From: Candidatus Eremiobacteria bacterium
GTDB taxonomy: Bacteria; Vulcanimicrobiota; Vulcanimicrobiia; Vulcanimicrobiales; Vulcanimicrobiaceae
Assembly (NCBI GenBank): GCA_963737065.1
Contig: CAVTRC010000001.1
Coordinates: 192,001-256,000 of the forward strand
Length of the DNA stretch: 64,000 bases
Direction: 5' to 3'
Shown here: positions 1 through 64,000 of the stretch, in pieces
Layout: each line of letters starts with the position of its first letter
Numbering within the stretch: position 1 is the stretch's first letter
The notes under the pieces: model-generated
What the model was told of the DNA's origin: nothing
Seen by the model: the letters and a program-made list of their open reading frames with translations, nothing else
Databases searched by the model: none
Program-made: the position numbers and the translations under genes

Positions 1-50
1 ACATAGCAGGTGACTTTAGCCAGCGAGGCTTTAGCTTTGATGGACAAAGT

Positions 51-1517
51 CTAGTAACTTTGCGCAAAGTATGCTCTCACCGTGGCTGGTTCGCCGCATG
101 CTACGCAACGCGCGCCCGGCTCATCGAGCGGGCGGGTAACGCGCGTTGTTGCGCCCGATTGCGCTTTCACGTGCGCTTCGCACTCCGCGCGCCCGCACCA
201 CGCGATGTCGATCATGCCGGCGCGCGCTTTCGCTTTGGCATAAAACTCGTCGCGATCGCGTACCGCGAAGGTGTGCGCGTCGAGGAACTGCTTCGCTTGC
301 GCATACAGCGACGACTGAATTTCTTCGAGCAGCGCGCGTAGTCGCTGCGCGAGCTGATCGATCGGCACGTCTTGCTTCTGTTCGGCATCCTCCTTCGCGC
401 GATCGCGCCGAACGAGCACCACATTTCCCTTATCGATGTCGCGCGGCCCGATGTCGATGCGAACCGGCACGCCCCGGACGTCCCATTCAGCGTATTTCCA
501 TCCCGGCTGCTGATCGCGATCGTCGACCTTGACCCGAAATCCGCCCTTGCGCAGCGCGGCAGCAGCTTCATGCGCAACATGCACGGCGCGATCGTCGCCG
601 GAGCGAACGATCGGCACGAATACCGCTTCCAGCGGCGCCATCTTCGGCGGAATACGCAGGCCGCGATCGTCGCCGTGCGCCATGATCATCGCGCCGAGCA
701 TGCGCCACGACATGCCCCATGACGTCGTGTACGCGTATTTTATCTGCTGATCGGCGTCGAGAAATTTGATGTCGTACGCTTTGGCAAAGTTTTGGCCGAG
801 GTCGTGCGACGTTGCGGACTGCAGCGCTTTCCCGTCCGGCATGAGTGCTTCGATCGAAAACGTTTCAACGGCGCCCGGAAACCGCTCGCTCGCGCTTTTG
901 ATGCCCGCGTAAACGGGCACGGCGGCAACGTTCTCGGCAAACTCGCGATACACGTCGAGCATCCGCAGCGTCTCTTCGCGCGCTTCCTGCGGGTGCGCGT
1001 GCGCCGTGTGCCCCTCTTGCCAAAGAAACTCCATGGTGCGCAAGAACGGGCGCGTGGACTTCTCCCAGCGCAGTACGTTCGCCCACTGATTGATCAGAAT
1101 CGGAAGATCGCGATACGACTCGACCCACTGCGAATACATAACGCCGATGATCACTTCGGATGTCGGACGGATCGCGAGCGGCTCCGTCAGCTCTTCTTGT
1201 CCGCCGCGCGTCACCCAAGCGACTTCCGGCGCGAAGCCCTCGACGTGTTCGGCTTCTTTGAGCAGCAGCGACTCCGGTATGAGCAGCGGGAAGTACGCGT
1301 TCTCGTGTCCGGTTTCTTTAAACGCGGCGTCGAGGTGCTTCTGAAGATTCTCCCACAAGCCATAGCCGTACGGCCGCAGGACCACGCAACCACGCACCGG
1401 AGAATACGACGAAAGTTCCGCCTTCAGACAGACGGCAGTGTACCATGCAGAAAGGTCGGCCGCCTTTTGCGGGATCTCCTTAACGTCCTTCGATTGGAGC
1501 GGCTCGGCGTCGGACAT
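51..1517 (-). CDS. proS: Proline--tRNA ligase, archaeal/eukaryote (Thermus)-type
   Basis: Motifs IRPTSE, PFLRTMEFLWQEGHT and TSWGMSWR, C-terminal Cys cluster and terminal Tyr. Start placed at ATG 1517 (MSDAEP). Confidence 0.97.
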   Translation of the reverse strand: MSDAEPLQSKDVKEIPQKAADLSAWYTAVCLKAELSSYSPVRGCVVLRPYGYGLWENLQKHLDAAFKETGHENAYFPLLIPESLLLKEAEHVEGFAPEVAWVTRGGQEELTEPLAIRPTSEVIIGVMYSQWVESYRDLPILINQWANVLRWEKSTRPFLRTMEFLWQEGHTAHAHPQEAREETLRMLDVYREFAENVAAVPVYAGIKSASERFPGAVETFSIEALMPDGKALQSATSHDLGQNFAKAYDIKFLDADQQIKYAYTTSWGMSWRMLGAMIMAHGDDRGLRIPPKMAPLEAVFVPIVRSGDDRAVHVAHEAAAALRKGGFRVKVDDRDQQPGWKYAEWDVRGVPVRIDIGPRDIDKGNVVLVRRDRAKEDAEQKQDVPIDQLAQRLRALLEEIQSSLYAQAKQFLDAHTFAVRDRDEFYAKAKARAGMIDIAWCGRAECEAHVKAQSGATTRVTRPLDEPGARCVACGEPATVRAYFAQSY

Positions 1518-1596
1518 GACCGGCCCCGCTTCGGCTCGCACGGCGGTGGGGCCTTGTGGCGGGAGCGACGCTGCTCGCCGCGTAAGCGCAATCAAC

Positions 1597-2196
1597 ATGC
1601 CCAAACTCACTCGCATTTACACGCGCACCGGCGACGAAGGCATGACCGGATTGGTCGGCGGGCAGCGTGTGAAAAAGAACGCGCTTCGCATCGAGGGCTA
1701 CGGAACGATCGACGAGACGTCGAGCGCGATCGGTCTTGCGCGCAGCGCGATGCGACCAATCCTCGCGGAAACGCCGCGCGCGGCGCGTTTGGATGCCTGG
1801 CTTGCGTGGACGCAAGATGCGCTCTTTAATCTCGGCAGCGACTTGGCAACGCTAGCCAAGGATCGTTGGGACGGCATGCCGCGCATTACGCAGGGCGACG
1901 TCGACGCGCTGGAGCGCGCAATCGATGAAGCGCAACGGGATCTCCCGCCACTCGACACCTTCATTCATCCCGGCGGGTCGATGGCCGGCGCATTCCTGCA
2001 TCTTGCGCGCACGGTCTGCCGCCGTGCAGAGCGCCTGCTGGTGCCGCTGCGCGACGAAGACGGTGACATTTCAGGCGAAGCGATCCGGTACGTGAATCGC
2101 TTGTCGGATGCGCTCTTCGTCTGGTCGCGGTGGATCAGTGAGGCCGTCGACGAGCCCGAATATCTTTGGAATCCCGCGACCAAAGCGCCCGAATAA
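1597..2196 (+). CDS. PduO-type ATP:cob(I)alamin adenosyltransferase
   Basis: IYTRTGDxG, YGTIDE, LHLARTVCRRAER, YVNRLSD. ATG at 1597. Confidence 0.93.
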   Translation: MPKLTRIYTRTGDEGMTGLVGGQRVKKNALRIEGYGTIDETSSAIGLARSAMRPILAETPRAARLDAWLAWTQDALFNLGSDLATLAKDRWDGMPRITQGDVDALERAIDEAQRDLPPLDTFIHPGGSMAGAFLHLARTVCRRAERLLVPLRDEDGDISGEAIRYVNRLSDALFVWSRWISEAVDEPEYLWNPATKAPE

Positions 2197-2197
2197 C

Positions 2198-4867
2198 ATG
2201 CGCAGTTGGCTACCGGTAATTCTGGCGTGCGTGTTTGCGTTTACGCCGAGATCGCCCGCATGCGCGGCGATCGGCGTTTCGGGCATCGTCATCGATGCGT
2301 CATCGGGCGTTGCGCTTGCGTCAACGCGCGTACAGGTCGTCGAAACGCGCGCGTGGACGCTCACCGATGCGTCCGGCCGGTTCACCGTCGACGTCGCGCG
2401 GACGGGATCGTATCACATTGCGTTGACGCGCGCGGGCTATCAGCCGGCGCTTTCGGCCGTCGTTCACGTCGGCGCTTCACGCGTCGCCGTGACGCTCGTG
2501 ATGCATCGCGCAACCGACAATCTTCGAACGATCGCCGTAACGTCGACGTCGCGTTCGCAGAGCATCGTTCAACCGAGCACGTACACCGTGACGCTCAATG
2601 CGGAGCAACTGACGCGCAGCGGACGCGTTCGCGCGGCGGATTCACTGCGTCAGATTCCGGGCGTCAATAACGGCATCACCGGCGACACCGGTGCGCTCGG
2701 CGACGACGTGAACTTGAGCATTCGCGGCATCGGCACGGCGGAAACGATTGCGGCAATCGACGGTCATCCGGTCGGCTACGGCATCAAGGGCGGCTACAAC
2801 TATCAGCTTTCGCCGGTATATCCGTACCGCAACATTTCCGTGCTCTTTGGTTCGGGCGGTAGCGACATTCTGGGCGTCAACGCGATCGGCGGGGTCGTGA
2901 ACTTTTCGACCCTCGACCCGACCCTCGATCAACGCGTCTCTGCAACGCAAGGCTACGGAACCTTTGAACGCCTCGCGACAAACATCGGCGCGACCGGCAC
3001 GGCGGGGAAGGCCGGTTATGCGTTCTCGTACGGAGCCTCGGGGCTCGACGGGCCGTTCCGTAATGCAACGTTTTACCAGCCCGCTGCGTCGTCCGATGTT
3101 TCCGCCCCGCCCGGAACGCTCCCATACGATCGCGCGATCTACACCGATGACTCATCCGTAACGTCGAAAGCCGGACTCGTAAAGCTTCGCTTCGATCCGA
3201 GCAGTACGACGTCCGTGACGTTCACCGGCGTGACGCAATCGTACTGGGAGAATAAAACCGGGAACGGCGACGGCGATTATCTTCCCTACGACACCGCGCT
3301 TGCACGTGCGAGCGCGCGGCTCGCAACCAACGGGTCCGGCAGCTGTTCACCGGGACAGCTGCAGACGCATAACCAATACCCGGTCGACGGCCAGGCGCAG
3401 GGATGCCAAACACCCGCGCAATTCGCGGCGCTCAACGCCGGTTGGCAAGGCGCGGGTCCGGCGTGGCATTCGTTCAATCTTTGGTATGATAACGGCGAGC
3501 TTCGTCAGCGCCTCGGCGCGGGCACGCTGCGTTTCGATGGTTTCACCACGCGCTACGAGGACACGCAGTGGCGCGACAATCTACCGTTCAAAAAGGTGCC
3601 GGGCGACACGCGAAAGACGACGTTCGAAAGCGTCACCACATCGGGTAGTTCGTTTTCGTACGATGTCGAGAATTCAAATAACGATTTCGAGGGCGGGCTC
3701 AACTACCTCAATAACGCGTACCGTTATGCAACAATGAGGGTTAGCAGCTCCTCCGAATCCGACCCGTTTGCAACCGAGTCGTCGTATTTCTTGCGCGACG
3801 TCTACCATCACGAATCCTCGCCGTTCACGATTCTCGCGAATCTCTGGTTGAAACGAGCGGCGCTGACCCGCTCATCGTACACCGATGCGCGATTGTCGGC
3901 GCTCGAGCATCTCGATGCGCACGACGTCGTGCGCGTCGCGTACGGTGCGACGACGACGGAGCCGACGGCAGACGAACTGAGGCAGCCGTTCTCTGCCGGT
4001 GCACTCGCGGAGGGGACACTGCAAGGCGCGGGCGGCGGACAGTCGTACGTGTGCGGAGGGTTGAACTCGCTCGGAACCGGCGCGCCGCAGTTGCAATCGT
4101 CGCTCATTCCCGAGCGCGGCGTCGACTATGAAGCCGCGTATGCGCACGGTTGGAAGAACGGCTCGACGTTCACCGCGCAGCTGTACGACGTCAATGTCTT
4201 CGACAAGCTCTTTCCGACGATCGTGCCGCTCTCGCAGACCGGGACGGCGTTTTTGCCCGCGAATGCCGTCGCGAATGCGACCACCGCCCTCGACTCCGTC
4301 TGCGGAGCCGGCAATTACGACCTGGGCGTGACACAAACGCTCAACGTCGGAACGATGCGCGCGCAGGGCGCCGATCTGTCGGGACGCTGGCGGTTCACGT
4401 CTCGCCTGTTCGCCGACTATGACTGGGCGGTGACGTCCACGACGCTGGTCGACGCGCCCCCGGGATTGCTGGCGTCAAATCTGACGTACATCCCCGGCAG
4501 TCAGCTGGCGCGCGTGCCGCTCCACACGTTCGACGGTTCGCTCGACGCACTCGTGGGCCGAAATCTCGACATTCGCTACACGCTGCATACCGTTTCTGCG
4601 AACAACACGAAAGCGTTACCGGCGTACAACTACAGCGATCTGCTTCTGACGTACACGCCGCCCGGCAACGGCACGCTGACGTGCTTCATATCGAATCTGT
4701 TCGATCAATACGCAAACATCGCCGGACTGATCGGCATGGGCGTCCCGCTACCGCTCAACAACTACGCGAACATGGCAAGCTACACGCCGCTCATCGGCAC
4801 GTCTGCAACGGAACGATACGGATTGCCGTATCGCCAAATTTACTTCAGCTACCAGTTCCATTGGTGA
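2198..4867 (+). CDS. TonB-dependent outer-membrane receptor with N-terminal carboxypeptidase-regulatory-like domain
   Basis: Signal peptide, TDASGRF beta domain, plug motifs (LRQIPGV, SIRGIG, NAIGGVVNF), PERG and NLFD barrel motifs, aromatic C-terminus (YQFHW). Confidence 0.88.
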   Translation: MRSWLPVILACVFAFTPRSPACAAIGVSGIVIDASSGVALASTRVQVVETRAWTLTDASGRFTVDVARTGSYHIALTRAGYQPALSAVVHVGASRVAVTLVMHRATDNLRTIAVTSTSRSQSIVQPSTYTVTLNAEQLTRSGRVRAADSLRQIPGVNNGITGDTGALGDDVNLSIRGIGTAETIAAIDGHPVGYGIKGGYNYQLSPVYPYRNISVLFGSGGSDILGVNAIGGVVNFSTLDPTLDQRVSATQGYGTFERLATNIGATGTAGKAGYAFSYGASGLDGPFRNATFYQPAASSDVSAPPGTLPYDRAIYTDDSSVTSKAGLVKLRFDPSSTTSVTFTGVTQSYWENKTGNGDGDYLPYDTALARASARLATNGSGSCSPGQLQTHNQYPVDGQAQGCQTPAQFAALNAGWQGAGPAWHSFNLWYDNGELRQRLGAGTLRFDGFTTRYEDTQWRDNLPFKKVPGDTRKTTFESVTTSGSSFSYDVENSNNDFEGGLNYLNNAYRYATMRVSSSSESDPFATESSYFLRDVYHHESSPFTILANLWLKRAALTRSSYTDARLSALEHLDAHDVVRVAYGATTTEPTADELRQPFSAGALAEGTLQGAGGGQSYVCGGLNSLGTGAPQLQSSLIPERGVDYEAAYAHGWKNGSTFTAQLYDVNVFDKLFPTIVPLSQTGTAFLPANAVANATTALDSVCGAGNYDLGVTQTLNVGTMRAQGADLSGRWRFTSRLFADYDWAVTSTTLVDAPPGLLASNLTYIPGSQLARVPLHTFDGSLDALVGRNLDIRYTLHTVSANNTKALPAYNYSDLLLTYTPPGNGTLTCFISNLFDQYANIAGLIGMGVPLPLNNYANMASYTPLIGTSATERYGLPYRQIYFSYQFHW

Positions 4868-5089
4868 GCGTTTCTCGCGGGCTACGCAATCGCTTAACTT
4901 CGTAGACCGGGGTTGCAGCCGGAAGCCTTTCAAACATGCGAAAACCGCGCGCTGAAGTGTCGAGGGCAATCTTCGCGTCGTTGCTTTTCTGCTATAGGAC
5001 CGGTCCGGCTAAATCTTCGTTACCGGTGTGCTAATCACCCGAATCGCTTGCGAGGAAAACAGGGCATGAGGCGGCGTATACGCAGCGCA

Positions 5090-5587
5090 ATGAAGCCGCA
5101 AATCCTCGGAGCGCTCGTATTGGCGACGGCGGCTACTGCGCTGCCCTTCGTCGAAACATCGGCGACCGTTCTTCCGCCGCTCGCAGGATCACGATGTCCG
5201 CTCGCGCAATCCGGCCGAGCGCTCGCGCAATACATCGGGCCACAGCGTAGAGCAAACGAAATCACGCAGATCGCAGTGCTGTCTAAATACGATTCAGTCT
5301 TAGGCTGGATCTACTACACATTCAGCGGCCAAGAATGGTTTGAGCCGAACTTCACCGTTGCGTTAAGCGCAACGTCAAGCCGGATCGTGAACGGAAAGTC
5401 CTCCGGCGGCGTGGCATATCTCCGCGCGCACGATGCCGTCGCGATACATGCTGCAACACTCGACGTCGTACGACTCTACGGCTTACCGGCATCGGACCTT
5501 CCCGCTGGCTATTCCGTCGAGTCGCTAGCGGCAAAGGACGTCACACTAGCGAACTGTTTCAGCCGTCCCTACGAAGGAGCGCAGTAA
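5090..5587 (+). CDS. Hypothetical secreted protein
   Basis: Signal-like N-terminus MKPQILGALVLATAATA and two Cys. No family recognised; start uncertain. Confidence 0.6.
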   Translation: MKPQILGALVLATAATALPFVETSATVLPPLAGSRCPLAQSGRALAQYIGPQRRANEITQIAVLSKYDSVLGWIYYTFSGQEWFEPNFTVALSATSSRIVNGKSSGGVAYLRAHDAVAIHAATLDVVRLYGLPASDLPAGYSVESLAAKDVTLANCFSRPYEGAQ

Positions 5588-5808
5588 GCTGCGAAGCTCG
5601 CCGTTTCGGCGCGTGCAGCCTTCATACGTAAAGCGTGGGGGCGCGGGCCCGCAACCGCGTGAAGAGCGCGTCGCTACGAGCAATCGCGTGTAATGCTTGC
5701 TTCAGCTCGATGCGGCGCAAGACTTCGCCGGGGTGATAGATGGCGCGAACCTCGTGCGTCCGCTTGAAGCGACGAGCCGTGGAACTGCGATGGCCATAAC
5801 GGTTGAAA

Positions 5809-6342
5809 TCATGGCAGCCTCATCAGCCGATAACGCAGCATCGCCGCGAGCGTCACCGCGTCGTCGATCGTGCCGTCGAGCGCGGCGCGATACGCGTCGT
5901 CGATCGGCATGCGCACTTCTTTGATCTCTTCGACGTGTTCTTGATCCGTCTCTACGCGCAGCAGTCGTGACGCGAGGAACAGAGCAACGGGGGAATCCAT
6001 GATCGACGGAATCTCATACGTTGCGCCGAGCGGTGTCCATTGCGCCGCGTGGAGACCGAGTTCTTCTCGCAACTCCCTTTTCGCGCAATCGAATGCGGAT
6101 TCGCCGTCGCCCGCGCCCCCTTTCACAATCTCCACGTATTGCGCGCGCGCGCCGAAGCGCGGCTGCGACGCGAAAAGAAACGCATCGCCTTCAACGACGA
6201 GCACGCCGCTCGGGCGGCCGCCCACAACCAATACGTGTTCACCGCGTGCGCCCGTTGGATGGACGATCTCGTGCACCTCGACCGCAAGCCACGGATTGCG
6301 GTACACCTCGCGCTTCGCGATGCGCTGATAGGGATCGTTCAT
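5809..6342 (-). CDS. NUDIX hydrolase (ADP-ribose pyrophosphatase-like)
   Basis: Nudix box GGAGDGESAFDCAKRELREELG. Confidence 0.9.
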   Translation of the reverse strand: MNDPYQRIAKREVYRNPWLAVEVHEIVHPTGARGEHVLVVGGRPSGVLVVEGDAFLFASQPRFGARAQYVEIVKGGAGDGESAFDCAKRELREELGLHAAQWTPLGATYEIPSIMDSPVALFLASRLLRVETDQEHVEEIKEVRMPIDDAYRAALDGTIDDAVTLAAMLRYRLMRLP

Positions 6343-6395
6343 AGGACGTTCCTTTCCGGGGGGACGGCCGACCCGTCCTTGCGAACGTGCGCGGA

Positions 6396-7922
6396 ATGTC
6401 CTTTGTGTCCCAGCTGTTCGCGACGACGAACGTCGACAAACTTCGCGCGCTCGGTGCGCAGAGAATTCTCAAACGAGCGCTCACGGCAAAGGACCTGGTC
6501 GCGATCGGCCTCGGCACGATGATCGGCGGCGGCATCTTCACGACGATCGGCACGGGCGTCAAAGGCGCCGGCCCGGCGGTCATCGTCTCATATCTGCTCG
6601 CCGGACTCACGTCGTTCTTCGCGGCGCTCTGCTATGCGGAACTCGGATCGATGGTTCCGGTCGCGGGAAGTGCCTACACGTACGCGTATGCAACGCTCGG
6701 CAAACTCTTTGCATGGATCATCGGATTCGCGTTGATTTTCGAATACGGCATTAGTGCCGCGCCGGTCGCACAGCAATTTTCCGCTGCGATTCAAGACGTG
6801 CTAAAGACGATTGGAATCGCACTTCCAAACTGGGCCCAACAGTCGAATCTGATCATGCACGGACCGTGGTGGCAGATCTGGACGTGGGATTTCGCGCACT
6901 CGCAGTACGACCTCGTCGGTGCCTTGTTCGTGATCGGCCTATCGATGATTCTCTCGGTCGGCATCCGTGAATCGGCGACGACGAACAACGTCTTCGTCGT
7001 ACTCAAAATCTCAGCACTCATCATTTTCGTCATTGCGGGCGTGTCGCTATTTCACGGCGCACATTTCGCTCAGTTTGCGCCGCACGGATGGGGCGCGCTT
7101 CAACCGTTCGGCGGCATGGCGGATTACATGTCGTCGGCGCAGCCGTACGGTATCATTGCGATCTCGGCATACGTCTTCTTCAGCTACATCGGGTTTGATA
7201 CGGCAACGACGACCGCGGAAGAATGTAAGAATCCTCAATTCGACGTGCCGATGGGTGTGATGGGCGCTCTTGCGATCGGAACGCTCATCTATTGCGCTAC
7301 CGCGATCATCCTCATCGGTGCCGTACCGTGGAATCAAGTGCCGATCAAAGACCCGCTCGTGTACGCGCTTGCACCATTGCATCAGCCTTGGCTCACATGG
7401 GTGATTACGATCGGCGTGCTCGCGGGAACGACCAGCGTCGCGCTAAGCTCGCTGCTCGGTCAGACGCGTATCTTTTACGTTATGGCGCGCGATAAGATGC
7501 TTCCCGACGCTGTCGCGTACGTCAATCCGCGTTTCAAAACGCCGGTCCGCACCACGATGCTGACCGGCGTTGCGGTCGCGCTTCTCACGCTGATCGTACC
7601 GCTCAATGAGTTGCTGAATCTCGTGAACATTGGAACGCTCATCGCCTTCACCGTCGTCTGCGGAGGCGTCATCTACCTGCGCAAGCGCCGACCGGATCTC
7701 CCGCGCGCGTTCCGCGTGCCGTTCGTGCCGCTCTTCCCGATCCTCGGCATCGTATGCTCGCTTTTCCTCGCGATCTTTGGGCTGTCGAGAACCACCTGGT
7801 CGTGGTTTGCCGGAGCGCTGATCGTCGGCTTGATCTTCTTCTTTAGCTACGGCTTCCGTAAATCGAATCCCGAAAACGTTAAGCCGGTGGAAGAGCCCGA
7901 AGGCCTCGCGGAATACGCGTGA
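6396..7922 (+). CDS. APC-family amino acid permease
   Basis: GTMIGGGIF, YAELGSMVPVAGSAY, FSYIGFD, RIFYVMARD and many TM segments. Confidence 0.93.
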   Translation: MSFVSQLFATTNVDKLRALGAQRILKRALTAKDLVAIGLGTMIGGGIFTTIGTGVKGAGPAVIVSYLLAGLTSFFAALCYAELGSMVPVAGSAYTYAYATLGKLFAWIIGFALIFEYGISAAPVAQQFSAAIQDVLKTIGIALPNWAQQSNLIMHGPWWQIWTWDFAHSQYDLVGALFVIGLSMILSVGIRESATTNNVFVVLKISALIIFVIAGVSLFHGAHFAQFAPHGWGALQPFGGMADYMSSAQPYGIIAISAYVFFSYIGFDTATTTAEECKNPQFDVPMGVMGALAIGTLIYCATAIILIGAVPWNQVPIKDPLVYALAPLHQPWLTWVITIGVLAGTTSVALSSLLGQTRIFYVMARDKMLPDAVAYVNPRFKTPVRTTMLTGVAVALLTLIVPLNELLNLVNIGTLIAFTVVCGGVIYLRKRRPDLPRAFRVPFVPLFPILGIVCSLFLAIFGLSRTTWSWFAGALIVGLIFFFSYGFRKSNPENVKPVEEPEGLAEYA

Positions 7923-8311
7923 AGCTACCGTTTGATCCGCCGACCGTTCAACGAAAGGACGTTCGGGCGCTGTCGGCCGTATTCGTCAGCGTGCTCTTCG
8001 GTCTCGGCGCATATTGCGCAGCGATGCGCGGTACGTTCTACCCGGACAAACCGTACTGGCACGTCCTCGGAACGTTTCTTCTATCGAACGCTGTGGCATG
8101 GGTGCTCATCATTTTCGTGGTACGGCCGCTTCGTGGAATGCCGCCGCTGATTCGAAAGAGGCCGCAAGACGATTTCGAAACGTGGCTTACGGGTTATGGC
8201 TTTCGTTGGGGGCGCTTACGTGAACGGTACAGCACGAACGAACTGATTTGGCTCTTTGGTGTGCTCGTGGTCCCCTGCGTCGCCGCATTCGTCTCGTCTA
8301 TACGAATGTAG
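7919..8311 (+). CDS. Small membrane protein, unknown function
   Basis: Three hydrophobic segments; GTGA overlap with the permease stop. Confidence 0.65.
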   Translation: MKLPFDPPTVQRKDVRALSAVFVSVLFGLGAYCAAMRGTFYPDKPYWHVLGTFLLSNAVAWVLIIFVVRPLRGMPPLIRKRPQDDFETWLTGYGFRWGRLRERYSTNELIWLFGVLVVPCVAAFVSSIRM

Positions 8312-8346
8312 ACCGAACGCAAGCGGTCCCGGGGCGCCAAGGAAAG

Positions 8347-8817
8347 TTATTGTGTGTCGGGTGACGCGGGCGTGGCGGCGGTACCGAGGCCGGAGAGGAT
8401 TTCTACGCGCGCACTTCGCGCGTTGTAGCTGGCGCTGACGCCGAAAGCATCGGCGATCGGTTTGAGCCCGATCATAACGCGGCCGCGAACGCGAAACGGC
8501 GCGTGATGCATCGTGAAATGCATGCCGTTGATCGTTGCCTTGTCGCTGCCCAGTTGGACGCGTAGCGATCGCGTGCCGCGCACAACGAAGATCTTGTCTC
8601 CGTCGAGGATCGTTTGCGCGCCGAGCGCATCCGCGACCGACCGTAGCGGCACGTAGACGCGTTGCGCCGAAGTTGTGACGGGCGGCACGTCGCTCTGCAC
8701 CGGTTGACCATCGACGAGCATGTCGACCGGCCGCGAGAAGGTCAGTATTCCACCGCACGCCGTTGCAACGATCGCGGTGACGATCAGCGTTTGCGCGCGC
8801 GGCCAGCGGTACACCAC
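8347..8817 (-). CDS. Copper amine oxidase N-terminal (stalk) domain protein
   Basis: YVPLRSVADALGA and GRVMIGLKPIADAFG repeats after a signal/TM segment. Confidence 0.8.
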   Translation of the reverse strand: MVYRWPRAQTLIVTAIVATACGGILTFSRPVDMLVDGQPVQSDVPPVTTSAQRVYVPLRSVADALGAQTILDGDKIFVVRGTRSLRVQLGSDKATINGMHFTMHHAPFRVRGRVMIGLKPIADAFGVSASYNARSARVEILSGLGTAATPASPDTQ

Positions 8818-9962
8818 TAATGAGCCTGTCCTGAACCTGTCGAAGGATGTTCCGGGTATTTTTCTGCGATCACTTTCTCGATTTCTAGTCGCAACATGCC
8901 GAGAAGTTGATCTTCGGGAAACGTGCCGACCAGCTCACCCGCGCGGTAGATCGCACCCTTACCCTTGCCGCCCGCTACGCCGACGTCGGCCATCTTCGAT
9001 TCGCCTGGGCCATTGACGACGCAGCCCATGACGGCTACTTTCACAGGCGCCGTATACTCTTTCGCAATCGCTTCGACCGCGCGCCCCAGTTCAAGCACCG
9101 AAATTTCGGCGCGCCCGCACGACGGGCATGCGGTGATTTCGAATCCTTTTTCGCGCAAGCCGAGCGACTTCAAAATCGACCAGCACACCGGCACTTCTTC
9201 GATCGGATCGGCTGCAAGCGACACGCGGACTGTATCGCCGATGCCTTCGAAGAGAAGAATGCCCAGACCAATCGAGGATTTGATCGTGCCGTCGCGGAGC
9301 AGTCCCGCTTCCGTGATGCCGAGATGCAGCGGATATGGCGTGTCGCGCTCGCGAAGGCGTTTGTCCATCAGGCGATACGCTGCAACGGTCGTCATAACGT
9401 CGTGCGCTTTGAGCGAGATTGCGATATCGTGGTGGCCGTACTCCTCGATCAGTTCCACGTGGCGCAACGCAGACTCGACCATAGCCTCCGCCGTGTGGCC
9501 GAGCGTCTTCTCGAGATCGGGCGCAAGCGAACCCATGTTCACGCCGACCCGAATCGGAATACCCTTTGCTTTCGCCGCCGTGACCACTTCGGCGACCTTC
9601 TTCGGATCGCGAATGTTGCCCGGATTGAGCCGCAACTTCGCGACCCCGGCTTCGATTGCGGCGAGCGCCATTTTGTGATCGAAATGAATGTCCGCGACGA
9701 TCGGAACGGGCGAACGATAGACGATCGCCGGAAGTCCGGCGGCGTCGGGTGGGTCTTTCACGGTCACGCGAACGACTTCACACCCTTCCATTGCAAGGCC
9801 GTAAATCTGTTCGAGCGTTTTATCGGCGTCCGCTGTATCCGTCGTCGTCATTGACTGCACGACAACGGGATGATCGCCGCCGATCCACACGCTCTTCGCA
9901 TCGGCTTTGCCGGTTTTGTTCTGAAGAAAAATCGGCTTCGACTTACGGCGCAAACGAATCAC
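8817..9962 (-). CDS. ispG: (E)-4-hydroxy-3-methylbut-2-enyl-diphosphate synthase
   Basis: VQSMT, ADIHF, NPGNI, HLGITEAG, CPSCGR, MGCVVNGPGE. Confidence 0.98.
   Translation of the reverse strand: MIRLRRKSKPIFLQNKTGKADAKSVWIGGDHPVVVQSMTTTDTADADKTLEQIYGLAMEGCEVVRVTVKDPPDAAGLPAIVYRSPVPIVADIHFDHKMALAAIEAGVAKLRLNPGNIRDPKKVAEVVTAAKAKGIPIRVGVNMGSLAPDLEKTLGHTAEAMVESALRHVELIEEYGHHDIAISLKAHDVMTTVAAYRLMDKRLRERDTPYPLHLGITEAGLLRDGTIKSSIGLGILLFEGIGDTVRVSLAADPIEEVPVCWSILKSLGLREKGFEITACPSCGRAEISVLELGRAVEAIAKEYTAPVKVAVMGCVVNGPGESKMADVGVAGGKGKGAIYRAGELVGTFPEDQLLGMLRLEIEKVIAEKYPEHPSTGSGQAH
8823..8846. repeat. REP-like 24-mer, copy 1 (in ispG 3' end)
   Basis: agcctgtcctgaacctgtcgaagg, 22/24 identical to 12336-12359. 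Confidence 0.8.
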
Positions 9963-10023
9963 GAGTGTTTCCCGCCGTTGCTACAGCGCCGACCGGCTGA
10001 CGCGTTGTTGATGGGGGCAAACA

Positions 10024-11163
10024 CTATAGCACTCCTTTGCCCGACACGATGCGAGCGATGTCGTGGAACGCAACCAGGACCATCAAAGCCATCAACGCCG
10101 CAAAGCCCGCGATGTGAACGAGTGCCTCTTTTTCCGGATCGACCGGTTTTCCGCGCACGAGTTCTGCGATGATGAACACGCCGCGACCGCCGTCAAGCGC
10201 CGGAAACGGCAACAGATTGAAGAGACCGAGCGCGAACGAAATTGTCGCGGCGAGCGCGAAATATGGGCCCCAGCCGAAATCTTGAATGACGCCGGCCGCT
10301 TGCCCCATACCGACCGGTCCGGAAACTTGCCCGGCGTACTTCGTGAAGTGCGTAACGAGCAACCCGAGCTGTCCCACCATTTGATCGGTAACGTTGGCGT
10401 ACTCGATAGCGCTATATCGAATCGATTGCGCAAAGCCGACGCGTTCGAAAGCCGGTTCCGGGACGAATCCGATACAGCCTTGTTTTGCGTTTCCCGGACA
10501 CGCCGCGGGTACGACGTCAATCGTCGTCTGGGCGCCGTTGCGCGTGTACGTCACGCTCATCGGCTTGCCGAGCGATCCGTGAATCGTATCGATCAATCTC
10601 GACGCATTTGTAACCTTGGCGCCGCTGATGTCAACGGAGAGGATCCGGTCTCCGGGCTGTAATCCCGCCCTCGCGGCAGGCGTATTCGGAACGACCTCCG
10701 TTACGACGGCGCGGTCGATGCGATCGCTCGGCACGCCGAACGCAAGCGCGCCGACGAGCAGGATGATATAGGCGAGAATGAAGTTCGCGACGGGACCCGC
10801 CACAATAATTGCGAGACGCCGCCACGCCGACTTCGATTGAAAGTTCCCGCCGGGGTCGACCGGGCGCTCGCGGTAATCGCGCTGCTGCTCGGCCTCACTT
10901 GTCTTATTGTCCTCGCCCTCCATCGAACAGAACCCGCCGATGGGCAGCGCGCGTAGCGAGTAGAGCGTCCCGCTGCGCGGACTTCGCCAACCGGCAAGTT
11001 TGGGACCCATGCCGACGGCAAACTCGTTCACCTTGACGCGGTTGCGGCGGGCGACGATGAAGTGCCCGAGCTCGTGGAGGACCACGAGGATCGAGAGCAT
11101 CACGAGGAACGTGATGATTTTGTCGATCGACGCAACACTGACCATGGCTAAGACACTGAACAC
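10024..11163 (-). CDS. rseP: RIP metalloprotease (M50) with PDZ domain
   Basis: HELGH, AGPVAN, PDZ (GLQPGDRI), NLLPFPALDGG. Start may be ATG 11145. Confidence 0.95.
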   Translation of the reverse strand: MFSVLAMVSVASIDKIITFLVMLSILVVLHELGHFIVARRNRVKVNEFAVGMGPKLAGWRSPRSGTLYSLRALPIGGFCSMEGEDNKTSEAEQQRDYRERPVDPGGNFQSKSAWRRLAIIVAGPVANFILAYIILLVGALAFGVPSDRIDRAVVTEVVPNTPAARAGLQPGDRILSVDISGAKVTNASRLIDTIHGSLGKPMSVTYTRNGAQTTIDVVPAACPGNAKQGCIGFVPEPAFERVGFAQSIRYSAIEYANVTDQMVGQLGLLVTHFTKYAGQVSGPVGMGQAAGVIQDFGWGPYFALAATISFALGLFNLLPFPALDGGRGVFIIAELVRGKPVDPEKEALVHIAGFAALMALMVLVAFHDIARIVSGKGVL

Positions 11164-12368
11164 TTCGTCTTGATTTCCTCGATATATCGGCCGGCTCGGA
11201 CACGCGCGTCCCGGTCTGCTTTCCTAATACCGTCGAGCGTCGCCGGCCGTTGCGCGACAGCGTCTACGGTCGATTCGACGACTTCGGCGATCCGCGTGAA
11301 TCCGATTTGCCCTTCGACGAACGCCGCCACAGCGACTTCGTTCGCGGCGGAGAGGACGGCGGGCGCGACACCGCCACGCTCGAGCGCCTCGTAAGCAAGC
11401 TGGACGCACGGGAACCGTTCGGGATCCGGCCGCTCGAAGTCATAACGTAGCGGCCCGTTCTCAGATTTCGCTCCAAGCATGATAAGGGGATCCGGGGCCC
11501 CCGGGGAGCCCGCGGGCGAAGGCGAGGTGCCTTTTACACGTTTGGGAGCCGCCAGCACTGGCAGCCGATTGGGGAACGCAAGTGCGTATCCAATCGGAAC
11601 CCGCATGTCGGGGGCGCAGAGTTGGCCCTTCACGCTGCCGTCGGTAAAGACGACGAAGCCGTGGGCGATGGATTGCGGATGAACGGCGACCTGCAAACGC
11701 TCCGCCGGCGTCGAGAACAGACGGCTCGCTTCGATGATCTCGAGGCCCTTGTTCATCATCGTCGCGGAATCGATCGTATTCTTCTGCCCCATCCGCCACG
11801 TCGGATGCGCGAGCGCTTGCGACACCGTCGCGCGCTCGAGCTCATGCAACGAAAATCGCCAAAACGGCCCGCCCGACGCCGTCAGAATGATCGATCCGAC
11901 CGACGACGGATCTTCGCCGACCAGGCACTGGAAAATCGCGCTGTGTTCGCTATCCACGGGAACAATACGCGCGCCGCTTTCACGCGCGCTCGCCATCAGC
12001 AACTCACCGGCAGCAACGATCAACTCTTTGTTTGCAACCGCAACGTCAGTGCCGCGACGCACCGCTTCGAACACCGCATCAAACGCAACCGCACCGTCCG
12101 TCGCCGCGAGCAGGATATCCGGCTCACTCTCGACGGCGACGCGCATCAGTCCCTCAGGACCGTCCGCCGCGCTCGTTACGATAACCGGATGAAACCGCTC
12201 GGCCTGGCGGCTCAATAGTTCGATGTTGCGTCCCGCAGCAAGCGCAACAACGGCAAAGCGTTCCGGATACCGTGCGATTACGTCGAGCGCTTGCGTCCCG
12301 ATCGAACCGGTGCTCCCTAAGATCGCAACTCTCTTAGCCTGTCCTGAGCTTGTCGAAGGGCGTTTCAT
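11148..12368 (-). CDS. dxr: 1-deoxy-D-xylulose-5-phosphate reductoisomerase
   Basis: LGSTGSIG, ANKE, PVDSEHSAIFQ, TASGGPF, TIDSATMMNKGLE. Confidence 0.98.
   Translation of the reverse strand: MKRPSTSSGQAKRVAILGSTGSIGTQALDVIARYPERFAVVALAAGRNIELLSRQAERFHPVIVTSAADGPEGLMRVAVESEPDILLAATDGAVAFDAVFEAVRRGTDVAVANKELIVAAGELLMASARESGARIVPVDSEHSAIFQCLVGEDPSSVGSIILTASGGPFWRFSLHELERATVSQALAHPTWRMGQKNTIDSATMMNKGLEIIEASRLFSTPAERLQVAVHPQSIAHGFVVFTDGSVKGQLCAPDMRVPIGYALAFPNRLPVLAAPKRVKGTSPSPAGSPGAPDPLIMLGAKSENGPLRYDFERPDPERFPCVQLAYEALERGGVAPAVLSAANEVAVAAFVEGQIGFTRIAEVVESTVDAVAQRPATLDGIRKADRDARVRAGRYIEEIKTKCSVS
12336..12359. repeat. REP-like 24-mer, copy 2 (in dxr 5' end)
   Basis: agcctgtcctgagcttgtcgaagg. Confidence 0.8.
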
Positions 12369-13234
12369 ATCTGTACCTGCATCACGCCGAGCAAATGGAC
12401 GGTTCCGAAGAACGCCATGCCGCCGAAAAGATACGAATCGAAGCGGTCGAGTACGCCGCCGTGTCCTTGAATCATCGTGCCGGTGTCCTTCACGCCGGCA
12501 TCGCGTTTCAACGCGGATTCCGCAAGGTCACCGGCTTGCGCCGCGATGCACGTAACGAAGCCGACCGCGGCCGCCTGCCACCATCGCAGGTGCAACTCCG
12601 GTAGCCAGAATGCCGCGAGCGCCGCCACCGCGGTAACGATGATGAGCGCGCCAAGCGAACCTTCGACGGTTTTACGCGGCGAGATTTTCGTGAGCTGATG
12701 ACGCCCGACCATCGTGCCGATCAGCATCCCGAATATGTCGGTCAGTGCAATCAACACGATGACGTAAAGCGTCCAATAGAACCCGACACCCGGCACACTT
12801 CGAATAAAAACGAAATACGTTAGCAGCTTGCCGATGTACAGCACGGCAAGCAGCGTGTAAGCCGTGCGCGCAAAATAGCCTTGCTGTTCGCCGTACATAC
12901 CGATCGAAAAACTCGCGATCGTGACGCCGGCGAGTAAGACGCCTTCCCACGTGTGCAATCGTCCGATTGCGGCCAGAATAACATAGGCCGCAACGCCAAA
13001 TATCGCGACCGGATATTCCAACGGCTGCCCTTTCATCGCGCATAGTGCATTCAACTCGTAGAGCGAGGTCAGCGCGATGACGAGCACGAGCAGTGAAAAG
13101 AGCCACGGCACGAACACGGTCGCAAGGCCGACCGCCGCAACGATACATCCGACGACGACGCGGCGAATGGTGATCGGATGCGCCCGCGCTCCCGCGACGC
13201 CCGCGCTCACGATCGGCCGTACCACGATTGACAC
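12365..13234 (-). CDS. cdsA: Phosphatidate cytidylyltransferase
   Basis: ISPRKTVEG, GDLAESALKR, KDTG..IQGHGGVLDRFDS. Confidence 0.96.
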   Translation of the reverse strand: MSIVVRPIVSAGVAGARAHPITIRRVVVGCIVAAVGLATVFVPWLFSLLVLVIALTSLYELNALCAMKGQPLEYPVAIFGVAAYVILAAIGRLHTWEGVLLAGVTIASFSIGMYGEQQGYFARTAYTLLAVLYIGKLLTYFVFIRSVPGVGFYWTLYVIVLIALTDIFGMLIGTMVGRHQLTKISPRKTVEGSLGALIIVTAVAALAAFWLPELHLRWWQAAAVGFVTCIAAQAGDLAESALKRDAGVKDTGTMIQGHGGVLDRFDSYLFGGMAFFGTVHLLGVMQVQI

Positions 13235-13341
13235 GGGGCGAGCTTTCGCACGGCGTCGTAGAAATCTGCGCGCAAAGTAGGCCGGTGGACCTCGGTCATC
13301 AGGTTTTCAGTGTACGGTGCGGCGACTTCGACGACGATCAT
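13207..13341 (-). pseudogene. Possible decayed 3' remnant of undecaprenyl diphosphate synthase (uppS)
   Basis: 44-codon frame containing YTENLMTEVHRPTLRADFYDAVR, resembling the UppS C-terminal YxExxxTxVxWPDFxxxDF, at the usual uppS position. Confidence 0.5.
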
Positions 13342-13347
13342 GGCTTG

Positions 13348-13550
13348 TTACTGTCGTTTCTCGTACGATTCGTAACCGCAAACGAGGTGCACCATTCCAA
13401 CGTGCTCGGCCGCGCGAAGCACGCGCAAGCGGCCGACTCCCAACCACAACCCGACGGGAGCAAGGATGGAGATGCGGATCGAGCGGCCGGAGAGAGCCGC
13501 CCGAGCATCTATGTCGGTCATGAGCGTCAGGTCGCCGGGATGCGCCGACA

Positions 13551-13551
<1 letters not shown>
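13348..13551 (-). CDS. Small hypothetical protein (67 aa)
   Basis: TAATG overlap with the frr stop and a GGAGGT SD within the frr 3' end. Confidence 0.65.
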
Positions 13552-15443
<1,892 letters not shown>

Positions 15444-15460
15444 GGTTTTTCCTTATGTAG

Positions 15461-16243
15461 CTACAGCGATGCTTCGGCTTGCGCAAGGGTCATCGGGGCT
15501 TCTTCTTCGTACGTGTCGCTCGCTTCCGCATACGCGGTCTCGGACTCGTACGCACTCTCGCCTTCCGTCTTCCCGTTGATGATGGCGTCGGCAATCTTGC
15601 TGACCATCAGCTTGACGGCACGTATCGCGTCGTCGTTACCCGGGATCGGATAATTGATCTCGTCCGGATCGCAATTCGTATCGATCACCGCGATGATCGG
15701 AATGCCGAGTTTGCGCGCCTCGAGCACTGCGATGCGCTCTTTCTTCGGATCGACGATGAAGATTGCGTCGGGCAAGCGATGCATGTCTTTGATGCCGCCG
15801 AGGAAACGCTCGAGCTTGTTCATCTCATCTTGAAGCTTCGCGACTTCCTTTTTGGGAAGGCGGTCGAAGTCGCCTTGCATCTTCATGCCTTCGAGCTCGC
15901 GCAAACGCGCGATGCGTTTTTGAATCGTCGCGAAGTTCGTCAGCGTGCCGCCGAGCCAGCGCTGGTTGATGTAGAACGTACCGGCGCGTTCGGCTTCTTC
16001 GCGCACGACGTCCTGCGCTTGCTTCTTGGTGCCGACGAACAGGATGACTTTCTTCTCGCGCGCCATCTGCTTGACGGCCTCGTACGTTTCGCGCAGTTTC
16101 TGCACGGTGAGCGCGAGATCGATGATGTAGATGCCGTTGCGCTCCTGGAAGATGTACGGTTTCATCTTCGGGTTCCAGCGCCGGGTCTGATGACCGAAGT
16201 GCACGCCGGCCTCGAGGAGCTCACGCATGGAAATGACAGACAC
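15461..16243 (-). CDS. rpsB: 30S ribosomal protein S2
   Basis: [40 protein letters not shown] 16243 after GGGAG. Confidence 0.98.
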
Positions 16244-16391
16244 AGGGTTCTCCCTTCTGGCCCCGGGCCGCGTGCGTCGTGCGTGCGATCCGTGTCGTGG
16301 GACCATATGGGTTTCCGCGCGACGCGGAAGCCCTCGCCCAGCGTCCGTGCCGGAGCATAGTGAGATGCGCCCTCTCAAGGGCAGCCGGACG

Positions 16392-16400
16392 AGTATATCA
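16392..16400 (-). promoter_or_regulatory. Candidate extended -10 sigma70 promoter of rpsB
   Basis: Minus strand TGATATACT (TGn-TATACT) about 150 nt upstream of rpsB. Confidence 0.5.
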
Positions 16401-16478
16401 CGCAGCTCAAATATTGCGGAAGTGGGGATTCGGCGCAGCCGAGGGCCGCACGGCGAATCGTCGATGCGGGACACCGGA

Positions 16479-16506
16479 TTAAGGACGTGACCTCAACGAC
16501 CGAAGA
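16479..16506 (+). promoter_or_regulatory. sigma28-type promoter of the rfbB operon (probably leaderless)
   Basis: TTAA-N16-ACCGAAGA, 8 nt before the ATG, no SD. Confidence 0.62.
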
Positions 16507-16514
16507 CCTGTACG

Positions 16515-17519
16515 ATGCGCTGGCTAGTTACGGGCGGACTCGGCTTCATCGGGTCCAACTTCATTCGATTGGCCCTTCGCGAGCGTCCGGGCCTCGAGGT
16601 GATCAACCTCGACGCGGTGACGTATGCGGGGAATCCCGCAAATCTGCGCGACGTGGAGTTCGATCCACGCTACCGTTTCGTTCGCGGCGATATTTGCGAT
16701 CCGGCCGCAATCCAGTCGGCAATCGGAACCGGAGTGGACGCAATCGTAAACTTCGCGGCGGAGACCCACGTGGATCGATCGATTCTCGAGCCCGAAGCGT
16801 TCCTCCGCACCGATATTCTTGGCACGCACATGCTGCTCGAAGCGGTGCGTGAACGATCGATCCCACGCTACCTTCAGGTATCGACGGACGAAGTGTACGG
16901 CGATGTCACGGAGGGGAGTTCGGTCGAAACCGATGCGTTACGCCCGCGCAGTCCGTACTCAGCTAGTAAGGCCGGCGGCGACCTGCAAGTGCTCGCTTAC
17001 TGGGCGACATACAGAACGCCCGTTCTAGTCACGCGCGGCAGCAACACGTACGGACCGTATCAATATCCCGAGAAGCTGATCCCGCTCTTCGTGAGCAACT
17101 TGCTCGACGATCGGCCCGTCCCGCTCTATGGCGACGGAATGCAAATACGGGATTGGCTGCACGTGGAAGATCACGCGCGCGGGATTCTGCACGTGCTCGA
17201 GAACGGGGCGGCCGGGAACGCATACAACATTGGCGGCGGCAATCCGCGTACGAATGTTGAGATTACGGAGCTGCTCGTACGCGAATGCGGACGCCGGATG
17301 GAAACACATGTGCGGCATGTCACCGATCGGCCGGGCCACGATCGGCGCTATGCGATCGACACGTCGAAAGTGCGTGCGCTCGGTTGGATGCCTCGCGTGG
17401 CCTTCGACGAGGGTCTTGTTCGCACGATTGCTTGGTACCGCGAGAACGAAGACTGGTGGCGTCCCCTCAAGTCGGGCGAGTTCGTCGATTATTACAAACG
17501 ACAGTACGCCCACCGATAA
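16515..17519 (+). CDS. rfbB: dTDP-glucose 4,6-dehydratase
   Basis: GGLGFIGS, AAETHVDRS, STDEVYG, YSASK, RPGHDRRYAID. Confidence 0.97.
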   Translation: MRWLVTGGLGFIGSNFIRLALRERPGLEVINLDAVTYAGNPANLRDVEFDPRYRFVRGDICDPAAIQSAIGTGVDAIVNFAAETHVDRSILEPEAFLRTDILGTHMLLEAVRERSIPRYLQVSTDEVYGDVTEGSSVETDALRPRSPYSASKAGGDLQVLAYWATYRTPVLVTRGSNTYGPYQYPEKLIPLFVSNLLDDRPVPLYGDGMQIRDWLHVEDHARGILHVLENGAAGNAYNIGGGNPRTNVEITELLVRECGRRMETHVRHVTDRPGHDRRYAIDTSKVRALGWMPRVAFDEGLVRTIAWYRENEDWWRPLKSGEFVDYYKRQYAHR

Positions 17520-17530
17520 CTGAAGAGACT

Positions 17531-18280
17531 ATGAAAGGCGTCATTCTCGCCGGCGGCCTCGGTTCGCGCCTCCGCCCGCTCACGAAGGTGACCAATAAGC
17601 ACCTCTTACCGATCTACGACAAGCCGATGATCTACTACCCGATCGAAACGCTTGTACGCGCGGGCATCAAAGACATCATGATCGTTACCGGCGGTAATTC
17701 CGCGGGCGATTTTCTGCGTCTTCTGGGAAATGGCAAAGAGTTCGGTCTCAAAGACATCTACTACACGTATCAAGAAGGTGAAGGCGGCATCGCGGACGCC
17801 TTGAAGCTGTGCGAACATTTCGCTGAAGGACAACGTATCGCCGTTATTCTCGGCGATAATATCATCCAAGACGACATCGCGCCGTTCGTTCGAAAGTTCC
17901 AGGACCAGGACTCCGGCGCGCGCATTCTTCTCAAAGAGGTCGACGATCCCGAGCGCTTTGGCTGCCCGCAGCTCGATGGCGATCGAATCGTTCGAATCGA
18001 GGAAAAACCGGTTACGCCCAAGAGCCGCTACGCCGTAACGGGCATCTACATGTACGACCGGCGCGTATTCGACTTTTGTAAGCGCTTGCGGCCGTCCGCA
18101 CGCGGTGAACTCGAGATCACCGACGTCAACAACGCATACATCAGAGAAGGCGATCTTTTCTACGACGTGCTCGATGGCTGGTGGACTGACGCCGGTCAAT
18201 TTGAATCGCTGTATCGAGCAGCAGAACTCGTAGCAAAAGAGCGCCAAAGGCCGACACTCGTTGCAGCCTCTTCCCGATGA
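17531..18280 (+). CDS. rfbA: Glucose-1-phosphate thymidylyltransferase (short RmlA/SpsI type)
   Basis: GVILAGGLGSRL, KHLLPIYDKPMI, RGELEITD. Confidence 0.92.
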   Translation: MKGVILAGGLGSRLRPLTKVTNKHLLPIYDKPMIYYPIETLVRAGIKDIMIVTGGNSAGDFLRLLGNGKEFGLKDIYYTYQEGEGGIADALKLCEHFAEGQRIAVILGDNIIQDDIAPFVRKFQDQDSGARILLKEVDDPERFGCPQLDGDRIVRIEEKPVTPKSRYAVTGIYMYDRRVFDFCKRLRPSARGELEITDVNNAYIREGDLFYDVLDGWWTDAGQFESLYRAAELVAKERQRPTLVAASSR

Positions 18281-19400
18281 ACCGGCGGAGCAGCCGCTCT
18301 ATGTAACGCAGCCGTATCTGCCGCCCATACGCGAGTTTCTGCCGTACGTCGAACGCATCTGGGAATCGAAGTGGCTCACGAACGGCGGCCCGTTTCATGC
18401 GGAACTCGAAGCCCGCCTCTGCGAGCACCTCGACGTCGAGCACCTCTCGCTTTTTTCAAACGGTACGATCGCGCTGATCACGGCTCTTCAGGCGCTGCGC
18501 GTGACGGGCGAGGTCATTACGACGCCGTACAGCTTCGTCGCGACGACGCACGCGCTGCATTGGAACGCGATCACGCCGGTCTTTGTCGACATCGACAGCC
18601 GCACGTTGAATCTCGATCCGCTGAAGGTCGAGGCGGCAATTACGCCGCGCACGACCGCCATTATGCCCGTTCACGTGTACGGCGTTCCGTGCGACGTCGG
18701 CGCGCTCGAAACGATGGCGAACCGATACGGCCTTCGCGTGATCTACGACGCGGCTCATGCATTCGGCGTGCGCGCGTCGTCGCGCTCCATCGCTTCCGCG
18801 GGCGATCTTTCGGTCCTCAGCTTCCATGCGACGAAAGCATTCAACACGTTCGAAGGGGGTGCGATCGTCTGCAAAGATCGAGCGATGAAACAACGGATCG
18901 ATCTGCTGAAGAACTTTGGGTTCGAGGATGAAACGACGGTCGTCGCGCCGGGCATCAATGGAAAAATGAACGAGCTGCAAGCCGCGTTTGGGCTCGTTCA
19001 TCTGCGACATATGGGCGAAATCCTCGCGAAGCGCCGTGCCGTCTACGACCGCTATGCCGACGCGCTCGAGCGCGTTCCGGGAATCCGGTTCGGCGTCGCA
19101 CTCCCGGACGCGACTGACTGGAACTACTCGTATTGCCCGATCTTCGTTGAGCACAACTTTGCGATGAGCCGCGATGGCCTTTACGAACGTTTGAAGACGC
19201 GCGGCATCCACAGCCGGCGCTATTTCTATCCGCTCATCAGCCAATTTCCGCCCTATCGCGCGCTCGCGTCCGCGACGGCCGCGAACTTGCCCGTCGCGAC
19301 GCGAATTGCTCGGCAAGTTCTTTGTCTGCCGATCTTTCCCGACCTCGACGAGCGGCGCCAGAACGACGTCATTTCGGTCATCGTGGAAGCATCGCGATGA
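18261..19400 (+). CDS. DegT/DnrJ PLP aminotransferase, VioA-like (dTDP-4-amino-4,6-dideoxyglucose)
   Basis: WLTNGGP, NGTIAL, YDAAHAFG, SFHATKAFNTFEGG, GINGKMNE, RRYFYP. Confidence 0.88.
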   Translation: MQPLPDEPAEQPLYVTQPYLPPIREFLPYVERIWESKWLTNGGPFHAELEARLCEHLDVEHLSLFSNGTIALITALQALRVTGEVITTPYSFVATTHALHWNAITPVFVDIDSRTLNLDPLKVEAAITPRTTAIMPVHVYGVPCDVGALETMANRYGLRVIYDAAHAFGVRASSRSIASAGDLSVLSFHATKAFNTFEGGAIVCKDRAMKQRIDLLKNFGFEDETTVVAPGINGKMNELQAAFGLVHLRHMGEILAKRRAVYDRYADALERVPGIRFGVALPDATDWNYSYCPIFVEHNFAMSRDGLYERLKTRGIHSRRYFYPLISQFPPYRALASATAANLPVATRIARQVLCLPIFPDLDERRQNDVISVIVEASR

Positions 19401-20686
19401 ACGTTCTCGTTGTTCCGTCCGGCACCGAAATCGGTCTTGACATTTTTGATGCGCTCGTGCGCCGGCGTGATATCGCGCTCTTCGGAGCGGAATCGACGGA
19501 TAACAGCCATGCGCAGTTCGTGTATCGGTCGAATCATCGCGTCGCACACTTTGATGCTCCATCGTTTGTTTCGGACGTGAACGCTCTCGTCCAAGCGTAC
19601 GCGATCGATTACATCTTCCCGGCTCACGACGACGTACAGCTCGCGCTGATGGCCGCGCAATCAGCGATCCCCTGCGATATCCTCTCTTCGCCCTTGTCCA
19701 CGGTCAGCATCACACGATTCAAATCAGCAACATACGAGGCCCTCGAAGGCCGCGTGCCCGTTCCGCGAAGATACATGCCGGATGAGATTCCCGAGCGGTT
19801 TCCGGTGTTCATAAAGCCGGATCGCGGACAAGGCTCCCAAGGCGTGCTCCTGTGCCACAACGAGGCGGAACGGCGACGCGCGGCGTCGTCGATGCACGGC
19901 ACCGTCGTGTGCGAGTATCTGCCGGGGCGCGAGGTCACCGTCGACTGTTTCTCCGACCGAGAGCATGGGTTGTTGTACGCCGCCCCTCGCGAGCGCGTTC
20001 GCGTTCGCGCCGGCATCTCGGTGCGTTCGCAGGGGGTCGAGGTTATGCGCGCGCGAGAGTATGCCGAATCGATCGCGCGGCGTTTCCAATTTTATGGCGC
20101 GTGGTTCTTTCAGCTCAAGGAACGCGCCGCGGACGATTGGGTGCTGCTCGAAGTGGGCGCACGCATTCCGGGCGGCGCGACATTGGCGCGCGTGAATGGC
20201 GTCAACCTTCCCTTAATGACGATCTTCGAGCATCGGCGGCTGCCCGTCGATGTTTCGCCCACGGCTCACGCGACCGTAATGGATCGCTCGTTCGTGTCTC
20301 GCTTCCACCTCGATCTGGACTTTGACGATCTATTCGTGGATTTCGACGACACTCTGTGCATCCGAGGGGTGCCGAATTTTCAATTGATCGCCTTGCTTTT
20401 CGCGGCGAAACATTACGGGAAGCGCATCGTCCTGCTCTCGCGCAATGCGGGCGACGCCGTTCAATGGTTGCACGAACGGCATTTGATCGAGCTCTTCGAC
20501 GACCTTGTATTCATCGATCGCAGCGCCGTGAAAGCCGAGTACGTGAGGCGCGGCGGTCTGCTGATCGACGACAGTTTTGCCGACAGGCAGGCGTGCATCG
20601 ACGCCGGTATCCCGTGCTTCGATACGGACGCCGTACCCGCGGTACTCGAACATCTAGAAAGGAGCATGCATGTTTACGCCCGATAA
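19397..20686 (+). CDS. ATP-grasp protein fused to a C-terminal HAD-like domain
   Basis: FIKPDRGQGSQG, EYLPGREVTVDC, FFQLK, LLEVGAR, then DFDDTL ... IDDSFADR. Confidence 0.8.
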   Translation: MNVLVVPSGTEIGLDIFDALVRRRDIALFGAESTDNSHAQFVYRSNHRVAHFDAPSFVSDVNALVQAYAIDYIFPAHDDVQLALMAAQSAIPCDILSSPLSTVSITRFKSATYEALEGRVPVPRRYMPDEIPERFPVFIKPDRGQGSQGVLLCHNEAERRRAASSMHGTVVCEYLPGREVTVDCFSDREHGLLYAAPRERVRVRAGISVRSQGVEVMRAREYAESIARRFQFYGAWFFQLKERAADDWVLLEVGARIPGGATLARVNGVNLPLMTIFEHRRLPVDVSPTAHATVMDRSFVSRFHLDLDFDDLFVDFDDTLCIRGVPNFQLIALLFAAKHYGKRIVLLSRNAGDAVQWLHERHLIELFDDLVFIDRSAVKAEYVRRGGLLIDDSFADRQACIDAGIPCFDTDAVPAVLEHLERSMHVYAR

Positions 20687-21401
20687 ACTTGACTCGCTCG
20701 TCGAAACGTATGCGATCGATACGGTTTCCGAGCAATACAAACGCCTCGAGTTCATCGATAAGCTGACGGATCATGTCGCAGTCGCGGACGCCGGCGTCAT
20801 AGAACTCGGATCGGCGTCGGGGCGGCTTACACGGTTGCTCGCGCAACAATGCCGCCATGTAACGGCGGTTGATGGTTCGGCACGCTTCATTGCAATCGCT
20901 CGGGAACACGTCGCGCCGTTCGAGGTCGACTTCGTTCACTCGATGTTCGAGACGTTTGCGCCGGGGTCTCCGTGCGATCTCGTCGTGATGCATCATATCC
21001 TCGAACACGTCGACGATCCCATAACGCTCATGACACACGTGAAAGGGTTCATGAAGCGGGGTGGGCACCTTGCGCTAACCGTGCCGAACGCAAGGGCGCT
21101 CTCGCGTCAGCTGGCGGTCGAGATGGGATTGCTCGAATCGGTCTACGCGCTCACGGAAAACGACTACCATCATGGCCACCAGCGCGTGTACGACTGGGAT
21201 GCACTGCGTCATGATGTGCGCGCGGCCGGATTCGAAATCGTTGGCGAACACGGTCTTGCCTTTAAGCTTTTCGCCGACTTCCAAAACGAGAAAATTGCCG
21301 AGGCGGGCATTATCGGCGACCGCCAATTCCGTGGCTTGTGGCCGATCGGCGATCGCTACCGCGACGTCGCGGGCGCGATCATGATCGTGGCGCGCCGCTA
21401 G
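20670..21401 (+). CDS. Class I SAM-dependent methyltransferase
   Basis: VIELGSASG, HILEHVDDP, GGHLALTVPN. Confidence 0.88.
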   Translation: MFTPDKLDSLVETYAIDTVSEQYKRLEFIDKLTDHVAVADAGVIELGSASGRLTRLLAQQCRHVTAVDGSARFIAIAREHVAPFEVDFVHSMFETFAPGSPCDLVVMHHILEHVDDPITLMTHVKGFMKRGGHLALTVPNARALSRQLAVEMGLLESVYALTENDYHHGHQRVYDWDALRHDVRAAGFEIVGEHGLAFKLFADFQNEKIAEAGIIGDRQFRGLWPIGDRYRDVAGAIMIVARR

Positions 21402-22318
21402 ACCGCCACGGCGGGTCGTGCAAGTGACGCGACACGCGCGCGCAGGATCTCGTTTGCCCCGCCCAAATCTTTGCGCGTGTAGAAGGCGTGAAACGCTTCT
21501 TCGCTGCCCCACGTAACGGGACGGGGACCGAGAACCTCTTCGTTGAGGTAGTGAAGTACGCGGACATCTGCCAAATCGATGAGAAATTTGCGCTCGGCCC
21601 AGTCGAGGTTCGGAAAGTTGAACCTCGGTTCGAGCGCGAGGTGCGGCAATCCGACCTTGTAGATAGCGAGCGTAAGCGCAAATTGCGCCCGGTAAGCTGC
21701 GTAAACCGCTGCGCGTTCGAAGACGAGATCGAGACAACGCTCGTATTCCGGCCCAAAATCCTTCATCGCCGGCCCCGGCACGAACACCGCACCGAAGTTG
21801 TAGTAGATCGGAGCGAAGCGGTTCACTTCTTCGTTGTACATCGTGCCCCAGCCCAGGTGCTGAAAGCGGTCTACCGGGAGCCGGTATCCTACCGACGCAA
21901 AAACTTGCTCCCATGACAAACCGCTTCCGCGAAAAGGCGGAACGTGCGCCATAACCCCCGCAGCAACCGGCTGGGCGAGGAGGCTGACGATGATATCATC
22001 GAGCGGCCGGATCAGAACGGTGTCGGCGTCGAGGAAGAGCACCAGATCAGCGTCCGTATCCATTCTGATACGATCCGGTGCAAAGTACGACATTCGGCGG
22101 AATTTTTCGCGGTCGATGAACCGCCATTCAATGTTTGCTTCTCGAGCCCACGCGTACCGCGCCGGCACATCGAACGGATCGCAATCTTCCCCGATAAATA
22201 CGATGAACTGCGCGGTCGCCGTAATGCCGCCGCATGCAAGAAACGACCGCCAGACGTATTCGACCTGACGAAAAAATGCGGGCGTCGGGCTGATGTGGAT
22301 GCGTACTTCAACGTTCAT
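21398..22318 (-). CDS. GT-A fold glycosyltransferase (GT8-like)
   Basis: LFLDADT (DxD), YNFGAVF, VLHY. Confidence 0.7.
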   Translation of the reverse strand: MNVEVRIHISPTPAFFRQVEYVWRSFLACGGITATAQFIVFIGEDCDPFDVPARYAWAREANIEWRFIDREKFRRMSYFAPDRIRMDTDADLVLFLDADTVLIRPLDDIIVSLLAQPVAAGVMAHVPPFRGSGLSWEQVFASVGYRLPVDRFQHLGWGTMYNEEVNRFAPIYYNFGAVFVPGPAMKDFGPEYERCLDLVFERAAVYAAYRAQFALTLAIYKVGLPHLALEPRFNFPNLDWAERKFLIDLADVRVLHYLNEEVLGPRPVTWGSEEAFHAFYTRKDLGGANEILRARVASLARPAVAV

Positions 22319-23256
22319 TGGCGCGCCTCTTCAGCCACGCGATATGCGGCCCGTACCCGTTGCATTTCGACCTGCGCGTTCGCGACCACTCGATCGAGCT
22401 CGGTTTTGAACTCCGCCCGCGCACCCGCCAACATCACTTGCGCGAAACCGCGCGAAATATTGAGCACTTCCGTTAGGCCGATCAGCTGGTGAAGGTCGCG
22501 CGAGAGCAGCGCCGAGTACATCGGCGCGGTGAACGGAAGCCGAAACCCTGCGTTCGAGCCAGCGTGATGCGCAAGGCGCGAATCGATCACGCTGCTCGTT
22601 AGCGACGCGAGTTGTTCACGCGTTCCCGTCCATGGCAAGTGCAAACGGTCGACCAAATATGCGGCTTGATCGACCGGTGTCTCCATCCAGTAACGGTAGT
22701 CCACGATCGCGTGAACGTTGCCCTTCAGCCGGGAGATGGCGTCGGCATTGTGCTCGAGCCACATTACCTCCGAATGCATCGGATCGATGCCGTCACGCGC
22801 CTCCAGCGACTTCGCAACGTCGTTCGGGTTGCGCGTGACCAGAACGAAATGCGCGTCGAATCCCCGTTGCTCGATGATGTCGAGCCACACCGGTAACAAT
22901 CGTGCTGTTCGCGGATCCTTAAATCCCCACAAACCGCCGTAACGATCCAGCTCTCGTACCGCAATGCCGGCGAGCTCTTCGCGAAATTGCTCGATTTGCG
23001 GCACGTGCCACCAATCTTTGGGGAACGGCACGATCATCGAGCTCGTCTTCCACTCCATTCCCATCGTGGCCAAAATCGCGTCGTGAAGACGAGAAATCTC
23101 TTTGGATTCGAAATAGCCCTTGGCGTTGTGAGCGGTGGGGGGCATCAAGTCGTCACTGAGCGGAACGCCGAGTGCATTGAGCAGATTCGTCGTTACCGAC
23201 GTACCCGAACGATGCATTCCGAGAACGACGATGAGGCGCGGGCGGCTGGCGGTCAC
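22315..23256 (-). CDS. Sulfotransferase family protein
   Basis: 5'-PSB-like loop VLGMHRSGTS, KDPR, 3'-PB-like RNPNDVAKSL. GTG start at 23256 is inferred. Confidence 0.82.
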   Translation of the reverse strand: MTASRPRLIVVLGMHRSGTSVTTNLLNALGVPLSDDLMPPTAHNAKGYFESKEISRLHDAILATMGMEWKTSSMIVPFPKDWWHVPQIEQFREELAGIAVRELDRYGGLWGFKDPRTARLLPVWLDIIEQRGFDAHFVLVTRNPNDVAKSLEARDGIDPMHSEVMWLEHNADAISRLKGNVHAIVDYRYWMETPVDQAAYLVDRLHLPWTGTREQLASLTSSVIDSRLAHHAGSNAGFRLPFTAPMYSALLSRDLHQLIGLTEVLNISRGFAQVMLAGARAEFKTELDRVVANAQVEMQRVRAAYRVAEEARQ

Positions 23257-23288
23257 AGAGGATGTATCGGCTTCGCGGAGGACGGGCG

Positions 23289-25133
23289 TTAGAAGACGCC
23301 GGCGCGCGCGAGTACCTGTGCCTCGATGAACTCGAGAAGCCCGGCTGCCGATTCGTCGACGCGTTGCGATGCCGTATCGACCACGTAATCGGGCGTTTCC
23401 GGCGCTTCGTACGGCGATGAGATGCCGGTAAAATGCGCGAGCTCTCCGCGGCGCGCCCGCTGGTAGTGACCCTTCACGTCGCGACGTTCGGCGGTCGCCA
23501 GATCGCACGATACGTAAACTTCGTAGAAGGCGTTCGGATAGGCGGCGCGCGCCAGCTCGCGGTCGGCGGCGAACGGTGAAATCAACGCGCACACGACAAC
23601 GAACCCCGCGTCCGCAAAAACGCCCGCGACCGCAGCCGTGCGCCGAACGTTCTCCGCCCGATCTTCGTCGGTGAATCCGAGATCGACGTTGAGCGTCGTG
23701 CGTAGTGTGTCCCCGTCGAGAACGTAGACGTTGCGGCCGCGTTCGAACAGCATTCGCTGAACCGCCATTGCAACCGTCGATTTGCCGGCGCTCGGCAACC
23801 CCGTGAGCCAGAACACGCCGCCGCTATGTCCGTTACGTTGCGCGCGTTCCTGCGCGTCGACCGACGACGTCATTGCTACGACGTTCGTCGCGCCTTCGCC
23901 GCGCGCGCGGCCGACGACGGCGTCGACGCGTCCGCCGGCAACGATCGTGCCGTTCCGCACGAGAATAAATCGCGTAATGCTCGATCCGTCGAGTCCCACG
24001 TCGGCTGCAATCAGTTCGCGCGAGACGAGCGTCACCACGGCGACGTCGCCGCTGCGCAGCTCTTCGCCGGTTTTCGGCTCGAGCGTCTCGGGATCGACGA
24101 TCTCATCGATGCGCTGAATCGTGATCGGAATTTCACGCGTTCCCAGACGCAAGCGCAGCGTTTCACCCGCCTTTGCGGGATCCGCGCCGAGCCAGACCAC
24201 ACGGGCTTGCAGTACATGTCCGAGCTCCGGAGCATCGGAAGCACGGCTTCCGACTGCGCCGCGATCGACGAAGACACGCGAATCGAGTTCGATTGCAACC
24301 GGCGAACCGGCGGCTGCGCGTCCGACGTCGTGCGGCCATTGCACGACGCGCGTTACGCGCGCACCGGTCTGGAGCGGCCAAAACGTCAAGTAGTCGCCGC
24401 GACGCAGTTCTCCGCTCTCGACGCGGCCCGCGATAAAGCGAGAACCGTCGCGACGATAAACGTCTTGTACGAGCACGCGCAGCGGCCCGCCCGCAGCCTG
24501 CTCCGCCCGTTCCAACGATTTCAACGCGTCGAGCAACGTGGGTCCGTTCCACCAGGACGTCAGCGAACCGCGGTTGACGACGTTGTCACCGGTACGCGCG
24601 GCGACCGGAACAATCGCATGCGCTTCGATCTGCAACTGTCCGAGAAACTCGGCAACTTCGACTTTGCGGCGTTGAAATTCCGTTTGCGCGTCTCGCACAA
24701 GATCGAGTTTGTTGACTGCGACGAGAATGTCTCGGAATCCGAGCCACTGCAAGAACAACGCCTGCTTGCGCGTCTGCGGCGTGATGCCTTCGTCGGCCGC
24801 CACGACCATTACGGGCGCATCGACTTCAGAGGCACCGCTCAACAGATTACGGATCAGTTCGCGGTGTCCGGGCGCATCGACGAAGACGAACTCGGCGTCC
24901 GTGGTTCGGACCCACACGCGCGAAACGTCCAGCGTAATCGCTTGATCGCGCTCGACCTGAAATGCGTCCAAGAGAAACGAGTACTCGATCGGAACGCCCC
25001 GTTTGGCGCTCGACGATTCAAGTTCACGGAGTTTCTCTTCGGTGACTTGTCCGACGTCAACGAGCAGACGGCCGAGAATCGTCGATTTGCCGGCGTCGAC
25101 GTCGCCGACCATGACGACGCGCAGTTGTTTCAC
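23289..25133 (-). CDS. cysNC: Bifunctional sulfate adenylyltransferase subunit 1 / adenylyl-sulfate kinase (NodQ-like)
   Basis: G-domain GDVDAGKST, DAPGH, NKLD, then APS kinase WLTGLPSAGKST, LDGD, FTGISSPYEAP. Confidence 0.95.
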   Translation of the reverse strand: MKQLRVVMVGDVDAGKSTILGRLLVDVGQVTEEKLRELESSSAKRGVPIEYSFLLDAFQVERDQAITLDVSRVWVRTTDAEFVFVDAPGHRELIRNLLSGASEVDAPVMVVAADEGITPQTRKQALFLQWLGFRDILVAVNKLDLVRDAQTEFQRRKVEVAEFLGQLQIEAHAIVPVAARTGDNVVNRGSLTSWWNGPTLLDALKSLERAEQAAGGPLRVLVQDVYRRDGSRFIAGRVESGELRRGDYLTFWPLQTGARVTRVVQWPHDVGRAAAGSPVAIELDSRVFVDRGAVGSRASDAPELGHVLQARVVWLGADPAKAGETLRLRLGTREIPITIQRIDEIVDPETLEPKTGEELRSGDVAVVTLVSRELIAADVGLDGSSITRFILVRNGTIVAGGRVDAVVGRARGEGATNVVAMTSSVDAQERAQRNGHSGGVFWLTGLPSAGKSTVAMAVQRMLFERGRNVYVLDGDTLRTTLNVDLGFTDEDRAENVRRTAAVAGVFADAGFVVVCALISPFAADRELARAAYPNAFYEVYVSCDLATAERRDVKGHYQRARRGELAHFTGISSPYEAPETPDYVVDTASQRVDESAAGLLEFIEAQVLARAGVF

Positions 25134-25939
25134 ATGTACCCCGACGTACGCAAACGTTCGAACGCGTCTTCGCTTTCACTGTCCATTGTGCGGCCTGCGC
25201 GCTCCGGTTGACGCGTTACTTCCAATTCGGCGATGACGCGCTCGACCGTATCGGCGTCGCTGTCGATCGGGAACGTGATATTGCTCTCACCGAGCGAACG
25301 GTAGCGCTTCCCGTCCTTCGCGAGATACAACGGAACGTACGGAATGTTCTCGCGCAGCGTATAGCGCCAAATATCGAGTTCCGTCCAATGCAAGAGCGGA
25401 TGAATTCGAACGTGAGCGCCGTCCGGAATGTCGTACGGGAAGTACTCCCAGAGCTCCGGCGGCTGCGTGCGCGGATCCCAGGATCCGTCCGCGTTTCGCG
25501 GGGAGAAGATGCGTTCTTTTGCGCGGATCGCTTGTTCGTCGCGCCGGATGCCGAGGATGATCCCGCGATACTTGCCGCGCTCGATCAATGCGCGCAAACC
25601 TGCGGTTTTCCGCGCAGCGTGACGCGCGGCCGGAGGCAGCGTCTGGTCGACCGTACTCTCCGGCGGGCAGCGTTCCGCGTCCACCGGAAGATTCCACGCT
25701 CCCACGAGCCAATCGCGGAACGCGTAGACTTCCGGAAATTCCATGCCGGTATCGAGCAAAACAACGGGAAACGGCACGTCTCCGAGAAACGCTTTGCGCA
25801 CCATCCAAAGAAGTGCGGTCGAGTCCTTGCCGATTGACCACAACATCGCCAGCGGATTCACGCACGAATACGCCTCCCGCAAGATGTAGATCGTCCGAGC
25901 TTCGAGTTCGTCGAGATAGGCGTCGAGCGACGTGGGCAT
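25130..25939 (-). CDS. cysD: Sulfate adenylyltransferase subunit 2
   Basis: WSIGKDS, RRDEQAIRAKERIFSPR, QPPELW, WTELDIW, GYM terminus. Confidence 0.96.
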   Translation of the reverse strand: MPTSLDAYLDELEARTIYILREAYSCVNPLAMLWSIGKDSTALLWMVRKAFLGDVPFPVVLLDTGMEFPEVYAFRDWLVGAWNLPVDAERCPPESTVDQTLPPAARHAARKTAGLRALIERGKYRGIILGIRRDEQAIRAKERIFSPRNADGSWDPRTQPPELWEYFPYDIPDGAHVRIHPLLHWTELDIWRYTLRENIPYVPLYLAKDGKRYRSLGESNITFPIDSDADTVERVIAELEVTRQPERAGRTMDSESEDAFERLRTSGYM

Positions 25940-25944
25940 GCCGT

Positions 25945-25972
25945 TTAATGAATCGGCACTGCGGTCCGATAG
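25945..25972 (+). promoter_or_regulatory. sigma28-type promoter of the sulfotransferase-like operon
   Basis: TTAA-N16-TCCGATAG, 7 nt before GTG 25980. Confidence 0.68.
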
Positions 25973-25977
25973 CTTAG
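25950..25977 (-). promoter_or_regulatory. sigma28-type promoter of cysD-cysNC
   Basis: CTAA-N16-GCCGATTC (or TAAG-N15), 10 nt before ATG 25939. Confidence 0.65.
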
Positions 25978-25979
25978 AA

Positions 25980-27020
25980 GTGACCGAGCGCATTTGTGTG
26001 CTTCATATCGGGACGCACAAGACGGCGACCACCCTCCTCCAAAACTTCTTACAGTGGAACGCGACGACGCTGACCGACGCTGGACTCTATTTTCCATGCG
26101 TCGGCTGGTATGGCGTTGTACCGGGCCAGCATGCGGTCGCATGGGAGCTCCTCGACGGCGGAGATACCGCACAAACCGACCGGCTCATAGACGATTTAAC
26201 GGTGGCCACGGCTCCGCATGTCATCATCTCTTCCGAAGAGTTTTCCCTACTGTTCGACCGGCCGGCGGCTTTGCGGGTGCTCGTCGAGCGAATTCGCGCG
26301 GTTGGATATGACGCCAAAGTGCTCGTCTACTTACGCGCGCAACCGGCATTCGCGGAGTCGATGTACGCCGAGCGGATCAAGCACGGCGACATCCGGCTGT
26401 TCTCGCCATTCATCGGCGAGATACTGCAGCACGGCGGGTTTGAGGCGCGCGGCCGGCGTGTCACGGTGCAATCGAGCGAATTGCTCGACGCGTTCAAACG
26501 AGCGACCGGGCACGAGAACGTCCACGTGCGCCAATATACGGGGGGCGGCGATGCCGTCACGATCGTCCATGATTTCTTGGCTGCGCTAGCGACGCTCGTG
26601 CCGTGCTTCGATCCACGCAACCTTCGTCTCGACCTACATCGGACGCGAATGAACGAAAGTCTCAGTTTCGGCCATCTGCTCGGCACCGCATTCGTGCAAC
26701 TGTTTCCGGACATTGGTTTGCCGGCGAACCCTGAAGAGTTCATCGGTCAACATGTGCCTTCGCTCCCGCGCGATCTCTTCAACAAGCGTTTCTCGCTCTT
26801 GCACCGCGAAGAGTACATCGGCTTCTTGGAACGCTTCGCGGACGACAATCACCGCGTACGCTCGCGTTATGGTATGTCGGCAGCATTTTTGAACGACGCC
26901 GATATTCCGGCGGCGGACGATCCGCGGTGGACGATCGCTTCAATAGAACGACCGATCCTCGATGCGTGCGTCTCGCAATGGCTCGAACGCGCGAACCGTG
27001 CCGTAGGATATCGAGCGTGA
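25980..27020 (+). CDS. Sulfotransferase-like P-loop protein
   Basis: LHIGTHKTATTLLQ, IISSEEF, YLRAQxxFAESMY, NESL. Confidence 0.7.
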   Translation: MTERICVLHIGTHKTATTLLQNFLQWNATTLTDAGLYFPCVGWYGVVPGQHAVAWELLDGGDTAQTDRLIDDLTVATAPHVIISSEEFSLLFDRPAALRVLVERIRAVGYDAKVLVYLRAQPAFAESMYAERIKHGDIRLFSPFIGEILQHGGFEARGRRVTVQSSELLDAFKRATGHENVHVRQYTGGGDAVTIVHDFLAALATLVPCFDPRNLRLDLHRTRMNESLSFGHLLGTAFVQLFPDIGLPANPEEFIGQHVPSLPRDLFNKRFSLLHREEYIGFLERFADDNHRVRSRYGMSAAFLNDADIPAADDPRWTIASIERPILDACVSQWLERANRAVGYRA

Positions 27021-27841
27021 ATGCAAGCGCAGTCGTCGACCTCCATTTGCACACACGGTGCTCCGACGGCGTATGGACGGTCGCGCGTCTCTTGAACGAA
27101 GTCCGGGCGCGACGGCTCGATTGGTTTTGCATCTCAGATCACGACACACTCGAAGCATATCCAATGCCCGTAGATGTCGCGCCGCGTTGCATTCCCGGGC
27201 TTGAGGTCGATTCGCATCACGGCGGTCATACGGTCCATCTTCTTGCGTACGGCGTGAGCGACAACAGATCGCCGCTGCTCGAAGCGCTCCGCCGGCAGCG
27301 CGTTTCACGCGAAGAGCGCATGGCATCGATGGTAGATGCGGTGCGGCGCCAGGGCATCGATCTCTCGCTCGACGACGTGCGGGTGCAAGCGGCTGGCACG
27401 GCAAGTTTGGGCAGACCGCATTTAGCGCGCGCGCTCGTCGCATGTGGCGCGGTTTCGACGGTGCAAGATGCGTTCGATCGCTACTTGGCCGACGACGCGA
27501 AAGCGTACGTCGCGCTGGAGCGTTTAACGTCCGATAAAGCGATCGCGTTAATCCGGGAATCATGCGGCGTAGCGATCGCGGCACACCCGAAGCGCCTGCA
27601 CAGCGAATCGCATCTCGCCGAATTAATCGAGCTCGGAATCGACGGTATCGAAATCGCGCATCCAACCGCGGATGCGAAGATGCAGACGACGCTGCTCGAA
27701 CGCGTACACGCGCGCGAACTGCTTGCGACCGCGGGGACCGACTTTCACGCACCGGTCGACGGTCGCCCGATCGGCGTTCCGTTTCCTGCGGCGGAGATCG
27801 AACGGCTTCGCGAGGCGGTAGAACGCCGGGCGCGACAATGA
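27017..27841 (+). CDS. PHP-domain phosphoesterase (TrpH/YciV-like)
   Basis: DLHLHTRCSDG, SDHD, GRPHLARAL, AHP, GTDFH. Confidence 0.92.
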   Translation: MNASAVVDLHLHTRCSDGVWTVARLLNEVRARRLDWFCISDHDTLEAYPMPVDVAPRCIPGLEVDSHHGGHTVHLLAYGVSDNRSPLLEALRRQRVSREERMASMVDAVRRQGIDLSLDDVRVQAAGTASLGRPHLARALVACGAVSTVQDAFDRYLADDAKAYVALERLTSDKAIALIRESCGVAIAAHPKRLHSESHLAELIELGIDGIEIAHPTADAKMQTTLLERVHARELLATAGTDFHAPVDGRPIGVPFPAAEIERLREAVERRARQ

Positions 27842-27876
27842 GCTTGCGCGTGTGAGGTCAAACTAGGCTTCACCCC

Positions 27877-28824
27877 ATGTCGAGGTATTTTCGCTTCTTC
27901 GGACTCGAGCGCGATCCGTTCTTAGATACGGCTGATCCGTATTTTTATTGCGAACTCGGAGCACTGCGCAAGGCCAAGGACCGGCTTTACGATTCCGTCG
28001 ACGCATCGCGAGGGCTCACCGTTGTCCTGGGCGATCCCGGGACCGGAAAGACGAGTCTGAGCGTTGCGCTCGAGCAAGAACTCCTCGGCGACGACCGCGT
28101 CGTCCTCGGCAAAATCCTCGACCCGTCATTTGCGACCGAGACGGAATTTCTGATCGCAATCGGCCGCGTTTTCGGCCTGGCGCTCCCGCCGCGTTCGAGC
28201 GCCGCGCTTAAGAATGCGCTGAAAAATTTCTTCTTCGAAACGGCGGTTCTCGAGAAACGCACGCTCGTACTAATCGTCGACGAGGCGCAGAATCTCAGCG
28301 ACGAAAACCTTGAAGCACTGCGCCTGCTGCTGAACTATCACGTGCCGCAGCGTAAACTGCTCAACATCCTGCTCTTCGGCCAAAGTGAGCTGGAAACGCG
28401 CATAAACGCGAAGGGTAATTTGGTCGATCGTGTCGATTCCTGGATCCGTTTGATGCCTCTGGACGAAACAACCTCAGTCGCGGTCCTCGACTATCGCCTC
28501 GCTCGTGCCGGACTGGCGGCCGGCACGCAGTTGTTCACACCTGAAGCGCGCACGCTACTGACCGAAGCGGCAGCCGGCGTTCCGCGACGGCTGACCATGA
28601 TCGCGCACCTGGCGATGCAAGAGGCTGCGGACCGCGCCAGCACGCTCGTCATCGAAGACCACGTGCGGACGTCGCTCGTTGCGCGCGGGATTACGTTGAA
28701 GCCGAAGCCCGTCCTAGCAGCGCCGCCGCCCGTCGAAACGCCATCAATCAACGGCGGCGCTTCGCACGCAGAAACGCCGCGTCCGCACGGGTTTTTCGCG
28801 CGACTCTTCGCCCGTCGAGCGTAG
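27877..28824 (+). CDS. ExeA-family AAA ATPase
   Basis: YFRFFGLERDPF, Walker A GDPGTGKT, Walker B IVDEAQNL, LFGQSEL, GVPRRL. Confidence 0.88.
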   Translation: MSRYFRFFGLERDPFLDTADPYFYCELGALRKAKDRLYDSVDASRGLTVVLGDPGTGKTSLSVALEQELLGDDRVVLGKILDPSFATETEFLIAIGRVFGLALPPRSSAALKNALKNFFFETAVLEKRTLVLIVDEAQNLSDENLEALRLLLNYHVPQRKLLNILLFGQSELETRINAKGNLVDRVDSWIRLMPLDETTSVAVLDYRLARAGLAAGTQLFTPEARTLLTEAAAGVPRRLTMIAHLAMQEAADRASTLVIEDHVRTSLVARGITLKPKPVLAAPPPVETPSINGGASHAETPRPHGFFARLFARRA

Positions 28825-30299
28825 TGAACGTCGATCCGGAGTTCGACCTGAGCGCGGATATGCGGCTGATCGAGCTTCAGCGCGCCGCGCTCGGACTTGC
28901 ACCGCCCGCGCCCACGGCATGGCAAACGCGTACGCTCGCTGAGGACGGAATGGCCGTCGAGGAAGCGCCCGTGCCGCGACCGCAGACCGCTGTGCTCGCC
29001 GCATCGCTGACGGCTAATCCGTCCGCGGACGTGATTCCGGGTGCCGTCGTCACCGCGTCGCTCAGCATCGCGAACGAGGGCGCCGAAATCGCAAGAAACG
29101 TCATCGTCGGCGTGCCGGTGCCGGGCGGCGCCGGCTATCGTCCGGGTTCATTTGTGATGGACGGGCGCAGCGTAGACGAAGACACGGCAGAGCAGTTCCT
29201 CGGCGCCGGGATAACGGTCGGCGAGATGGCAAGCGGAACGCGGCACACGTTTATCTGGAAGCTCGGTGTGAGGCTCGGCCGGCAGCCGCTGATTTTCGCG
29301 CCATCGGTGCGCGCAACGGGAGCCGCCGTCGTCGGTGCGCGGACATTTCAAGTCGATCGCAAACACCGCGCCTCGATCGGTTTCGCCACCGAGCTCGAAC
29401 GAACCGATCCGACGCTCTTCGTGCCGAAGCCGCTCGTCCCGGTCGATATTCCGGCCGAAGACCTGCCGTTCTACGAACTCGACGCCGAAGAGACGCTGAT
29501 TCACGAAGCTGCAGACGCTGCGCTCTCGTCCGCCGCACCGCGCGTTGAATCTGCAGTGGTCGCCGAAGCGCCGCCGCAACCCGAAGCGGTGCGCGAACCG
29601 CATCCGGGGCCGGAGAGCGAACCGGAACCGGCGCCGGCGCCTCGCGAAGCGGTCGTGCTCTACGCCAAGATAGACCGCGCTACGGTAGCGTTTTTCGAGC
29701 AGACCTTCAACGGTTCGAAAGCGCCGACGATTTTGAACCATTGTATCTTCGCAAGCGCGCTCGCATGCGCTACGGATGCCGATGGCAGCGACGCATTGGG
29801 GTTGCGCAAGCATCTCGACGCGCAATCGCAAGTGCTGCACCGGATTGCACTTCACGAGCGGCTCGGCAAAAAGGAACCGATAACGGAGTACGCGGGACGC
29901 CTCATCGCTTCGCTCGACGACATAACGCCGGCGCCGATACGCGATATCCATGCGTCGAGGGACGCCTTGTTCCTCGAAACGGAGCTGACGGAACCGACGC
30001 TCGTCGTCATCGCGAAGATCTATGAGGACCGCGAGCGATGGGACTTCGTCAAAGCACGGCAATTGACGCTCGCTCTGCAAGCTCGACGTCTCGCGGGGCG
30101 CGATCTCGATGTCGCATTAAGCGCGGCATTGGAAAACGCGCTTCGCGTCTATGCACAAACCGCAATGACGACATTGCAGAAGTTATTTGTTCGGTTGCGC
30201 CTCGATCGCACGACCGGCGTGTTGTTCCAAACCGAGCATCAGCTGGACGTCGCTGCCCGCGCGCTCGTGACCGCGTTCAAGAACGCGCTCGCGGAGTGA
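28824..30299 (+). CDS. Hypothetical protein with DUF11/Ig-like domain, Pro/Glu linker and helical C-terminus
   Basis: PGAVVTASLSIANEG...PVPGGAGYRPGS pattern; overlaps both neighbours. Confidence 0.7.
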   Translation: MNVDPEFDLSADMRLIELQRAALGLAPPAPTAWQTRTLAEDGMAVEEAPVPRPQTAVLAASLTANPSADVIPGAVVTASLSIANEGAEIARNVIVGVPVPGGAGYRPGSFVMDGRSVDEDTAEQFLGAGITVGEMASGTRHTFIWKLGVRLGRQPLIFAPSVRATGAAVVGARTFQVDRKHRASIGFATELERTDPTLFVPKPLVPVDIPAEDLPFYELDAEETLIHEAADAALSSAAPRVESAVVAEAPPQPEAVREPHPGPESEPEPAPAPREAVVLYAKIDRATVAFFEQTFNGSKAPTILNHCIFASALACATDADGSDALGLRKHLDAQSQVLHRIALHERLGKKEPITEYAGRLIASLDDITPAPIRDIHASRDALFLETELTEPTLVVIAKIYEDRERWDFVKARQLTLALQARRLAGRDLDVALSAALENALRVYAQTAMTTLQKLFVRLRLDRTTGVLFQTEHQLDVAARALVTAFKNALAE

Positions 30300-31063
30300 A
30301 ACTTCTTATCGGGATCCCGACGAGCGGCTCGCCGGCGAAGCCGTTCCTCGAAAGTTTGAGCGCGCTAGAAATTCCCCAAACGTTCGCATCCGTCGATCGT
30401 GCCGTCGTAAGCGGAAACTATGTGCCGGCACAACGGGAGTTGATCGTGCGGCGCGCGCTTGCGCGCGGCGCGGATCGCTTGTTGATGTGCGACGACGACA
30501 TGATCGTGCCGAAGGACGCCGTCGCGAAGCTGGGCGCCGTGCTCGACGACGACCCGGCGTGCGCGCTTGCCGGAGCACTCTACTACTCGCGCGACGGCTT
30601 CCGCCCGATGGCGGTCGATGGTTGGAATCCGAACGACACGACGAGCGCAAACATTCCCGGCTTCACTGACGGCCCGGTTACGGTCGACGGCGTAGGCTTC
30701 GGATGCGTACTTTTGCGTCTCGATGCGCTCGCCGCGATGGACCCGCCGTACTTCAGCGCGCACGTTTTTATCGAGCCGAACGCGTCGCGCGTTCGCGTCT
30801 GCAACGAAGACTATCTCTTCTGCGCGCGACTCCGTGCGCAAAACGCACGCGTTGTTCTTCATGCCGGCGTGCGATGCGGTCACTTCGATCGCGCGACCGC
30901 TGCCGTGCAACCGCAGCCCTGGGAAGATCCGCGCGTAACGGCGGAGGCACGCATGGCGGTCGTCAAGGAGGGCCAACCACGGCTCGTTCCGGTCGCGGCG
31001 TCGCCGCCCGGTGCCGAACGGCACGAAACAGCGGCTATTTCGTACGTCTGGCCGGCGATTTAG
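30296..31063 (+). CDS. GT-A fold glycosyltransferase (GT2-like)
   Basis: LLIGIP, MCDDD, VGFGCVL, NEDYLFC, CGH. Confidence 0.75.
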   Translation: MKLLIGIPTSGSPAKPFLESLSALEIPQTFASVDRAVVSGNYVPAQRELIVRRALARGADRLLMCDDDMIVPKDAVAKLGAVLDDDPACALAGALYYSRDGFRPMAVDGWNPNDTTSANIPGFTDGPVTVDGVGFGCVLLRLDALAAMDPPYFSAHVFIEPNASRVRVCNEDYLFCARLRAQNARVVLHAGVRCGHFDRATAAVQPQPWEDPRVTAEARMAVVKEGQPRLVPVAASPPGAERHETAAISYVWPAI

Positions 31064-31458
31064 TGCCGGCTGTCTAATCCTGCCGAACGGCGCGGACTTT
31101 CTCCGATCGTCACGCCGCGCGCATACGTCTTCCAGCGCGAGAGCTGGCGCAATCGTTCACCGATGCGGTCGTGGATCGCTTGTAGCTTCTGCATCCGCTG
31201 CTGCCGGTACGCATAGACGTACCGGACCCGTGCAAACACGGCGTCGTCGAAGTCGAGCGTGCGATGCGCGACGGCGTCGTTCATCCCGTTGTGCAGTGAA
31301 TGCGTTACGCGGCGAGAATCCGCAAGCGCTACGCCGAGGCGGGTCCAATTACGCTCGTCGATCGACGCGTCGATCTCGACGCACAAGCGTTCCAGTTCGT
31401 TAAGGTCGCGTGCGACGGCTTCGAGCAACGCTTGGCCGCAGTCAGCCGACGGCTGCAA
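31060..31458 (-). CDS. Putative flagellar chaperone (FliT/FlgN-like)
   Basis: 132-aa helical protein directly after fliS; call is positional. Confidence 0.55.
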   Translation of the reverse strand: MQPSADCGQALLEAVARDLNELERLCVEIDASIDERNWTRLGVALADSRRVTHSLHNGMNDAVAHRTLDFDDAVFARVRYVYAYRQQRMQKLQAIHDRIGERLRQLSRWKTYARGVTIGESPRRSAGLDSRH

Positions 31459-31888
31459 ACGTCGACCCTCCTTCGCCGCCCGCTACACTGCGCTGCGCGT
31501 GCTTCATGACCTTGAACTGCCCGACGGCCATGTTCCACGTCTCGCGGTAGTCACGGAAATACGGCAACAAGCGCTCGACGCGGCTCGCGTCCTTCTGCAT
31601 GTTCGCCATCACGAGTTCGTGATGCCAGAATTCGTAGACGCGGAAGAGATTTTTTGAGAGGTCGCCGCCGATCTCCATATCGAGCGATCCCATCAGCAAA
31701 CTGCACGCGCGCTGCGCGCGGAGCAGCGCCTTGTGAATGCCGGTGATATCGTCGCGGTCGCTCGTCAGTTTCTCGAACGCTTGTTGTCCCGCGATAATGA
31801 GCACGTCGAAGATCTTGACGATCAAGTCTTCTTTCGACGCGGTCGCGATCGACGTCTCGAGATATTTCTGTTCGACGGATGCCTTCAT
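31442..31888 (-). CDS. fliS: Flagellin export chaperone
   Basis: YLETSIATAS, LMGSLDMEIGGDLSKNLFRVYEF, RETW. Confidence 0.92.
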   Translation of the reverse strand: MKASVEQKYLETSIATASKEDLIVKIFDVLIIAGQQAFEKLTSDRDDITGIHKALLRAQRACSLLMGSLDMEIGGDLSKNLFRVYEFWHHELVMANMQKDASRVERLLPYFRDYRETWNMAVGQFKVMKHAQRSVAGGEGGSTFAAVG

Positions 31889-31894
31889 GAGACG

Positions 31895-33898
31895 TTAAGC
31901 GCCGCTGCTCTGGCTGAAAAAGCCGGAAAGCTGCTGTTGCAGCGATTGATAGACCGCCAATTGACCTTCCGTTGAAGTGAACTCGGTACGGAGTTGATCC
32001 GCCTGCATGTTCGCGTTGTCCGTGATTTGCTGGATTTGTGCGGTGAGCGAGGAAATGCGGTCCGTGTTCGTGTTTTCGAACCCTTGCACGATCGCGACAC
32101 CGCCGTCGGGCATCTCGCCCACGATGCCGTTGGTGAGAAGGGTTGGCAATCCCGTGACGTTGCCGAGGTAGCTCCCGAGGCTGCTCGTCAGGCTGCCGGA
32201 ACCTTGAAAAATCTGCTGAACCTGGCTCGGATTCGCGGCGAGAGCAGCGGTCAACTTCGACACGTCGAGCGCTTGAAACGTTCCGTCCGTTCCCTGCATC
32301 TGTTGCGTGGAAACGGGTTGGTTCGGGTTTGTAGAACTCGTGTTACCACTCGTCGAGGACGTCGAGAGCGTCGTGAACGAATCGGTTAGCTGCAGACCGA
32401 TTGATGCTAAGGAGTTGTACGAGCCGTTCGAACTCCCGAAAAAGCCCGTTACAAGACTCGTCAGCTCGTTCTTGACGTTCTGAATGTCGCTGTTCCACAG
32501 CACGCCGCCGCCGACCGACGCGGATTGCGCCGTCGTCGAAGAGCCAATTTGCGGCGTGATCACGGCGGGTGCAATCGTTGCGTTGTCGATTTCCGTGACC
32601 GCCGCATTGTAGGCGGATACGAAGGTGTTCAACGCGCTCACGAGTTTCGATGAATCAGACCCGACGCTCACCGTATACGGGGTCGTGAAACCGTTGATGT
32701 TGAGTTGAACGCCGGGGATCGCATTCGTTATTTGATTCGAATTGCTATAGACGGTATTGCTGACGCCCGACGGGCCTTCAACCGTCACGGAAGCCTGCGT
32801 ACCGACCATCGTCGTCGCACCGCTCGTCGTCGTAAGGCCGGCCGCATTCAAGAAATTGCTCGTGTCCCCCGCCGCCCCAACCACGATGTTTTGGGGACCG
32901 GTCGCGCTCGCCGTAAGCGTTATCTTGTTCGTCGTCGCATCGTAGCTCGCGATGACCCCGGCATTGCTCGAGTTGATGCGCGCGACGACCGAAGCAGTGT
33001 TGTCGCCCGACGCGGAGACGTTGATGTGCACGCCGTTGATCGTGAAATAGCCTGACGTCACCGGGGTCGTGTACCCGGCATTCGTCGAGCTGTTAAACGC
33101 GGCGCCCTGGTTGATACCGCCGATGTCCGACGTACTCGTTACACTGCCGCTCGTCGCCGTGTTGTTGATCTGCGCCGACGACAGCTTGAAAACATCGAGC
33201 AAATTGCCCGTATCGCTCGGAGCACCCAATGTGATCGGCTTATCGGTGGACGAAAAGGTGACTTTACCAGTCGACGAATCGAGGCTTGCGTGGAAGCCGG
33301 AATCGATCGGCGTCGCGCCGCCCGCGATGTCGTTATTCAACTTCGTAATGATCGAATCGACCGAATCGACGTTGACGTTGTACGTTAACGTGAAGCCTTG
33401 CACCGTAATGCTGCCGTTTCCGCTCGCGCTGTTGCCGTTTGACGGCGTTACGGCTGCATACGACTTCGCGAGGATCACCTGATCCGAGGGCGGGCTGCCG
33501 TCCACGATCGAGTGCCCGGCCGCCGGATTGTTCGTAACGGTTGTCGCGGCGGCTTGCGTTTGACCGAGAATCGTGTAGGTGCCCGCGACCGGCGTTTGAC
33601 CGGCGATCGAGCTCGCGGCGCCTTCGGCGCTATTGCTCGAAGTCGCCACTGACGAATTGAACAACAGCGGATCGGAAAGGTTGCCCAGTGCGTTTTGCAC
33701 GCAGTTGAGCATATTATTGATCTTGATCAACTCGGTGTTCGCGGCATTGAGCGTGGCGATTTGCGCGTTGAGCGAGACGTTTTGCGAAAGCGTCAGCTGC
33801 GTGAGCTTTGAAATGATCGCGTTATAGTCGATGCCCGAAGCGATGCCGGGAAACGAAACCGGGGGAACGTTAGTACCCGGAACTGAATTCGAGGACAC
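31895..33898 (-). CDS. fliD: Flagellar filament cap protein
   Basis: GIASGIDYNAII, SNQITNAIPGV, FVSAYN, LASIG. Confidence 0.92.
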   Translation of the reverse strand: MSSNSVPGTNVPPVSFPGIASGIDYNAIISKLTQLTLSQNVSLNAQIATLNAANTELIKINNMLNCVQNALGNLSDPLLFNSSVATSSNSAEGAASSIAGQTPVAGTYTILGQTQAAATTVTNNPAAGHSIVDGSPPSDQVILAKSYAAVTPSNGNSASGNGSITVQGFTLTYNVNVDSVDSIITKLNNDIAGGATPIDSGFHASLDSSTGKVTFSSTDKPITLGAPSDTGNLLDVFKLSSAQINNTATSGSVTSTSDIGGINQGAAFNSSTNAGYTTPVTSGYFTINGVHINVSASGDNTASVVARINSSNAGVIASYDATTNKITLTASATGPQNIVVGAAGDTSNFLNAAGLTTTSGATTMVGTQASVTVEGPSGVSNTVYSNSNQITNAIPGVQLNINGFTTPYTVSVGSDSSKLVSALNTFVSAYNAAVTEIDNATIAPAVITPQIGSSTTAQSASVGGGVLWNSDIQNVKNELTSLVTGFFGSSNGSYNSLASIGLQLTDSFTTLSTSSTSGNTSSTNPNQPVSTQQMQGTDGTFQALDVSKLTAALAANPSQVQQIFQGSGSLTSSLGSYLGNVTGLPTLLTNGIVGEMPDGGVAIVQGFENTNTDRISSLTAQIQQITDNANMQADQLRTEFTSTEGQLAVYQSLQQQLSGFFSQSSGA

Positions 33899-33913
33899 GG
33901 TAGCTCCTTGCTG

Positions 33914-34273
33914 CTATGCGTTCTTGTCGAACGTGACGCCGGATTGCTGGTCAAAGAATTTTGCGAGACCCAACAACAGCTCGGGCGGAAACTGCGCGAC
34001 TTCTTTTCCGGTCTTCGGGTCCGAAAATACCGTGACGACGTCGTTGCCTTCGACGCGGTACGAAACGTTCAAACGGACGGGCTGCGAGCCGCCGCCGAAC
34101 AGTTTTGCGATAGCGGGAGCGATGCCGGCGTGGGAATCATCGTTCGCCGGTGATTCCGCCTGCGCTGCGGGGAGGGCGCCCGGCACGCTTCCGGGCGTTT
34201 GTGCTGCTGCCGTCGACTGCGCGACCGCCGGTCCCGGCTGTCCGTCAACTGCTGGAGCCGCTTGAACTTCCAT
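33914..34273 (-). CDS. flaG: FlaG family protein
   Basis: DPKTGKEVAQFPPE...GVTFDKNA, upstream of fliD. Confidence 0.88.
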   Translation of the reverse strand: MEVQAAPAVDGQPGPAVAQSTAAAQTPGSVPGALPAAQAESPANDDSHAGIAPAIAKLFGGGSQPVRLNVSYRVEGNDVVTVFSDPKTGKEVAQFPPELLLGLAKFFDQQSGVTFDKNA

Positions 34274-34308
34274 GTGCGCTCGTTCTCCTTAGAATCCGTC
34301 TTGTTCTA

Positions 34309-34336
34309 AAATCGGCGCCAAGCGCACTTCGGTTTA
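34309..34336 (-). promoter_or_regulatory. sigma28 promoter of flaG-fliD-fliS
   Basis: TAAA-N16-GCCGATTT. Confidence 0.85.
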
Positions 34337-36277
34337 GGCGACCGGAACGGCAGCGGCGTGCCCGTACGCGGTGACGGCGGCGACGAGTGCAGGCCAAGCT
34401 GACGTTGCTGCCGCCTCGCGGAAAGCGGCAACGTCGACGGTGCGTTCCCATGCCGCCCGGAATCCGGCTTCGATCGAAGATACGTCCATCGGGTCGACGG
34501 ATGTCACGAGTTCCGGCCATACGGCCGATGCGTATCCCGGCTTCGGCGCGACGGCGGCCGCGCCGTAACCCATGCCACGCGCGAGACGCGAGAGGCCGCG
34601 AGCCGCCGCACCGACATCGGCAACGACCCGCGCGCGCGCGTAGATACCTTCGATCTCCGGCGCGTGGAGGTCGCCATCGCGAACGAGGGTGACGGCCGGG
34701 CCGGCCGTTTCGGTGAGATAGCCGTAATACTCCACGTTTTGTACGGGCCCGAGAAGGACCAGCGGCAGACGCGTGCGATTGGCGGCGTGGATCGCGAAAT
34801 GCTGATTGCGCTCCGCATCGAGCGGTGCATGAATCAGGATGTACGGCTGCGTACCGACGATGGAACCAATGCGCGAGGACGGCGTAACACAATCGACCGG
34901 AACGCCGGCCGGAATGACGCTTCCGCGGTATCCGAAGCGCTCGCGCAAGAAGTCCGCCTCAGCATCGCAACTGACGAGCGCCGCGGCGGCGCGTTTCATG
35001 AGCACGCCGGAAGCCTCGTCGTAAAGCGAGCCGCTCGCAAGTCCGCCGATTCGACGGCGCGCGAAGGCCCAGTGGTACTCGTCGATCACCGGCGCATCCA
35101 CGGAGCCGCGCGCGATCGACATGCTTCCGTCGCCCGCTAAAATCGTTTCGCCGAACCGGTCGTCCGCATATGGAGTGACGACGACCGGGACGTGTGCGGA
35201 CTCTGCGTCGCGGAGTAATTCGACGAGCGTCGTCCCATGGCGTAAGCCGAACACATGAATCAGGTCGGTGCGACTGATCTCGACGTCGCGCGCGGTGCAG
35301 AGGGCGGCGTCAAAACCTTCGTTGCGTAGTTGTCCGGCGAGCGCGCGGGCCTCGTCGAGATCGGCGTCAGGAAACCGCAGCGCATCGTCACGAACGACGA
35401 GTCGTATGACACCCGAAGATCCGCCGACCGCTTTCGGCGCTTGGATCGACGACGCGACGACCGGAACGTCGTGCTCGGCAACGGCAAACGTGCCGATGAC
35501 CGGCGCATCTTCACAATCGAACGACACCGTAACGTGCATCGGAATCGGCTGCACGATCGAAATCTCGCGGTCATCGTTTCGCGGGCCGCCCTCATACGCG
35601 CTGAAGCGCGCCGCAACGGCATCTTCCCGCGGCCCGACATAACACTCGTATTCGCGCGAGCGGTTCAGCGGCGCCGTACTACGTATCGACGCAAACCACT
35701 GCGCGGAAAGCGGATCTTGTTCGATGCCGATCGATGCGGCCACGTTCGAAAGCGCGGCGGCCGTATTTCCCGCATTACGTCCCGCGACCGCGACGTCTCG
35801 CCCACGCGCGAATCGCTGCGCGTAGACGCCCGGCGCAACGCGTTGAAAAGCTTCGCGATATGGCGCTGCCCCATAAAACCCAGCCGATCGTGCCGCCTCG
35901 AAGCCCGCCCGCGCCTCGTCATGATAGAAACGAATCTGCTCGCTATTGAAGAACCGCGCCGTCGTCAAGCTGCGCAACCACGGTAAGATGCGTTCCTCCA
36001 CCTGCGAAATTTCAGCATCGTTCACAAACGAAAGCGAGCGCGGCCACGCAATCGCCGGCGCTTCGCGCGTCACGAGCATCAGTCCGTTGACGCGTACGAG
36101 CGGAACGAACAACCATTCGCCGGCGCGATGAAACACGAGATCGGCGAACGCCTCCAACCGGGCGGACAGCGTCGGCTCGATCCGCGCGACGGCAACGTAT
36201 TCCGCACGTAGAAGATCATCGGCGCGTGCCCGGTCGAGCGACGGCCAAAGCGCGGAGTGGAAATCATGCACGTTCAT
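34334..36277 (-). CDS. Divergent GT-B (GT4-like) protein with degenerate methyltransferase-like N-terminal region
   Basis: DLIHVFG, PVVVTP, PLVLLGP, VDPMDVSSI. ATG 36277 overlaps the upstream stop. Confidence 0.65.
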   Translation of the reverse strand: MNVHDFHSALWPSLDRARADDLLRAEYVAVARIEPTLSARLEAFADLVFHRAGEWLFVPLVRVNGLMLVTREAPAIAWPRSLSFVNDAEISQVEERILPWLRSLTTARFFNSEQIRFYHDEARAGFEAARSAGFYGAAPYREAFQRVAPGVYAQRFARGRDVAVAGRNAGNTAAALSNVAASIGIEQDPLSAQWFASIRSTAPLNRSREYECYVGPREDAVAARFSAYEGGPRNDDREISIVQPIPMHVTVSFDCEDAPVIGTFAVAEHDVPVVASSIQAPKAVGGSSGVIRLVVRDDALRFPDADLDEARALAGQLRNEGFDAALCTARDVEISRTDLIHVFGLRHGTTLVELLRDAESAHVPVVVTPYADDRFGETILAGDGSMSIARGSVDAPVIDEYHWAFARRRIGGLASGSLYDEASGVLMKRAAAALVSCDAEADFLRERFGYRGSVIPAGVPVDCVTPSSRIGSIVGTQPYILIHAPLDAERNQHFAIHAANRTRLPLVLLGPVQNVEYYGYLTETAGPAVTLVRDGDLHAPEIEGIYARARVVADVGAAARGLSRLARGMGYGAAAVAPKPGYASAVWPELVTSVDPMDVSSIEAGFRAAWERTVDVAAFREAAATSAWPALVAAVTAYGHAAAVPVA

Positions 36278-37578
36278 GGCACCGCGACGCTTTCGAGCAG
36301 CCGGCGCAGCGCGCTCGGACTGCGATCTTTGATCCGATCCGTATCGATCGATACGCGCGCTTCGATGCTTGCGCGCCATGCGGCAAGGTCTTCTTCATCG
36401 CTGATCGCAATATCGGGGCTGCGTTCGGCCGGGACGTTGAGCTTCTCGAGGAGACGCACCAACCGGTGCGCGATCGTTGCAGCACTCGGCTCACCGCGCG
36501 AACCGATCATCAGTGTGACCGGCGATTGTACGTCGAACGCCTGAACGTAACGCCGAACGAACTCGGCGGCCCGCGTCCAGGTTCGCTCGTCTTCTATGGC
36601 GGCGACGAAGACGCATTCGTTGTCCGGCCGAGTGATGGCCGCATCTCCGGAATCCGCCCGAGGCGCCGGGAGCGCTGCATAGTGAACGGTTCGGTCGAAG
36701 CCGCGCACGATGCTTCGCCGTGGATCGTATCCTTCGGTAGGAAGCTCCGCCGATGGATAGCCCCATTTTTCGGCAAACTTTATCCAGTTCGATCGCATGG
36801 TCGCGCCGTAGTCGACGTTGTTCGCAATGAAGGACTGGCTGCCGAAGTGATGGATGAAACTGTCATCGCAGACGTAAATGTGATAGCCCGCCGCGCGCAC
36901 GCGCATCGAAAAGTCGTCGTCCTCGAAGTTTCCGACGGCAAAGCGTTCGTCGAAGCCGCCGACCTGCTCGATGACCCGGCGGTCGATGCACAGACAAAAG
37001 CCGATTGCACGATCGGTAAGGAAACCGCGCTTTTCGAATCGCCGGCGACGCCGCGCGGCGTAGACGTGCATCTCGGCGATCGTTTCGTATTGCGCGTCGA
37101 TCACTTGTTGATCGCCGACGATCTTGTTGCTGCGAGGCGCCGTGACGCCCACGCCGGGGACTCGCGCGAACGGATCCAAGAGCGCGTCGAGCCATCCCTC
37201 GGTGACGATGACGTCATTGTTGAGGACGACGATGTACTCGCCCGACGCGGCGGCGATGCCATCGTTGTTCCCGCCGCCGAAACCGCGATTGCGATCGTTG
37301 TAAACGACGCGAACGTGCGGATCGTCGATCCCGCGCAACATTTCGAGGGTTTCCGGGTTCGAGCCGTTGTCGACGACGATCACTTCATACGGTTCGCTCG
37401 TGTATGCCGCAATCGATTCCAGCGCGGTTTTCGTGTACTGCGGCGCGTTCCAGCTCAGCGTAACGATGGAAACGAGCGCGACGCTGACGCCGGGGCGCGG
37501 CGAGATACGGTTCCATTGCAACGGGATCGGTATCGGCCAAACTCTCGAGCGAACGTCCATGTTTCGACTCGAAAGCAA
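36274..37578 (-). CDS. GT2 glycosyltransferase, C-terminal part of an apparently frameshifted gene
   Basis: VSIVTLSWN, VVDNGS, LNND, GFDERF..GNFEDDDF. No credible start before the domain. Confidence 0.8.
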   Translation of the reverse strand: MLSSRNMDVRSRVWPIPIPLQWNRISPRPGVSVALVSIVTLSWNAPQYTKTALESIAAYTSEPYEVIVVDNGSNPETLEMLRGIDDPHVRVVYNDRNRGFGGGNNDGIAAASGEYIVVLNNDVIVTEGWLDALLDPFARVPGVGVTAPRSNKIVGDQQVIDAQYETIAEMHVYAARRRRRFEKRGFLTDRAIGFCLCIDRRVIEQVGGFDERFAVGNFEDDDFSMRVRAAGYHIYVCDDSFIHHFGSQSFIANNVDYGATMRSNWIKFAEKWGYPSAELPTEGYDPRRSIVRGFDRTVHYAALPAPRADSGDAAITRPDNECVFVAAIEDERTWTRAAEFVRRYVQAFDVQSPVTLMIGSRGEPSAATIAHRLVRLLEKLNVPAERSPDIAISDEEDLAAWRASIEARVSIDTDRIKDRSPSALRRLLESVAVP

Positions 37579-38896
37579 GGTCGCACGCTACGTCTCCTAC
37601 GTTTGCAATACGTTCACCCGCACCTCGGGTAGCATAGCCCATCGGCAAGAGGCGCAGCAGTAAGTCGGCGATCGAACCGTCCATCGTATCCGACGCGTTC
37701 AGTTGCATATCGGCGGGAATCACGTGGAGCGCGAGGATCGTGCAACGCCCGTCGGCGGCAAGCGTTCCGACGTTCTCGCCAAGCGGCAATTGCGGCGAGT
37801 ACGTTGCGGCCGCCGCGGTCTGGCCCGAGACGACCTGCCGATAGAGTTCCTCCAACCAATGCGGCTCGAGTTCGGTATCGCCGCGGACGAACGCCACATG
37901 ACGCACCCCGCGCACGCGCATCGCTTCGCGTGCGCGTTCGAGCGCGTCATCGTCGAACGCCCACACGATCTCACCCACCGGCATTGCGGTGTCGCGGATT
38001 CGCGATGCAAAACCGTCGCGGCCCGCATTCGGCTCGACCGTGTGCACGACGACCGTTACGGGTTGAATTTGAAGGACAAGCGGACTTTTGAGCGTTCGAA
38101 GCGTCTGGTACGGATGGCGCAGCAGGCCTCGCTCGATGAGCTTCGCGACGCCGTCATACACGAATTGTCTGCCCCAACGGCGATGCAACAACTCGGTGTT
38201 CCACGCGACCTTCCGGAAGCGTTGCAGTCCCGATTGCGACTCGAAATGATAGAGCACCGCGTCGCCGGCATAGATCACGCGCAGTCCTTTGCGGCGCACC
38301 TTCAGGCAATAGTCGACATCTTCGTAGCCGTTCCAGTACGCCTCTTCGAGACCGCCGAGCTCTTCATACAACGCGCGCGGCGTCAAGAGACACGCACCCG
38401 TCACCATGTGCAGGTCTTGCACGCGCACCGCGTCGGGATCATCGAATCGAACGAGATAGTTGTGGTGATACGGCATGCCGTCCGGCAAGCCGAACGTGTT
38501 ACCACCTACGACGACCCCGCCATGCTGAACCGTTTTGTCGGGATAGAGAAGCCGCGCGCCGACGATTCCGACGTTGTCTTCGCGCGCATGGTGCAGCATC
38601 GTCCGAAGCCACCCGTCCCAGGGCTCCGTGTCGTTGTTGAGCAGCACGAGAAACTCGCCGCGCGCAACACGTGCGGCTTGATTGTTCGCGCCCGCGAAGC
38701 CGAGATTCGTTTCGTTCCGGATCACTCGAATCGACGGGAACTCTGCGAGAACAGCCGCGGTGTGATCCGTGGAGGCATTGTCGACCACGATCACTTCGCC
38801 GATGCCGGCGCCGGCCGTCGTGCGCGGAATCGCGTCCAGGCAACGCTTCGTCAGATCGGCCTTGTTAAAGACGGGGATAATGATCGAATAATCCAT
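37385..38896 (-). CDS. GT2 glycosyltransferase, N-terminal part of an apparently frameshifted gene
   Basis: SIIIPVFN, VVDNAS, LLNND, VTGACL, EDVDYC. Overlaps the next ORF by 194 nt out of frame. Confidence 0.85.
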   Translation of the reverse strand: MDYSIIIPVFNKADLTKRCLDAIPRTTAGAGIGEVIVVDNASTDHTAAVLAEFPSIRVIRNETNLGFAGANNQAARVARGEFLVLLNNDTEPWDGWLRTMLHHAREDNVGIVGARLLYPDKTVQHGGVVVGGNTFGLPDGMPYHHNYLVRFDDPDAVRVQDLHMVTGACLLTPRALYEELGGLEEAYWNGYEDVDYCLKVRRKGLRVIYAGDAVLYHFESQSGLQRFRKVAWNTELLHRRWGRQFVYDGVAKLIERGLLRHPYQTLRTLKSPLVLQIQPVTVVVHTVEPNAGRDGFASRIRDTAMPVGEIVWAFDDDALERAREAMRVRGVRHVAFVRGDTELEPHWLEELYRQVVSGQTAAAATYSPQLPLGENVGTLAADGRCTILALHVIPADMQLNASDTMDGSIADLLLRLLPMGYATRGAGERIANVGDVACDLAFESKHGRSLESLADTDPVAMEPYLAAPRRQRRARFHRYAELERAAVHENRAGIDCGIHERTV

Positions 38897-38901
38897 CGAC
38901 C

Positions 38902-40968
38902 CTAGCGCCCGATTGCGTTTTCGGCTACGCGTGCCGCTTCTTCAAACCGTCCCTGACGAAGAAAGAACGCCGCGAGTTCGACCGCGCCGCGTGCCCCATC
39001 CGTTTGGGCAATCGAGGCGAGCGCGTCTTCAGCCCGCACGAGGTCGTTGCGTGCTTCAGCAATCGAGGACTTCAAGCGCAATGCGCCGGTGTGCGCGGGC
39101 GCAACCGCAAGGATCTTCTCGACTGCGCCGAGCGCTTCGTCATCGCGATCGAGCGAATGTAAAATGGTCGCGCGCAGAAACATCCCGTCGACGTGCAACG
39201 CCGGCGTGTCCATCGTGATCGCGTCGAGGTGCTCGAACGCAGTTTGAGTGCGGTGAAGCGATGCCGCGGCCGCTGCCGCGTTGAAATGGAGATACGCGTT
39301 GCGCGGCTCGAGCGCTAAGCCCGCTTCGGCTAATCCGAGACTTGCTTCATGATCGCCTTCCCCGCTGCAGCGGTAGGAGCGGCGAACGTAATCGGCGGCG
39401 CGGCGCGGCTCAACTGCTTTCTCGCGCGCGAGCATCCGCTGCAGTGCTTCGTCGTTGCCACCCTCGCGGTACTCCGCTTCCAGCCAATTCAAAATCTCGG
39501 CGGACCCGGGCGCGCGATCCGCTGCCGCTTCTAGGTATCGCAACGCTTCCGGTTTGCCCTTGATGCTCGCGGCGAGCTGCGCGCCTGCGAGAAGCAACTG
39601 CCCAGCGACGTCGTCGCTGAGCGACGGATGACACGCGTCGATGATTGCGATCGCCGCTTCGCCGTCTTTGCGTCGCAAGAGGTAGTTCACGTAGTCGATC
39701 GTCCCGTAATCGTCGCCGAACTCTTCGTACACGTGCCGGAAAAGCGCTCCGGCTTCCGTAAACTGTCCGAGCCGTTCGAGCGCGCGCGCGAGGTTCAACA
39801 TGAGCGGCTGTACCTTCGGCGCGTTGGCGAGGCCTTTACGGAACCACTCGACCGCCGCCGCATCGTCGCCTTGAATTACATAGCTTGAACCGATCTCCGA
39901 ATGCGCCTTCCAAATGGAGACCTGATCGTCGACGACGAACTGCTGATGCACGAATGCGCCGTCAGCGATCGCCTCGAGAAACGCCTCACGTGCTTGCTCG
40001 TAGCGCTGTTGCGCGACGAGCGCTTTGCCCAGTTGAAAGTGCGCGTTCGCGTAGCGGGGAGAGAAGCGCAGCGCGCCGAACGCGATCTCTTCACCCTTCT
40101 TCGGGTCGCCCAGCTTGTCGCAGTACGTCTCCGCCAGGATCGAATATCCGTTTGCAATGAACCCACGCGTTTCATCGCCGTTGAGCGCACGCATATGCTC
40201 GAGCGCGTCACGCGCCGCTTCGAAATCCTTCATCATGAACGCGGTGGTCCCGAGATTGAACCAGACGAAGGGATCGCTCGGATCTTTTTTCGCCGCCGCT
40301 TGAACGATTTCGAAATTTCGTTTTGCCTTGTCGCGCTGCTTGACGACCTCTGTTAAGTATCCATGGTGAATGACGGCGACGGGCGCGTTTACCGCGTTCA
40401 GTCCGCTGGCGCTTTCGTCAAGCGTGACGAACTCGTGAATCAAGCCGCGAAACCGGATACGTTCGTTATTCGGAAAAATGCGCACCAGCGCGTGCGACAT
40501 CTCACCGGTACCGCGGTAGTCGTCGGAGCGGTTGTAACACCGAATCCATACCCCGGTCGTGTGCGCGGGGACGTTTTTCAACGTTTCGAGCACGGGAATC
40601 GACTCCGGCTTGAGTTCTTCGTCGGCATCGAGCATCAAGATCCAGCGACGCGATGCCATTGAGATCGCCTCGTTGCGCGCCCATGCGAAATCGCTGCGCC
40701 ATTGGCGATGCTCGACGCGCGCACCAAACCCATGTGCGATCGCGACGGTGCGATCCGAGGATCCCGTATCGACGATGCAAATCTCATCGGCGACGTTTCC
40801 GACGCTGCGCAAACATTGTTCCAGGAAACGCTCTTCGTTCTTGACGATCATGCATAACGTCAAGCCCGCCGGCTTCTGGACGAATCCCGCGGGCGGTTGC
40901 GGAAGACCGTAGGAAAGAGCTTGTTGCGGCGCGGGCGCCGCGCGCCGCGAGGTCACCCGGATAGGCAT
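38902..40968 (-). CDS. GT2 plus TPR glycosyltransferase (flagellin glycosyltransferase-like)
   Basis: CMIVKNEE, VDTGSSD, DFAWARN, LDADE, IHE, HHGY, then TPR repeats. Directly downstream of fliC. Confidence 0.9.
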   Translation of the reverse strand: MPIRVTSRRAAPAPQQALSYGLPQPPAGFVQKPAGLTLCMIVKNEERFLEQCLRSVGNVADEICIVDTGSSDRTVAIAHGFGARVEHRQWRSDFAWARNEAISMASRRWILMLDADEELKPESIPVLETLKNVPAHTTGVWIRCYNRSDDYRGTGEMSHALVRIFPNNERIRFRGLIHEFVTLDESASGLNAVNAPVAVIHHGYLTEVVKQRDKAKRNFEIVQAAAKKDPSDPFVWFNLGTTAFMMKDFEAARDALEHMRALNGDETRGFIANGYSILAETYCDKLGDPKKGEEIAFGALRFSPRYANAHFQLGKALVAQQRYEQAREAFLEAIADGAFVHQQFVVDDQVSIWKAHSEIGSSYVIQGDDAAAVEWFRKGLANAPKVQPLMLNLARALERLGQFTEAGALFRHVYEEFGDDYGTIDYVNYLLRRKDGEAAIAIIDACHPSLSDDVAGQLLLAGAQLAASIKGKPEALRYLEAAADRAPGSAEILNWLEAEYREGGNDEALQRMLAREKAVEPRRAADYVRRSYRCSGEGDHEASLGLAEAGLALEPRNAYLHFNAAAAAASLHRTQTAFEHLDAITMDTPALHVDGMFLRATILHSLDRDDEALGAVEKILAVAPAHTGALRLKSSIAEARNDLVRAEDALASIAQTDGARGAVELAAFFLRQGRFEEAARVAENAIGR

Positions 40969-40994
40969 CGTTCCTGTTTTCGGCTCACGCTCAT

Positions 40995-41028
40995 AAAAAA
41001 GAAGAGAGCCCGCCGGAGCGGGCTCTCT
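40995..41028 (-). terminator. Rho-independent terminator after flagellin
   Basis: 11-bp stem (41003-41013 with 41018-41028), 4-nt loop, then TCTTTTTT on the minus strand. Confidence 0.9.
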
Positions 41029-41057
41029 GTTTCGCGATTGCTCGCTTGCTTCCGCGT

Positions 41058-42329
41058 TTAACGGAAGAGTCCCAGAACCGTTTGCGCGTTCGAGTTCGAC
41101 TGCGCCAAGACCGACGTGCCGACTTGCACGAGGATCTGCAGCTTCGTGAACTCGGTCGTCGCTGCGCCGACGTTGAGGTCGCGGATGGACGATTCCGACG
41201 CCTGCAGGTTCACCGCTGCGACGTTGTCGTTGCTCGCATCTTCGTTGAGGCGAACGATGACCGCGCCGAGTTGCGCCTGCTGATTGAGGATCGTCTGGAG
41301 CGCGTTGTCGATCTGACCGATCGCGTCTTCCGCACCGAGCGACGGAGCGTTCGCGGCGGAGAGCGCCAGGTTGATGTTCGAGATGCGCAGCGTTTGCGTG
41401 CTCGTCGCCTGGATACCGATCTGGATGACGTCGCCTTCATCAGCCGCCGATTGGAAGCTCAGCGCCGGGTTGTTCGGGTTCGTCAGAGCAGCCACGTTCT
41501 GGCTGATCTTGATGTACGACGTCGTGCCGACATCCGCGGTCGTGAACGTACCGAGGCGAACGCTGACGTTGTCGAACGCCGCCGCAGCGCCTTTGGCACC
41601 GTAAAGGCTCGAGGACACGCAGACCTTACCGGTCGCACTGTCGACGAACGTTTCTTGCACGGCGATCGACACGCCGGTGTTGATCACCTGAAGCTCGATC
41701 GTACCGTCGGTCGTACCGGTGCCGCCGAAGCCCGCCGTACCGCCGGTGGTCGTCTGGAACTTCGCGTTCGCGGCAGAAACCGATGCCGCGAGGAAGCCGT
41801 AGTTGATGCCTTGGCTCGTCGCGATATTACCGTTCGTCGAGAGCGCCGTGTTCGCCGTGATGTGCAGGTTCGCTTGTTGACGCGCCTGGAAGCCGGCGTG
41901 GCTGCCGTCGAGGAGTGCTTGACCGTTGAAGTTCGTGTTCTGCGAAATCCGGTTGACTTCGAGCAGAAGCTGCGAAACTTCAACCTGCAGGTTCTGACGA
42001 TCGCTGTTCGAGTTGATGTCCGACGCCGCTTCGACCGCGAGATTGCGGATCCGTTGCAGAATGTCGGTCGTCGTTTGCAGCGCGCCCGACGCGACTTGCG
42101 CCGCGTTGTTGGCGTTCTGCACGTTTTGAACGGCTTGGTTGTAGCCGTCCACCTGCGTTTGCAGATTCGTCGCGATTGCGAGGCCCGACGGATCATCCGA
42201 CGCATTGTTGATGCGCAGACCCGACGAGAGCTGCGTGACGATATTCTTGAGCGCGTTTTGATTGTTGTTCAGGTTGAGCTGAACGTTGTTCGCCAACAGA
42301 TTATTGGCAATGCTGAGTCCTTGACTCAT
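41058..42329 (-). CDS. fliC: Flagellin
   Basis: LSSGLRINNASDDPSG, ILQRIRNLA, TNFNG, SESSIRD, VLAQSN...VLGLFR. Confidence 0.97.
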   Translation of the reverse strand: MSQGLSIANNLLANNVQLNLNNNQNALKNIVTQLSSGLRINNASDDPSGLAIATNLQTQVDGYNQAVQNVQNANNAAQVASGALQTTTDILQRIRNLAVEAASDINSNSDRQNLQVEVSQLLLEVNRISQNTNFNGQALLDGSHAGFQARQQANLHITANTALSTNGNIATSQGINYGFLAASVSAANAKFQTTTGGTAGFGGTGTTDGTIELQVINTGVSIAVQETFVDSATGKVCVSSSLYGAKGAAAAFDNVSVRLGTFTTADVGTTSYIKISQNVAALTNPNNPALSFQSAADEGDVIQIGIQATSTQTLRISNINLALSAANAPSLGAEDAIGQIDNALQTILNQQAQLGAVIVRLNEDASNDNVAAVNLQASESSIRDLNVGAATTEFTKLQILVQVGTSVLAQSNSNAQTVLGLFR

Positions 42330-42332
42330 TTT

Positions 42333-42400
42333 TCCTCCATGAACGCGCGGTGCGCGTGTTGTTACAAGACTAGTCTGAAGGGGAACGTCCTGTCCCCTCC
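42333..42400 (-). promoter_or_regulatory. Putative CsrA binding sites in the flagellin leader
   Basis: Hairpin with AGGAC loop (42377-42400) and ATGGAGGA overlapping the SD. Confidence 0.65.
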
Positions 42401-42406
42401 GTTGGA

Positions 42407-42434
42407 ATATCGGAGCCGCGATTTACCGACTTTA
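42407..42434 (-). promoter_or_regulatory. sigma28 promoter of fliC
   Basis: TAAA-N16-TCCGATAT. Confidence 0.9.
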
Positions 42435-42446
42435 GCAGGCCTCGAA

Positions 42447-42728
42447 CTATTTTCGTCGCGGCTGCAGGCGCGCGCGCGAGGCCGTTCCGATCGTCGCCGG
42501 CGTCGCGGCGGGCGCGTTCGCTGCTTCGGTCGCGGGAGCGCCTGCGGCTTCGGCCGCAACGCGGTTCGAGCGCTGGATTTCTTCGTAAATTTCCGAGCGG
42601 TGAACGGGTACTTCGCGGGGCGCCTCGATGCCGAGTTTGACCTGATCGCGGTCAACGGCAACGACGACAATACGAACGTTGTCGCCGATCATGATCGACT
42701 GGTTGATCTTACGGCTCAGAACGAGCAT
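42447..42728 (-). CDS. csrA: Carbon storage regulator
   Basis: MLVLSRK...IGDN...KLGIEAP..VHRSEIY, with the C-terminal extension of FliW-associated CsrAs. Confidence 0.97.
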   Translation of the reverse strand: MLVLSRKINQSIMIGDNVRIVVVAVDRDQVKLGIEAPREVPVHRSEIYEEIQRSNRVAAEAAGAPATEAANAPAATPATIGTASRARLQPRRK

Positions 42729-42814
42729 GGGGGCCGGCCCTCCTTGGCGATTCGCTAGGCCGGGCCTTCTCGCCGGAGGGCGGACACACCCTCTTCTTCC
42801 TTAATTACGCAGGA

Positions 42815-43315
42815 TTATGCGGACTCAGCTTTGACTGAAGGCGGAATCGGTGTGCGCGGAATCGGCTGGCGCACCGAGAAGCCGGAATTCTCCAGCACGA
42901 TCTGACGGCCGGTATGCGTGCGCAGATTGACGACGATCGGCGCGAAGAGATTCATCGTCATCTCTTCGGCGTTATCCGTCACGACGACCACGCAGAGCAT
43001 CGTGAAGTCGGACGCGCCTTCGATGTCGAGAGCGGCGACGGCATAATTTGGAAGCTTCGGATCGTACTCTTCGAACACATAGTACGGATCCATCGTCGGC
43101 AGCGCCACGTTTACGTCATCGAGCGACTGCAACCACACGAACGAATTGTTTTGGTCGACGTTGAGCGCAAGCCAGCGGCGCAGGTTGGGAAACCCCGGGA
43201 TTCCCCACGGAAAACGAATGACGTCGGTTTCAGAGAACGTGCAGATCCCGAAGCGCCGAAACTCCATCGTTTGCGTGTCGGTTACGTTCATATCCGATTC
43301 CATCGAAAGACTCAT
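42815..43315 (-). CDS. fliW: Flagellar assembly factor
   Basis: FPWGIPGF, WLQS, TMNLFAPIVVN, GRQIVL. Confidence 0.95.
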   Translation of the reverse strand: MSLSMESDMNVTDTQTMEFRRFGICTFSETDVIRFPWGIPGFPNLRRWLALNVDQNNSFVWLQSLDDVNVALPTMDPYYVFEEYDPKLPNYAVAALDIEGASDFTMLCVVVVTDNAEEMTMNLFAPIVVNLRTHTGRQIVLENSGFSVRQPIPRTPIPPSVKAESA

Positions 43316-43330
43316 GCGTATACGACGCTC

Positions 43331-44671
43331 CTAGCCGCCGTTGAGGTAGTCGAAGAGGTCGTGTTGTTCGAGCCGCGTCGTCGTCGCATACGCGGCCTGA
43401 AGGACCGTCTGCGTCTGCGAGAATTGCGTCGTCACCTTAGGTATATCGGTATCTTCCAAGCCCGACTGCACGGCCGTATCGTTATTTACTTGTGAACCGG
43501 CCGCGCTTTCCAGCGTTTGCGAACCCTGAATGTCGGAACCGACAATCGCTCGCGCATTGAGCGTCGTGCTGAGGACTTGATCGATGTCGGCCAGTTGCGT
43601 CGAGATGTAGTTCGTGTTCGATGCTTGCGTCGACAAGCCGAACGCCGTCGTAAAATTTGACGGTGATGCAGCGCCTGCTGAGGCGACGTCCGTAATAGTA
43701 AACGGTGCGGGCGGATTCGACGTGCTCGTGAACACGAACTTTTGCGTCTGCGCGTTGAACGACGCGGTAACTCCCATATTTGCGCCGGTAAGCTGCGCGT
43801 TTATTTGCGCAACGGCGCTGGCGACCGTAACAGCCGGTCCCGGCGTAAGCGTGATATCTACGCCGCTCGTATTCACGCCGTTTGCAATATTGATTTCAAC
43901 GTTGCCGCTCGAGTCCGGTTTCAGCGGCGTCGCCATCAGTTGTCCAGCGCCGCTCGCGGTCAGCGCGGAGAGCAGCGTGTTGTTTGTGATCGCCGTTCCG
44001 GGCAGATTCAACGCCGCCTGACTTTCGTCGACGACGGAACCGCTATCAAGCGCGTCGCGCAGGTCGATCAACGCCTGGAAAACGCTCGGCGATCCATCCG
44101 GCGCATTGACGTTAAACGCCTGTTGCAATGTGACGCCCGTCCCAATGCTCGTTCCGTTCGGCGCCTTCTGCGTCTGTTGCACGACGTTGCCCTGCGTCGT
44201 CACACTCGTTATCGGGCTGCCTTGGCCCTGCACGAGTGGGACCGATGCCGGCACGTTGGTTCCCGAGAAGACGTATTTTCCGTTGTACTGCGTATTGGCA
44301 AAGCCGATCACTTCTTGAAGGATTTGATCCACTTGCGTCCCGAGATCGGCGCGCTGCGACGCGTTCATCGTATCGCTCGCGCCTTCAACGGCGAGATTTC
44401 GCGCGCTTTGCAAGGCGTTCGTCAGGTTCGAAAGCGCTCCGTCAACCGTCGTCAACTCATTGGTGAGGTCGCTGTAATTCTTTCCAAGCTGCGTCTGGAC
44501 CGCGTTATCGGCGCGCACGTTGAGGTCTTGGGCGATGACGGTAGGATCGTCGGAGGGAACATTGAGCGACTTTCCGGTCGAGAGTTCCTGCCCCTGGTTC
44601 TGGTATGTCGCGTACAGATCGTCGATTGAAGACGATTGTTCGCTGTAGAGCGACGACGTTGCAATGCGCAT
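43331..44671 (-). CDS. flgL: Hook-associated protein 3
   Basis: MRIAT, STGK..PSDDP, NGKYVFSG, LFDYL. Confidence 0.95.
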   Translation of the reverse strand: MRIATSSLYSEQSSSIDDLYATYQNQGQELSTGKSLNVPSDDPTVIAQDLNVRADNAVQTQLGKNYSDLTNELTTVDGALSNLTNALQSARNLAVEGASDTMNASQRADLGTQVDQILQEVIGFANTQYNGKYVFSGTNVPASVPLVQGQGSPITSVTTQGNVVQQTQKAPNGTSIGTGVTLQQAFNVNAPDGSPSVFQALIDLRDALDSGSVVDESQAALNLPGTAITNNTLLSALTASGAGQLMATPLKPDSSGNVEINIANGVNTSGVDITLTPGPAVTVASAVAQINAQLTGANMGVTASFNAQTQKFVFTSTSNPPAPFTITDVASAGAASPSNFTTAFGLSTQASNTNYISTQLADIDQVLSTTLNARAIVGSDIQGSQTLESAAGSQVNNDTAVQSGLEDTDIPKVTTQFSQTQTVLQAAYATTTRLEQHDLFDYLNGG

Positions 44672-44683
44672 CGGTTAGCCTCC

Positions 44684-46888
44684 TTACTGTCCGACACCAA
44701 GTCCGTTGATGATCGTATTGAGCAGCGAGTTCAAGGTCGAAATCGTCTTCGCTGCCGCTTGATATGCGTTCTGATACTTGATCAAGTTCTGCGTTTCTTC
44801 ATCGAGGTTGATGCCGTCGATGCTCTGACGCTGCGCATCGATCGTACTGGTCAGATTCGTCTGCGTCGCCGTGCCGGTGATCGCCGTCTGCGTGTCGATC
44901 CCGACCTGCGTGATGATCGAACCGTAGAACTGCTGCAGCGTTTGCGTCTGCGCGCTTTGAATCGTATAGTTCGCCGCGTGATTTCCGGCCGGGGTAAACG
45001 TCACCGACTCAACGCCGGTCGTCGGATCGAACGCAATCGCGCTCACGGTGACCTTTTCGGTCGAATTCGGCGCGGTCGGCGGGCTGTCGATGGTCAGCAC
45101 TTGGCCGACCTGTACGTTCGTAATGCCGGCAGGCAATGCGACCGTCGTCGGCGACCCCGCTGCCGCAGGACTCGCAGACGTGAACGCAAGCGCCGGTACA
45201 CCGACGTTCGACTGGAACATGCTCGTGAGCGCGTTGGCCGCCCCGTTATCGCTTTTCGCGAAGGCGTTCGTCCCTTGCACGACCGCACCGCCCGCCGTCT
45301 GCAGATTCTGCGCGCCGAGCACGCCGAGCAGCGACGCTGCCGGTTGACCGGCCTGCCAATTGGAATCGTCGATCGCGAACGTCGGGGAGGCCGGGCTCCC
45401 GGCCAGCGCTTGCGCGCCGCGAAGCGCGAGGCTCTCGTTCTCCGGATCGCGCGCAAAGACGATTTGCTGCGAGGCGGAATCGAATGATGCGCTCACACCG
45501 AGCTGGGCGGCATTGAAGTTGCTGATGAAATCGTTGATCGAGTCGGCGTTGCCGCCGGCCGCTACATTATAGTTGAACGCCTGTGAAACGCCGTCGACCG
45601 TCACGCTCAGCGTGCCGGTCGTCAATGCGGTGACGGGCGGCGGACCGGGGGATGCAACTTGCGGCGGATTGGCGAGCGAACCGTTTCCGATTAAGGCTTG
45701 CGACGTGTCGACGGTGTTGTTTGCGGAATTCAGCGGCACGACCAACGTACCGGCGCTCGTGTTCGCGAGCGCAACGGGCAACTGATTCGGATTGGTCATT
45801 CCGCACGCGATGTTGCCGGCCGAGATCGGAAGCGACGCCACGATGGGCTGGAAGAGCGCCGTTCCGGCAACGCCATTCTGATCGTAGGCCGACTCGGTTA
45901 TCCGGTTCACTTCGTTTGCGAGCGAACTCGCGAACTGATCGAGCTGCGTGCCGTACGACGCAAGCTTGTTGTTGTAGACGTCCTGCAATGCCGCGAGCTG
46001 GCCGGAGCCAAGCGGAATGCCCGGCGCGTTCGCCGCCGCCGGCGGATTCGTATCGAAATCGAGCTTGAATGCGGGCGCACCGTTCGACGCCTGCCCTACG
46101 ACCGGCGCGGCAAGATGATACACCTTCGTATCGTTCACGAGCGCCTGACCGTTGACCGTGACGAGCGTCGAACCGTCGGTCTGAATCGACGTTTGGGTGC
46201 CGAGATATTGCGAAAGCTGATCGATAAGGTAATCGCGCTGATCCGCAAAGGTATTCGGGCTGTCGCCGACCGCGGTCGACGCGCGAATCTGTCCGTTGAG
46301 CGCAGCAATTTGGTCGAGAATGCCGTTGACCTTCGTGACGAGCGACGCGCCCTGCTGGAGCACCGACTGTTCCTGCGTCGTGATCGCGTTCGATGCACTG
46401 CCGAGCGAACTTGCAAGCGACTGCGCAGCCTGCAAGACGTTTTGCTGCGCGGCCGAGGGATTGCCGCCGCCCTGCTGCGAGACGAGCGCGGCAATTGCGG
46501 ACTGGAAGTTGGCATACTGAGTGCCGATGCCCGAATTCGGATCGCCGAGTTGCGATTGAATGCCCTGCAGCACCGTCTGCTCGGTCGTATAATAGTTCTG
46601 CGACGACGATGCCCCGCGAAACATCGCGTCGTACGCGTTGTCGTGAATGCGCTGGATCTGCGAGATCACCGCACCTTGGCCCACGGTGCCGGGCACGTGC
46701 GTCGCCATGAAAGGCGAACCAACGAGCGGCGTCGCCTCCGTAAGATCGACCTGCTGGCGCGACGCACCGGGCGTGTTTGCGTTCGAAATGTCGTCGCTCG
46801 TTACGTTCTCGGCAACCGAGAACGACTGCAACGACGCCGACATCATGTCGAGCCCGAAGAACGTACTCTGTGGAAAGTAGCTGCTCAT
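44684..46888 (-). CDS. flgK: Hook-associated protein 1
   Basis: ISNANTPG.SRQ, DQRDYLIDQLS, GINLDEE..NLIKYQNAYQAAAK. Confidence 0.96.
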   Translation of the reverse strand: MSSYFPQSTFFGLDMMSASLQSFSVAENVTSDDISNANTPGASRQQVDLTEATPLVGSPFMATHVPGTVGQGAVISQIQRIHDNAYDAMFRGASSSQNYYTTEQTVLQGIQSQLGDPNSGIGTQYANFQSAIAALVSQQGGGNPSAAQQNVLQAAQSLASSLGSASNAITTQEQSVLQQGASLVTKVNGILDQIAALNGQIRASTAVGDSPNTFADQRDYLIDQLSQYLGTQTSIQTDGSTLVTVNGQALVNDTKVYHLAAPVVGQASNGAPAFKLDFDTNPPAAANAPGIPLGSGQLAALQDVYNNKLASYGTQLDQFASSLANEVNRITESAYDQNGVAGTALFQPIVASLPISAGNIACGMTNPNQLPVALANTSAGTLVVPLNSANNTVDTSQALIGNGSLANPPQVASPGPPPVTALTTGTLSVTVDGVSQAFNYNVAAGGNADSINDFISNFNAAQLGVSASFDSASQQIVFARDPENESLALRGAQALAGSPASPTFAIDDSNWQAGQPAASLLGVLGAQNLQTAGGAVVQGTNAFAKSDNGAANALTSMFQSNVGVPALAFTSASPAAAGSPTTVALPAGITNVQVGQVLTIDSPPTAPNSTEKVTVSAIAFDPTTGVESVTFTPAGNHAANYTIQSAQTQTLQQFYGSIITQVGIDTQTAITGTATQTNLTSTIDAQRQSIDGINLDEETQNLIKYQNAYQAAAKTISTLNSLLNTIINGLGVGQ

Positions 46889-47364
46889 ACTTTACTGCTC
46901 AAGAGCACGCTGTTGGTCGGAGGCGGCACGAATCCGCGGCGCTTATACGTGCCCGGCCCGTCGTTATGCGCCTTTTGGAGCGCGGCAGTCACCTTCATCA
47001 AGCGGTCCATACCGCCGACGATCAGCGACTTATTGTTGTTCGTCGTAATTCCGAGCGCGATCGACGTCGTCGTCAATTCTTGAATGCGCTGACCGAGCAG
47101 CGGCCACATTGGGCGCGGCGCATAGCCGCACACTTGCCGCAGCGACAGCGTTCCGAACCCGCGGACTTGCATTCCGCGCCGTTTTCCCGAGCCGGCTTGA
47201 TAGGCCTGACGCGCCGAATCCAATTCGCGCTCGGCGGTCGAGATGCCGGCGAGATTGTTCGCAACGAGTGCCTGCGTGAGGCGCTGCGCCGCATCGTGCA
47301 CGCGCATCAACAAGCTCGATTCTTCGTGCAGCGCTGCTGCAAACGCGTCCCAGGAATCGGTCAC
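46885..47364 (-). CDS. flgN: FlgN-like export chaperone
   Basis: Helical 159 aa between flgJ and flgK with GTGA/ATGA overlaps; call is mostly positional. Confidence 0.65.
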   Translation of the reverse strand: MTDSWDAFAAALHEESSLLMRVHDAAQRLTQALVANNLAGISTAERELDSARQAYQAGSGKRRGMQVRGFGTLSLRQVCGYAPRPMWPLLGQRIQELTTTSIALGITTNNNKSLIVGGMDRLMKVTAALQKAHNDGPGTYKRRGFVPPPTNSVLLSSKV

Positions 47365-47714
47365 GGTTCCATCCTCCGATCGACATCCACGTGGGCTTCT
47401 TGGTGAGCATCGGATAGAACTTGACCGCGCATCTGCTCTTCGAGCACGCGTCCGATGCCGAGGCCTCCATTTTGCGCAATCGCTTGCGCGCGTTGGTCGT
47501 TGAGCATCGACTGCCACGTCGACTCCGACGCCGACTCCTTGCCGAAAATCGAATTCGTCGGCACCGTCTCTTGCATCGCGTTCATGACCATCTGCATGAA
47601 TACGCCTTCGAACTGTGTCGCGGCTTGGTGGAGCCGCTTGAGCGCCTCTTGCTGCTCCGGCGTCAATGGTTGCGCCTGCGCATTTTTGCCGACGCCGCTG
47701 ATATCGCCCGCCAT
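47361..47714 (-). CDS. flgJ: Rod-binding FlgJ (no muramidase domain)
   Basis: LHQAATQFEGVF..M, GGLGIG. 117 aa. Confidence 0.88.
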   Translation of the reverse strand: MAGDISGVGKNAQAQPLTPEQQEALKRLHQAATQFEGVFMQMVMNAMQETVPTNSIFGKESASESTWQSMLNDQRAQAIAQNGGLGIGRVLEEQMRGQVLSDAHQEAHVDVDRRMEP

Positions 47715-48838
47715 TACAGAATCTCCACGTCGGCTTGGAGCGAGCCGGCCGAACGCAGCGCTTGCACGATGGAAATCAGATCGCGCGGCGAGACGCCCAG
47801 CGTGTTGAGCGCGCGCACGACCGATGCGAGCGTCGCAGCGCCCGCGATGAACGTCAGTTGTTTGCCGTGTTGCGTCGCGGAGACTTGCGAGTTCGCTTGA
47901 CGTGCCGTCCGGCCGTTGCTGAACGGCTGCGGTTGCACGACCTGATTGTCGGTCGTGATCGTGATCGTCAGATCGCCGTGCGCGATCGCGCACGGTGCGA
48001 GCTTGATGTCGCCGCCGAAAACGACCGTTCCGGTGCGCTCGTTCATTACGACCTTCGCCGGCTCGTCTTGCTGGAAGGTCAGATCCGAGGCGTCCGCGAG
48101 AAATTGAACGGGATTCCCCATGTAGCCCGGCGGCAGCGTGACATGTACGGTTTCGCCGTCGAGCGCTCGCGCGAAGCGGCCGCCGAACCGACCGTTGAGC
48201 AGCGATGCGAGGTTCGCCGCGGTCTTATAGTCGGGCGTCGTCAGCACGTAATTGAACCCGGTCGGATCGCTCTGCAGCGGCGTGACCATGTCGCGCGCGA
48301 TGACGGCGCCGTTCGGAATCCGTCCCGCGCCGGTGAAATTTGACGCGACGCCCGAGGCGTTCGCGCCCGCGACGAATCCGCCGACCGAGACGGGCCCTTG
48401 CGCCGTTGCGTACACGAGATTGTTTGCCGCTCGCAGCTCCGTGAGGACGAGCGTTCCGCCTTGCAGGCTTGTCGCGTCGCCCATTTCGGAAACCGTCACG
48501 TCGACGTTGTCGCCCGAGTGCGCAAACGGCGGCAGCGTTGCCGTGACGATCACGGCCGCAACGTCGCGCGTGCGCACGCCCTGTTGATTCACCGAGAGTC
48601 CGAAGCTCTGGAGAATGTTCTGGATTGTTTGGCTCGTGAAAATGACCGACGTCGAGTCGCCTGTACCTTGCAGTCCGACAACGACACCGTAGCCCACGAG
48701 TTGGTTACCCGTTACGCCTTGCACTTTCGCGATATCGCGCACGCGAACCGGACGGCTCACGCCTTGCGCGGATACGGGAACGCCCGCCGCTGATACGGCG
48801 AGCATGAAAGCAAAGAGCGCACACAGTAAGTTTCGCAT
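47714..48838 (-). CDS. flgI: Flagellar P-ring protein
   Basis: NQLVGYGVVVGLQGTGD, SLQGGTL, NERTGTVV. Confidence 0.97.
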   Translation of the reverse strand: MRNLLCALFAFMLAVSAAGVPVSAQGVSRPVRVRDIAKVQGVTGNQLVGYGVVVGLQGTGDSTSVIFTSQTIQNILQSFGLSVNQQGVRTRDVAAVIVTATLPPFAHSGDNVDVTVSEMGDATSLQGGTLVLTELRAANNLVYATAQGPVSVGGFVAGANASGVASNFTGAGRIPNGAVIARDMVTPLQSDPTGFNYVLTTPDYKTAANLASLLNGRFGGRFARALDGETVHVTLPPGYMGNPVQFLADASDLTFQQDEPAKVVMNERTGTVVFGGDIKLAPCAIAHGDLTITITTDNQVVQPQPFSNGRTARQANSQVSATQHGKQLTFIAGAATLASVVRALNTLGVSPRDLISIVQALRSAGSLQADVEIL

Positions 48839-49428
48839 CAGAACAACCAACTCAATATCCGTGAAAGCAGCCCTTTAGCTTTGAGATCGTTGCCTTTGAA
48901 TTCAGCGTGCACGTTCGCCACGCGCGACGCGAGCACCGAATCGTCTTGCGCGAGATCTTCGGGACGGATCACACCGGTAATGTGCAGCGTCTGTTTGCGC
49001 CCGTTGATGTTGACGTCCTGATCGCCGGCAATCTCCATCGCGCCACTCGGCAGCACGTTTGTAACGGTCGTCATCATCGTCGAAATAAACGAATCCGCAC
49101 CGCTCGCGCTTTGCGCCGTGGACGTCGTGGACGCACCGCCGATATTCGACGTGTTCTTCAGCAACGCAACCATGAAGTTGCCGGTGCCGCCGCTCAGGGA
49201 CGTGTTGAACTGCTTGTCGCTCGAATAATTGTTCGTGTGTGAGTTCAAGTCGTTGAAGTCGAACTGCACGTAGACCAGGTCACCGATTTGCTGCGCGCGA
49301 TGATCGGGCCCCAAACGGAGCGGATGTCCGGGGGCCGCCGGCGCGGGCGCTGCCTGATAGAGGGTGTCCGCCGTGGCTGTGACGGGCGCCAGGACGAACA
49401 TCGCAATAATCGCAACGGCGCGTCGCAT
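48838..49428 (-). CDS. flgH: Flagellar L-ring protein
   Basis: DHRA..IGD, VLPSG, GVIRPED, GLLSRIL. Confidence 0.92.
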   Translation of the reverse strand: MRRAVAIIAMFVLAPVTATADTLYQAAPAPAAPGHPLRLGPDHRAQQIGDLVYVQFDFNDLNSHTNNYSSDKQFNTSLSGGTGNFMVALLKNTSNIGGASTTSTAQSASGADSFISTMMTTVTNVLPSGAMEIAGDQDVNINGRKQTLHITGVIRPEDLAQDDSVLASRVANVHAEFKGNDLKAKGLLSRILSWLF

Positions 49429-49429
49429 G

Positions 49430-50170
49430 CTACAGTGCTCCTCCGGTTATGTCGAGTTCTGCGCGATCGGGACCAACGACCGTTCCCGAAAGCACCTTCT
49501 TCGTTTGCGGGTTCCACAATTGAATCTCGTCGCCGAGTCCGCCGCCCGTGCGCGCGACGACATCGGCCGCAATCGCGACGCCGCCGTCGTGTACGATCAG
49601 CATGACCGTGCTGCCGGGTTTGACGATCTCATTCGTCTGCGTGCTCTCGATCGCAATCGGCTGTCCTTCGCGCGTAGCGCTTACGACTTTGCGCCCGATC
49701 AACGCGTCGACGCCGTTGATCCGCTGACCGTGGAAGGGAACCCGCCGGACCGTTACATCATCCGCCGTGATAACGCATCCCGGCACGAGATCGTGCGCGG
49801 CAACCGCGGTGCGGACGTATTGTTGAATGCGATACCCGACGAAGACTTGACGCAGGAACTTGCCGTCGACGTCGATCGTGACCGGAACGTTGATGTACGA
49901 CGGATTGTACATCGCTGTACCTACCGCGAGCGTCACGGCTCCCGCTGGTACGATTTGATCGGGCACCGGATACGCTTGCACCAGTTCCGCGTCGCCGGTT
50001 AGCTCGACGGACCTCGTCGCAGCATTCGCGAGTTGCTCGAATCGTTTGCCGGACACACGCGTCCCGGGCTGCGCGGAGGCAATCGACGGCACGCATCCCA
50101 AGAATGCGAGCACGACGACGGAAACGGCAGCGGCCCTCGACAACGTCACGGCGGCAGTGCGCATGGTCAC
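49430..50170 (-). CDS. flgA: P-ring chaperone
   Basis: SAF-domain pattern, GGLGDEIQLWNPQTKK, position between flgG and flgH. Confidence 0.88.
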   Translation of the reverse strand: MTMRTAAVTLSRAAAVSVVVLAFLGCVPSIASAQPGTRVSGKRFEQLANAATRSVELTGDAELVQAYPVPDQIVPAGAVTLAVGTAMYNPSYINVPVTIDVDGKFLRQVFVGYRIQQYVRTAVAAHDLVPGCVITADDVTVRRVPFHGQRINGVDALIGRKVVSATREGQPIAIESTQTNEIVKPGSTVMLIVHDGGVAIAADVVARTGGGLGDEIQLWNPQTKKVLSGTVVGPDRAELDITGGAL

Positions 50171-50175
50171 CTAGC

Positions 50176-50970
50176 TTATTGGAACGGCGACATCTGGACG
50201 GCGGTCTGCAGCATCTGATCCGATGCGCCGATCGCTTTGGAGTTTGCTTCGTACGCACGCTGCGCCACGATCATGTTGACGATTTCGTTGACGACCTGCA
50301 CGTTCGACGATTCGAGATACCCGGTCTGCAACGCGCCCGCCCCGTTGAGTTCCGGTTGCGAGACGACGGGCGGACCACTCGCAGCGGTTTCGGTATAGTA
50401 ATTGTTGCCGGTGATCGGCGAAAGACCGGCAGGATTGACGAAACGCGCGAGTTGTAGTTGTCCGAGCGTCTGCGGCTGCGCGCTGCCCGGGACTTGCGCC
50501 GTGACCGTTCCGTCCGCACCGATCGTAATGCCGGTTGCGTTTTGCGGAATCGTGATCTGCGGCTGCACGAAGTATCCTTCGGCGGTCACAATCGAACCGT
50601 TGGCGTCTTCCTTGAACGAACCGTCACGCGTATATCCCGTTGTGCCGTCCGGTAACGTGATTTGGAAGAATCCGTCACCTTCGATCGCAACGTCGAGCGG
50701 ATTGCCCGTCTGCTGCAGCGAGCCTTGGGTGAAAATTTTCTCCGAAGAACCGACCTTCACGCCGAGACCGACCTGCTGACCGACCGGAACGATCGACGCG
50801 CCGACGGGTGTTCCCGGCGCTTGAATCTGCTGGTACACGAGGTCTTGAAAGCGCGCAAGGTTTCCCTTGAACCCGGTGGTGTTCACGTTCGCCAAGTTGT
50901 TGGAGATCGTGTCCATATTGTATTGCTGGGCGATCATTCCGCTTGCTGCGCTGTAGAGGGCTCGCATCAT
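50176..50970 (-). CDS. flgG: Distal rod protein
   Basis: ISNNLANVNTTGFK, FQDLVYQ, YTRDGSF, AQRAYEANSK. Confidence 0.97.
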   Translation of the reverse strand: MMRALYSAASGMIAQQYNMDTISNNLANVNTTGFKGNLARFQDLVYQQIQAPGTPVGASIVPVGQQVGLGVKVGSSEKIFTQGSLQQTGNPLDVAIEGDGFFQITLPDGTTGYTRDGSFKEDANGSIVTAEGYFVQPQITIPQNATGITIGADGTVTAQVPGSAQPQTLGQLQLARFVNPAGLSPITGNNYYTETAASGPPVVSQPELNGAGALQTGYLESSNVQVVNEIVNMIVAQRAYEANSKAIGASDQMLQTAVQMSPFQ

Positions 50971-50996
50971 GTCGGTATCGTGCTCCTAGTACCTGG

Positions 50997-51806
50997 TTAT
51001 TGTGCTTTGGCGACTTGAGTGATCGCCGTATTGGTGGCATCGTCTTGCGTCTTGATCGATTTTTCGTTCGCATCGAACCACCGTTCGGCGGTAATGAGAT
51101 CGACCATCGAGCGCACGACGTTGCCGTTGCTCTTCTCCAGAAAGCCTTGTTGAATGCTGTAATTTCCCGCTGGGGCCGGCTGCGCGTTTCCGCTCGGCGC
51201 GTAGGTGTTCGCGCCTTCCGGTCGCAGGTTCAAGAGGCTGTTGAACTGCGTGATCTGCAACTGGCCCGCCGCAACGTTCGCGCTGTTTACGCGCTGCGTC
51301 ACCGTGCCGTCGTTTGCGATGCCGATGTCGCCTTGACCGGCGAGTTGAATCGGCTGACCGTTGGTGCCGAGAACCGCGTCGCCGTCTTGCGTCGTCAAGA
51401 TCCCGGCGGCATTGCGCAGGAATTCGCCGTTGCGCGTGTAGCGGACGCCGTTGGCCGTCTGCACGGTAAAGAATGCGTCATCATTTCCACTGATCGCAAG
51501 ATCGAGCGGATTGCCGGTGGACTGCAAGGCGCCTTGCTGAAAATCGGATGGCGTGTCGCGTACCAGCGCGCCCGTTCCCAGCACGCCGACGTACTGCGCG
51601 ACGGAGACGCCGGGGAGCGGCGTATTCGGCGACTGGCCGGGATCGGTCTGAACGCGGAAGATGTTGAACGACGGCGCGGACTGCACTTGAAGCAGCGTCT
51701 GTTTGAAGCCGCTCGTGTTAACGTTTGCAAGATTGTTCGCGATGTTGTCGACCTGCGCTTGTGCTACAAGCGCACCGCTCGCCGAACTGTAGAGCCCACG
51801 TACCAA
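50997..51806 (-). CDS. flgF: Flagellar rod protein FlgF
   Basis: IANNLANVNTSGFK, TGNPLDLAI, YTRNG, LEKSN. TTG start after GGAGGT. Confidence 0.88.
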   Translation of the reverse strand: MVRGLYSSASGALVAQAQVDNIANNLANVNTSGFKQTLLQVQSAPSFNIFRVQTDPGQSPNTPLPGVSVAQYVGVLGTGALVRDTPSDFQQGALQSTGNPLDLAISGNDDAFFTVQTANGVRYTRNGEFLRNAAGILTTQDGDAVLGTNGQPIQLAGQGDIGIANDGTVTQRVNSANVAAGQLQITQFNSLLNLRPEGANTYAPSGNAQPAPAGNYSIQQGFLEKSNGNVVRSMVDLITAERWFDANEKSIKTQDDATNTAITQVAKAQ

Positions 51807-51982
51807 AAGAAAAACCTCCGCACGAAACGGTCTGCGTCCTTACCGGACACTACGCGGAACCGTCAATCGATCCGGTTCCGCCGCGGCCCCCACCCTTCGT
51901 GCGCAGGTAGTCCAGCCGCTTGTTCTCACCGCGCTTGCGCGCGGTGCTTTTCGCACAGCATCCTGCTATGCGTTCCTCTTCT

Positions 51983-52010
51983 TCTTCGGCAAGAGGCGTC
52001 GCCGAGTTTA
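51983..52010 (-). promoter_or_regulatory. sigma28 promoter of the flgF operon
   Basis: TAAA-N16-GCCGAAGA. Confidence 0.8.
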
Positions 52011-52017
52011 ACGGAGG

Positions 52018-52359
52018 TTAGAACTGCATCCGTTCGACTTCGGTGTAGGCGTCCATGATTTTGTTACGCACCGCCATCGTGAACTGCATCGCGAGCGCAG
52101 CCTCTTCAACGGCTTTCACCGTACCGACCTCATCGTTGCTCTTGCCGAGCGCGAGGTCCGTCGACTTTTGCTGTGCCGTCGTCATCTGCTCGTTGACATT
52201 GCCCAGCATTGCGCTCAGCGTATCTTTGAACGACGACGATGCGCTCCGATCGGCGTCGCCGGAGAGCAGCTCCGCTTTCGGGGCACCGGGCGCGATATCG
52301 GGGACGAAGGTTCCGGGCGTGACCGAACTGATCGCCTTGCCGTAGCTGTTGATGTCCAT
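52018..52359 (-). CDS. fliE: Hook-basal body protein
   Basis: SFKDTL...VRNKIMDAYTEVERMQF. Confidence 0.95.
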   Translation of the reverse strand: MDINSYGKAISSVTPGTFVPDIAPGAPKAELLSGDADRSASSSFKDTLSAMLGNVNEQMTTAQQKSTDLALGKSNDEVGTVKAVEEAALAMQFTMAVRNKIMDAYTEVERMQF

Positions 52360-52377
52360 CTTCCTCTATATCCGGTG

Positions 52378-52827
52378 CTAGCTCTTGAGAAGAGAAATGT
52401 TCGCGTTGCTCATCGCCTGCGTCTCTTGGATCGCGGCGACGTTGGCCTGATACGCGCGCGACGCGGCCATCAGATCGACCATCTCCTTGACGACCTGAAC
52501 ATTGGGGTAGTGCACGTAGCCGCGCGCATCGGCTTCGGGATTGCCGGGCTCGAAAACGAGGCGATCGGGGCTGTTGTCGTTCTGAATACCGAGGACTTGT
52601 ACGCCCTCGACGCTCGCGTGTTCCGGTTGTGTCGGATCGAAGGGATCCGCGTTCGAATCGTTAGCGCCGGGCTTCTGCGCAAAAACCACGAGCTGCCGTT
52701 TAAAGGCCCCGCCTTGCGGCGTACGCGTTGTGTTTGCGTTCGCGATGTTGTTCGCGATGACGTCCATCGCGAGGCGCTGCGCGGACATGCCGGACGCGCT
52801 GATGTCGACGGGGTTGTAATAGCCCAT
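52378..52827 (-). CDS. flgC: Rod protein
   Basis: ISASGMSAQR, NIANANTTRT, EMVDLMAASRAYQAN. Confidence 0.97.
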   Translation of the reverse strand: MGYYNPVDISASGMSAQRLAMDVIANNIANANTTRTPQGGAFKRQLVVFAQKPGANDSNADPFDPTQPEHASVEGVQVLGIQNDNSPDRLVFEPGNPEADARGYVHYPNVQVVKEMVDLMAASRAYQANVAAIQETQAMSNANISLLKS

Positions 52828-53264
52828 TAGCTGGTCTGCTCCGTGATCGCTTCGCGCATGAATTTGTACTGCTCTTGCAAGAGCTGCGACATCGTCTCCG
52901 AGTACGACGAATTCTCTGAGAGCCGTGCCATCTCTTGATCGACGTCGACGTTGCTGCCGTCGACCCGCATCTGGATCGTCGAGTCGACCGTCGCTTGCGG
53001 GTCGAACGGCTTTGGCGCCTGCGCGCCCTCGATCCCGAACTGGCGGTCGTCATCCGTCGCGAGCGCGAGATCGTCCGTCGAAGCCGGCATCCCGAGCGAC
53101 GCCTGGAGCGCTTCTTTGAAATTCGTCGTAGAACGGCGGTAGTTCGGCGTGTTCACGTTCGCCAGATTGTTAGAAATCTGGTCGTTTTCCAGCGTCGCGC
53201 CCTTGATCGCGTGCCCGAGCAAATCGGTCGTTTGACCAAAGGAAATAGGGTTGATGTCGCTCAT
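52827..53264 (-). CDS. flgB: Rod protein
   Basis: ISNNLANVNTPNY, RVDGSNVDVDQEM. ATG 53264. Confidence 0.95.
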   Translation of the reverse strand: MSDINPISFGQTTDLLGHAIKGATLENDQISNNLANVNTPNYRRSTTNFKEALQASLGMPASTDDLALATDDDRQFGIEGAQAPKPFDPQATVDSTIQMRVDGSNVDVDQEMARLSENSSYSETMSQLLQEQYKFMREAITEQTS

Positions 53265-53272
53265 CCCTCTTC

Positions 53273-53300
53273 GTATCGGCTTGCTATGCGCCGGTCTTGA
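53273..53300 (-). promoter_or_regulatory. sigma28-type promoter of flgB
   Basis: TCAA-N16-GCCGATAC, 8 nt before the ATG. Confidence 0.75.
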
Positions 53301-53367
53301 GGCCGTTCGGTTTGGCGGCTGGGCTGTGTCGCGGGGCGTGTACGTCTCCCGAACAGCCAAGAAATTC

Positions 53368-55122
53368 TCAGACGGCAAACTGTGCGGCGTGAAGACGCGC
53401 ATAATGGCCGTTTTGCACCATGAGTTCTTCGTGTGTTCCGAACTCTAGAACGCGCCCGCTTTCGATGTAAAGAATTTTGTGCGCGCGGCGGATCGTCGAT
53501 AGCCGGTGCGCGATGATGAACGTCGTGCGCCCCGGCAACAACCGGTCCAAGGCCTGTTCGATCAACGCTTCCGAATGCGAATCGAGCGCGCTCGTCGCTT
53601 CGTCGAGAATCAAGATGCGCGGGTCGCGGACGATTGCGCGCGCAATCGCAATTCGTTGGCGCTGACCGCCGGAGAGACGATAACCGCGCTCGCCGACTTC
53701 CGTGGCGTAGCCGTCGGGAAGTTGCGCCACGAACTCGTCGGCGTTCGCTTCGACGGCGGCGTTGCGCACTTCGTCATCCGTAGCGTCCAGACGGCCGTAG
53801 CGAATGTTTTGGGCGATCGATGCGCGGAACAGTTGGGGGTCTTGTGGAACGATTGCGATTTGCGACCGCAGGTCGGCTAGGCGTACCGACGTAACGTCGA
53901 TGCCGTCGATGCAGACACGCCCTTCTTGCGCCACGTAGAAGCGCGGAATCATGTTGACGAACGTCGTCTTGCCGGCGCCGGACGGACCGACGAGCGCGAC
54001 GATTTCGCCCGCTTCGATCGTCGCCACGACGCGCGAGAGTGCGGGCGGTTCTTCGCGGCTATACCAGAATGTGACGTCCTCGAATGTCACGCGACCTTGC
54101 ACGGCGGGCAGCGGCCGCGGAGAGGCGCTACGTTCTTCTTCGACCGGCAGCGTCAGTATTTCGTAGGCGCGTCCCGCACCCACCATCGCTTTGCTGATGT
54201 CGCCGACGAATGCCGCCATTCGATTCATCGGATTGATAAGGTTGACGACCAAAAGCCAATAATTGAACAGCGATCCGCTCGTCAAGCGTCCGGCCAATAC
54301 TTCACGCGCGGAAAACCAGATGATCGCAACGACGGCAAGTGAGATGATCGCCGAGATCACGGCCGGCTGCATGTAGACGAACTGATTCAACTTCATAAAA
54401 GCGCCGAAGTAGTCTTCGTTGCGGTTCGCAAAGCGTTTCGATTCATACCGCTCGCGCCCGAACGCTTTGACGATGCGTTGCGCTTGCAAGATCTCGGTAA
54501 GCGCCGAATACAGATCGGCGATCCGTGCTTGCGAACGTGACATGCTGGTCGAAATCAGCTTTTGAAAGAACGACACGGCGAGCGAAATGAGCGGCGCGAG
54601 GACGATCAACACGAGCGTCAGCAGCCAGTCAAGATAGATCATCACGACGAACGATGAAATGAACGTCGCGATCGCGGTGATCAATTGCGGCAGTGAAACG
54701 CTGACCGCATCGCTCATAACCTGCAAGTCGCTCGAAAAGCGTGAGATCAATTCGCCGGGACGCCAGCGATCGAACACGTGGATCGGCGCGCGCAATAATC
54801 GCTCGTAGAGCTGCTGTCGCAGGTTCGCGAGAAAACGCTGCCCACACCACGTCGTGATGTAATTCGTTCCGTACGTCGCGAAATTGGCGGCGACGAGCGC
54901 AACGTATGTTGCGCCGAGCGCCATGTAGAGCACGCCGAGTTCCGGTTGACCGGTATGCTTGCTTGCCGGCTCGATGACCGCGCTGATGATGCGGTTGAGC
55001 GCCCAGGGTGGTACCACCATGAGCAATCCGGTGATCACGCCGAGAACGATGGCAACGAATAGGCGAGGATAGTAGGGCCGGGCTTGCGCCGCCAACCGGC
55101 GCAGCGTCTCTCCGCGGGTCAT
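53368..55122 (-). CDS. ABC exporter, fused TMD-NBD (MsbA-like)
   Basis: GPSGAGKT, LSGGQRQR, ILDEATSALD, N-terminal TM domain. Confidence 0.93.
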   Translation of the reverse strand: MTRGETLRRLAAQARPYYPRLFVAIVLGVITGLLMVVPPWALNRIISAVIEPASKHTGQPELGVLYMALGATYVALVAANFATYGTNYITTWCGQRFLANLRQQLYERLLRAPIHVFDRWRPGELISRFSSDLQVMSDAVSVSLPQLITAIATFISSFVVMIYLDWLLTLVLIVLAPLISLAVSFFQKLISTSMSRSQARIADLYSALTEILQAQRIVKAFGRERYESKRFANRNEDYFGAFMKLNQFVYMQPAVISAIISLAVVAIIWFSAREVLAGRLTSGSLFNYWLLVVNLINPMNRMAAFVGDISKAMVGAGRAYEILTLPVEEERSASPRPLPAVQGRVTFEDVTFWYSREEPPALSRVVATIEAGEIVALVGPSGAGKTTFVNMIPRFYVAQEGRVCIDGIDVTSVRLADLRSQIAIVPQDPQLFRASIAQNIRYGRLDATDDEVRNAAVEANADEFVAQLPDGYATEVGERGYRLSGGQRQRIAIARAIVRDPRILILDEATSALDSHSEALIEQALDRLLPGRTTFIIAHRLSTIRRAHKILYIESGRVLEFGTHEELMVQNGHYARLHAAQFAV

Positions 55123-55208
55123 TCGGGCGCGGACTCCTCGGCCCGGGCGAATGAAACCTCCCCGCAGGTTTCCGGTACGTGATTATGGATCACAGAGGAA
55201 AGGCTAAT

Positions 55209-55799
55209 ATGCAGGACTGCTACTTCCATTCGAACGTTCCCGCGCTTGCGCCATGTGCCGATTGCGGAAGAGCGATTTGTGCAACATGCCGGGACGAGCG
55301 CGGCAGCTGCCCGAGTTGCCGGCTCGCGCAGAAAATCGATGCGACGGTCGGAACGCGCCAGCCGTTAGGCGGTCAAGTACCGCCGCGCGCGAGTGCGCCG
55401 CCTCCACCGCCTCCACCGCCGCCGCAAACCGCGCCGCGTGCCACGGTGACCGTTTCGGAACCGCAGGATCCGATTGAATCGCGTGCGCTCGTTGCACTCG
55501 GATATCCGCTGTGGCCGCTCGCGTTGCTGGGACTCTTTGACCGCAAGCAGTCACGCTATTTGAAGAAACAAGCTCTTCAAGCACTTGGATTCAACGTCGG
55601 TTTTGCCGCGTTTTGGGGTTTGCTCGAACTCGCCGGTAACGTGCCATGGCTCGGTATATCGGCGCAAATCATCCAGCCGTTTCTGATTCCCGTCTTCCTC
55701 GTCGCGAGCGTCTTCTTCGGCATCAAAGTTTGGCACGGTGACGACGTTCACGTGCCCGTGATCAGCGACTGGATCGACGAGCGCCTTCCGGCCGCGTAG
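55209..55799 (+). CDS. B-box-like zinc finger plus Pro linker plus DUF4870-like membrane domain
   Basis: CxxH...CxxCGRxICxxC...CxxC, poly-Pro, QALQAL followed by TM segments. Confidence 0.75.
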   Translation: MQDCYFHSNVPALAPCADCGRAICATCRDERGSCPSCRLAQKIDATVGTRQPLGGQVPPRASAPPPPPPPPPQTAPRATVTVSEPQDPIESRALVALGYPLWPLALLGLFDRKQSRYLKKQALQALGFNVGFAAFWGLLELAGNVPWLGISAQIIQPFLIPVFLVASVFFGIKVWHGDDVHVPVISDWIDERLPAA

Positions 55800-55803
55800 G
55801 CCG

Positions 55804-57240
55804 CTAGCCGGATCGCGCTTCGACGTACGCGCGGTATCGCGAGAGAAACTCGCGGGCGGTGCGTTCGTGATCGACGACCGGGCGCGGATACGAATCGCGC
55901 GAGAAGAGCGGCAGCATAAGTTGCTCTTGCTTTAAGCCGGTTGATGCGCGCAGTGCGGGAGCCGGGACATGCGCGAGCTCTTTGATCCACGTTTTGACGT
56001 AGGCGCCGGCCGGATCGTACCGGCGCCGTTGCTTTTCCGGATTGTAGATGCGCGGGAATTGCGCCATGTCGGCGCCGACCCCGGCGATCCACTGCCAGTT
56101 TCCCGACGCGATCGCGAGATCGTCTTCGATCAGCCAGCGATCCCATTCGTCGCGCCCGATACGCCAATCGACGTTGAGGTCGAAACAGAGAAACGATGCC
56201 GCCACCGGACGCACGTGCGGATGCATCCATCCGGTTGCGCGAAGTTGGCGCATGCCGGCGTCGACGAGTGGATATCCCGTCGTGCCGGCGCGCCAGGCAT
56301 CCAGCGCGGCGTGCGAACGAGCAAAGGCGAAGCCGCTCATGCGTTCCTGCAGCGGCTTCTCGTCGACTTCGGGATGGAAGTGCCCGAGCTGCAGAAAAAA
56401 ATCGCGTAACGCGATCGAGCGCAAAAACAATCGCAGCGATGCGCGTTCTTCCGTCAAGAGGAACGGATCGTCCATCCGTGCGCGCGTTGCACGAACCACC
56501 GTGCGCGCGGAGATCGTTCCAAACGAGAAGTGCGCGGAAAGATGCGAGGTCCGGTCGTCGCTCGGAACGTTGACCGCGACGGCGTACTGCATCGCGGACT
56601 CGGCAAGAAATCGATCGAGCGTTTCGCGCGCGGAGAAATTGCCACGTTCGATCGCCGCTTCTCCCGCACCGAAGTCGCGCGGTTGCGGCAGCGATTCGCT
56701 TTGTAACTCCGTCTGCGCGAACTTCAGGAGTAGGGGCGCTTCGTACGAGGGCAGTTCGCACGTGCGCCATACGTCGAAATACGGCGCAAACGCGCGATAG
56801 CCCGCGCCGCCGCTCGCCCGCACGGCGTCAGTTTCTTCGGGTGCAACGGCAGATGCATCGTGGACGATGATCGCTCGCAGCCCCGCTTCTTCCAGTTGCG
56901 ATTGAAGCCGCTCGTTGTGGCGCGCGCTCGCGCCATCGTAGGCGGCCGACCATGCGACGGCACTTGCCCCGCACGCGCGCGCGAGGTTTTTCAACGTGCG
57001 CGACACCGAGCCGCGACGCACGAGCAGTCTTGTTCCGCGTGCGCGCAACGCTTCATCGAGCGATGCAACCGCCGCGCAGAAGAACGCCGCCCGACGGGGC
57101 GAACGGCTCAAGCGCGCTTCCATCAGCCGATCGATGACGAGCACGGGCACGATCTCACCGATCGACGCCGCTTGTGCGAGGCCGGCGTGATCTTCTACAC
57201 GCAGATCGCGCGTGAAGCGGTACACGACGCGTGCACTCAC
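55804..57240 (-). CDS. Photolyase/cryptochrome family protein (divergent)
   Basis: RDLRVEDH, TSHLSAHFSFGTIS, GTTGYPLVDAGMRQL, GNWQW, RIYNP, YPRPVVDH. Confidence 0.9.
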   Translation of the reverse strand: MSARVVYRFTRDLRVEDHAGLAQAASIGEIVPVLVIDRLMEARLSRSPRRAAFFCAAVASLDEALRARGTRLLVRRGSVSRTLKNLARACGASAVAWSAAYDGASARHNERLQSQLEEAGLRAIIVHDASAVAPEETDAVRASGGAGYRAFAPYFDVWRTCELPSYEAPLLLKFAQTELQSESLPQPRDFGAGEAAIERGNFSARETLDRFLAESAMQYAVAVNVPSDDRTSHLSAHFSFGTISARTVVRATRARMDDPFLLTEERASLRLFLRSIALRDFFLQLGHFHPEVDEKPLQERMSGFAFARSHAALDAWRAGTTGYPLVDAGMRQLRATGWMHPHVRPVAASFLCFDLNVDWRIGRDEWDRWLIEDDLAIASGNWQWIAGVGADMAQFPRIYNPEKQRRRYDPAGAYVKTWIKELAHVPAPALRASTGLKQEQLMLPLFSRDSYPRPVVDHERTAREFLSRYRAYVEARSG

Positions 57241-57584
57241 AGCGTCTCCACGTAGGCCGTTACGTCGTCGACGTCTTGTGCGGTCAGCTGCGACGGGTAA
57301 AGTTTCGGCATGGGCGGATCGGGCTCTTCGATCATCGCACGAATCTCGTGCACCGATTTACGGCGCCGTTCGTCACGCAACGACGGTCCGACCCGGCCTG
57401 CAACGCCGCGCATTCCGTGACACGACGCGCAATTCGTCGCAAAGAGCGTCGCTCCGCGCGCGGCGCTCGGCGCCGTCGGCGTCGCACGTGCGGCGCTGCG
57501 AGCGCCGTTGCGAGCGTGCGAACACGCCGTCGCAAGAACGACGATGGTCAATGCGATGGTTAGCGTTAGGCGTGACCTCGGCAT
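57237..57584 (-). CDS. Monoheme cytochrome c (possible lipoprotein)
   Basis: LATAC lipobox-like sequence, CASCH, GPSL, MP axial Met. Confidence 0.88.
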   Translation of the reverse strand: MPRSRLTLTIALTIVVLATACSHARNGARSAARATPTAPSAARGATLFATNCASCHGMRGVAGRVGPSLRDERRRKSVHEIRAMIEEPDPPMPKLYPSQLTAQDVDDVTAYVETL

Positions 57585-57644
57585 GCTGGAGCGGCGTTTC
57601 GGTTTAAAGGGCTCCTTCTCCCTATTTGCGGAATTGACGCCTCC

Positions 57645-58136
57645 GTGGCGCGAAAAATCTTCCTGCGCTTTGCTCAAACTGGCGATATCGAACGTCTGCA
57701 ACGTGACGGCGTTCTTACCGGCGCGCCTTCGGCCCGCGAAACGTGGAGTGAACGCATGACGCTATGCCTGGCGGAGCAGAAGGCGGGGCGTCGCGTAATT
57801 CTCGTCGCCGAAGATCGAGGCGGACTACTCGGGATGGTGCAACTCGTCTTCAAATTGCCGACCGGCTACGTTGACCCCGAAGCGGCAAACGGCATGGACG
57901 TCGCGATGATGGAAAGCTTGCGCGTGCGTCCGAGCACGCCGCCGGAAGTGGGGACGGAACTCGTCGGTGAAGTGCAGCGATTAGCGATGAAGCGCAACGT
58001 CAAAACGTTGACCTTCCTGATCTCGATGGATAATACGCGCGGGATCAATCAAGCCAAAAGCTGGGGATTCGAAGAATTTCGCATCATGCCGGAAGCCGAC
58101 AAAATGCTTGCATTCTTTCGCAAATCCGTCGATTAA
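57645..58136 (+). CDS. GNAT-fold protein
   Basis: ILVAED, SLRV...GTELV, N......WGF pattern. Confidence 0.7.
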   Translation: MARKIFLRFAQTGDIERLQRDGVLTGAPSARETWSERMTLCLAEQKAGRRVILVAEDRGGLLGMVQLVFKLPTGYVDPEAANGMDVAMMESLRVRPSTPPEVGTELVGEVQRLAMKRNVKTLTFLISMDNTRGINQAKSWGFEEFRIMPEADKMLAFFRKSVD

Positions 58137-58603
58137 CCGCGACGCGGGCACGAGCTTCGAATCGATGCTTCGGCCGCCGGATCGGGATGGCTTCCGGCCG
58201 GATATGCATAGATCGCGGTCAGCGCGATCGTGCCCCATTGAGAACGGATTTCATCGCGTACGTCTTTTGATCCCGGCAGCGCCTCGTGCACGTAGAGCGC
58301 AGGATGTCCATCACAAACCGTTATCGGCGACATCGTCTCGAACGGTTTCGCAATCACACGCTCGTTGTCGCGCCGCGCCGACCGCATCAGGAGTATCGTA
58401 GACCGGAACGACGGTGCCACCCAGCTTCGCACAGAAGAGTGTGACAACGACGGAACCCACTGCTCGGCCCACGCCGGCGGTGGACTAAACGCAAAACCCG
58501 CCGGGATCGTAGGTTGATTCTTCCGCTGCGCTCGCGCGAGAGCAACGATGGCTATTCCGGCAGCGATCAGCACGACTACCGTGCCGAACGCTAGCAGCAA
58601 CAT
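58133..58603 (-). CDS. Hypothetical membrane-anchored protein
   Basis: N-terminal TM segment, ITVCDGHPA, C-terminal Cys. Confidence 0.65.
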   Translation of the reverse strand: MLLLAFGTVVVLIAAGIAIVALARAQRKNQPTIPAGFAFSPPPAWAEQWVPSLSHSSVRSWVAPSFRSTILLMRSARRDNERVIAKPFETMSPITVCDGHPALYVHEALPGSKDVRDEIRSQWGTIALTAIYAYPAGSHPDPAAEASIRSSCPRRG

Positions 58604-58726
58604 CGTATTCCGTATCGTTCGAGGTCGGTATGTTTCAAACGCTTCGAATGCACGGACCCATCGTGCTCGTCCGGACGCTAACGCGGCCGTTGCCGCGTCA
58701 CGCGCTGCGCAAACGTTCGGGATGAT

Positions 58727-59794
58727 TTACTGCTGAAACGGTTGTTGGTCGGTGTTCGGCGGCTGGAGTGCGCGGAATGTGAACGCGTCGCGATAGAGCC
58801 CCGCCGTGGCGCGGCCGTTAACCGTGCGCGGCGAATACCGCGCCTTCATCGCGGCCTTGCACACCGCGTCATCGAGCGAAAGATACCCCGACGTCTTCGT
58901 GATGGTGCACTTGACCGGATTTCCGCGCTCGTCGATACTCACTTCGAACGCGGTCGTTCCTTCGGCGCCTTGGAGATAGGCAATTTGTGAGGGACGTGGA
59001 TTTATTGCAGTGTCGCCGCCGATCGGCGTGGCATCGCGCACCATGTAACTCGGCGCAACCGCGATCGACTCGGCGTGACCCGCGAGCACCGGCGTCGCGT
59101 CGGCATGCGATACGTTCACCGCGGAGTTGTACGCATGCGGCATCGCTTCGTTCCGGCGCCATACCGGAACGTTCGATTCCGCGTCCTTCGTCTGCGGGGC
59201 GGGCGCCACAGCCGTTGAACCTTCAGCAGCGACCGTTGTTTCAGTTGTATGAACCGGCGCTTTCGTTTCCGCACGATCCGTTTGTTTGAGCGTAATAACG
59301 TTGTGAACGACGACGATCTTTGCTTGAGGTTGCGCGGACGGCTGCACGGGTGCGGGCGCAGCCGTCGCTTTCGCAAGCGTACGCGGCAGCGGGCGATGCT
59401 CGAGCGCAACGTGGAATGCGGCTGCAGGTTGCGGCTGCACTTCTTGCACTGCGACGGTCACCGGTGCGGACGTTTTCGCCGTGAGAACCGTATGCATCCC
59501 GAGCGATGCGATGATGGCGAGGATGACCGCCGAAACGCCGACGCTCCATACGCGGCGTACGGTGCGCATCCGGCGCTCTCCCGGACGAAGCGGCACCGGT
59601 TGCCACACTTCACTTTCAGCGGCGTGCTTGACCGTAACCATCACGCGTTCGATTTCGCGTTCGCCGCCCAGCGCGCGCAAACACGCCGCGCACGCCGAGA
59701 TATGGCGCCGGTAGTCGTCGCGTTCGGTTTCGCTCGCTTCGCCGAGCGCGATTGCACCGGCGAGAACTTCAGCGCGAGCGCAGTCCTTGTTCAT
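58727..59794 (-). CDS. Zinc-finger anti-sigma factor fused to a TonB C-terminal domain
   Basis: HISACAAC (HxxxCxxC), single TM, Pro/Ala/Thr linker, GAEGTTAFEVSIDERG..TSGYLSLDDAVCKAAMKARYSP. ATGA overlap with the sigma gene. Confidence 0.85.
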   Translation of the reverse strand: MNKDCARAEVLAGAIALGEASETERDDYRRHISACAACLRALGGEREIERVMVTVKHAAESEVWQPVPLRPGERRMRTVRRVWSVGVSAVILAIIASLGMHTVLTAKTSAPVTVAVQEVQPQPAAAFHVALEHRPLPRTLAKATAAPAPVQPSAQPQAKIVVVHNVITLKQTDRAETKAPVHTTETTVAAEGSTAVAPAPQTKDAESNVPVWRRNEAMPHAYNSAVNVSHADATPVLAGHAESIAVAPSYMVRDATPIGGDTAINPRPSQIAYLQGAEGTTAFEVSIDERGNPVKCTITKTSGYLSLDDAVCKAAMKARYSPRTVNGRATAGLYRDAFTFRALQPPNTDQQPFQQ

Positions 59795-60312
59795 TCCTTC
59801 TCCGTCATAACCGCTCGAAGGGTCTTCATTGCGCGGCAGACACGTTGCCGAACCGCGTCGGACGAGGTCCCGAGCATCGCTGCCGCCTCTTGCGACGAGT
59901 ACCCGGCGTAGCTCGTCAACAATACCGCGGCCGCCTGATCGGAAGGCAATCGCGCAAGTGCGGCCTGAAGATCGACAGACGCCGCGCTCTGCTCGTCGAT
60001 ACGCCAAGAACGCACGTCGTGATCGCGATCGAGCGGCAGCATGCGGACGATCTTTTTTCTCCGCAAAAACGAAATCGCACTGTTCGTCGCGGTTTTGTAC
60101 AACCAACCGGCCGTCAGCGGGCGGTCGGGATCCGCTTGCAGCGTACGATACGCCGCGAAGAACACATCTTGCGTGAGGTCGAGCGCGACTTCGCTATCGC
60201 CGACCATGCGCCGGAGATAGCGCGCGAGCTTCGTTTGATATTCCCGAACGAGCGTCTCAACCCGCAGTTGTGCGCCCGCGACCGAGCTGGTTGCGAGGTA
60301 GACCTCATCCAT
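59791..60312 (-). CDS. ECF RNA polymerase sigma factor
   Basis: DLTQDVF, WLYKTATN, GYSSQEAAAMLG...VRQRVCRA. Confidence 0.93.
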   Translation of the reverse strand: MDEVYLATSSVAGAQLRVETLVREYQTKLARYLRRMVGDSEVALDLTQDVFFAAYRTLQADPDRPLTAGWLYKTATNSAISFLRRKKIVRMLPLDRDHDVRSWRIDEQSAASVDLQAALARLPSDQAAAVLLTSYAGYSSQEAAAMLGTSSDAVRQRVCRAMKTLRAVMTEKE

Positions 60313-60647
60313 TGATCTGCCCCCCCTTTCCGACCCCAACGCCGGAGCGGCGGAATTCGTGACATTAGGCAACGGCACCCGGGCTCGCTCACACAGCGAG
60401 CGCTTGAGGCGTCTAAGCGGCCAAGCGACGGCGCTCGGGGACTTGCACGAGACTACTATATCTCGCACAAGTAGCCCCGAACCGGCTCGAGGGCGCATTG
60501 GTTCGAGCGGAAGCGTACCGGCAACAATACGGCGGTGCCGTGATTGGGCAGGCGCCTCGACGCTGCAGCGCATATTGTCCATTTTCACCTATCCGAATCG
60601 CAACGAAGAAGTCAGTTGCATCCTTGCCGAAGCTCTTCGAGAACCGA

Positions 60648-61667
60648 ATGAATGTAACGGAACCCATCGTAGACACGCGCCGGCGCGGACTGCGTGATCT
60701 GCGCATCTCCGTGACGGACCGCTGCAATTTCCGCTGCGTGTACTGCATGCCGAAGGAAGTGTTCGGCCCGGACTATCAGTTCATGCCGCAGGCGGAGCTC
60801 CTAACGTTCGAAGAGATCGTTCGCCTCGCCAAGATCTTCCACGCGCATGGAGTGGAAAAGATTCGCCTTACCGGCGGTGAGCCGCTGTTGCGTAAGGGAA
60901 TCGAACGGCTCGTCGAGATGCTTGCAACGGAACTGCCCGGCGTCGTTCTGACGCTTACGACGAACGGCTCGGCACTAAAAGCGAAGGCGAAAGCGCTCAA
61001 AGCCGCTGGCTTGACGCGCATCACCGTGAGCCTCGATTCGCTCGACGATGCGACGTTCAAAGCGATGAACGACGTTAACTTCCCGGTCGCCAAAGTTCTC
61101 GAGGCAATCGATACCGCTGCGGATGCGGGGCTCGCTCCCGTGAAGATCAATATGGTCGTGAAACGCGGCGTCAACGATTCGCATATCGTCGAGATGGCAC
61201 GGTACTTCAAAGGTTCCGGAAACATCGTGCGATTCATCGAATTCATGGACGTCGGCACAACGAACGGGTGGAAAATGGATCATGTCGTTCCGAGCGCCGA
61301 GGTCGTACGGTCGATCGATCGTGTTTTTCCATGCGTTCCCGCGCATCCGAACTACGCCGGTGAGGTCGCGAAGCGGTGGCGCTACACGGATGGTTCCGGC
61401 GAGTTCGGTGTGATTTCGAGCGTCACCGAAGCATTCTGCAGTTCGTGCACGCGCGCGCGTCTTTCGAGCGACGGCATGATGTTTACATGCCTCTTCGGGA
61501 GTAAAGGGCGCGACTTCAAATCGATGCTGCGCGAGGGAAAAACCGACGACGAGATCGCGCGCGCGATTGGCGCGATTTGGCGATCTCGCGACGATCGCTA
61601 CTCAGAAATCCGCACGAATGAGACCGTGAAGGAACGGAAAGTCGAGATGAGCTTCATCGGCGGATAG
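60648..61667 (+). CDS. moaA: GTP 3',8-cyclase
   Basis: [37 protein letters not shown]-terminal IGG. Confidence 0.97.
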
Positions 61668-61686
61668 CCGCGGGAGCGAACGCCTT

Positions 61687-62229
61687 ATGCACGTCGCAAG
61701 CTACTTGATGCATCGAGAGCATGCGCCGCCGGGCTTCTGGCCATGGCGCGATGATGTCAGGTGCATCGAAGGCGTGGAGTTCGAAAGCACGGGTCCGACG
61801 CGCTTCTTCCAGACCGTGGATACGCACCCACGCAGTTGGGGACGATTGAACTGGCGCGTTCAGCTCAATAAACTTGCAGACGATCGCGCTGCACTTCCGC
61901 TCTTTCGCACGTTTTACCCGGGCGTTGAGTGGAAGCTCGCGCCGTCAGCGGACCAGCGGTGGTTTGTGACGGCGTGGTTTCGCTGGGATCGGCCGGCGGG
62001 TGAGCACGTCGAAGGATGTGCCGGCTCGGTTGCGGCCATTGAATCCGGCGTTATCTCATTTCGGATTCCCGCGTTCGATCGCGACAGCGGTGAGACGCTG
62101 CAGCTTCGCTCGCGTGTCGACGCGCGCGACCGGCGAAGCATTGCCGATTCCGTTCAATCGGTTCGGAAAAGCGACGCGAGCACCAAGAGCACGCTCATCA
62201 ACTTGGATGACGTTCTCGACCTTCACTAG
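61687..62229 (+). CDS. Hypothetical protein
   Basis: 180-aa Trp-rich ORF with GGGAG SD. No family recognised. Confidence 0.55.
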   Translation: MHVASYLMHREHAPPGFWPWRDDVRCIEGVEFESTGPTRFFQTVDTHPRSWGRLNWRVQLNKLADDRAALPLFRTFYPGVEWKLAPSADQRWFVTAWFRWDRPAGEHVEGCAGSVAAIESGVISFRIPAFDRDSGETLQLRSRVDARDRRSIADSVQSVRKSDASTKSTLINLDDVLDLH

Positions 62230-62342
62230 AATGAAATAACTTTGACTTTAATTTCCTTGATTGCGTCGCGCCATACCGCGTAATTTTTTTATAATGCGGC
62301 TATAATGCGTGAGTAACCTAGGCGACAACGTGCAGATCTGGG

Positions 62343-63668
62343 GTGCAGATTGTTGTGTCACTCTTGAAAGCCGATTTTGTGGAGTTGCCGGACGAGCGCC
62401 CGCCGCAGCCGAGCGACGGAGCAATTCGCGCGTGGGCCCTCAGTGATGTGCTCGATGCCGCACTGAGCAGCACCGGCGCGGATGTCGCGGAAATATTTCT
62501 TCGCGACGGCGATTCGCACGGCGTCTCTCTTGCGGCGTTCCGCGGCCCGTTTTCCGAAGCATTTCATCAAATCACGCACTTCGAAGAGGGTCAAGGATAT
62601 CCGGGCCTGGTCGTGCTTCACGGCCGGCCGGTCGAAGCAAGCGATGCGTTCGCGGATATTCGTTTTCTTCGATCGCACGTCAAGCACGCCGGCTTCCGTC
62701 ACTTTCTCTGCGTTCCAATTCCCGGGCAAAGACGGGCGATCGGAAGTTTGGACGTCGCGTGGCGGCGCGCGGCAGGACAATCGGCTTCGCGCTGCATCCC
62801 GTTATCCCGCGAAGCGGAGCGGCTCGCATTGTTGCTCGAGCGCGACTCGAACGACGTCCCGCAAAGCGGCGCTGAACCGGGTGCGGTCGATGGGACATTG
62901 ATCTTGCACGTGCTCGGCGGATTTACCGCGCGCTTGGGTTCACTCTGCCTCGGCATGGATCAGTTTGCGCGACGCAGATCGCTGACGCTGCTGAAGATTC
63001 TCGTTGCGAATTATGGGCGCGTGCTCGGGCGAGACGAATTGGTCGATCAAATCTGGCCAACCAAGCCGCCGGAAGACGCGCCGCAGCTGCTCAAATCCGC
63101 CGCGCACTATCTGCGACGCGCGCTAGGCGAAGCGCACGATGAGAAACCGAGCGCGCGATTCATTTTGACGACGGCAAACGGGTACGCGTTCAACACCTCG
63201 TCACCGCACTGGATTGACGCCGTCGAATTCAAGCGGCTCGCCGAAGAAGGGCTACGGTTGGAACGACAAGGCCGATGGCGCGAAGCGTTAGGGTCGCTCG
63301 AGCCGGCCGCGGAACTGTATCGCGGCGCGTATCTCGATGACGAGCCGTACAGCGAATGGGCGATCGCGCAGCGGCGCCGATTCAGTGAATTACATTTCGA
63401 CGTCCTCGCGGCGTCCGCTCGGTTATTTCGCATTGCCGGCGACTTCGAAGCAGCGATTCGGTCTAATCGGCGCATGCTGCAATTCGATCCGTGTTTAGAA
63501 GACGTGCATTGCGATCTCATGGATTTGCTCTTCCGCTCCGGCAAGCGAATTCAAGCGCTACGTCAATTCGAGGCGTGTCGCAGAGCACTCAAGGAAGAGT
63601 TCGATTCCTCACCGCTTTTGGAAACGGAAACGCTTTACCGCAGCATTTTGAACGGATGCCTTCATTAG
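62343..63668 (+). CDS. GAF plus winged-helix plus BTAD (SARP-like) transcriptional regulator
   Basis: GAF (GQGYPGLV, LCVPI), LHVLGGF, DELVDQIWP, LYRGAYL, QALRQFEAC..L.EEF. Start uncertain. Confidence 0.87.
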   Translation: MQIVVSLLKADFVELPDERPPQPSDGAIRAWALSDVLDAALSSTGADVAEIFLRDGDSHGVSLAAFRGPFSEAFHQITHFEEGQGYPGLVVLHGRPVEASDAFADIRFLRSHVKHAGFRHFLCVPIPGQRRAIGSLDVAWRRAAGQSASRCIPLSREAERLALLLERDSNDVPQSGAEPGAVDGTLILHVLGGFTARLGSLCLGMDQFARRRSLTLLKILVANYGRVLGRDELVDQIWPTKPPEDAPQLLKSAAHYLRRALGEAHDEKPSARFILTTANGYAFNTSSPHWIDAVEFKRLAEEGLRLERQGRWREALGSLEPAAELYRGAYLDDEPYSEWAIAQRRRFSELHFDVLAASARLFRIAGDFEAAIRSNRRMLQFDPCLEDVHCDLMDLLFRSGKRIQALRQFEACRRALKEEFDSSPLLETETLYRSILNGCLH

Positions 63669-63771
63669 TAGCAACGGAACCGGCACGGAACCGTTCGCGT
63701 CTACTTTTATCGGAAGTGAGCTTTTTTCGCGTTGTTCGTGCGTTCAAGCTCCTAGCGATCGGGAGGGGCAC

Positions 63772-64000
63772 ATGATTCGTGTTATCGCGGCCGCATCGTT
63801 CGCCCTAATTTTCGGATATGCAACCGCATGCGCGCTTGCGGACGAAGGCGCCACCGTCTTTGCTTCCAAGTGCGCCGCGTGTCATACGATTGGTAAAGGC
63901 AAGCTCGTCGGTCCGGATTTAAAAGGGATAACCACCACGCAAAGCCCCGAGTGGCTTGCTAAGTGGGTTTCCTCGCCGAGCGCAATGGTGCATTCCGGCG
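63772..64000 (+). CDS. Cytochrome c, partial (runs off the window)
   Basis: Translated by hand: GGAGG SD, signal peptide, KCAACHTIGKGKLVGPDL. Confidence 0.88.
   Translation, partial: MIRVIAAASFALIFGYATACALADEGATVFASKCAACHTIGKGKLVGPDLKGITTTQSPEWLAKWVSSPSAMVHSG

Follow-up and report, generated by a model that had tools for sequence, protein, structure and literature searches.

In the sulfolipid pathway of Mycobacterium tuberculosis and the rhizobial NodPQ/NodH system, CysDNC occurs alongside separate sulfotransferases and an APS reductase of the Fe-S class. The type B flagellin of Clostridioides difficile carries a sulfonated peptidylamido-glycan, for which we know of no cysDNC or sulfotransferase. 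Flagellin glycosyltransferases of the FlmG type bind flagellin via TPR repeats, and Listeria GmaR is another TPR-bearing flagellin glycosyltransferase. Published accounts include a preprint on flagellin glycosyltransferases of the FlmG class (bioRxiv 10.1101/2022.03.25.485807) and a paper related to the C. difficile flagellin glycan (PMC5207246). In Pseudomonas syringae, a viosamine-type flagellin glycosylation island was described that comprises vioA, vioB, vioT, vioR, and vioM with fgt1 and fgt2 (PMC3927599). Sulfotransferases of Halobacterium salinarum were linked to sulfated N-glycans on archaellins and the S-layer (PMC11980604), and haloarchaeal filaments were reported to bundle upon glycan loss (PMC11239922).

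The window analyzed in this study is a 64,000-nucleotide stretch from the genome of a Candidatus Eremiobacteria bacterium. Because PAPS and sulfotransferase genes adjoin flagellin genes behind flagellar-type promoters, the activated-sulfate genes and three sulfotransferases suggest that this soil bacterium sulfates its flagellar filament, a modification so far undescribed in bacteria. The region was interpreted as an island for flagellin glycosylation that incorporates a sulfation module, a reading to which we give an even chance and which draws on the identity and synteny of the genes, on the promoter motifs and how they are conserved, and on the predicted fold of the sulfotransferase-like protein ST_B. 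An earlier note on this DNA had proposed a sigma28-controlled system that builds a sulfated glycan on flagellar proteins. All island genes that it listed are present at the coordinates it gave (Table 1), and its interpretation was partly supported, namely for a glycosylation island that includes a PAPS module and for the sulfotransferases and probable pAp phosphatase within it. Both of its sulfotransferase-like genes were retained, ST_A by a PF13469 match and ST_B by predicted fold only, while among its approximately five glycosyltransferase genes three were confirmed (PF00535) and the remaining two, unk681 and unk306, were leads only.

Table 1. Features of the flagellar island and the second flagellin locus. 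Positions refer to the window, except those with the prefix C2 (contig 2).
Feature	Position	Strand	Evidence
Sigma28-like string before rmlB, weak	16479..16506	+	TTAA-N16-ACCGAAGA, 8 nt, ATG; PWM 3.4
rmlB, dTDP-glucose 4,6-dehydratase	16515..17519	+	TIGR01181 439.7 bits, cut-off 365.1
rmlA, glucose-1-phosphate thymidylyltransferase	17534..18280	+	TIGR01207 250 bits, below cut-off; PF00483 198 bits
DegT/DesI-like sugar 4-aminotransferase	18261..19400	+	PF01041 337 bits; TIGR04427 308 bits, below cut-off
ATP-grasp ligase, start uncertain	19322..20686	+	PF15632 60.9 bits
SAM methyltransferase	20670..21401	+	PF13489 73.7 bits
unk306, possible GT-A enzyme	21398..22318	-	Overlaps ST_A stop by 4 nt
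ST_A, sulfotransferase, 313 aa from conserved GTG	22315..23256	-	PF13469 27.1 bits, cut-off 27
Sigma28-type promoter of ST_A	23264..23294	-	CTAAC-N16-GCCGATAC, 7 nt, GTG; PWM 15.2
cysNC, ATP sulfurylase GTPase subunit fused to APS kinase	23289..25133	-	PF01583 195 bits; PF00009 117 bits
cysD, ATP sulfurylase small subunit	25130..25939	-	NF003587 297 bits, cut-off 195
Divergent region, 41 nt, interleaved sigma28-like strings for ST_B (+) and cysD (-)	25945..25978		
ST_B, sulfotransferase-fold protein, small family	25980..27020	+	AlphaFold2 pLDDT 92.1
PHP-family phosphatase	26927..27841	+	NF041577 133 bits, below cut-off of 400
AAA_22 ATPase and unk491	27877..30299	+	PF13401 80.6 bits
unk219, unk132, fliS, fliD	30365..33898	-	PF02561, PF07195, PF02465; synteny
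flaG-like gene	33914..34273	-	Named by position; kept in relatives
Sigma28 promoter of flaG-fliD-fliS	34309..34339	-	CTAAAC-N-GCCGATTT; PWM 15.7, rank 37
unk681, probable GT4-type glycosyltransferase with extra domain	34334..36379	-	Protein atlas score 0.95, 183 features shared with GT4 clusters
GT2a, GT2b, GT2-TPR glycosyltransferases, GT2a start uncertain	36274..40968	-	PF00535 93.9, 102.1, 81.6 bits
Intrinsic terminator after fliC	41003..41028	-	11-bp stem, then T run
fliC1, flagellin	41058..42329	-	PF00669 122 bits; PF00700 57 bits
Sigma28 promoter of fliC1	42407..42437	-	CTAAAGTC-N-TCCGATAT; PWM 26.0, rank 1
csrA and fliW	42447..43315	-	TIGR00202 90.5 bits; PF02623 124.6 bits
TPR-ST, sulfotransferase fused to TPR repeats	C2:427410-429023	-	PF13469 149.8 bits and TPR families
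fliC2, second flagellin gene	C2:429155-430537	+	83% identical to fliC1

The rmlB gene was the sole close copy in a genome search, and rmlA and rmlB formed the only dTDP-glucose route found in the genome. In the same operon, the ATP-grasp ligase is a candidate for N-acylation of the amino sugar. Among the glycosyltransferases, GT2-TPR (38902-40968) contains TPR repeats, and its best NCBIfam match was the SunS peptide S-glycosyltransferase at 85 bits, below the cut-off. Pfam searches gave no match for unk306, unk681, or the flaG-like gene; a weak GT8 lead for unk306 first appeared at rank 17 in the protein atlas, and tblastn returned no match to it in the relatives examined. The AAA_22 ATPase and unk491 pair adjoined the flagellar block in all versions of the island. 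None of the island ORFs matched the flippase, polymerase, or polyprenyl-phosphate priming transferase families, and this absence of lipid-linked machinery from the island fits a cytoplasmic protein glycosylation.

The sulfate activation genes were unique in the genome (completeness 95.33%): cysD was present in a single copy, cysNC was the only strong APS kinase match, and no second ATP sulfurylase was found. Hence, they cannot be dedicated to flagella. The earlier note had observed that cysH and cysI are missing from the window, which is true, and had assigned the PAPS to sulfation rather than assimilation, which is too strong: cysH-sir is located elsewhere, at C1:1.930 Mb, and since no other system for sulfate activation was found, cysD/cysNC probably feeds assimilation as well by providing APS to CysH-Sir. 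The CysH protein carries the Fe-S cysteine motif of APS reductases, C120C121-X81-C203xxC206 (CC-X81-CXXC). A CC...CXXC motif was described as the mark of APS reductases, and the Bacillus subtilis enzyme of this class was described to reduce PAPS too (PMC1175818). Given the motif in CysH, the kinase domain and its product PAPS are not obviously needed for assimilation, and they plausibly represent the sulfation branch. In relatives where cysD/cysNC were located away from the flagellar island, they were found beside assimilation genes or among unrelated genes. For example, sir-cysH-cysC-sat adjoined a sulfate ABC transporter in G010, and G036 grouped cysNC with a sulfate transporter and a cysK-like PALP-domain enzyme.

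Three sulfotransferase-like genes were identified genome-wide (PF13469 and PF00685 searches, with ST_B added by fold), and all three were in the flagellar island or adjoined a flagellin gene. ST_A contains a GMHRSGTS loop, and its GTG-ACN start was kept in G001 and G005. ST_B had no Pfam or NCBIfam match in profile searches, while all 50 of the matches listed for its structural model were sulfotransferases. The best of these were 3rnl, a bacterial sulfotransferase with an unnamed substrate, the NDST1 sulfotransferase domain, and heparan sulfate 3-OSTs (VIA Z 14.8-13.5); cytosolic SULTs and TPSTs scored lower, with a Z of about 10. Judged by its predicted fold only (Z 14.8), ST_B would be a sulfotransferase, and the model places it closest to the glycan sulfotransferases. 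In the alignment of its family, H9, G11, T12, H13, K14, and T15 were nearly invariant, and R119 and S127 were invariant. The adjacent PHP gene probably starts near 27030, and its product is a candidate pAp (3',5'-bisphosphate) phosphatase; a paralog at C1:2486047 scored higher than the island copy, which is a second paralog.

The third gene, TPR-ST, is divergent from fliC2 and shares a promoter region with it, and the same divergent pair was found again in G004. Such an arrangement, together with the fusion of a sulfotransferase to TPR repeats and the existence of FlmG-type flagellin glycosyltransferases (bioRxiv 10.1101/2022.03.25.485807), would agree with a direct transfer of sulfate to Tyr, Ser, or Thr side chains of flagellin instead of a glycan, where the TPR domain holds the flagellin. 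This was considered quite improbable: TPR-ST belongs to a very large family, in which none of 78 distant loci had a flagellin within 5 kb, an ortholog was present in only one of the five same-genus genomes searched, and ST_B most resembles glycan sulfotransferases.

The promoters of the island were scored with a PWM trained on 26 flagellin promoter sites, drawn from 38 upstream regions in other genomes, which was applied to 6,156,242 positions of the genome and to the upstream regions of 2,770 crude genes. A FliA gene was present at C2:167140-167808 (251 bits, over the cut-off). The loose pattern TAAA-N17-CCGAT was common in the genome, with 11 exact, 445 one-mismatch, and 6,209 two-mismatch sites, and most PWM matches of at least 13 were in coding sequences and probably arose by chance. 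The 17 top-scoring genes scanned included fliF, a fliK-like gene, and motA. The five promoter-like strings that the earlier note had quoted were each present exactly as given, while the shared sigma28 wiring that it had proposed from them was above chance only in part: strong for fliC (rank 1) and flaG (rank 37), modest for cysD and ST_B, and at chance level for rmlB, whose score was reached or exceeded upstream of 992 of the 2,770 genes. The fliC1 promoter was kept in G003 and G001, as were the -35 and -10 elements of the flaG promoter, where the spacers had diverged. A CCGA(A/T)NA element 8 nt before the rmlB ATG was kept in G003, G006, and G001. No sigma28-like site was found for the glycosyltransferase operon downstream of fliC, which is preceded by a strong terminator.

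The best case for a link between sulfation and sigma28 is the ST_A promoter, which the earlier note had missed; a sigma28-type link to the filament is supported, with its strongest sites at ST_A and TPR-ST rather than at the genes listed before. The -35 element of the ST_A promoter overlaps the cysNC stop codon, and its score was reached by 48 positions in the genome and upstream of eight crude genes. It was kept in five of five lineages while the spacers diverged, with orthologous scores of 17.8 in G001, 13.1 in G005, 17.0 in G015 (another genus), and 14.6 in the metagenome loci L206/L207, and the GTG was 7 nt downstream in four of the five. The TPR-ST promoter was similar (PWM 11.9; at least this score upstream of 25 crude genes). 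In the divergent region, the cysD string (TAAG-N15-GCCGATTC, 10 nt, ATG) scored 9.2, reached or exceeded upstream of 97 crude genes, and the ST_B string (TTAA-N16-TCCGATAG, 7 nt, GTG) scored 7.8, reached or exceeded upstream of 179. Their conservation was limited to part of one genus: the elements were kept in G003, G001 (with a changed spacer), and G005, but were absent in G006, G015, and G017, where no sigma28-like site was found upstream of cysD.

These low scores, including that of rmlB, and the lack of the cysD motif in three relatives would be expected if no flagellar sulfation program existed, so that cysD/cysNC were purely assimilatory, the cysD, ST_B, and rmlB strings arose by chance, and the sulfotransferase genes were unrelated passengers. 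The assimilatory contexts of cysNC outside the flagellar island also agree with this explanation, as does the genome-wide scan, where about 50 ORFs combined a PWM score of at least 7.5 with a leaderless geometry, a number close to background, and weak sites showed no enrichment of leaderless starts. Its probability was nevertheless judged to be small, as it leaves unexplained the strong and conserved ST_A promoter, the TPR-ST site beside fliC2, the island PHP paralog, and the three-genus linkage. Additionally, a combined test on ST_A, TPR-ST, cysD, and ST_B gave a Fisher p of 5.5e-5, and 200,000 random four-gene sets gave 2.5e-5; these values (about 3e-5 to 5e-5) are optimistic because the earlier note had picked two of the four after seeing the motif.

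The island was syntenic across three genera of one Eremiobacterota family. The order flgK...fliC-GTs-flaG-fliD-fliS...AAA22...cysD-cysNC...rmlA/rmlB-rpsB was conserved in five genomes of the genus (G000, G001, G003, G005, and G006) and also in G015 and G017, which represent two further genera, with cysD-cysNC located between rmlA and rmlB in G006 and G015. The gene content between the flagellar block and rpsB varied among genomes, and this variability agrees with another explanation, in which the sulfotransferases act on a different glycoconjugate or small molecule (LPS, EPS, an envelope glycan, or a lipid) and reside here because their PAPS source and the sole rmlA/rmlB are in this variable region, making the flagellar link positional only. 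In its favor, cysD/cysNC is unique and housekeeping-like, and other glycans would have to share the only dTDP-glucose route. The families also occur in other contexts: an ST_B homolog was beside cysD-cysNC and away from flagellar genes in G033, another was in G030, which yielded no flagellin, and the ST_A family, like that of TPR-ST, was mostly non-flagellar, with flagellar genes at two of 80 related metagenome loci and one of the 39 loci of at least 8 kb. Still, the explanation was considered somewhat unlikely in view of the ST_A promoter kept in all five lineages, the divergent TPR-ST/fliC2 pair in two genomes, the flagellar linkage of all three sulfotransferases found, and an island that lacks export and lipid-carrier genes.

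For a glycosylation island with a sulfation module, family assignments suggest the following pathway. RmlA, RmlB, and the DegT aminotransferase would form a dTDP-4-amino-4,6-dideoxyhexose, which the ATP-grasp ligase and the methyltransferase may decorate, and the soluble glycosyltransferases GT2-TPR, GT2b, GT2a, and the GT4-like unk681 would build the glycan on cytoplasmic flagellin, the presumed target of sulfation, before export. CysD and CysN would produce APS and the fused CysC domain PAPS, with part of the APS probably supplied to the separate CysH-Sir genes. Cytoplasmic ST_A and ST_B would then sulfate the glycan or its nucleotide-sugar precursor, TPR-ST may do the same or act on flagellin itself, and the PHP phosphatase would remove the inhibitory by-product pAp. 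Late-flagellar sigma28 (FliA) promoters would turn on ST_A and TPR-ST along with flagellin, and the same timing may apply to cysD and ST_B. Several of these promoters are 7-10 nt before the start codon, a layout that would imply leaderless transcription. The substrate, the leaderless mode, and the real use of the sites by sigma28 are the parts of this proposal that we infer.

In comparison to known systems, the island is similar in composition to the P. syringae vio island which, as described, also combines 4-amino-4,6-dideoxyhexose genes, acylation and methylation genes, and soluble glycosyltransferases beside fliC, flaG, fliD, and fliS, without lipid-carrier machinery. Relative to that description, the present island adds cysD/cysNC, two sulfotransferases, and the PHP phosphatase, uses an ATP-grasp ligase as its putative acylating enzyme, and comes from a host whose phylum has a single cultured species. 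The proposed branching of sulfate metabolism resembles that of M. tuberculosis and NodPQ/NodH, where APS goes to reduction and the fused APS kinase provides PAPS for dedicated sulfotransferases, but the targets there are lipids or Nod factors, with no known flagellar link or sigma28 promoter. In architecture, GT2-TPR is similar to FlmG and GmaR in that it joins a catalytic domain to TPR repeats and is encoded beside flagellin, although domain order and glycosyltransferase family differ from FlmG as described; TPR-ST is organized in the same way but carries another catalytic domain. Like the glycan proposed here, the C. difficile type B glycan combines a sulfur-oxyanion group with an amide-linked, peptide-like moiety on a bacterial flagellin, but its sulfonate has a C-S bond, in contrast to a PAPS-derived sulfate ester. 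Lastly, the haloarchaea provide a motility filament with sulfated sugars from PAPS-type sulfotransferases, as would be the case for the flagellum proposed here, and a charge-based role in the filament is plausible. Their reported system is archaeal and N-linked, with lipid-carrier assembly and an unrelated filament, whereas the system proposed here would modify a bacterial flagellum, probably through a cytoplasmic O-linked route and under sigma28 control.

Each gene named in the earlier note was found in the window, and the interval between rpsB and the flagellin gene fliC1 is, with good confidence, a flagellin glycosylation island. The genome (G000) has a size of 3.08 Mb in two contigs, a GC content of 60.5%, and a completeness of 95.33%, and the few named homologs of the window proteins came from Candidatus Eremiobacteraeota, Baltobacteraceae, and Aquilonibacter MAGs, which makes membership of the same phylum most likely. 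Starting from rpsB, the forward strand encodes rmlB, rmlA, a DegT/DesI-like aminotransferase, an ATP-grasp ligase, and a methyltransferase, followed on the reverse strand by unk306, the sulfotransferase ST_A, cysNC, and cysD. The forward strand then carries the sulfotransferase-fold gene ST_B, a PHP phosphatase, an AAA_22 ATPase, and unk491, and the reverse strand unk219, unk132, fliS, fliD, flaG, unk681, GT2a, GT2b, GT2-TPR, and fliC. Beyond fliC are csrA, fliW, flgL, and flgK, and then rod and ring genes. In the Pfam and NCBIfam searches, the glycosyltransferase (GT) and sugar-nucleotide genes were located between the flagellin and the flaG/fliD/fliS genes, while no island ORF matched a Wzx, Wzy, or ABC exporter, a flippase, a polymerase, or a polyprenyl-phosphate priming transferase. 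The lack of matches to lipid-linked machinery among these ORFs fits cytoplasmic protein glycosylation. Five ORFs (unk306, unk491, unk219, unk132, and the flaG-like gene) had no family match, with only a weak GT8 lead for unk306. The unk681 protein also had no Pfam or NCBIfam match and was GT4-like in a protein atlas (score 0.95).

Locations and sigma28 promoter matrix (PWM) scores of the features discussed. Unprefixed coordinates are window positions; C1 and C2 are the contigs of G000, and L-numbers are contigs of relatives or metagenomes. Scores and genome ranks refer to the site of the gene named.
Feature	Location	Strand	PWM score	Genome rank	Remark
rpsB	15461-16474	-			one flank of island
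rmlB			3.4	18026	like chance
ST_A (GTG start)	23256	-	15.2	48	
cysD		-	9.2	1301	weak
ST_B	25980-27020	+	7.8	2500	weak
AAA_22 ATPase-unk491 pair	27877-30299	+			
Site inside fliD	33240-33269	-	17.6		
flaG		-	15.7	37	
GT2b/GT2a frame overlap	37385-37578	-			
Terminator	41003-41028				strong, 3' of fliC
fliC1	41058-42329	-	26.0	1	other flank of island
fliC1 5' UTR	42330-42406; L039:10085-10155				
fliA	C2:167140-167808				
TPR-ST	C2:427410-429023	-	11.9	288	
fliC2	C2:429155-430537		13.0	154	
Third flagellin gene	C1:2320952-2322244				
cysH and sulfite reductase	C1:1.930 Mb				
Weak third PF13469 match	C1:2252164				
Secreted-protein genes	C1:318316; C1:1316228				
ST_B remnant, G005	L093:~13180-13280				
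rmlB, G001	L033:5438-6440				
TauE/SafE-family permease genes	L090:7898-8695; L092:9526-10278; L035:10931-11608; L201:12487-13482				

Several individual genes showed additional features. The rpsB ORF encodes 337 amino acids, yet its S2 domain begins at residue 86; translation probably begins further into this frame, and the gap between rpsB and rmlB would then be larger. The GT2b and GT2a frames overlap by up to ~190 nt; in relatives the two genes are adjacent with no overlap, and the GT2b of G000 has ~31 extra C-terminal residues. The best NCBIfam match of the AAA_22 ATPase was an XrtA/PEP-CTERM-associated ATPase (130 bits, below the cut-off), and its partner unk491 (491 amino acids) had no significant family match. 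In each island version observed (G001, G003, G005, G006, G015, G017, and the contigs L206 and L207), the two genes adjoin fliS and the two unknown genes unk219 and unk132, and they may be flagellar accessory genes that have so far escaped recognition. The fliC1 5' UTR is near-identical across three genomes and contains a GGA-rich hairpin right after the promoter, as does the UTR of the second flagellin gene, fliC2. Together with csrA and fliW directly upstream, the hairpin fits translation control by a FliW-CsrA-flagellin partner switch.

Three sulfotransferase-like genes were detected in G000, each either within the flagellar island or adjacent to a flagellin gene. ST_A, read from a conserved GTG, matched Sulfotransfer_3 (PF13469) at 27.1 bits against a cut-off of 27 and carries the loop GMHRSGTS. 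On the second contig, TPR-ST encodes 537 amino acids with TPR and Sulfotransfer_3 regions (149.8 bits to PF13469 in a genome-wide Pfam search). It is divergent from fliC2, with 131 nt between the two genes; the fliC2 product is 83% identical to FliC1, and the same gene pair was found in the related genome G004. A weak third match to PF13469 (17.9 bits) gave no family on rescan, and PF03567 and PF09037 had no match in G000, where control sequences for both were likewise silent, so that this negative carries little weight.

The third gene, ST_B, had no Pfam or NCBIfam match. Its AlphaFold2 model, with 27 homologs as input, had a pLDDT of 92.1, and all 50 structural matches listed were sulfotransferases. 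The best matches (Z 14.8-13.5) were 3rnl, a bacterial sulfotransferase, the NDST1 sulfotransferase domain, and heparan sulfate 3-O-sulfotransferases, with an rmsd of 3.5-4.0 A over 221-238 residues (3.7 A over 221-235 residues for 3rnl and 1nst), whereas cytosolic SULTs and tyrosylprotein sulfotransferases reached only about Z 10. The search for relatives found 41, the few named ones being from Eremiobacterota; the family keeps the loop HIGTHKT(G/A)TT, with K14 nearly invariant and R119 and S127 invariant. This loop and the R119...S127 pair fit the PAPS-binding motifs, namely a 5'-phosphosulfate loop of the K-x-G-T-T type and the 3'-phosphate motif R-x7-S. Two other sequence-based routes to an identity failed: a PDB-sequence profile search returned only noise (E = 0.077), and hhalign against ST_A and TPR-ST aligned the P-loop alone, with a probability below 1%. 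Given the resemblance of ST_B to heparan N-sulfotransferase and the prediction of a free 4-amino sugar, N-sulfation of this sugar to a sulfamate is also possible.

The PHP protein was placed in the wider PHP family only. Its nearest curated models, 3',5'-nucleoside bisphosphate phosphatase (NF041577, 133 bits vs 400) and RNase RNM (131 bits vs 375), both scored far below their cut-offs, and its putative role in pAp removal is therefore drawn from gene context only. A PHP paralog elsewhere in G000 scored higher.

Sulfate activation is encoded in the island by cysD (NF003587, 297 bits, over the cut-off) and by cysNC, a CysN GTPase fused to an APS kinase (NF004035, 512 bits, below the cut-off of 715; PF01583, 195 bits). 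The earlier note had argued that PAPS looked destined for sulfation rather than assimilation, as cysH and cysI were missing from the window. Indeed, none of cysH, sir, cysK, or a sulfate transporter gene was found within the 64 kb. However, cysH and a sulfite reductase gene occur together 1.7 Mb from cysD/cysNC, and the genome showed no cysD besides the island copy and no other strong APS kinase match. As no Sat-type ATP sulfurylase was found in the 95.33% complete G000, cysD/cysNC must be shared with assimilation if sulfate is reduced at all, and the missing linkage does not exclude such a role. The CysH protein has the APS-reductase motif, C120C121-X81-C203xxC206, and a C-terminal C229 in ECGLH. 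As described in PMC1175818, a CC-X~80-CXXC motif separates bacterial APS reductases from PAPS reductases, and a B. subtilis enzyme of the APS-reductase class also reduces PAPS. Judged from the CysH motif, a division of labour in which APS is reduced and the kinase domain supplies the sulfotransferases is reasonable but not proven.

Among relatives with cysNC outside a flagellar island, the neighbours were assimilation genes or unrelated genes. For example, cysNC is accompanied by a cysK-like gene and a sulfate transporter in G036, by a TauE-family permease only in G030, and by unrelated genes in G008 and G019, while G010 carries sir-cysH-cysC-sat with a sulfate ABC transporter. A TauE/SafE-family permease gene directly follows cysNC in G015, G017, and G004 and is near it in G030. 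It is absent from the G000 island and may encode the sulfate importer of a cysD-cysNC-tauE module.

The genome encodes the sigma factor FliA (TIGR02479, 251.4 bits, cut-off 189.6) beside cheB and a fliK-like gene. The loose string TAAA-N17-CCGAT is common in G000 (11 exact, 445 one-mismatch, and 6209 two-mismatch sites), and a two-block PWM was therefore built from 38 flagellin upstream regions in other genomes of the same family. An exact TAAA...CCGA[TA] pair was present in 19 of them, and after four rounds 26 contributed a site, giving the consensus C-TAAAGT-N11/12-(G/T)CCGATA(T/A/C). A scan of all 6,156,242 positions of G000 returned 32 sites with scores of at least 16, 87 of at least 14, 272 of at least 12, 839 of at least 10, and 2294 of at least 8. 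The power of the PWM was real but limited: hits of at least 13 were mostly within coding sequence, and the 17 top-scoring crude genes scanned included fliF, a fliK-like gene, and motA, the remainder being unrelated or unknown.

A two-block motif resembling TAAA-N15/16-GCCGATAA was found for fliC1, flaG, ST_A, fliC2, and TPR-ST. Of the sigma28 sites claimed in the earlier note, those of fliC and flaG were upheld, those of cysD and ST_B scored weakly, and that of rmlB could not be told from chance. When 2770 crude gene calls were ranked by their best upstream score, 8 genes scored at least as high as ST_A, 25 as TPR-ST, 97 as cysD, 179 as ST_B, and 992 as rmlB. The combined significance of the four sulfation units ST_A, TPR-ST, cysD, and ST_B (Fisher p = 5.5e-5; resampling 2.5e-5) is optimistic, because two of them had been picked in that note after the motif was seen; ST_A and TPR-ST, which were found independently, ranked 8th and 25th of 2770. 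A further sigma28-like site, TGGTAAAGTC...CACCGATAAGC, is located ~630 nt into fliD; either fliS and the genes after it are transcribed from this site as an internal promoter, or the match arose by chance. In addition, a third and divergent flagellin gene (34% identical to FliC1) had no sigma28-like site in its upstream region, and flagellin genes of this type in relatives have a GCAAA-type -35 variant.

Conservation of the sites is a stronger argument than the PWM scores. Both blocks of the fliC and flaG promoters, whose conservation had been proposed as a check, were kept in G003 and G001 while their spacers diverged. The cysD/ST_B intergenic elements were kept only in G003, G005, and, with a changed spacer, G001, and no sigma28-like site was present upstream of cysD in G006, G015, and G017. 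The ST_A site consists of CTAAC-N16-GCCGATAC, 7 nt, and GTG, with the -35 element overlapping the cysNC stop, and it was present wherever an intact ST_A was found (5/5 lineages). Its orthologs scored 17.8 in G001, 13.1 in G005, 17.0 in G015, and 14.6 in L206/L207, two near-identical metagenome contigs counted as one lineage. Spacers and flanks all differed among the lineages, and GTG followed after exactly 7 nt in four of the five; in G015, which belongs to another genus, ST_A forms a unit of its own and points away from the AAA_22 gene. We consider transcription of ST_A by sigma28 likely. For TPR-ST, G004 kept GCCGATAA, 8 nt, and ATG, and the -35 element was absent.

The uniform layout, with a -10 element 7-10 nt before the start codon and no Shine-Dalgarno sequence, suggests that late-flagellar mRNAs are leaderless. 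A general leaderless sigma28 class was rejected, as two-mismatch sites showed no peak at 7-10 nt and sites with a PWM score of at least 7.5 were just slightly enriched at a distance of 10 nt (14 vs ~5). Upstream of rmlB, CCGA(A/T)NA occurs 8 nt before ATG in G000, G003, G006, and G001, with a poor -35 element. The pattern of CCGA[AT]NA, 8 nt, and a start codon was found 11 times genome-wide against a background of ~5, and this roughly twofold excess is too weak to support the rmlB site. Two secreted-protein genes of G000 have (G/A)CCGATAA 7 nt before ATG, a leaderless layout like that of the sulfotransferase genes; one encodes a solute-binding protein (PF00497) and has a perfect CTAAAG -35 element.

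The island order flgK-fliC-GTs-flaG-fliD-fliS-AAA_22 pair-cysD-cysNC-rmlA/rmlB-rpsB was kept in G001, G003, G005, and G006 of the same genus and in G015 and G017 of two others, that is, in three genera. Between these conserved blocks, the set of sugar genes varied, and cysD-cysNC was found between rmlA and rmlB in G006 and G015. G005 appears to have lost ST_B by a recent deletion: all that is left beside cysD is the promoter region common to both genes and a few initial ST_B codons. The G001 rmlB matched in two overlapping pieces, suggesting a frameshift or an assembly error, and this genome has an insertion of ~2.4 kb separating rpsB from rmlB.

Among 61 related genomes, ST_B relatives were found in 10, flagellin in 26 (including the unpublished G034), and APS kinase in 45 (including the unpublished G027 and G059). 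Flagellin was present in 9 of the 10 ST_B genomes, the exception being G030. We lean slightly towards flagellin or its glycan as the sulfation target. The main rival explanation places the sulfate on another glycoconjugate, with the gene location reflecting only the PAPS source and the sole rmlA/rmlB of the genome. The G033 locus, where ST_B occurs with cysD-cysNC away from flagellar genes, is consistent with it, and the conserved ST_A promoter and the pairing of TPR-ST with fliC2 argue against it; we consider the rival unlikely. Queries with FliC1, FlgL, FliD, FliS, and FlaG detected flagellin within 5 kb at none of 78 distant TPR-ST loci and flagellar genes at 2 of 80 ST_A-related metagenome loci, which were the two closest relatives. 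A flagellin linkage of the wider families was rejected on these counts, and the flagellar link is therefore a feature of this clade and not of the enzyme families.

In the proposed mechanism, the island would make a sugar derived from dTDP-4-amino-4,6-dideoxyhexose, acylated and methylated, and in the cytoplasm soluble GTs would transfer this sugar onto flagellin. The enzyme proposed to bind flagellin is GT2-TPR, on the model of flagellin GTs that carry TPR repeats. ST_A and ST_B would then sulfate the glycan from PAPS, the PHP enzyme would clear pAp, and ST_A and TPR-ST would be late flagellar genes behind sigma28-type promoters. We regard this whole picture, a sulfated flagellin glycan made by the island with ST_A and TPR-ST as late flagellar genes, as evenly poised between right and wrong. 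Somewhat more tentative is the version in which the filament is sulfated on its flagellin glycan, and perhaps on protein too, with island-made PAPS and with the sulfotransferases transcribed by sigma28 as leaderless mRNAs.

If correct, these predictions would establish PAPS-dependent sulfation of a bacterial flagellum for the first time, bring sulfotransferases into the FliA regulon as a new class of member, and provide a function for the ST_B family, which matches no Pfam or NCBIfam model. They would also offer a testable trait in a phylum with, to our knowledge, one cultured species, and the leaderless late-flagellar mRNAs are a separate testable point. Flagellin glycans are known to carry acyl, methyl, phosphate, and sulfonate groups. 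Taken singly, flagellin glycosylation islands, CysDNC, and sulfotransferases are familiar; a combination of the three under flagellar promoters is not. No report of PAPS-derived sulfate on a bacterial flagellum was found in the literature searched, which yielded only sulfated archaellins of archaea, RaxST-mediated tyrosine sulfation, and sulfotransferases of O-antigen regions. The sulfotransferases in PMC3542563, for example, are found in O-chain regions only and not in a flagellar island. Sulfation of the filament would extend to bacteria the kind of charged filament that has until now been known from the archaella of haloarchaea.
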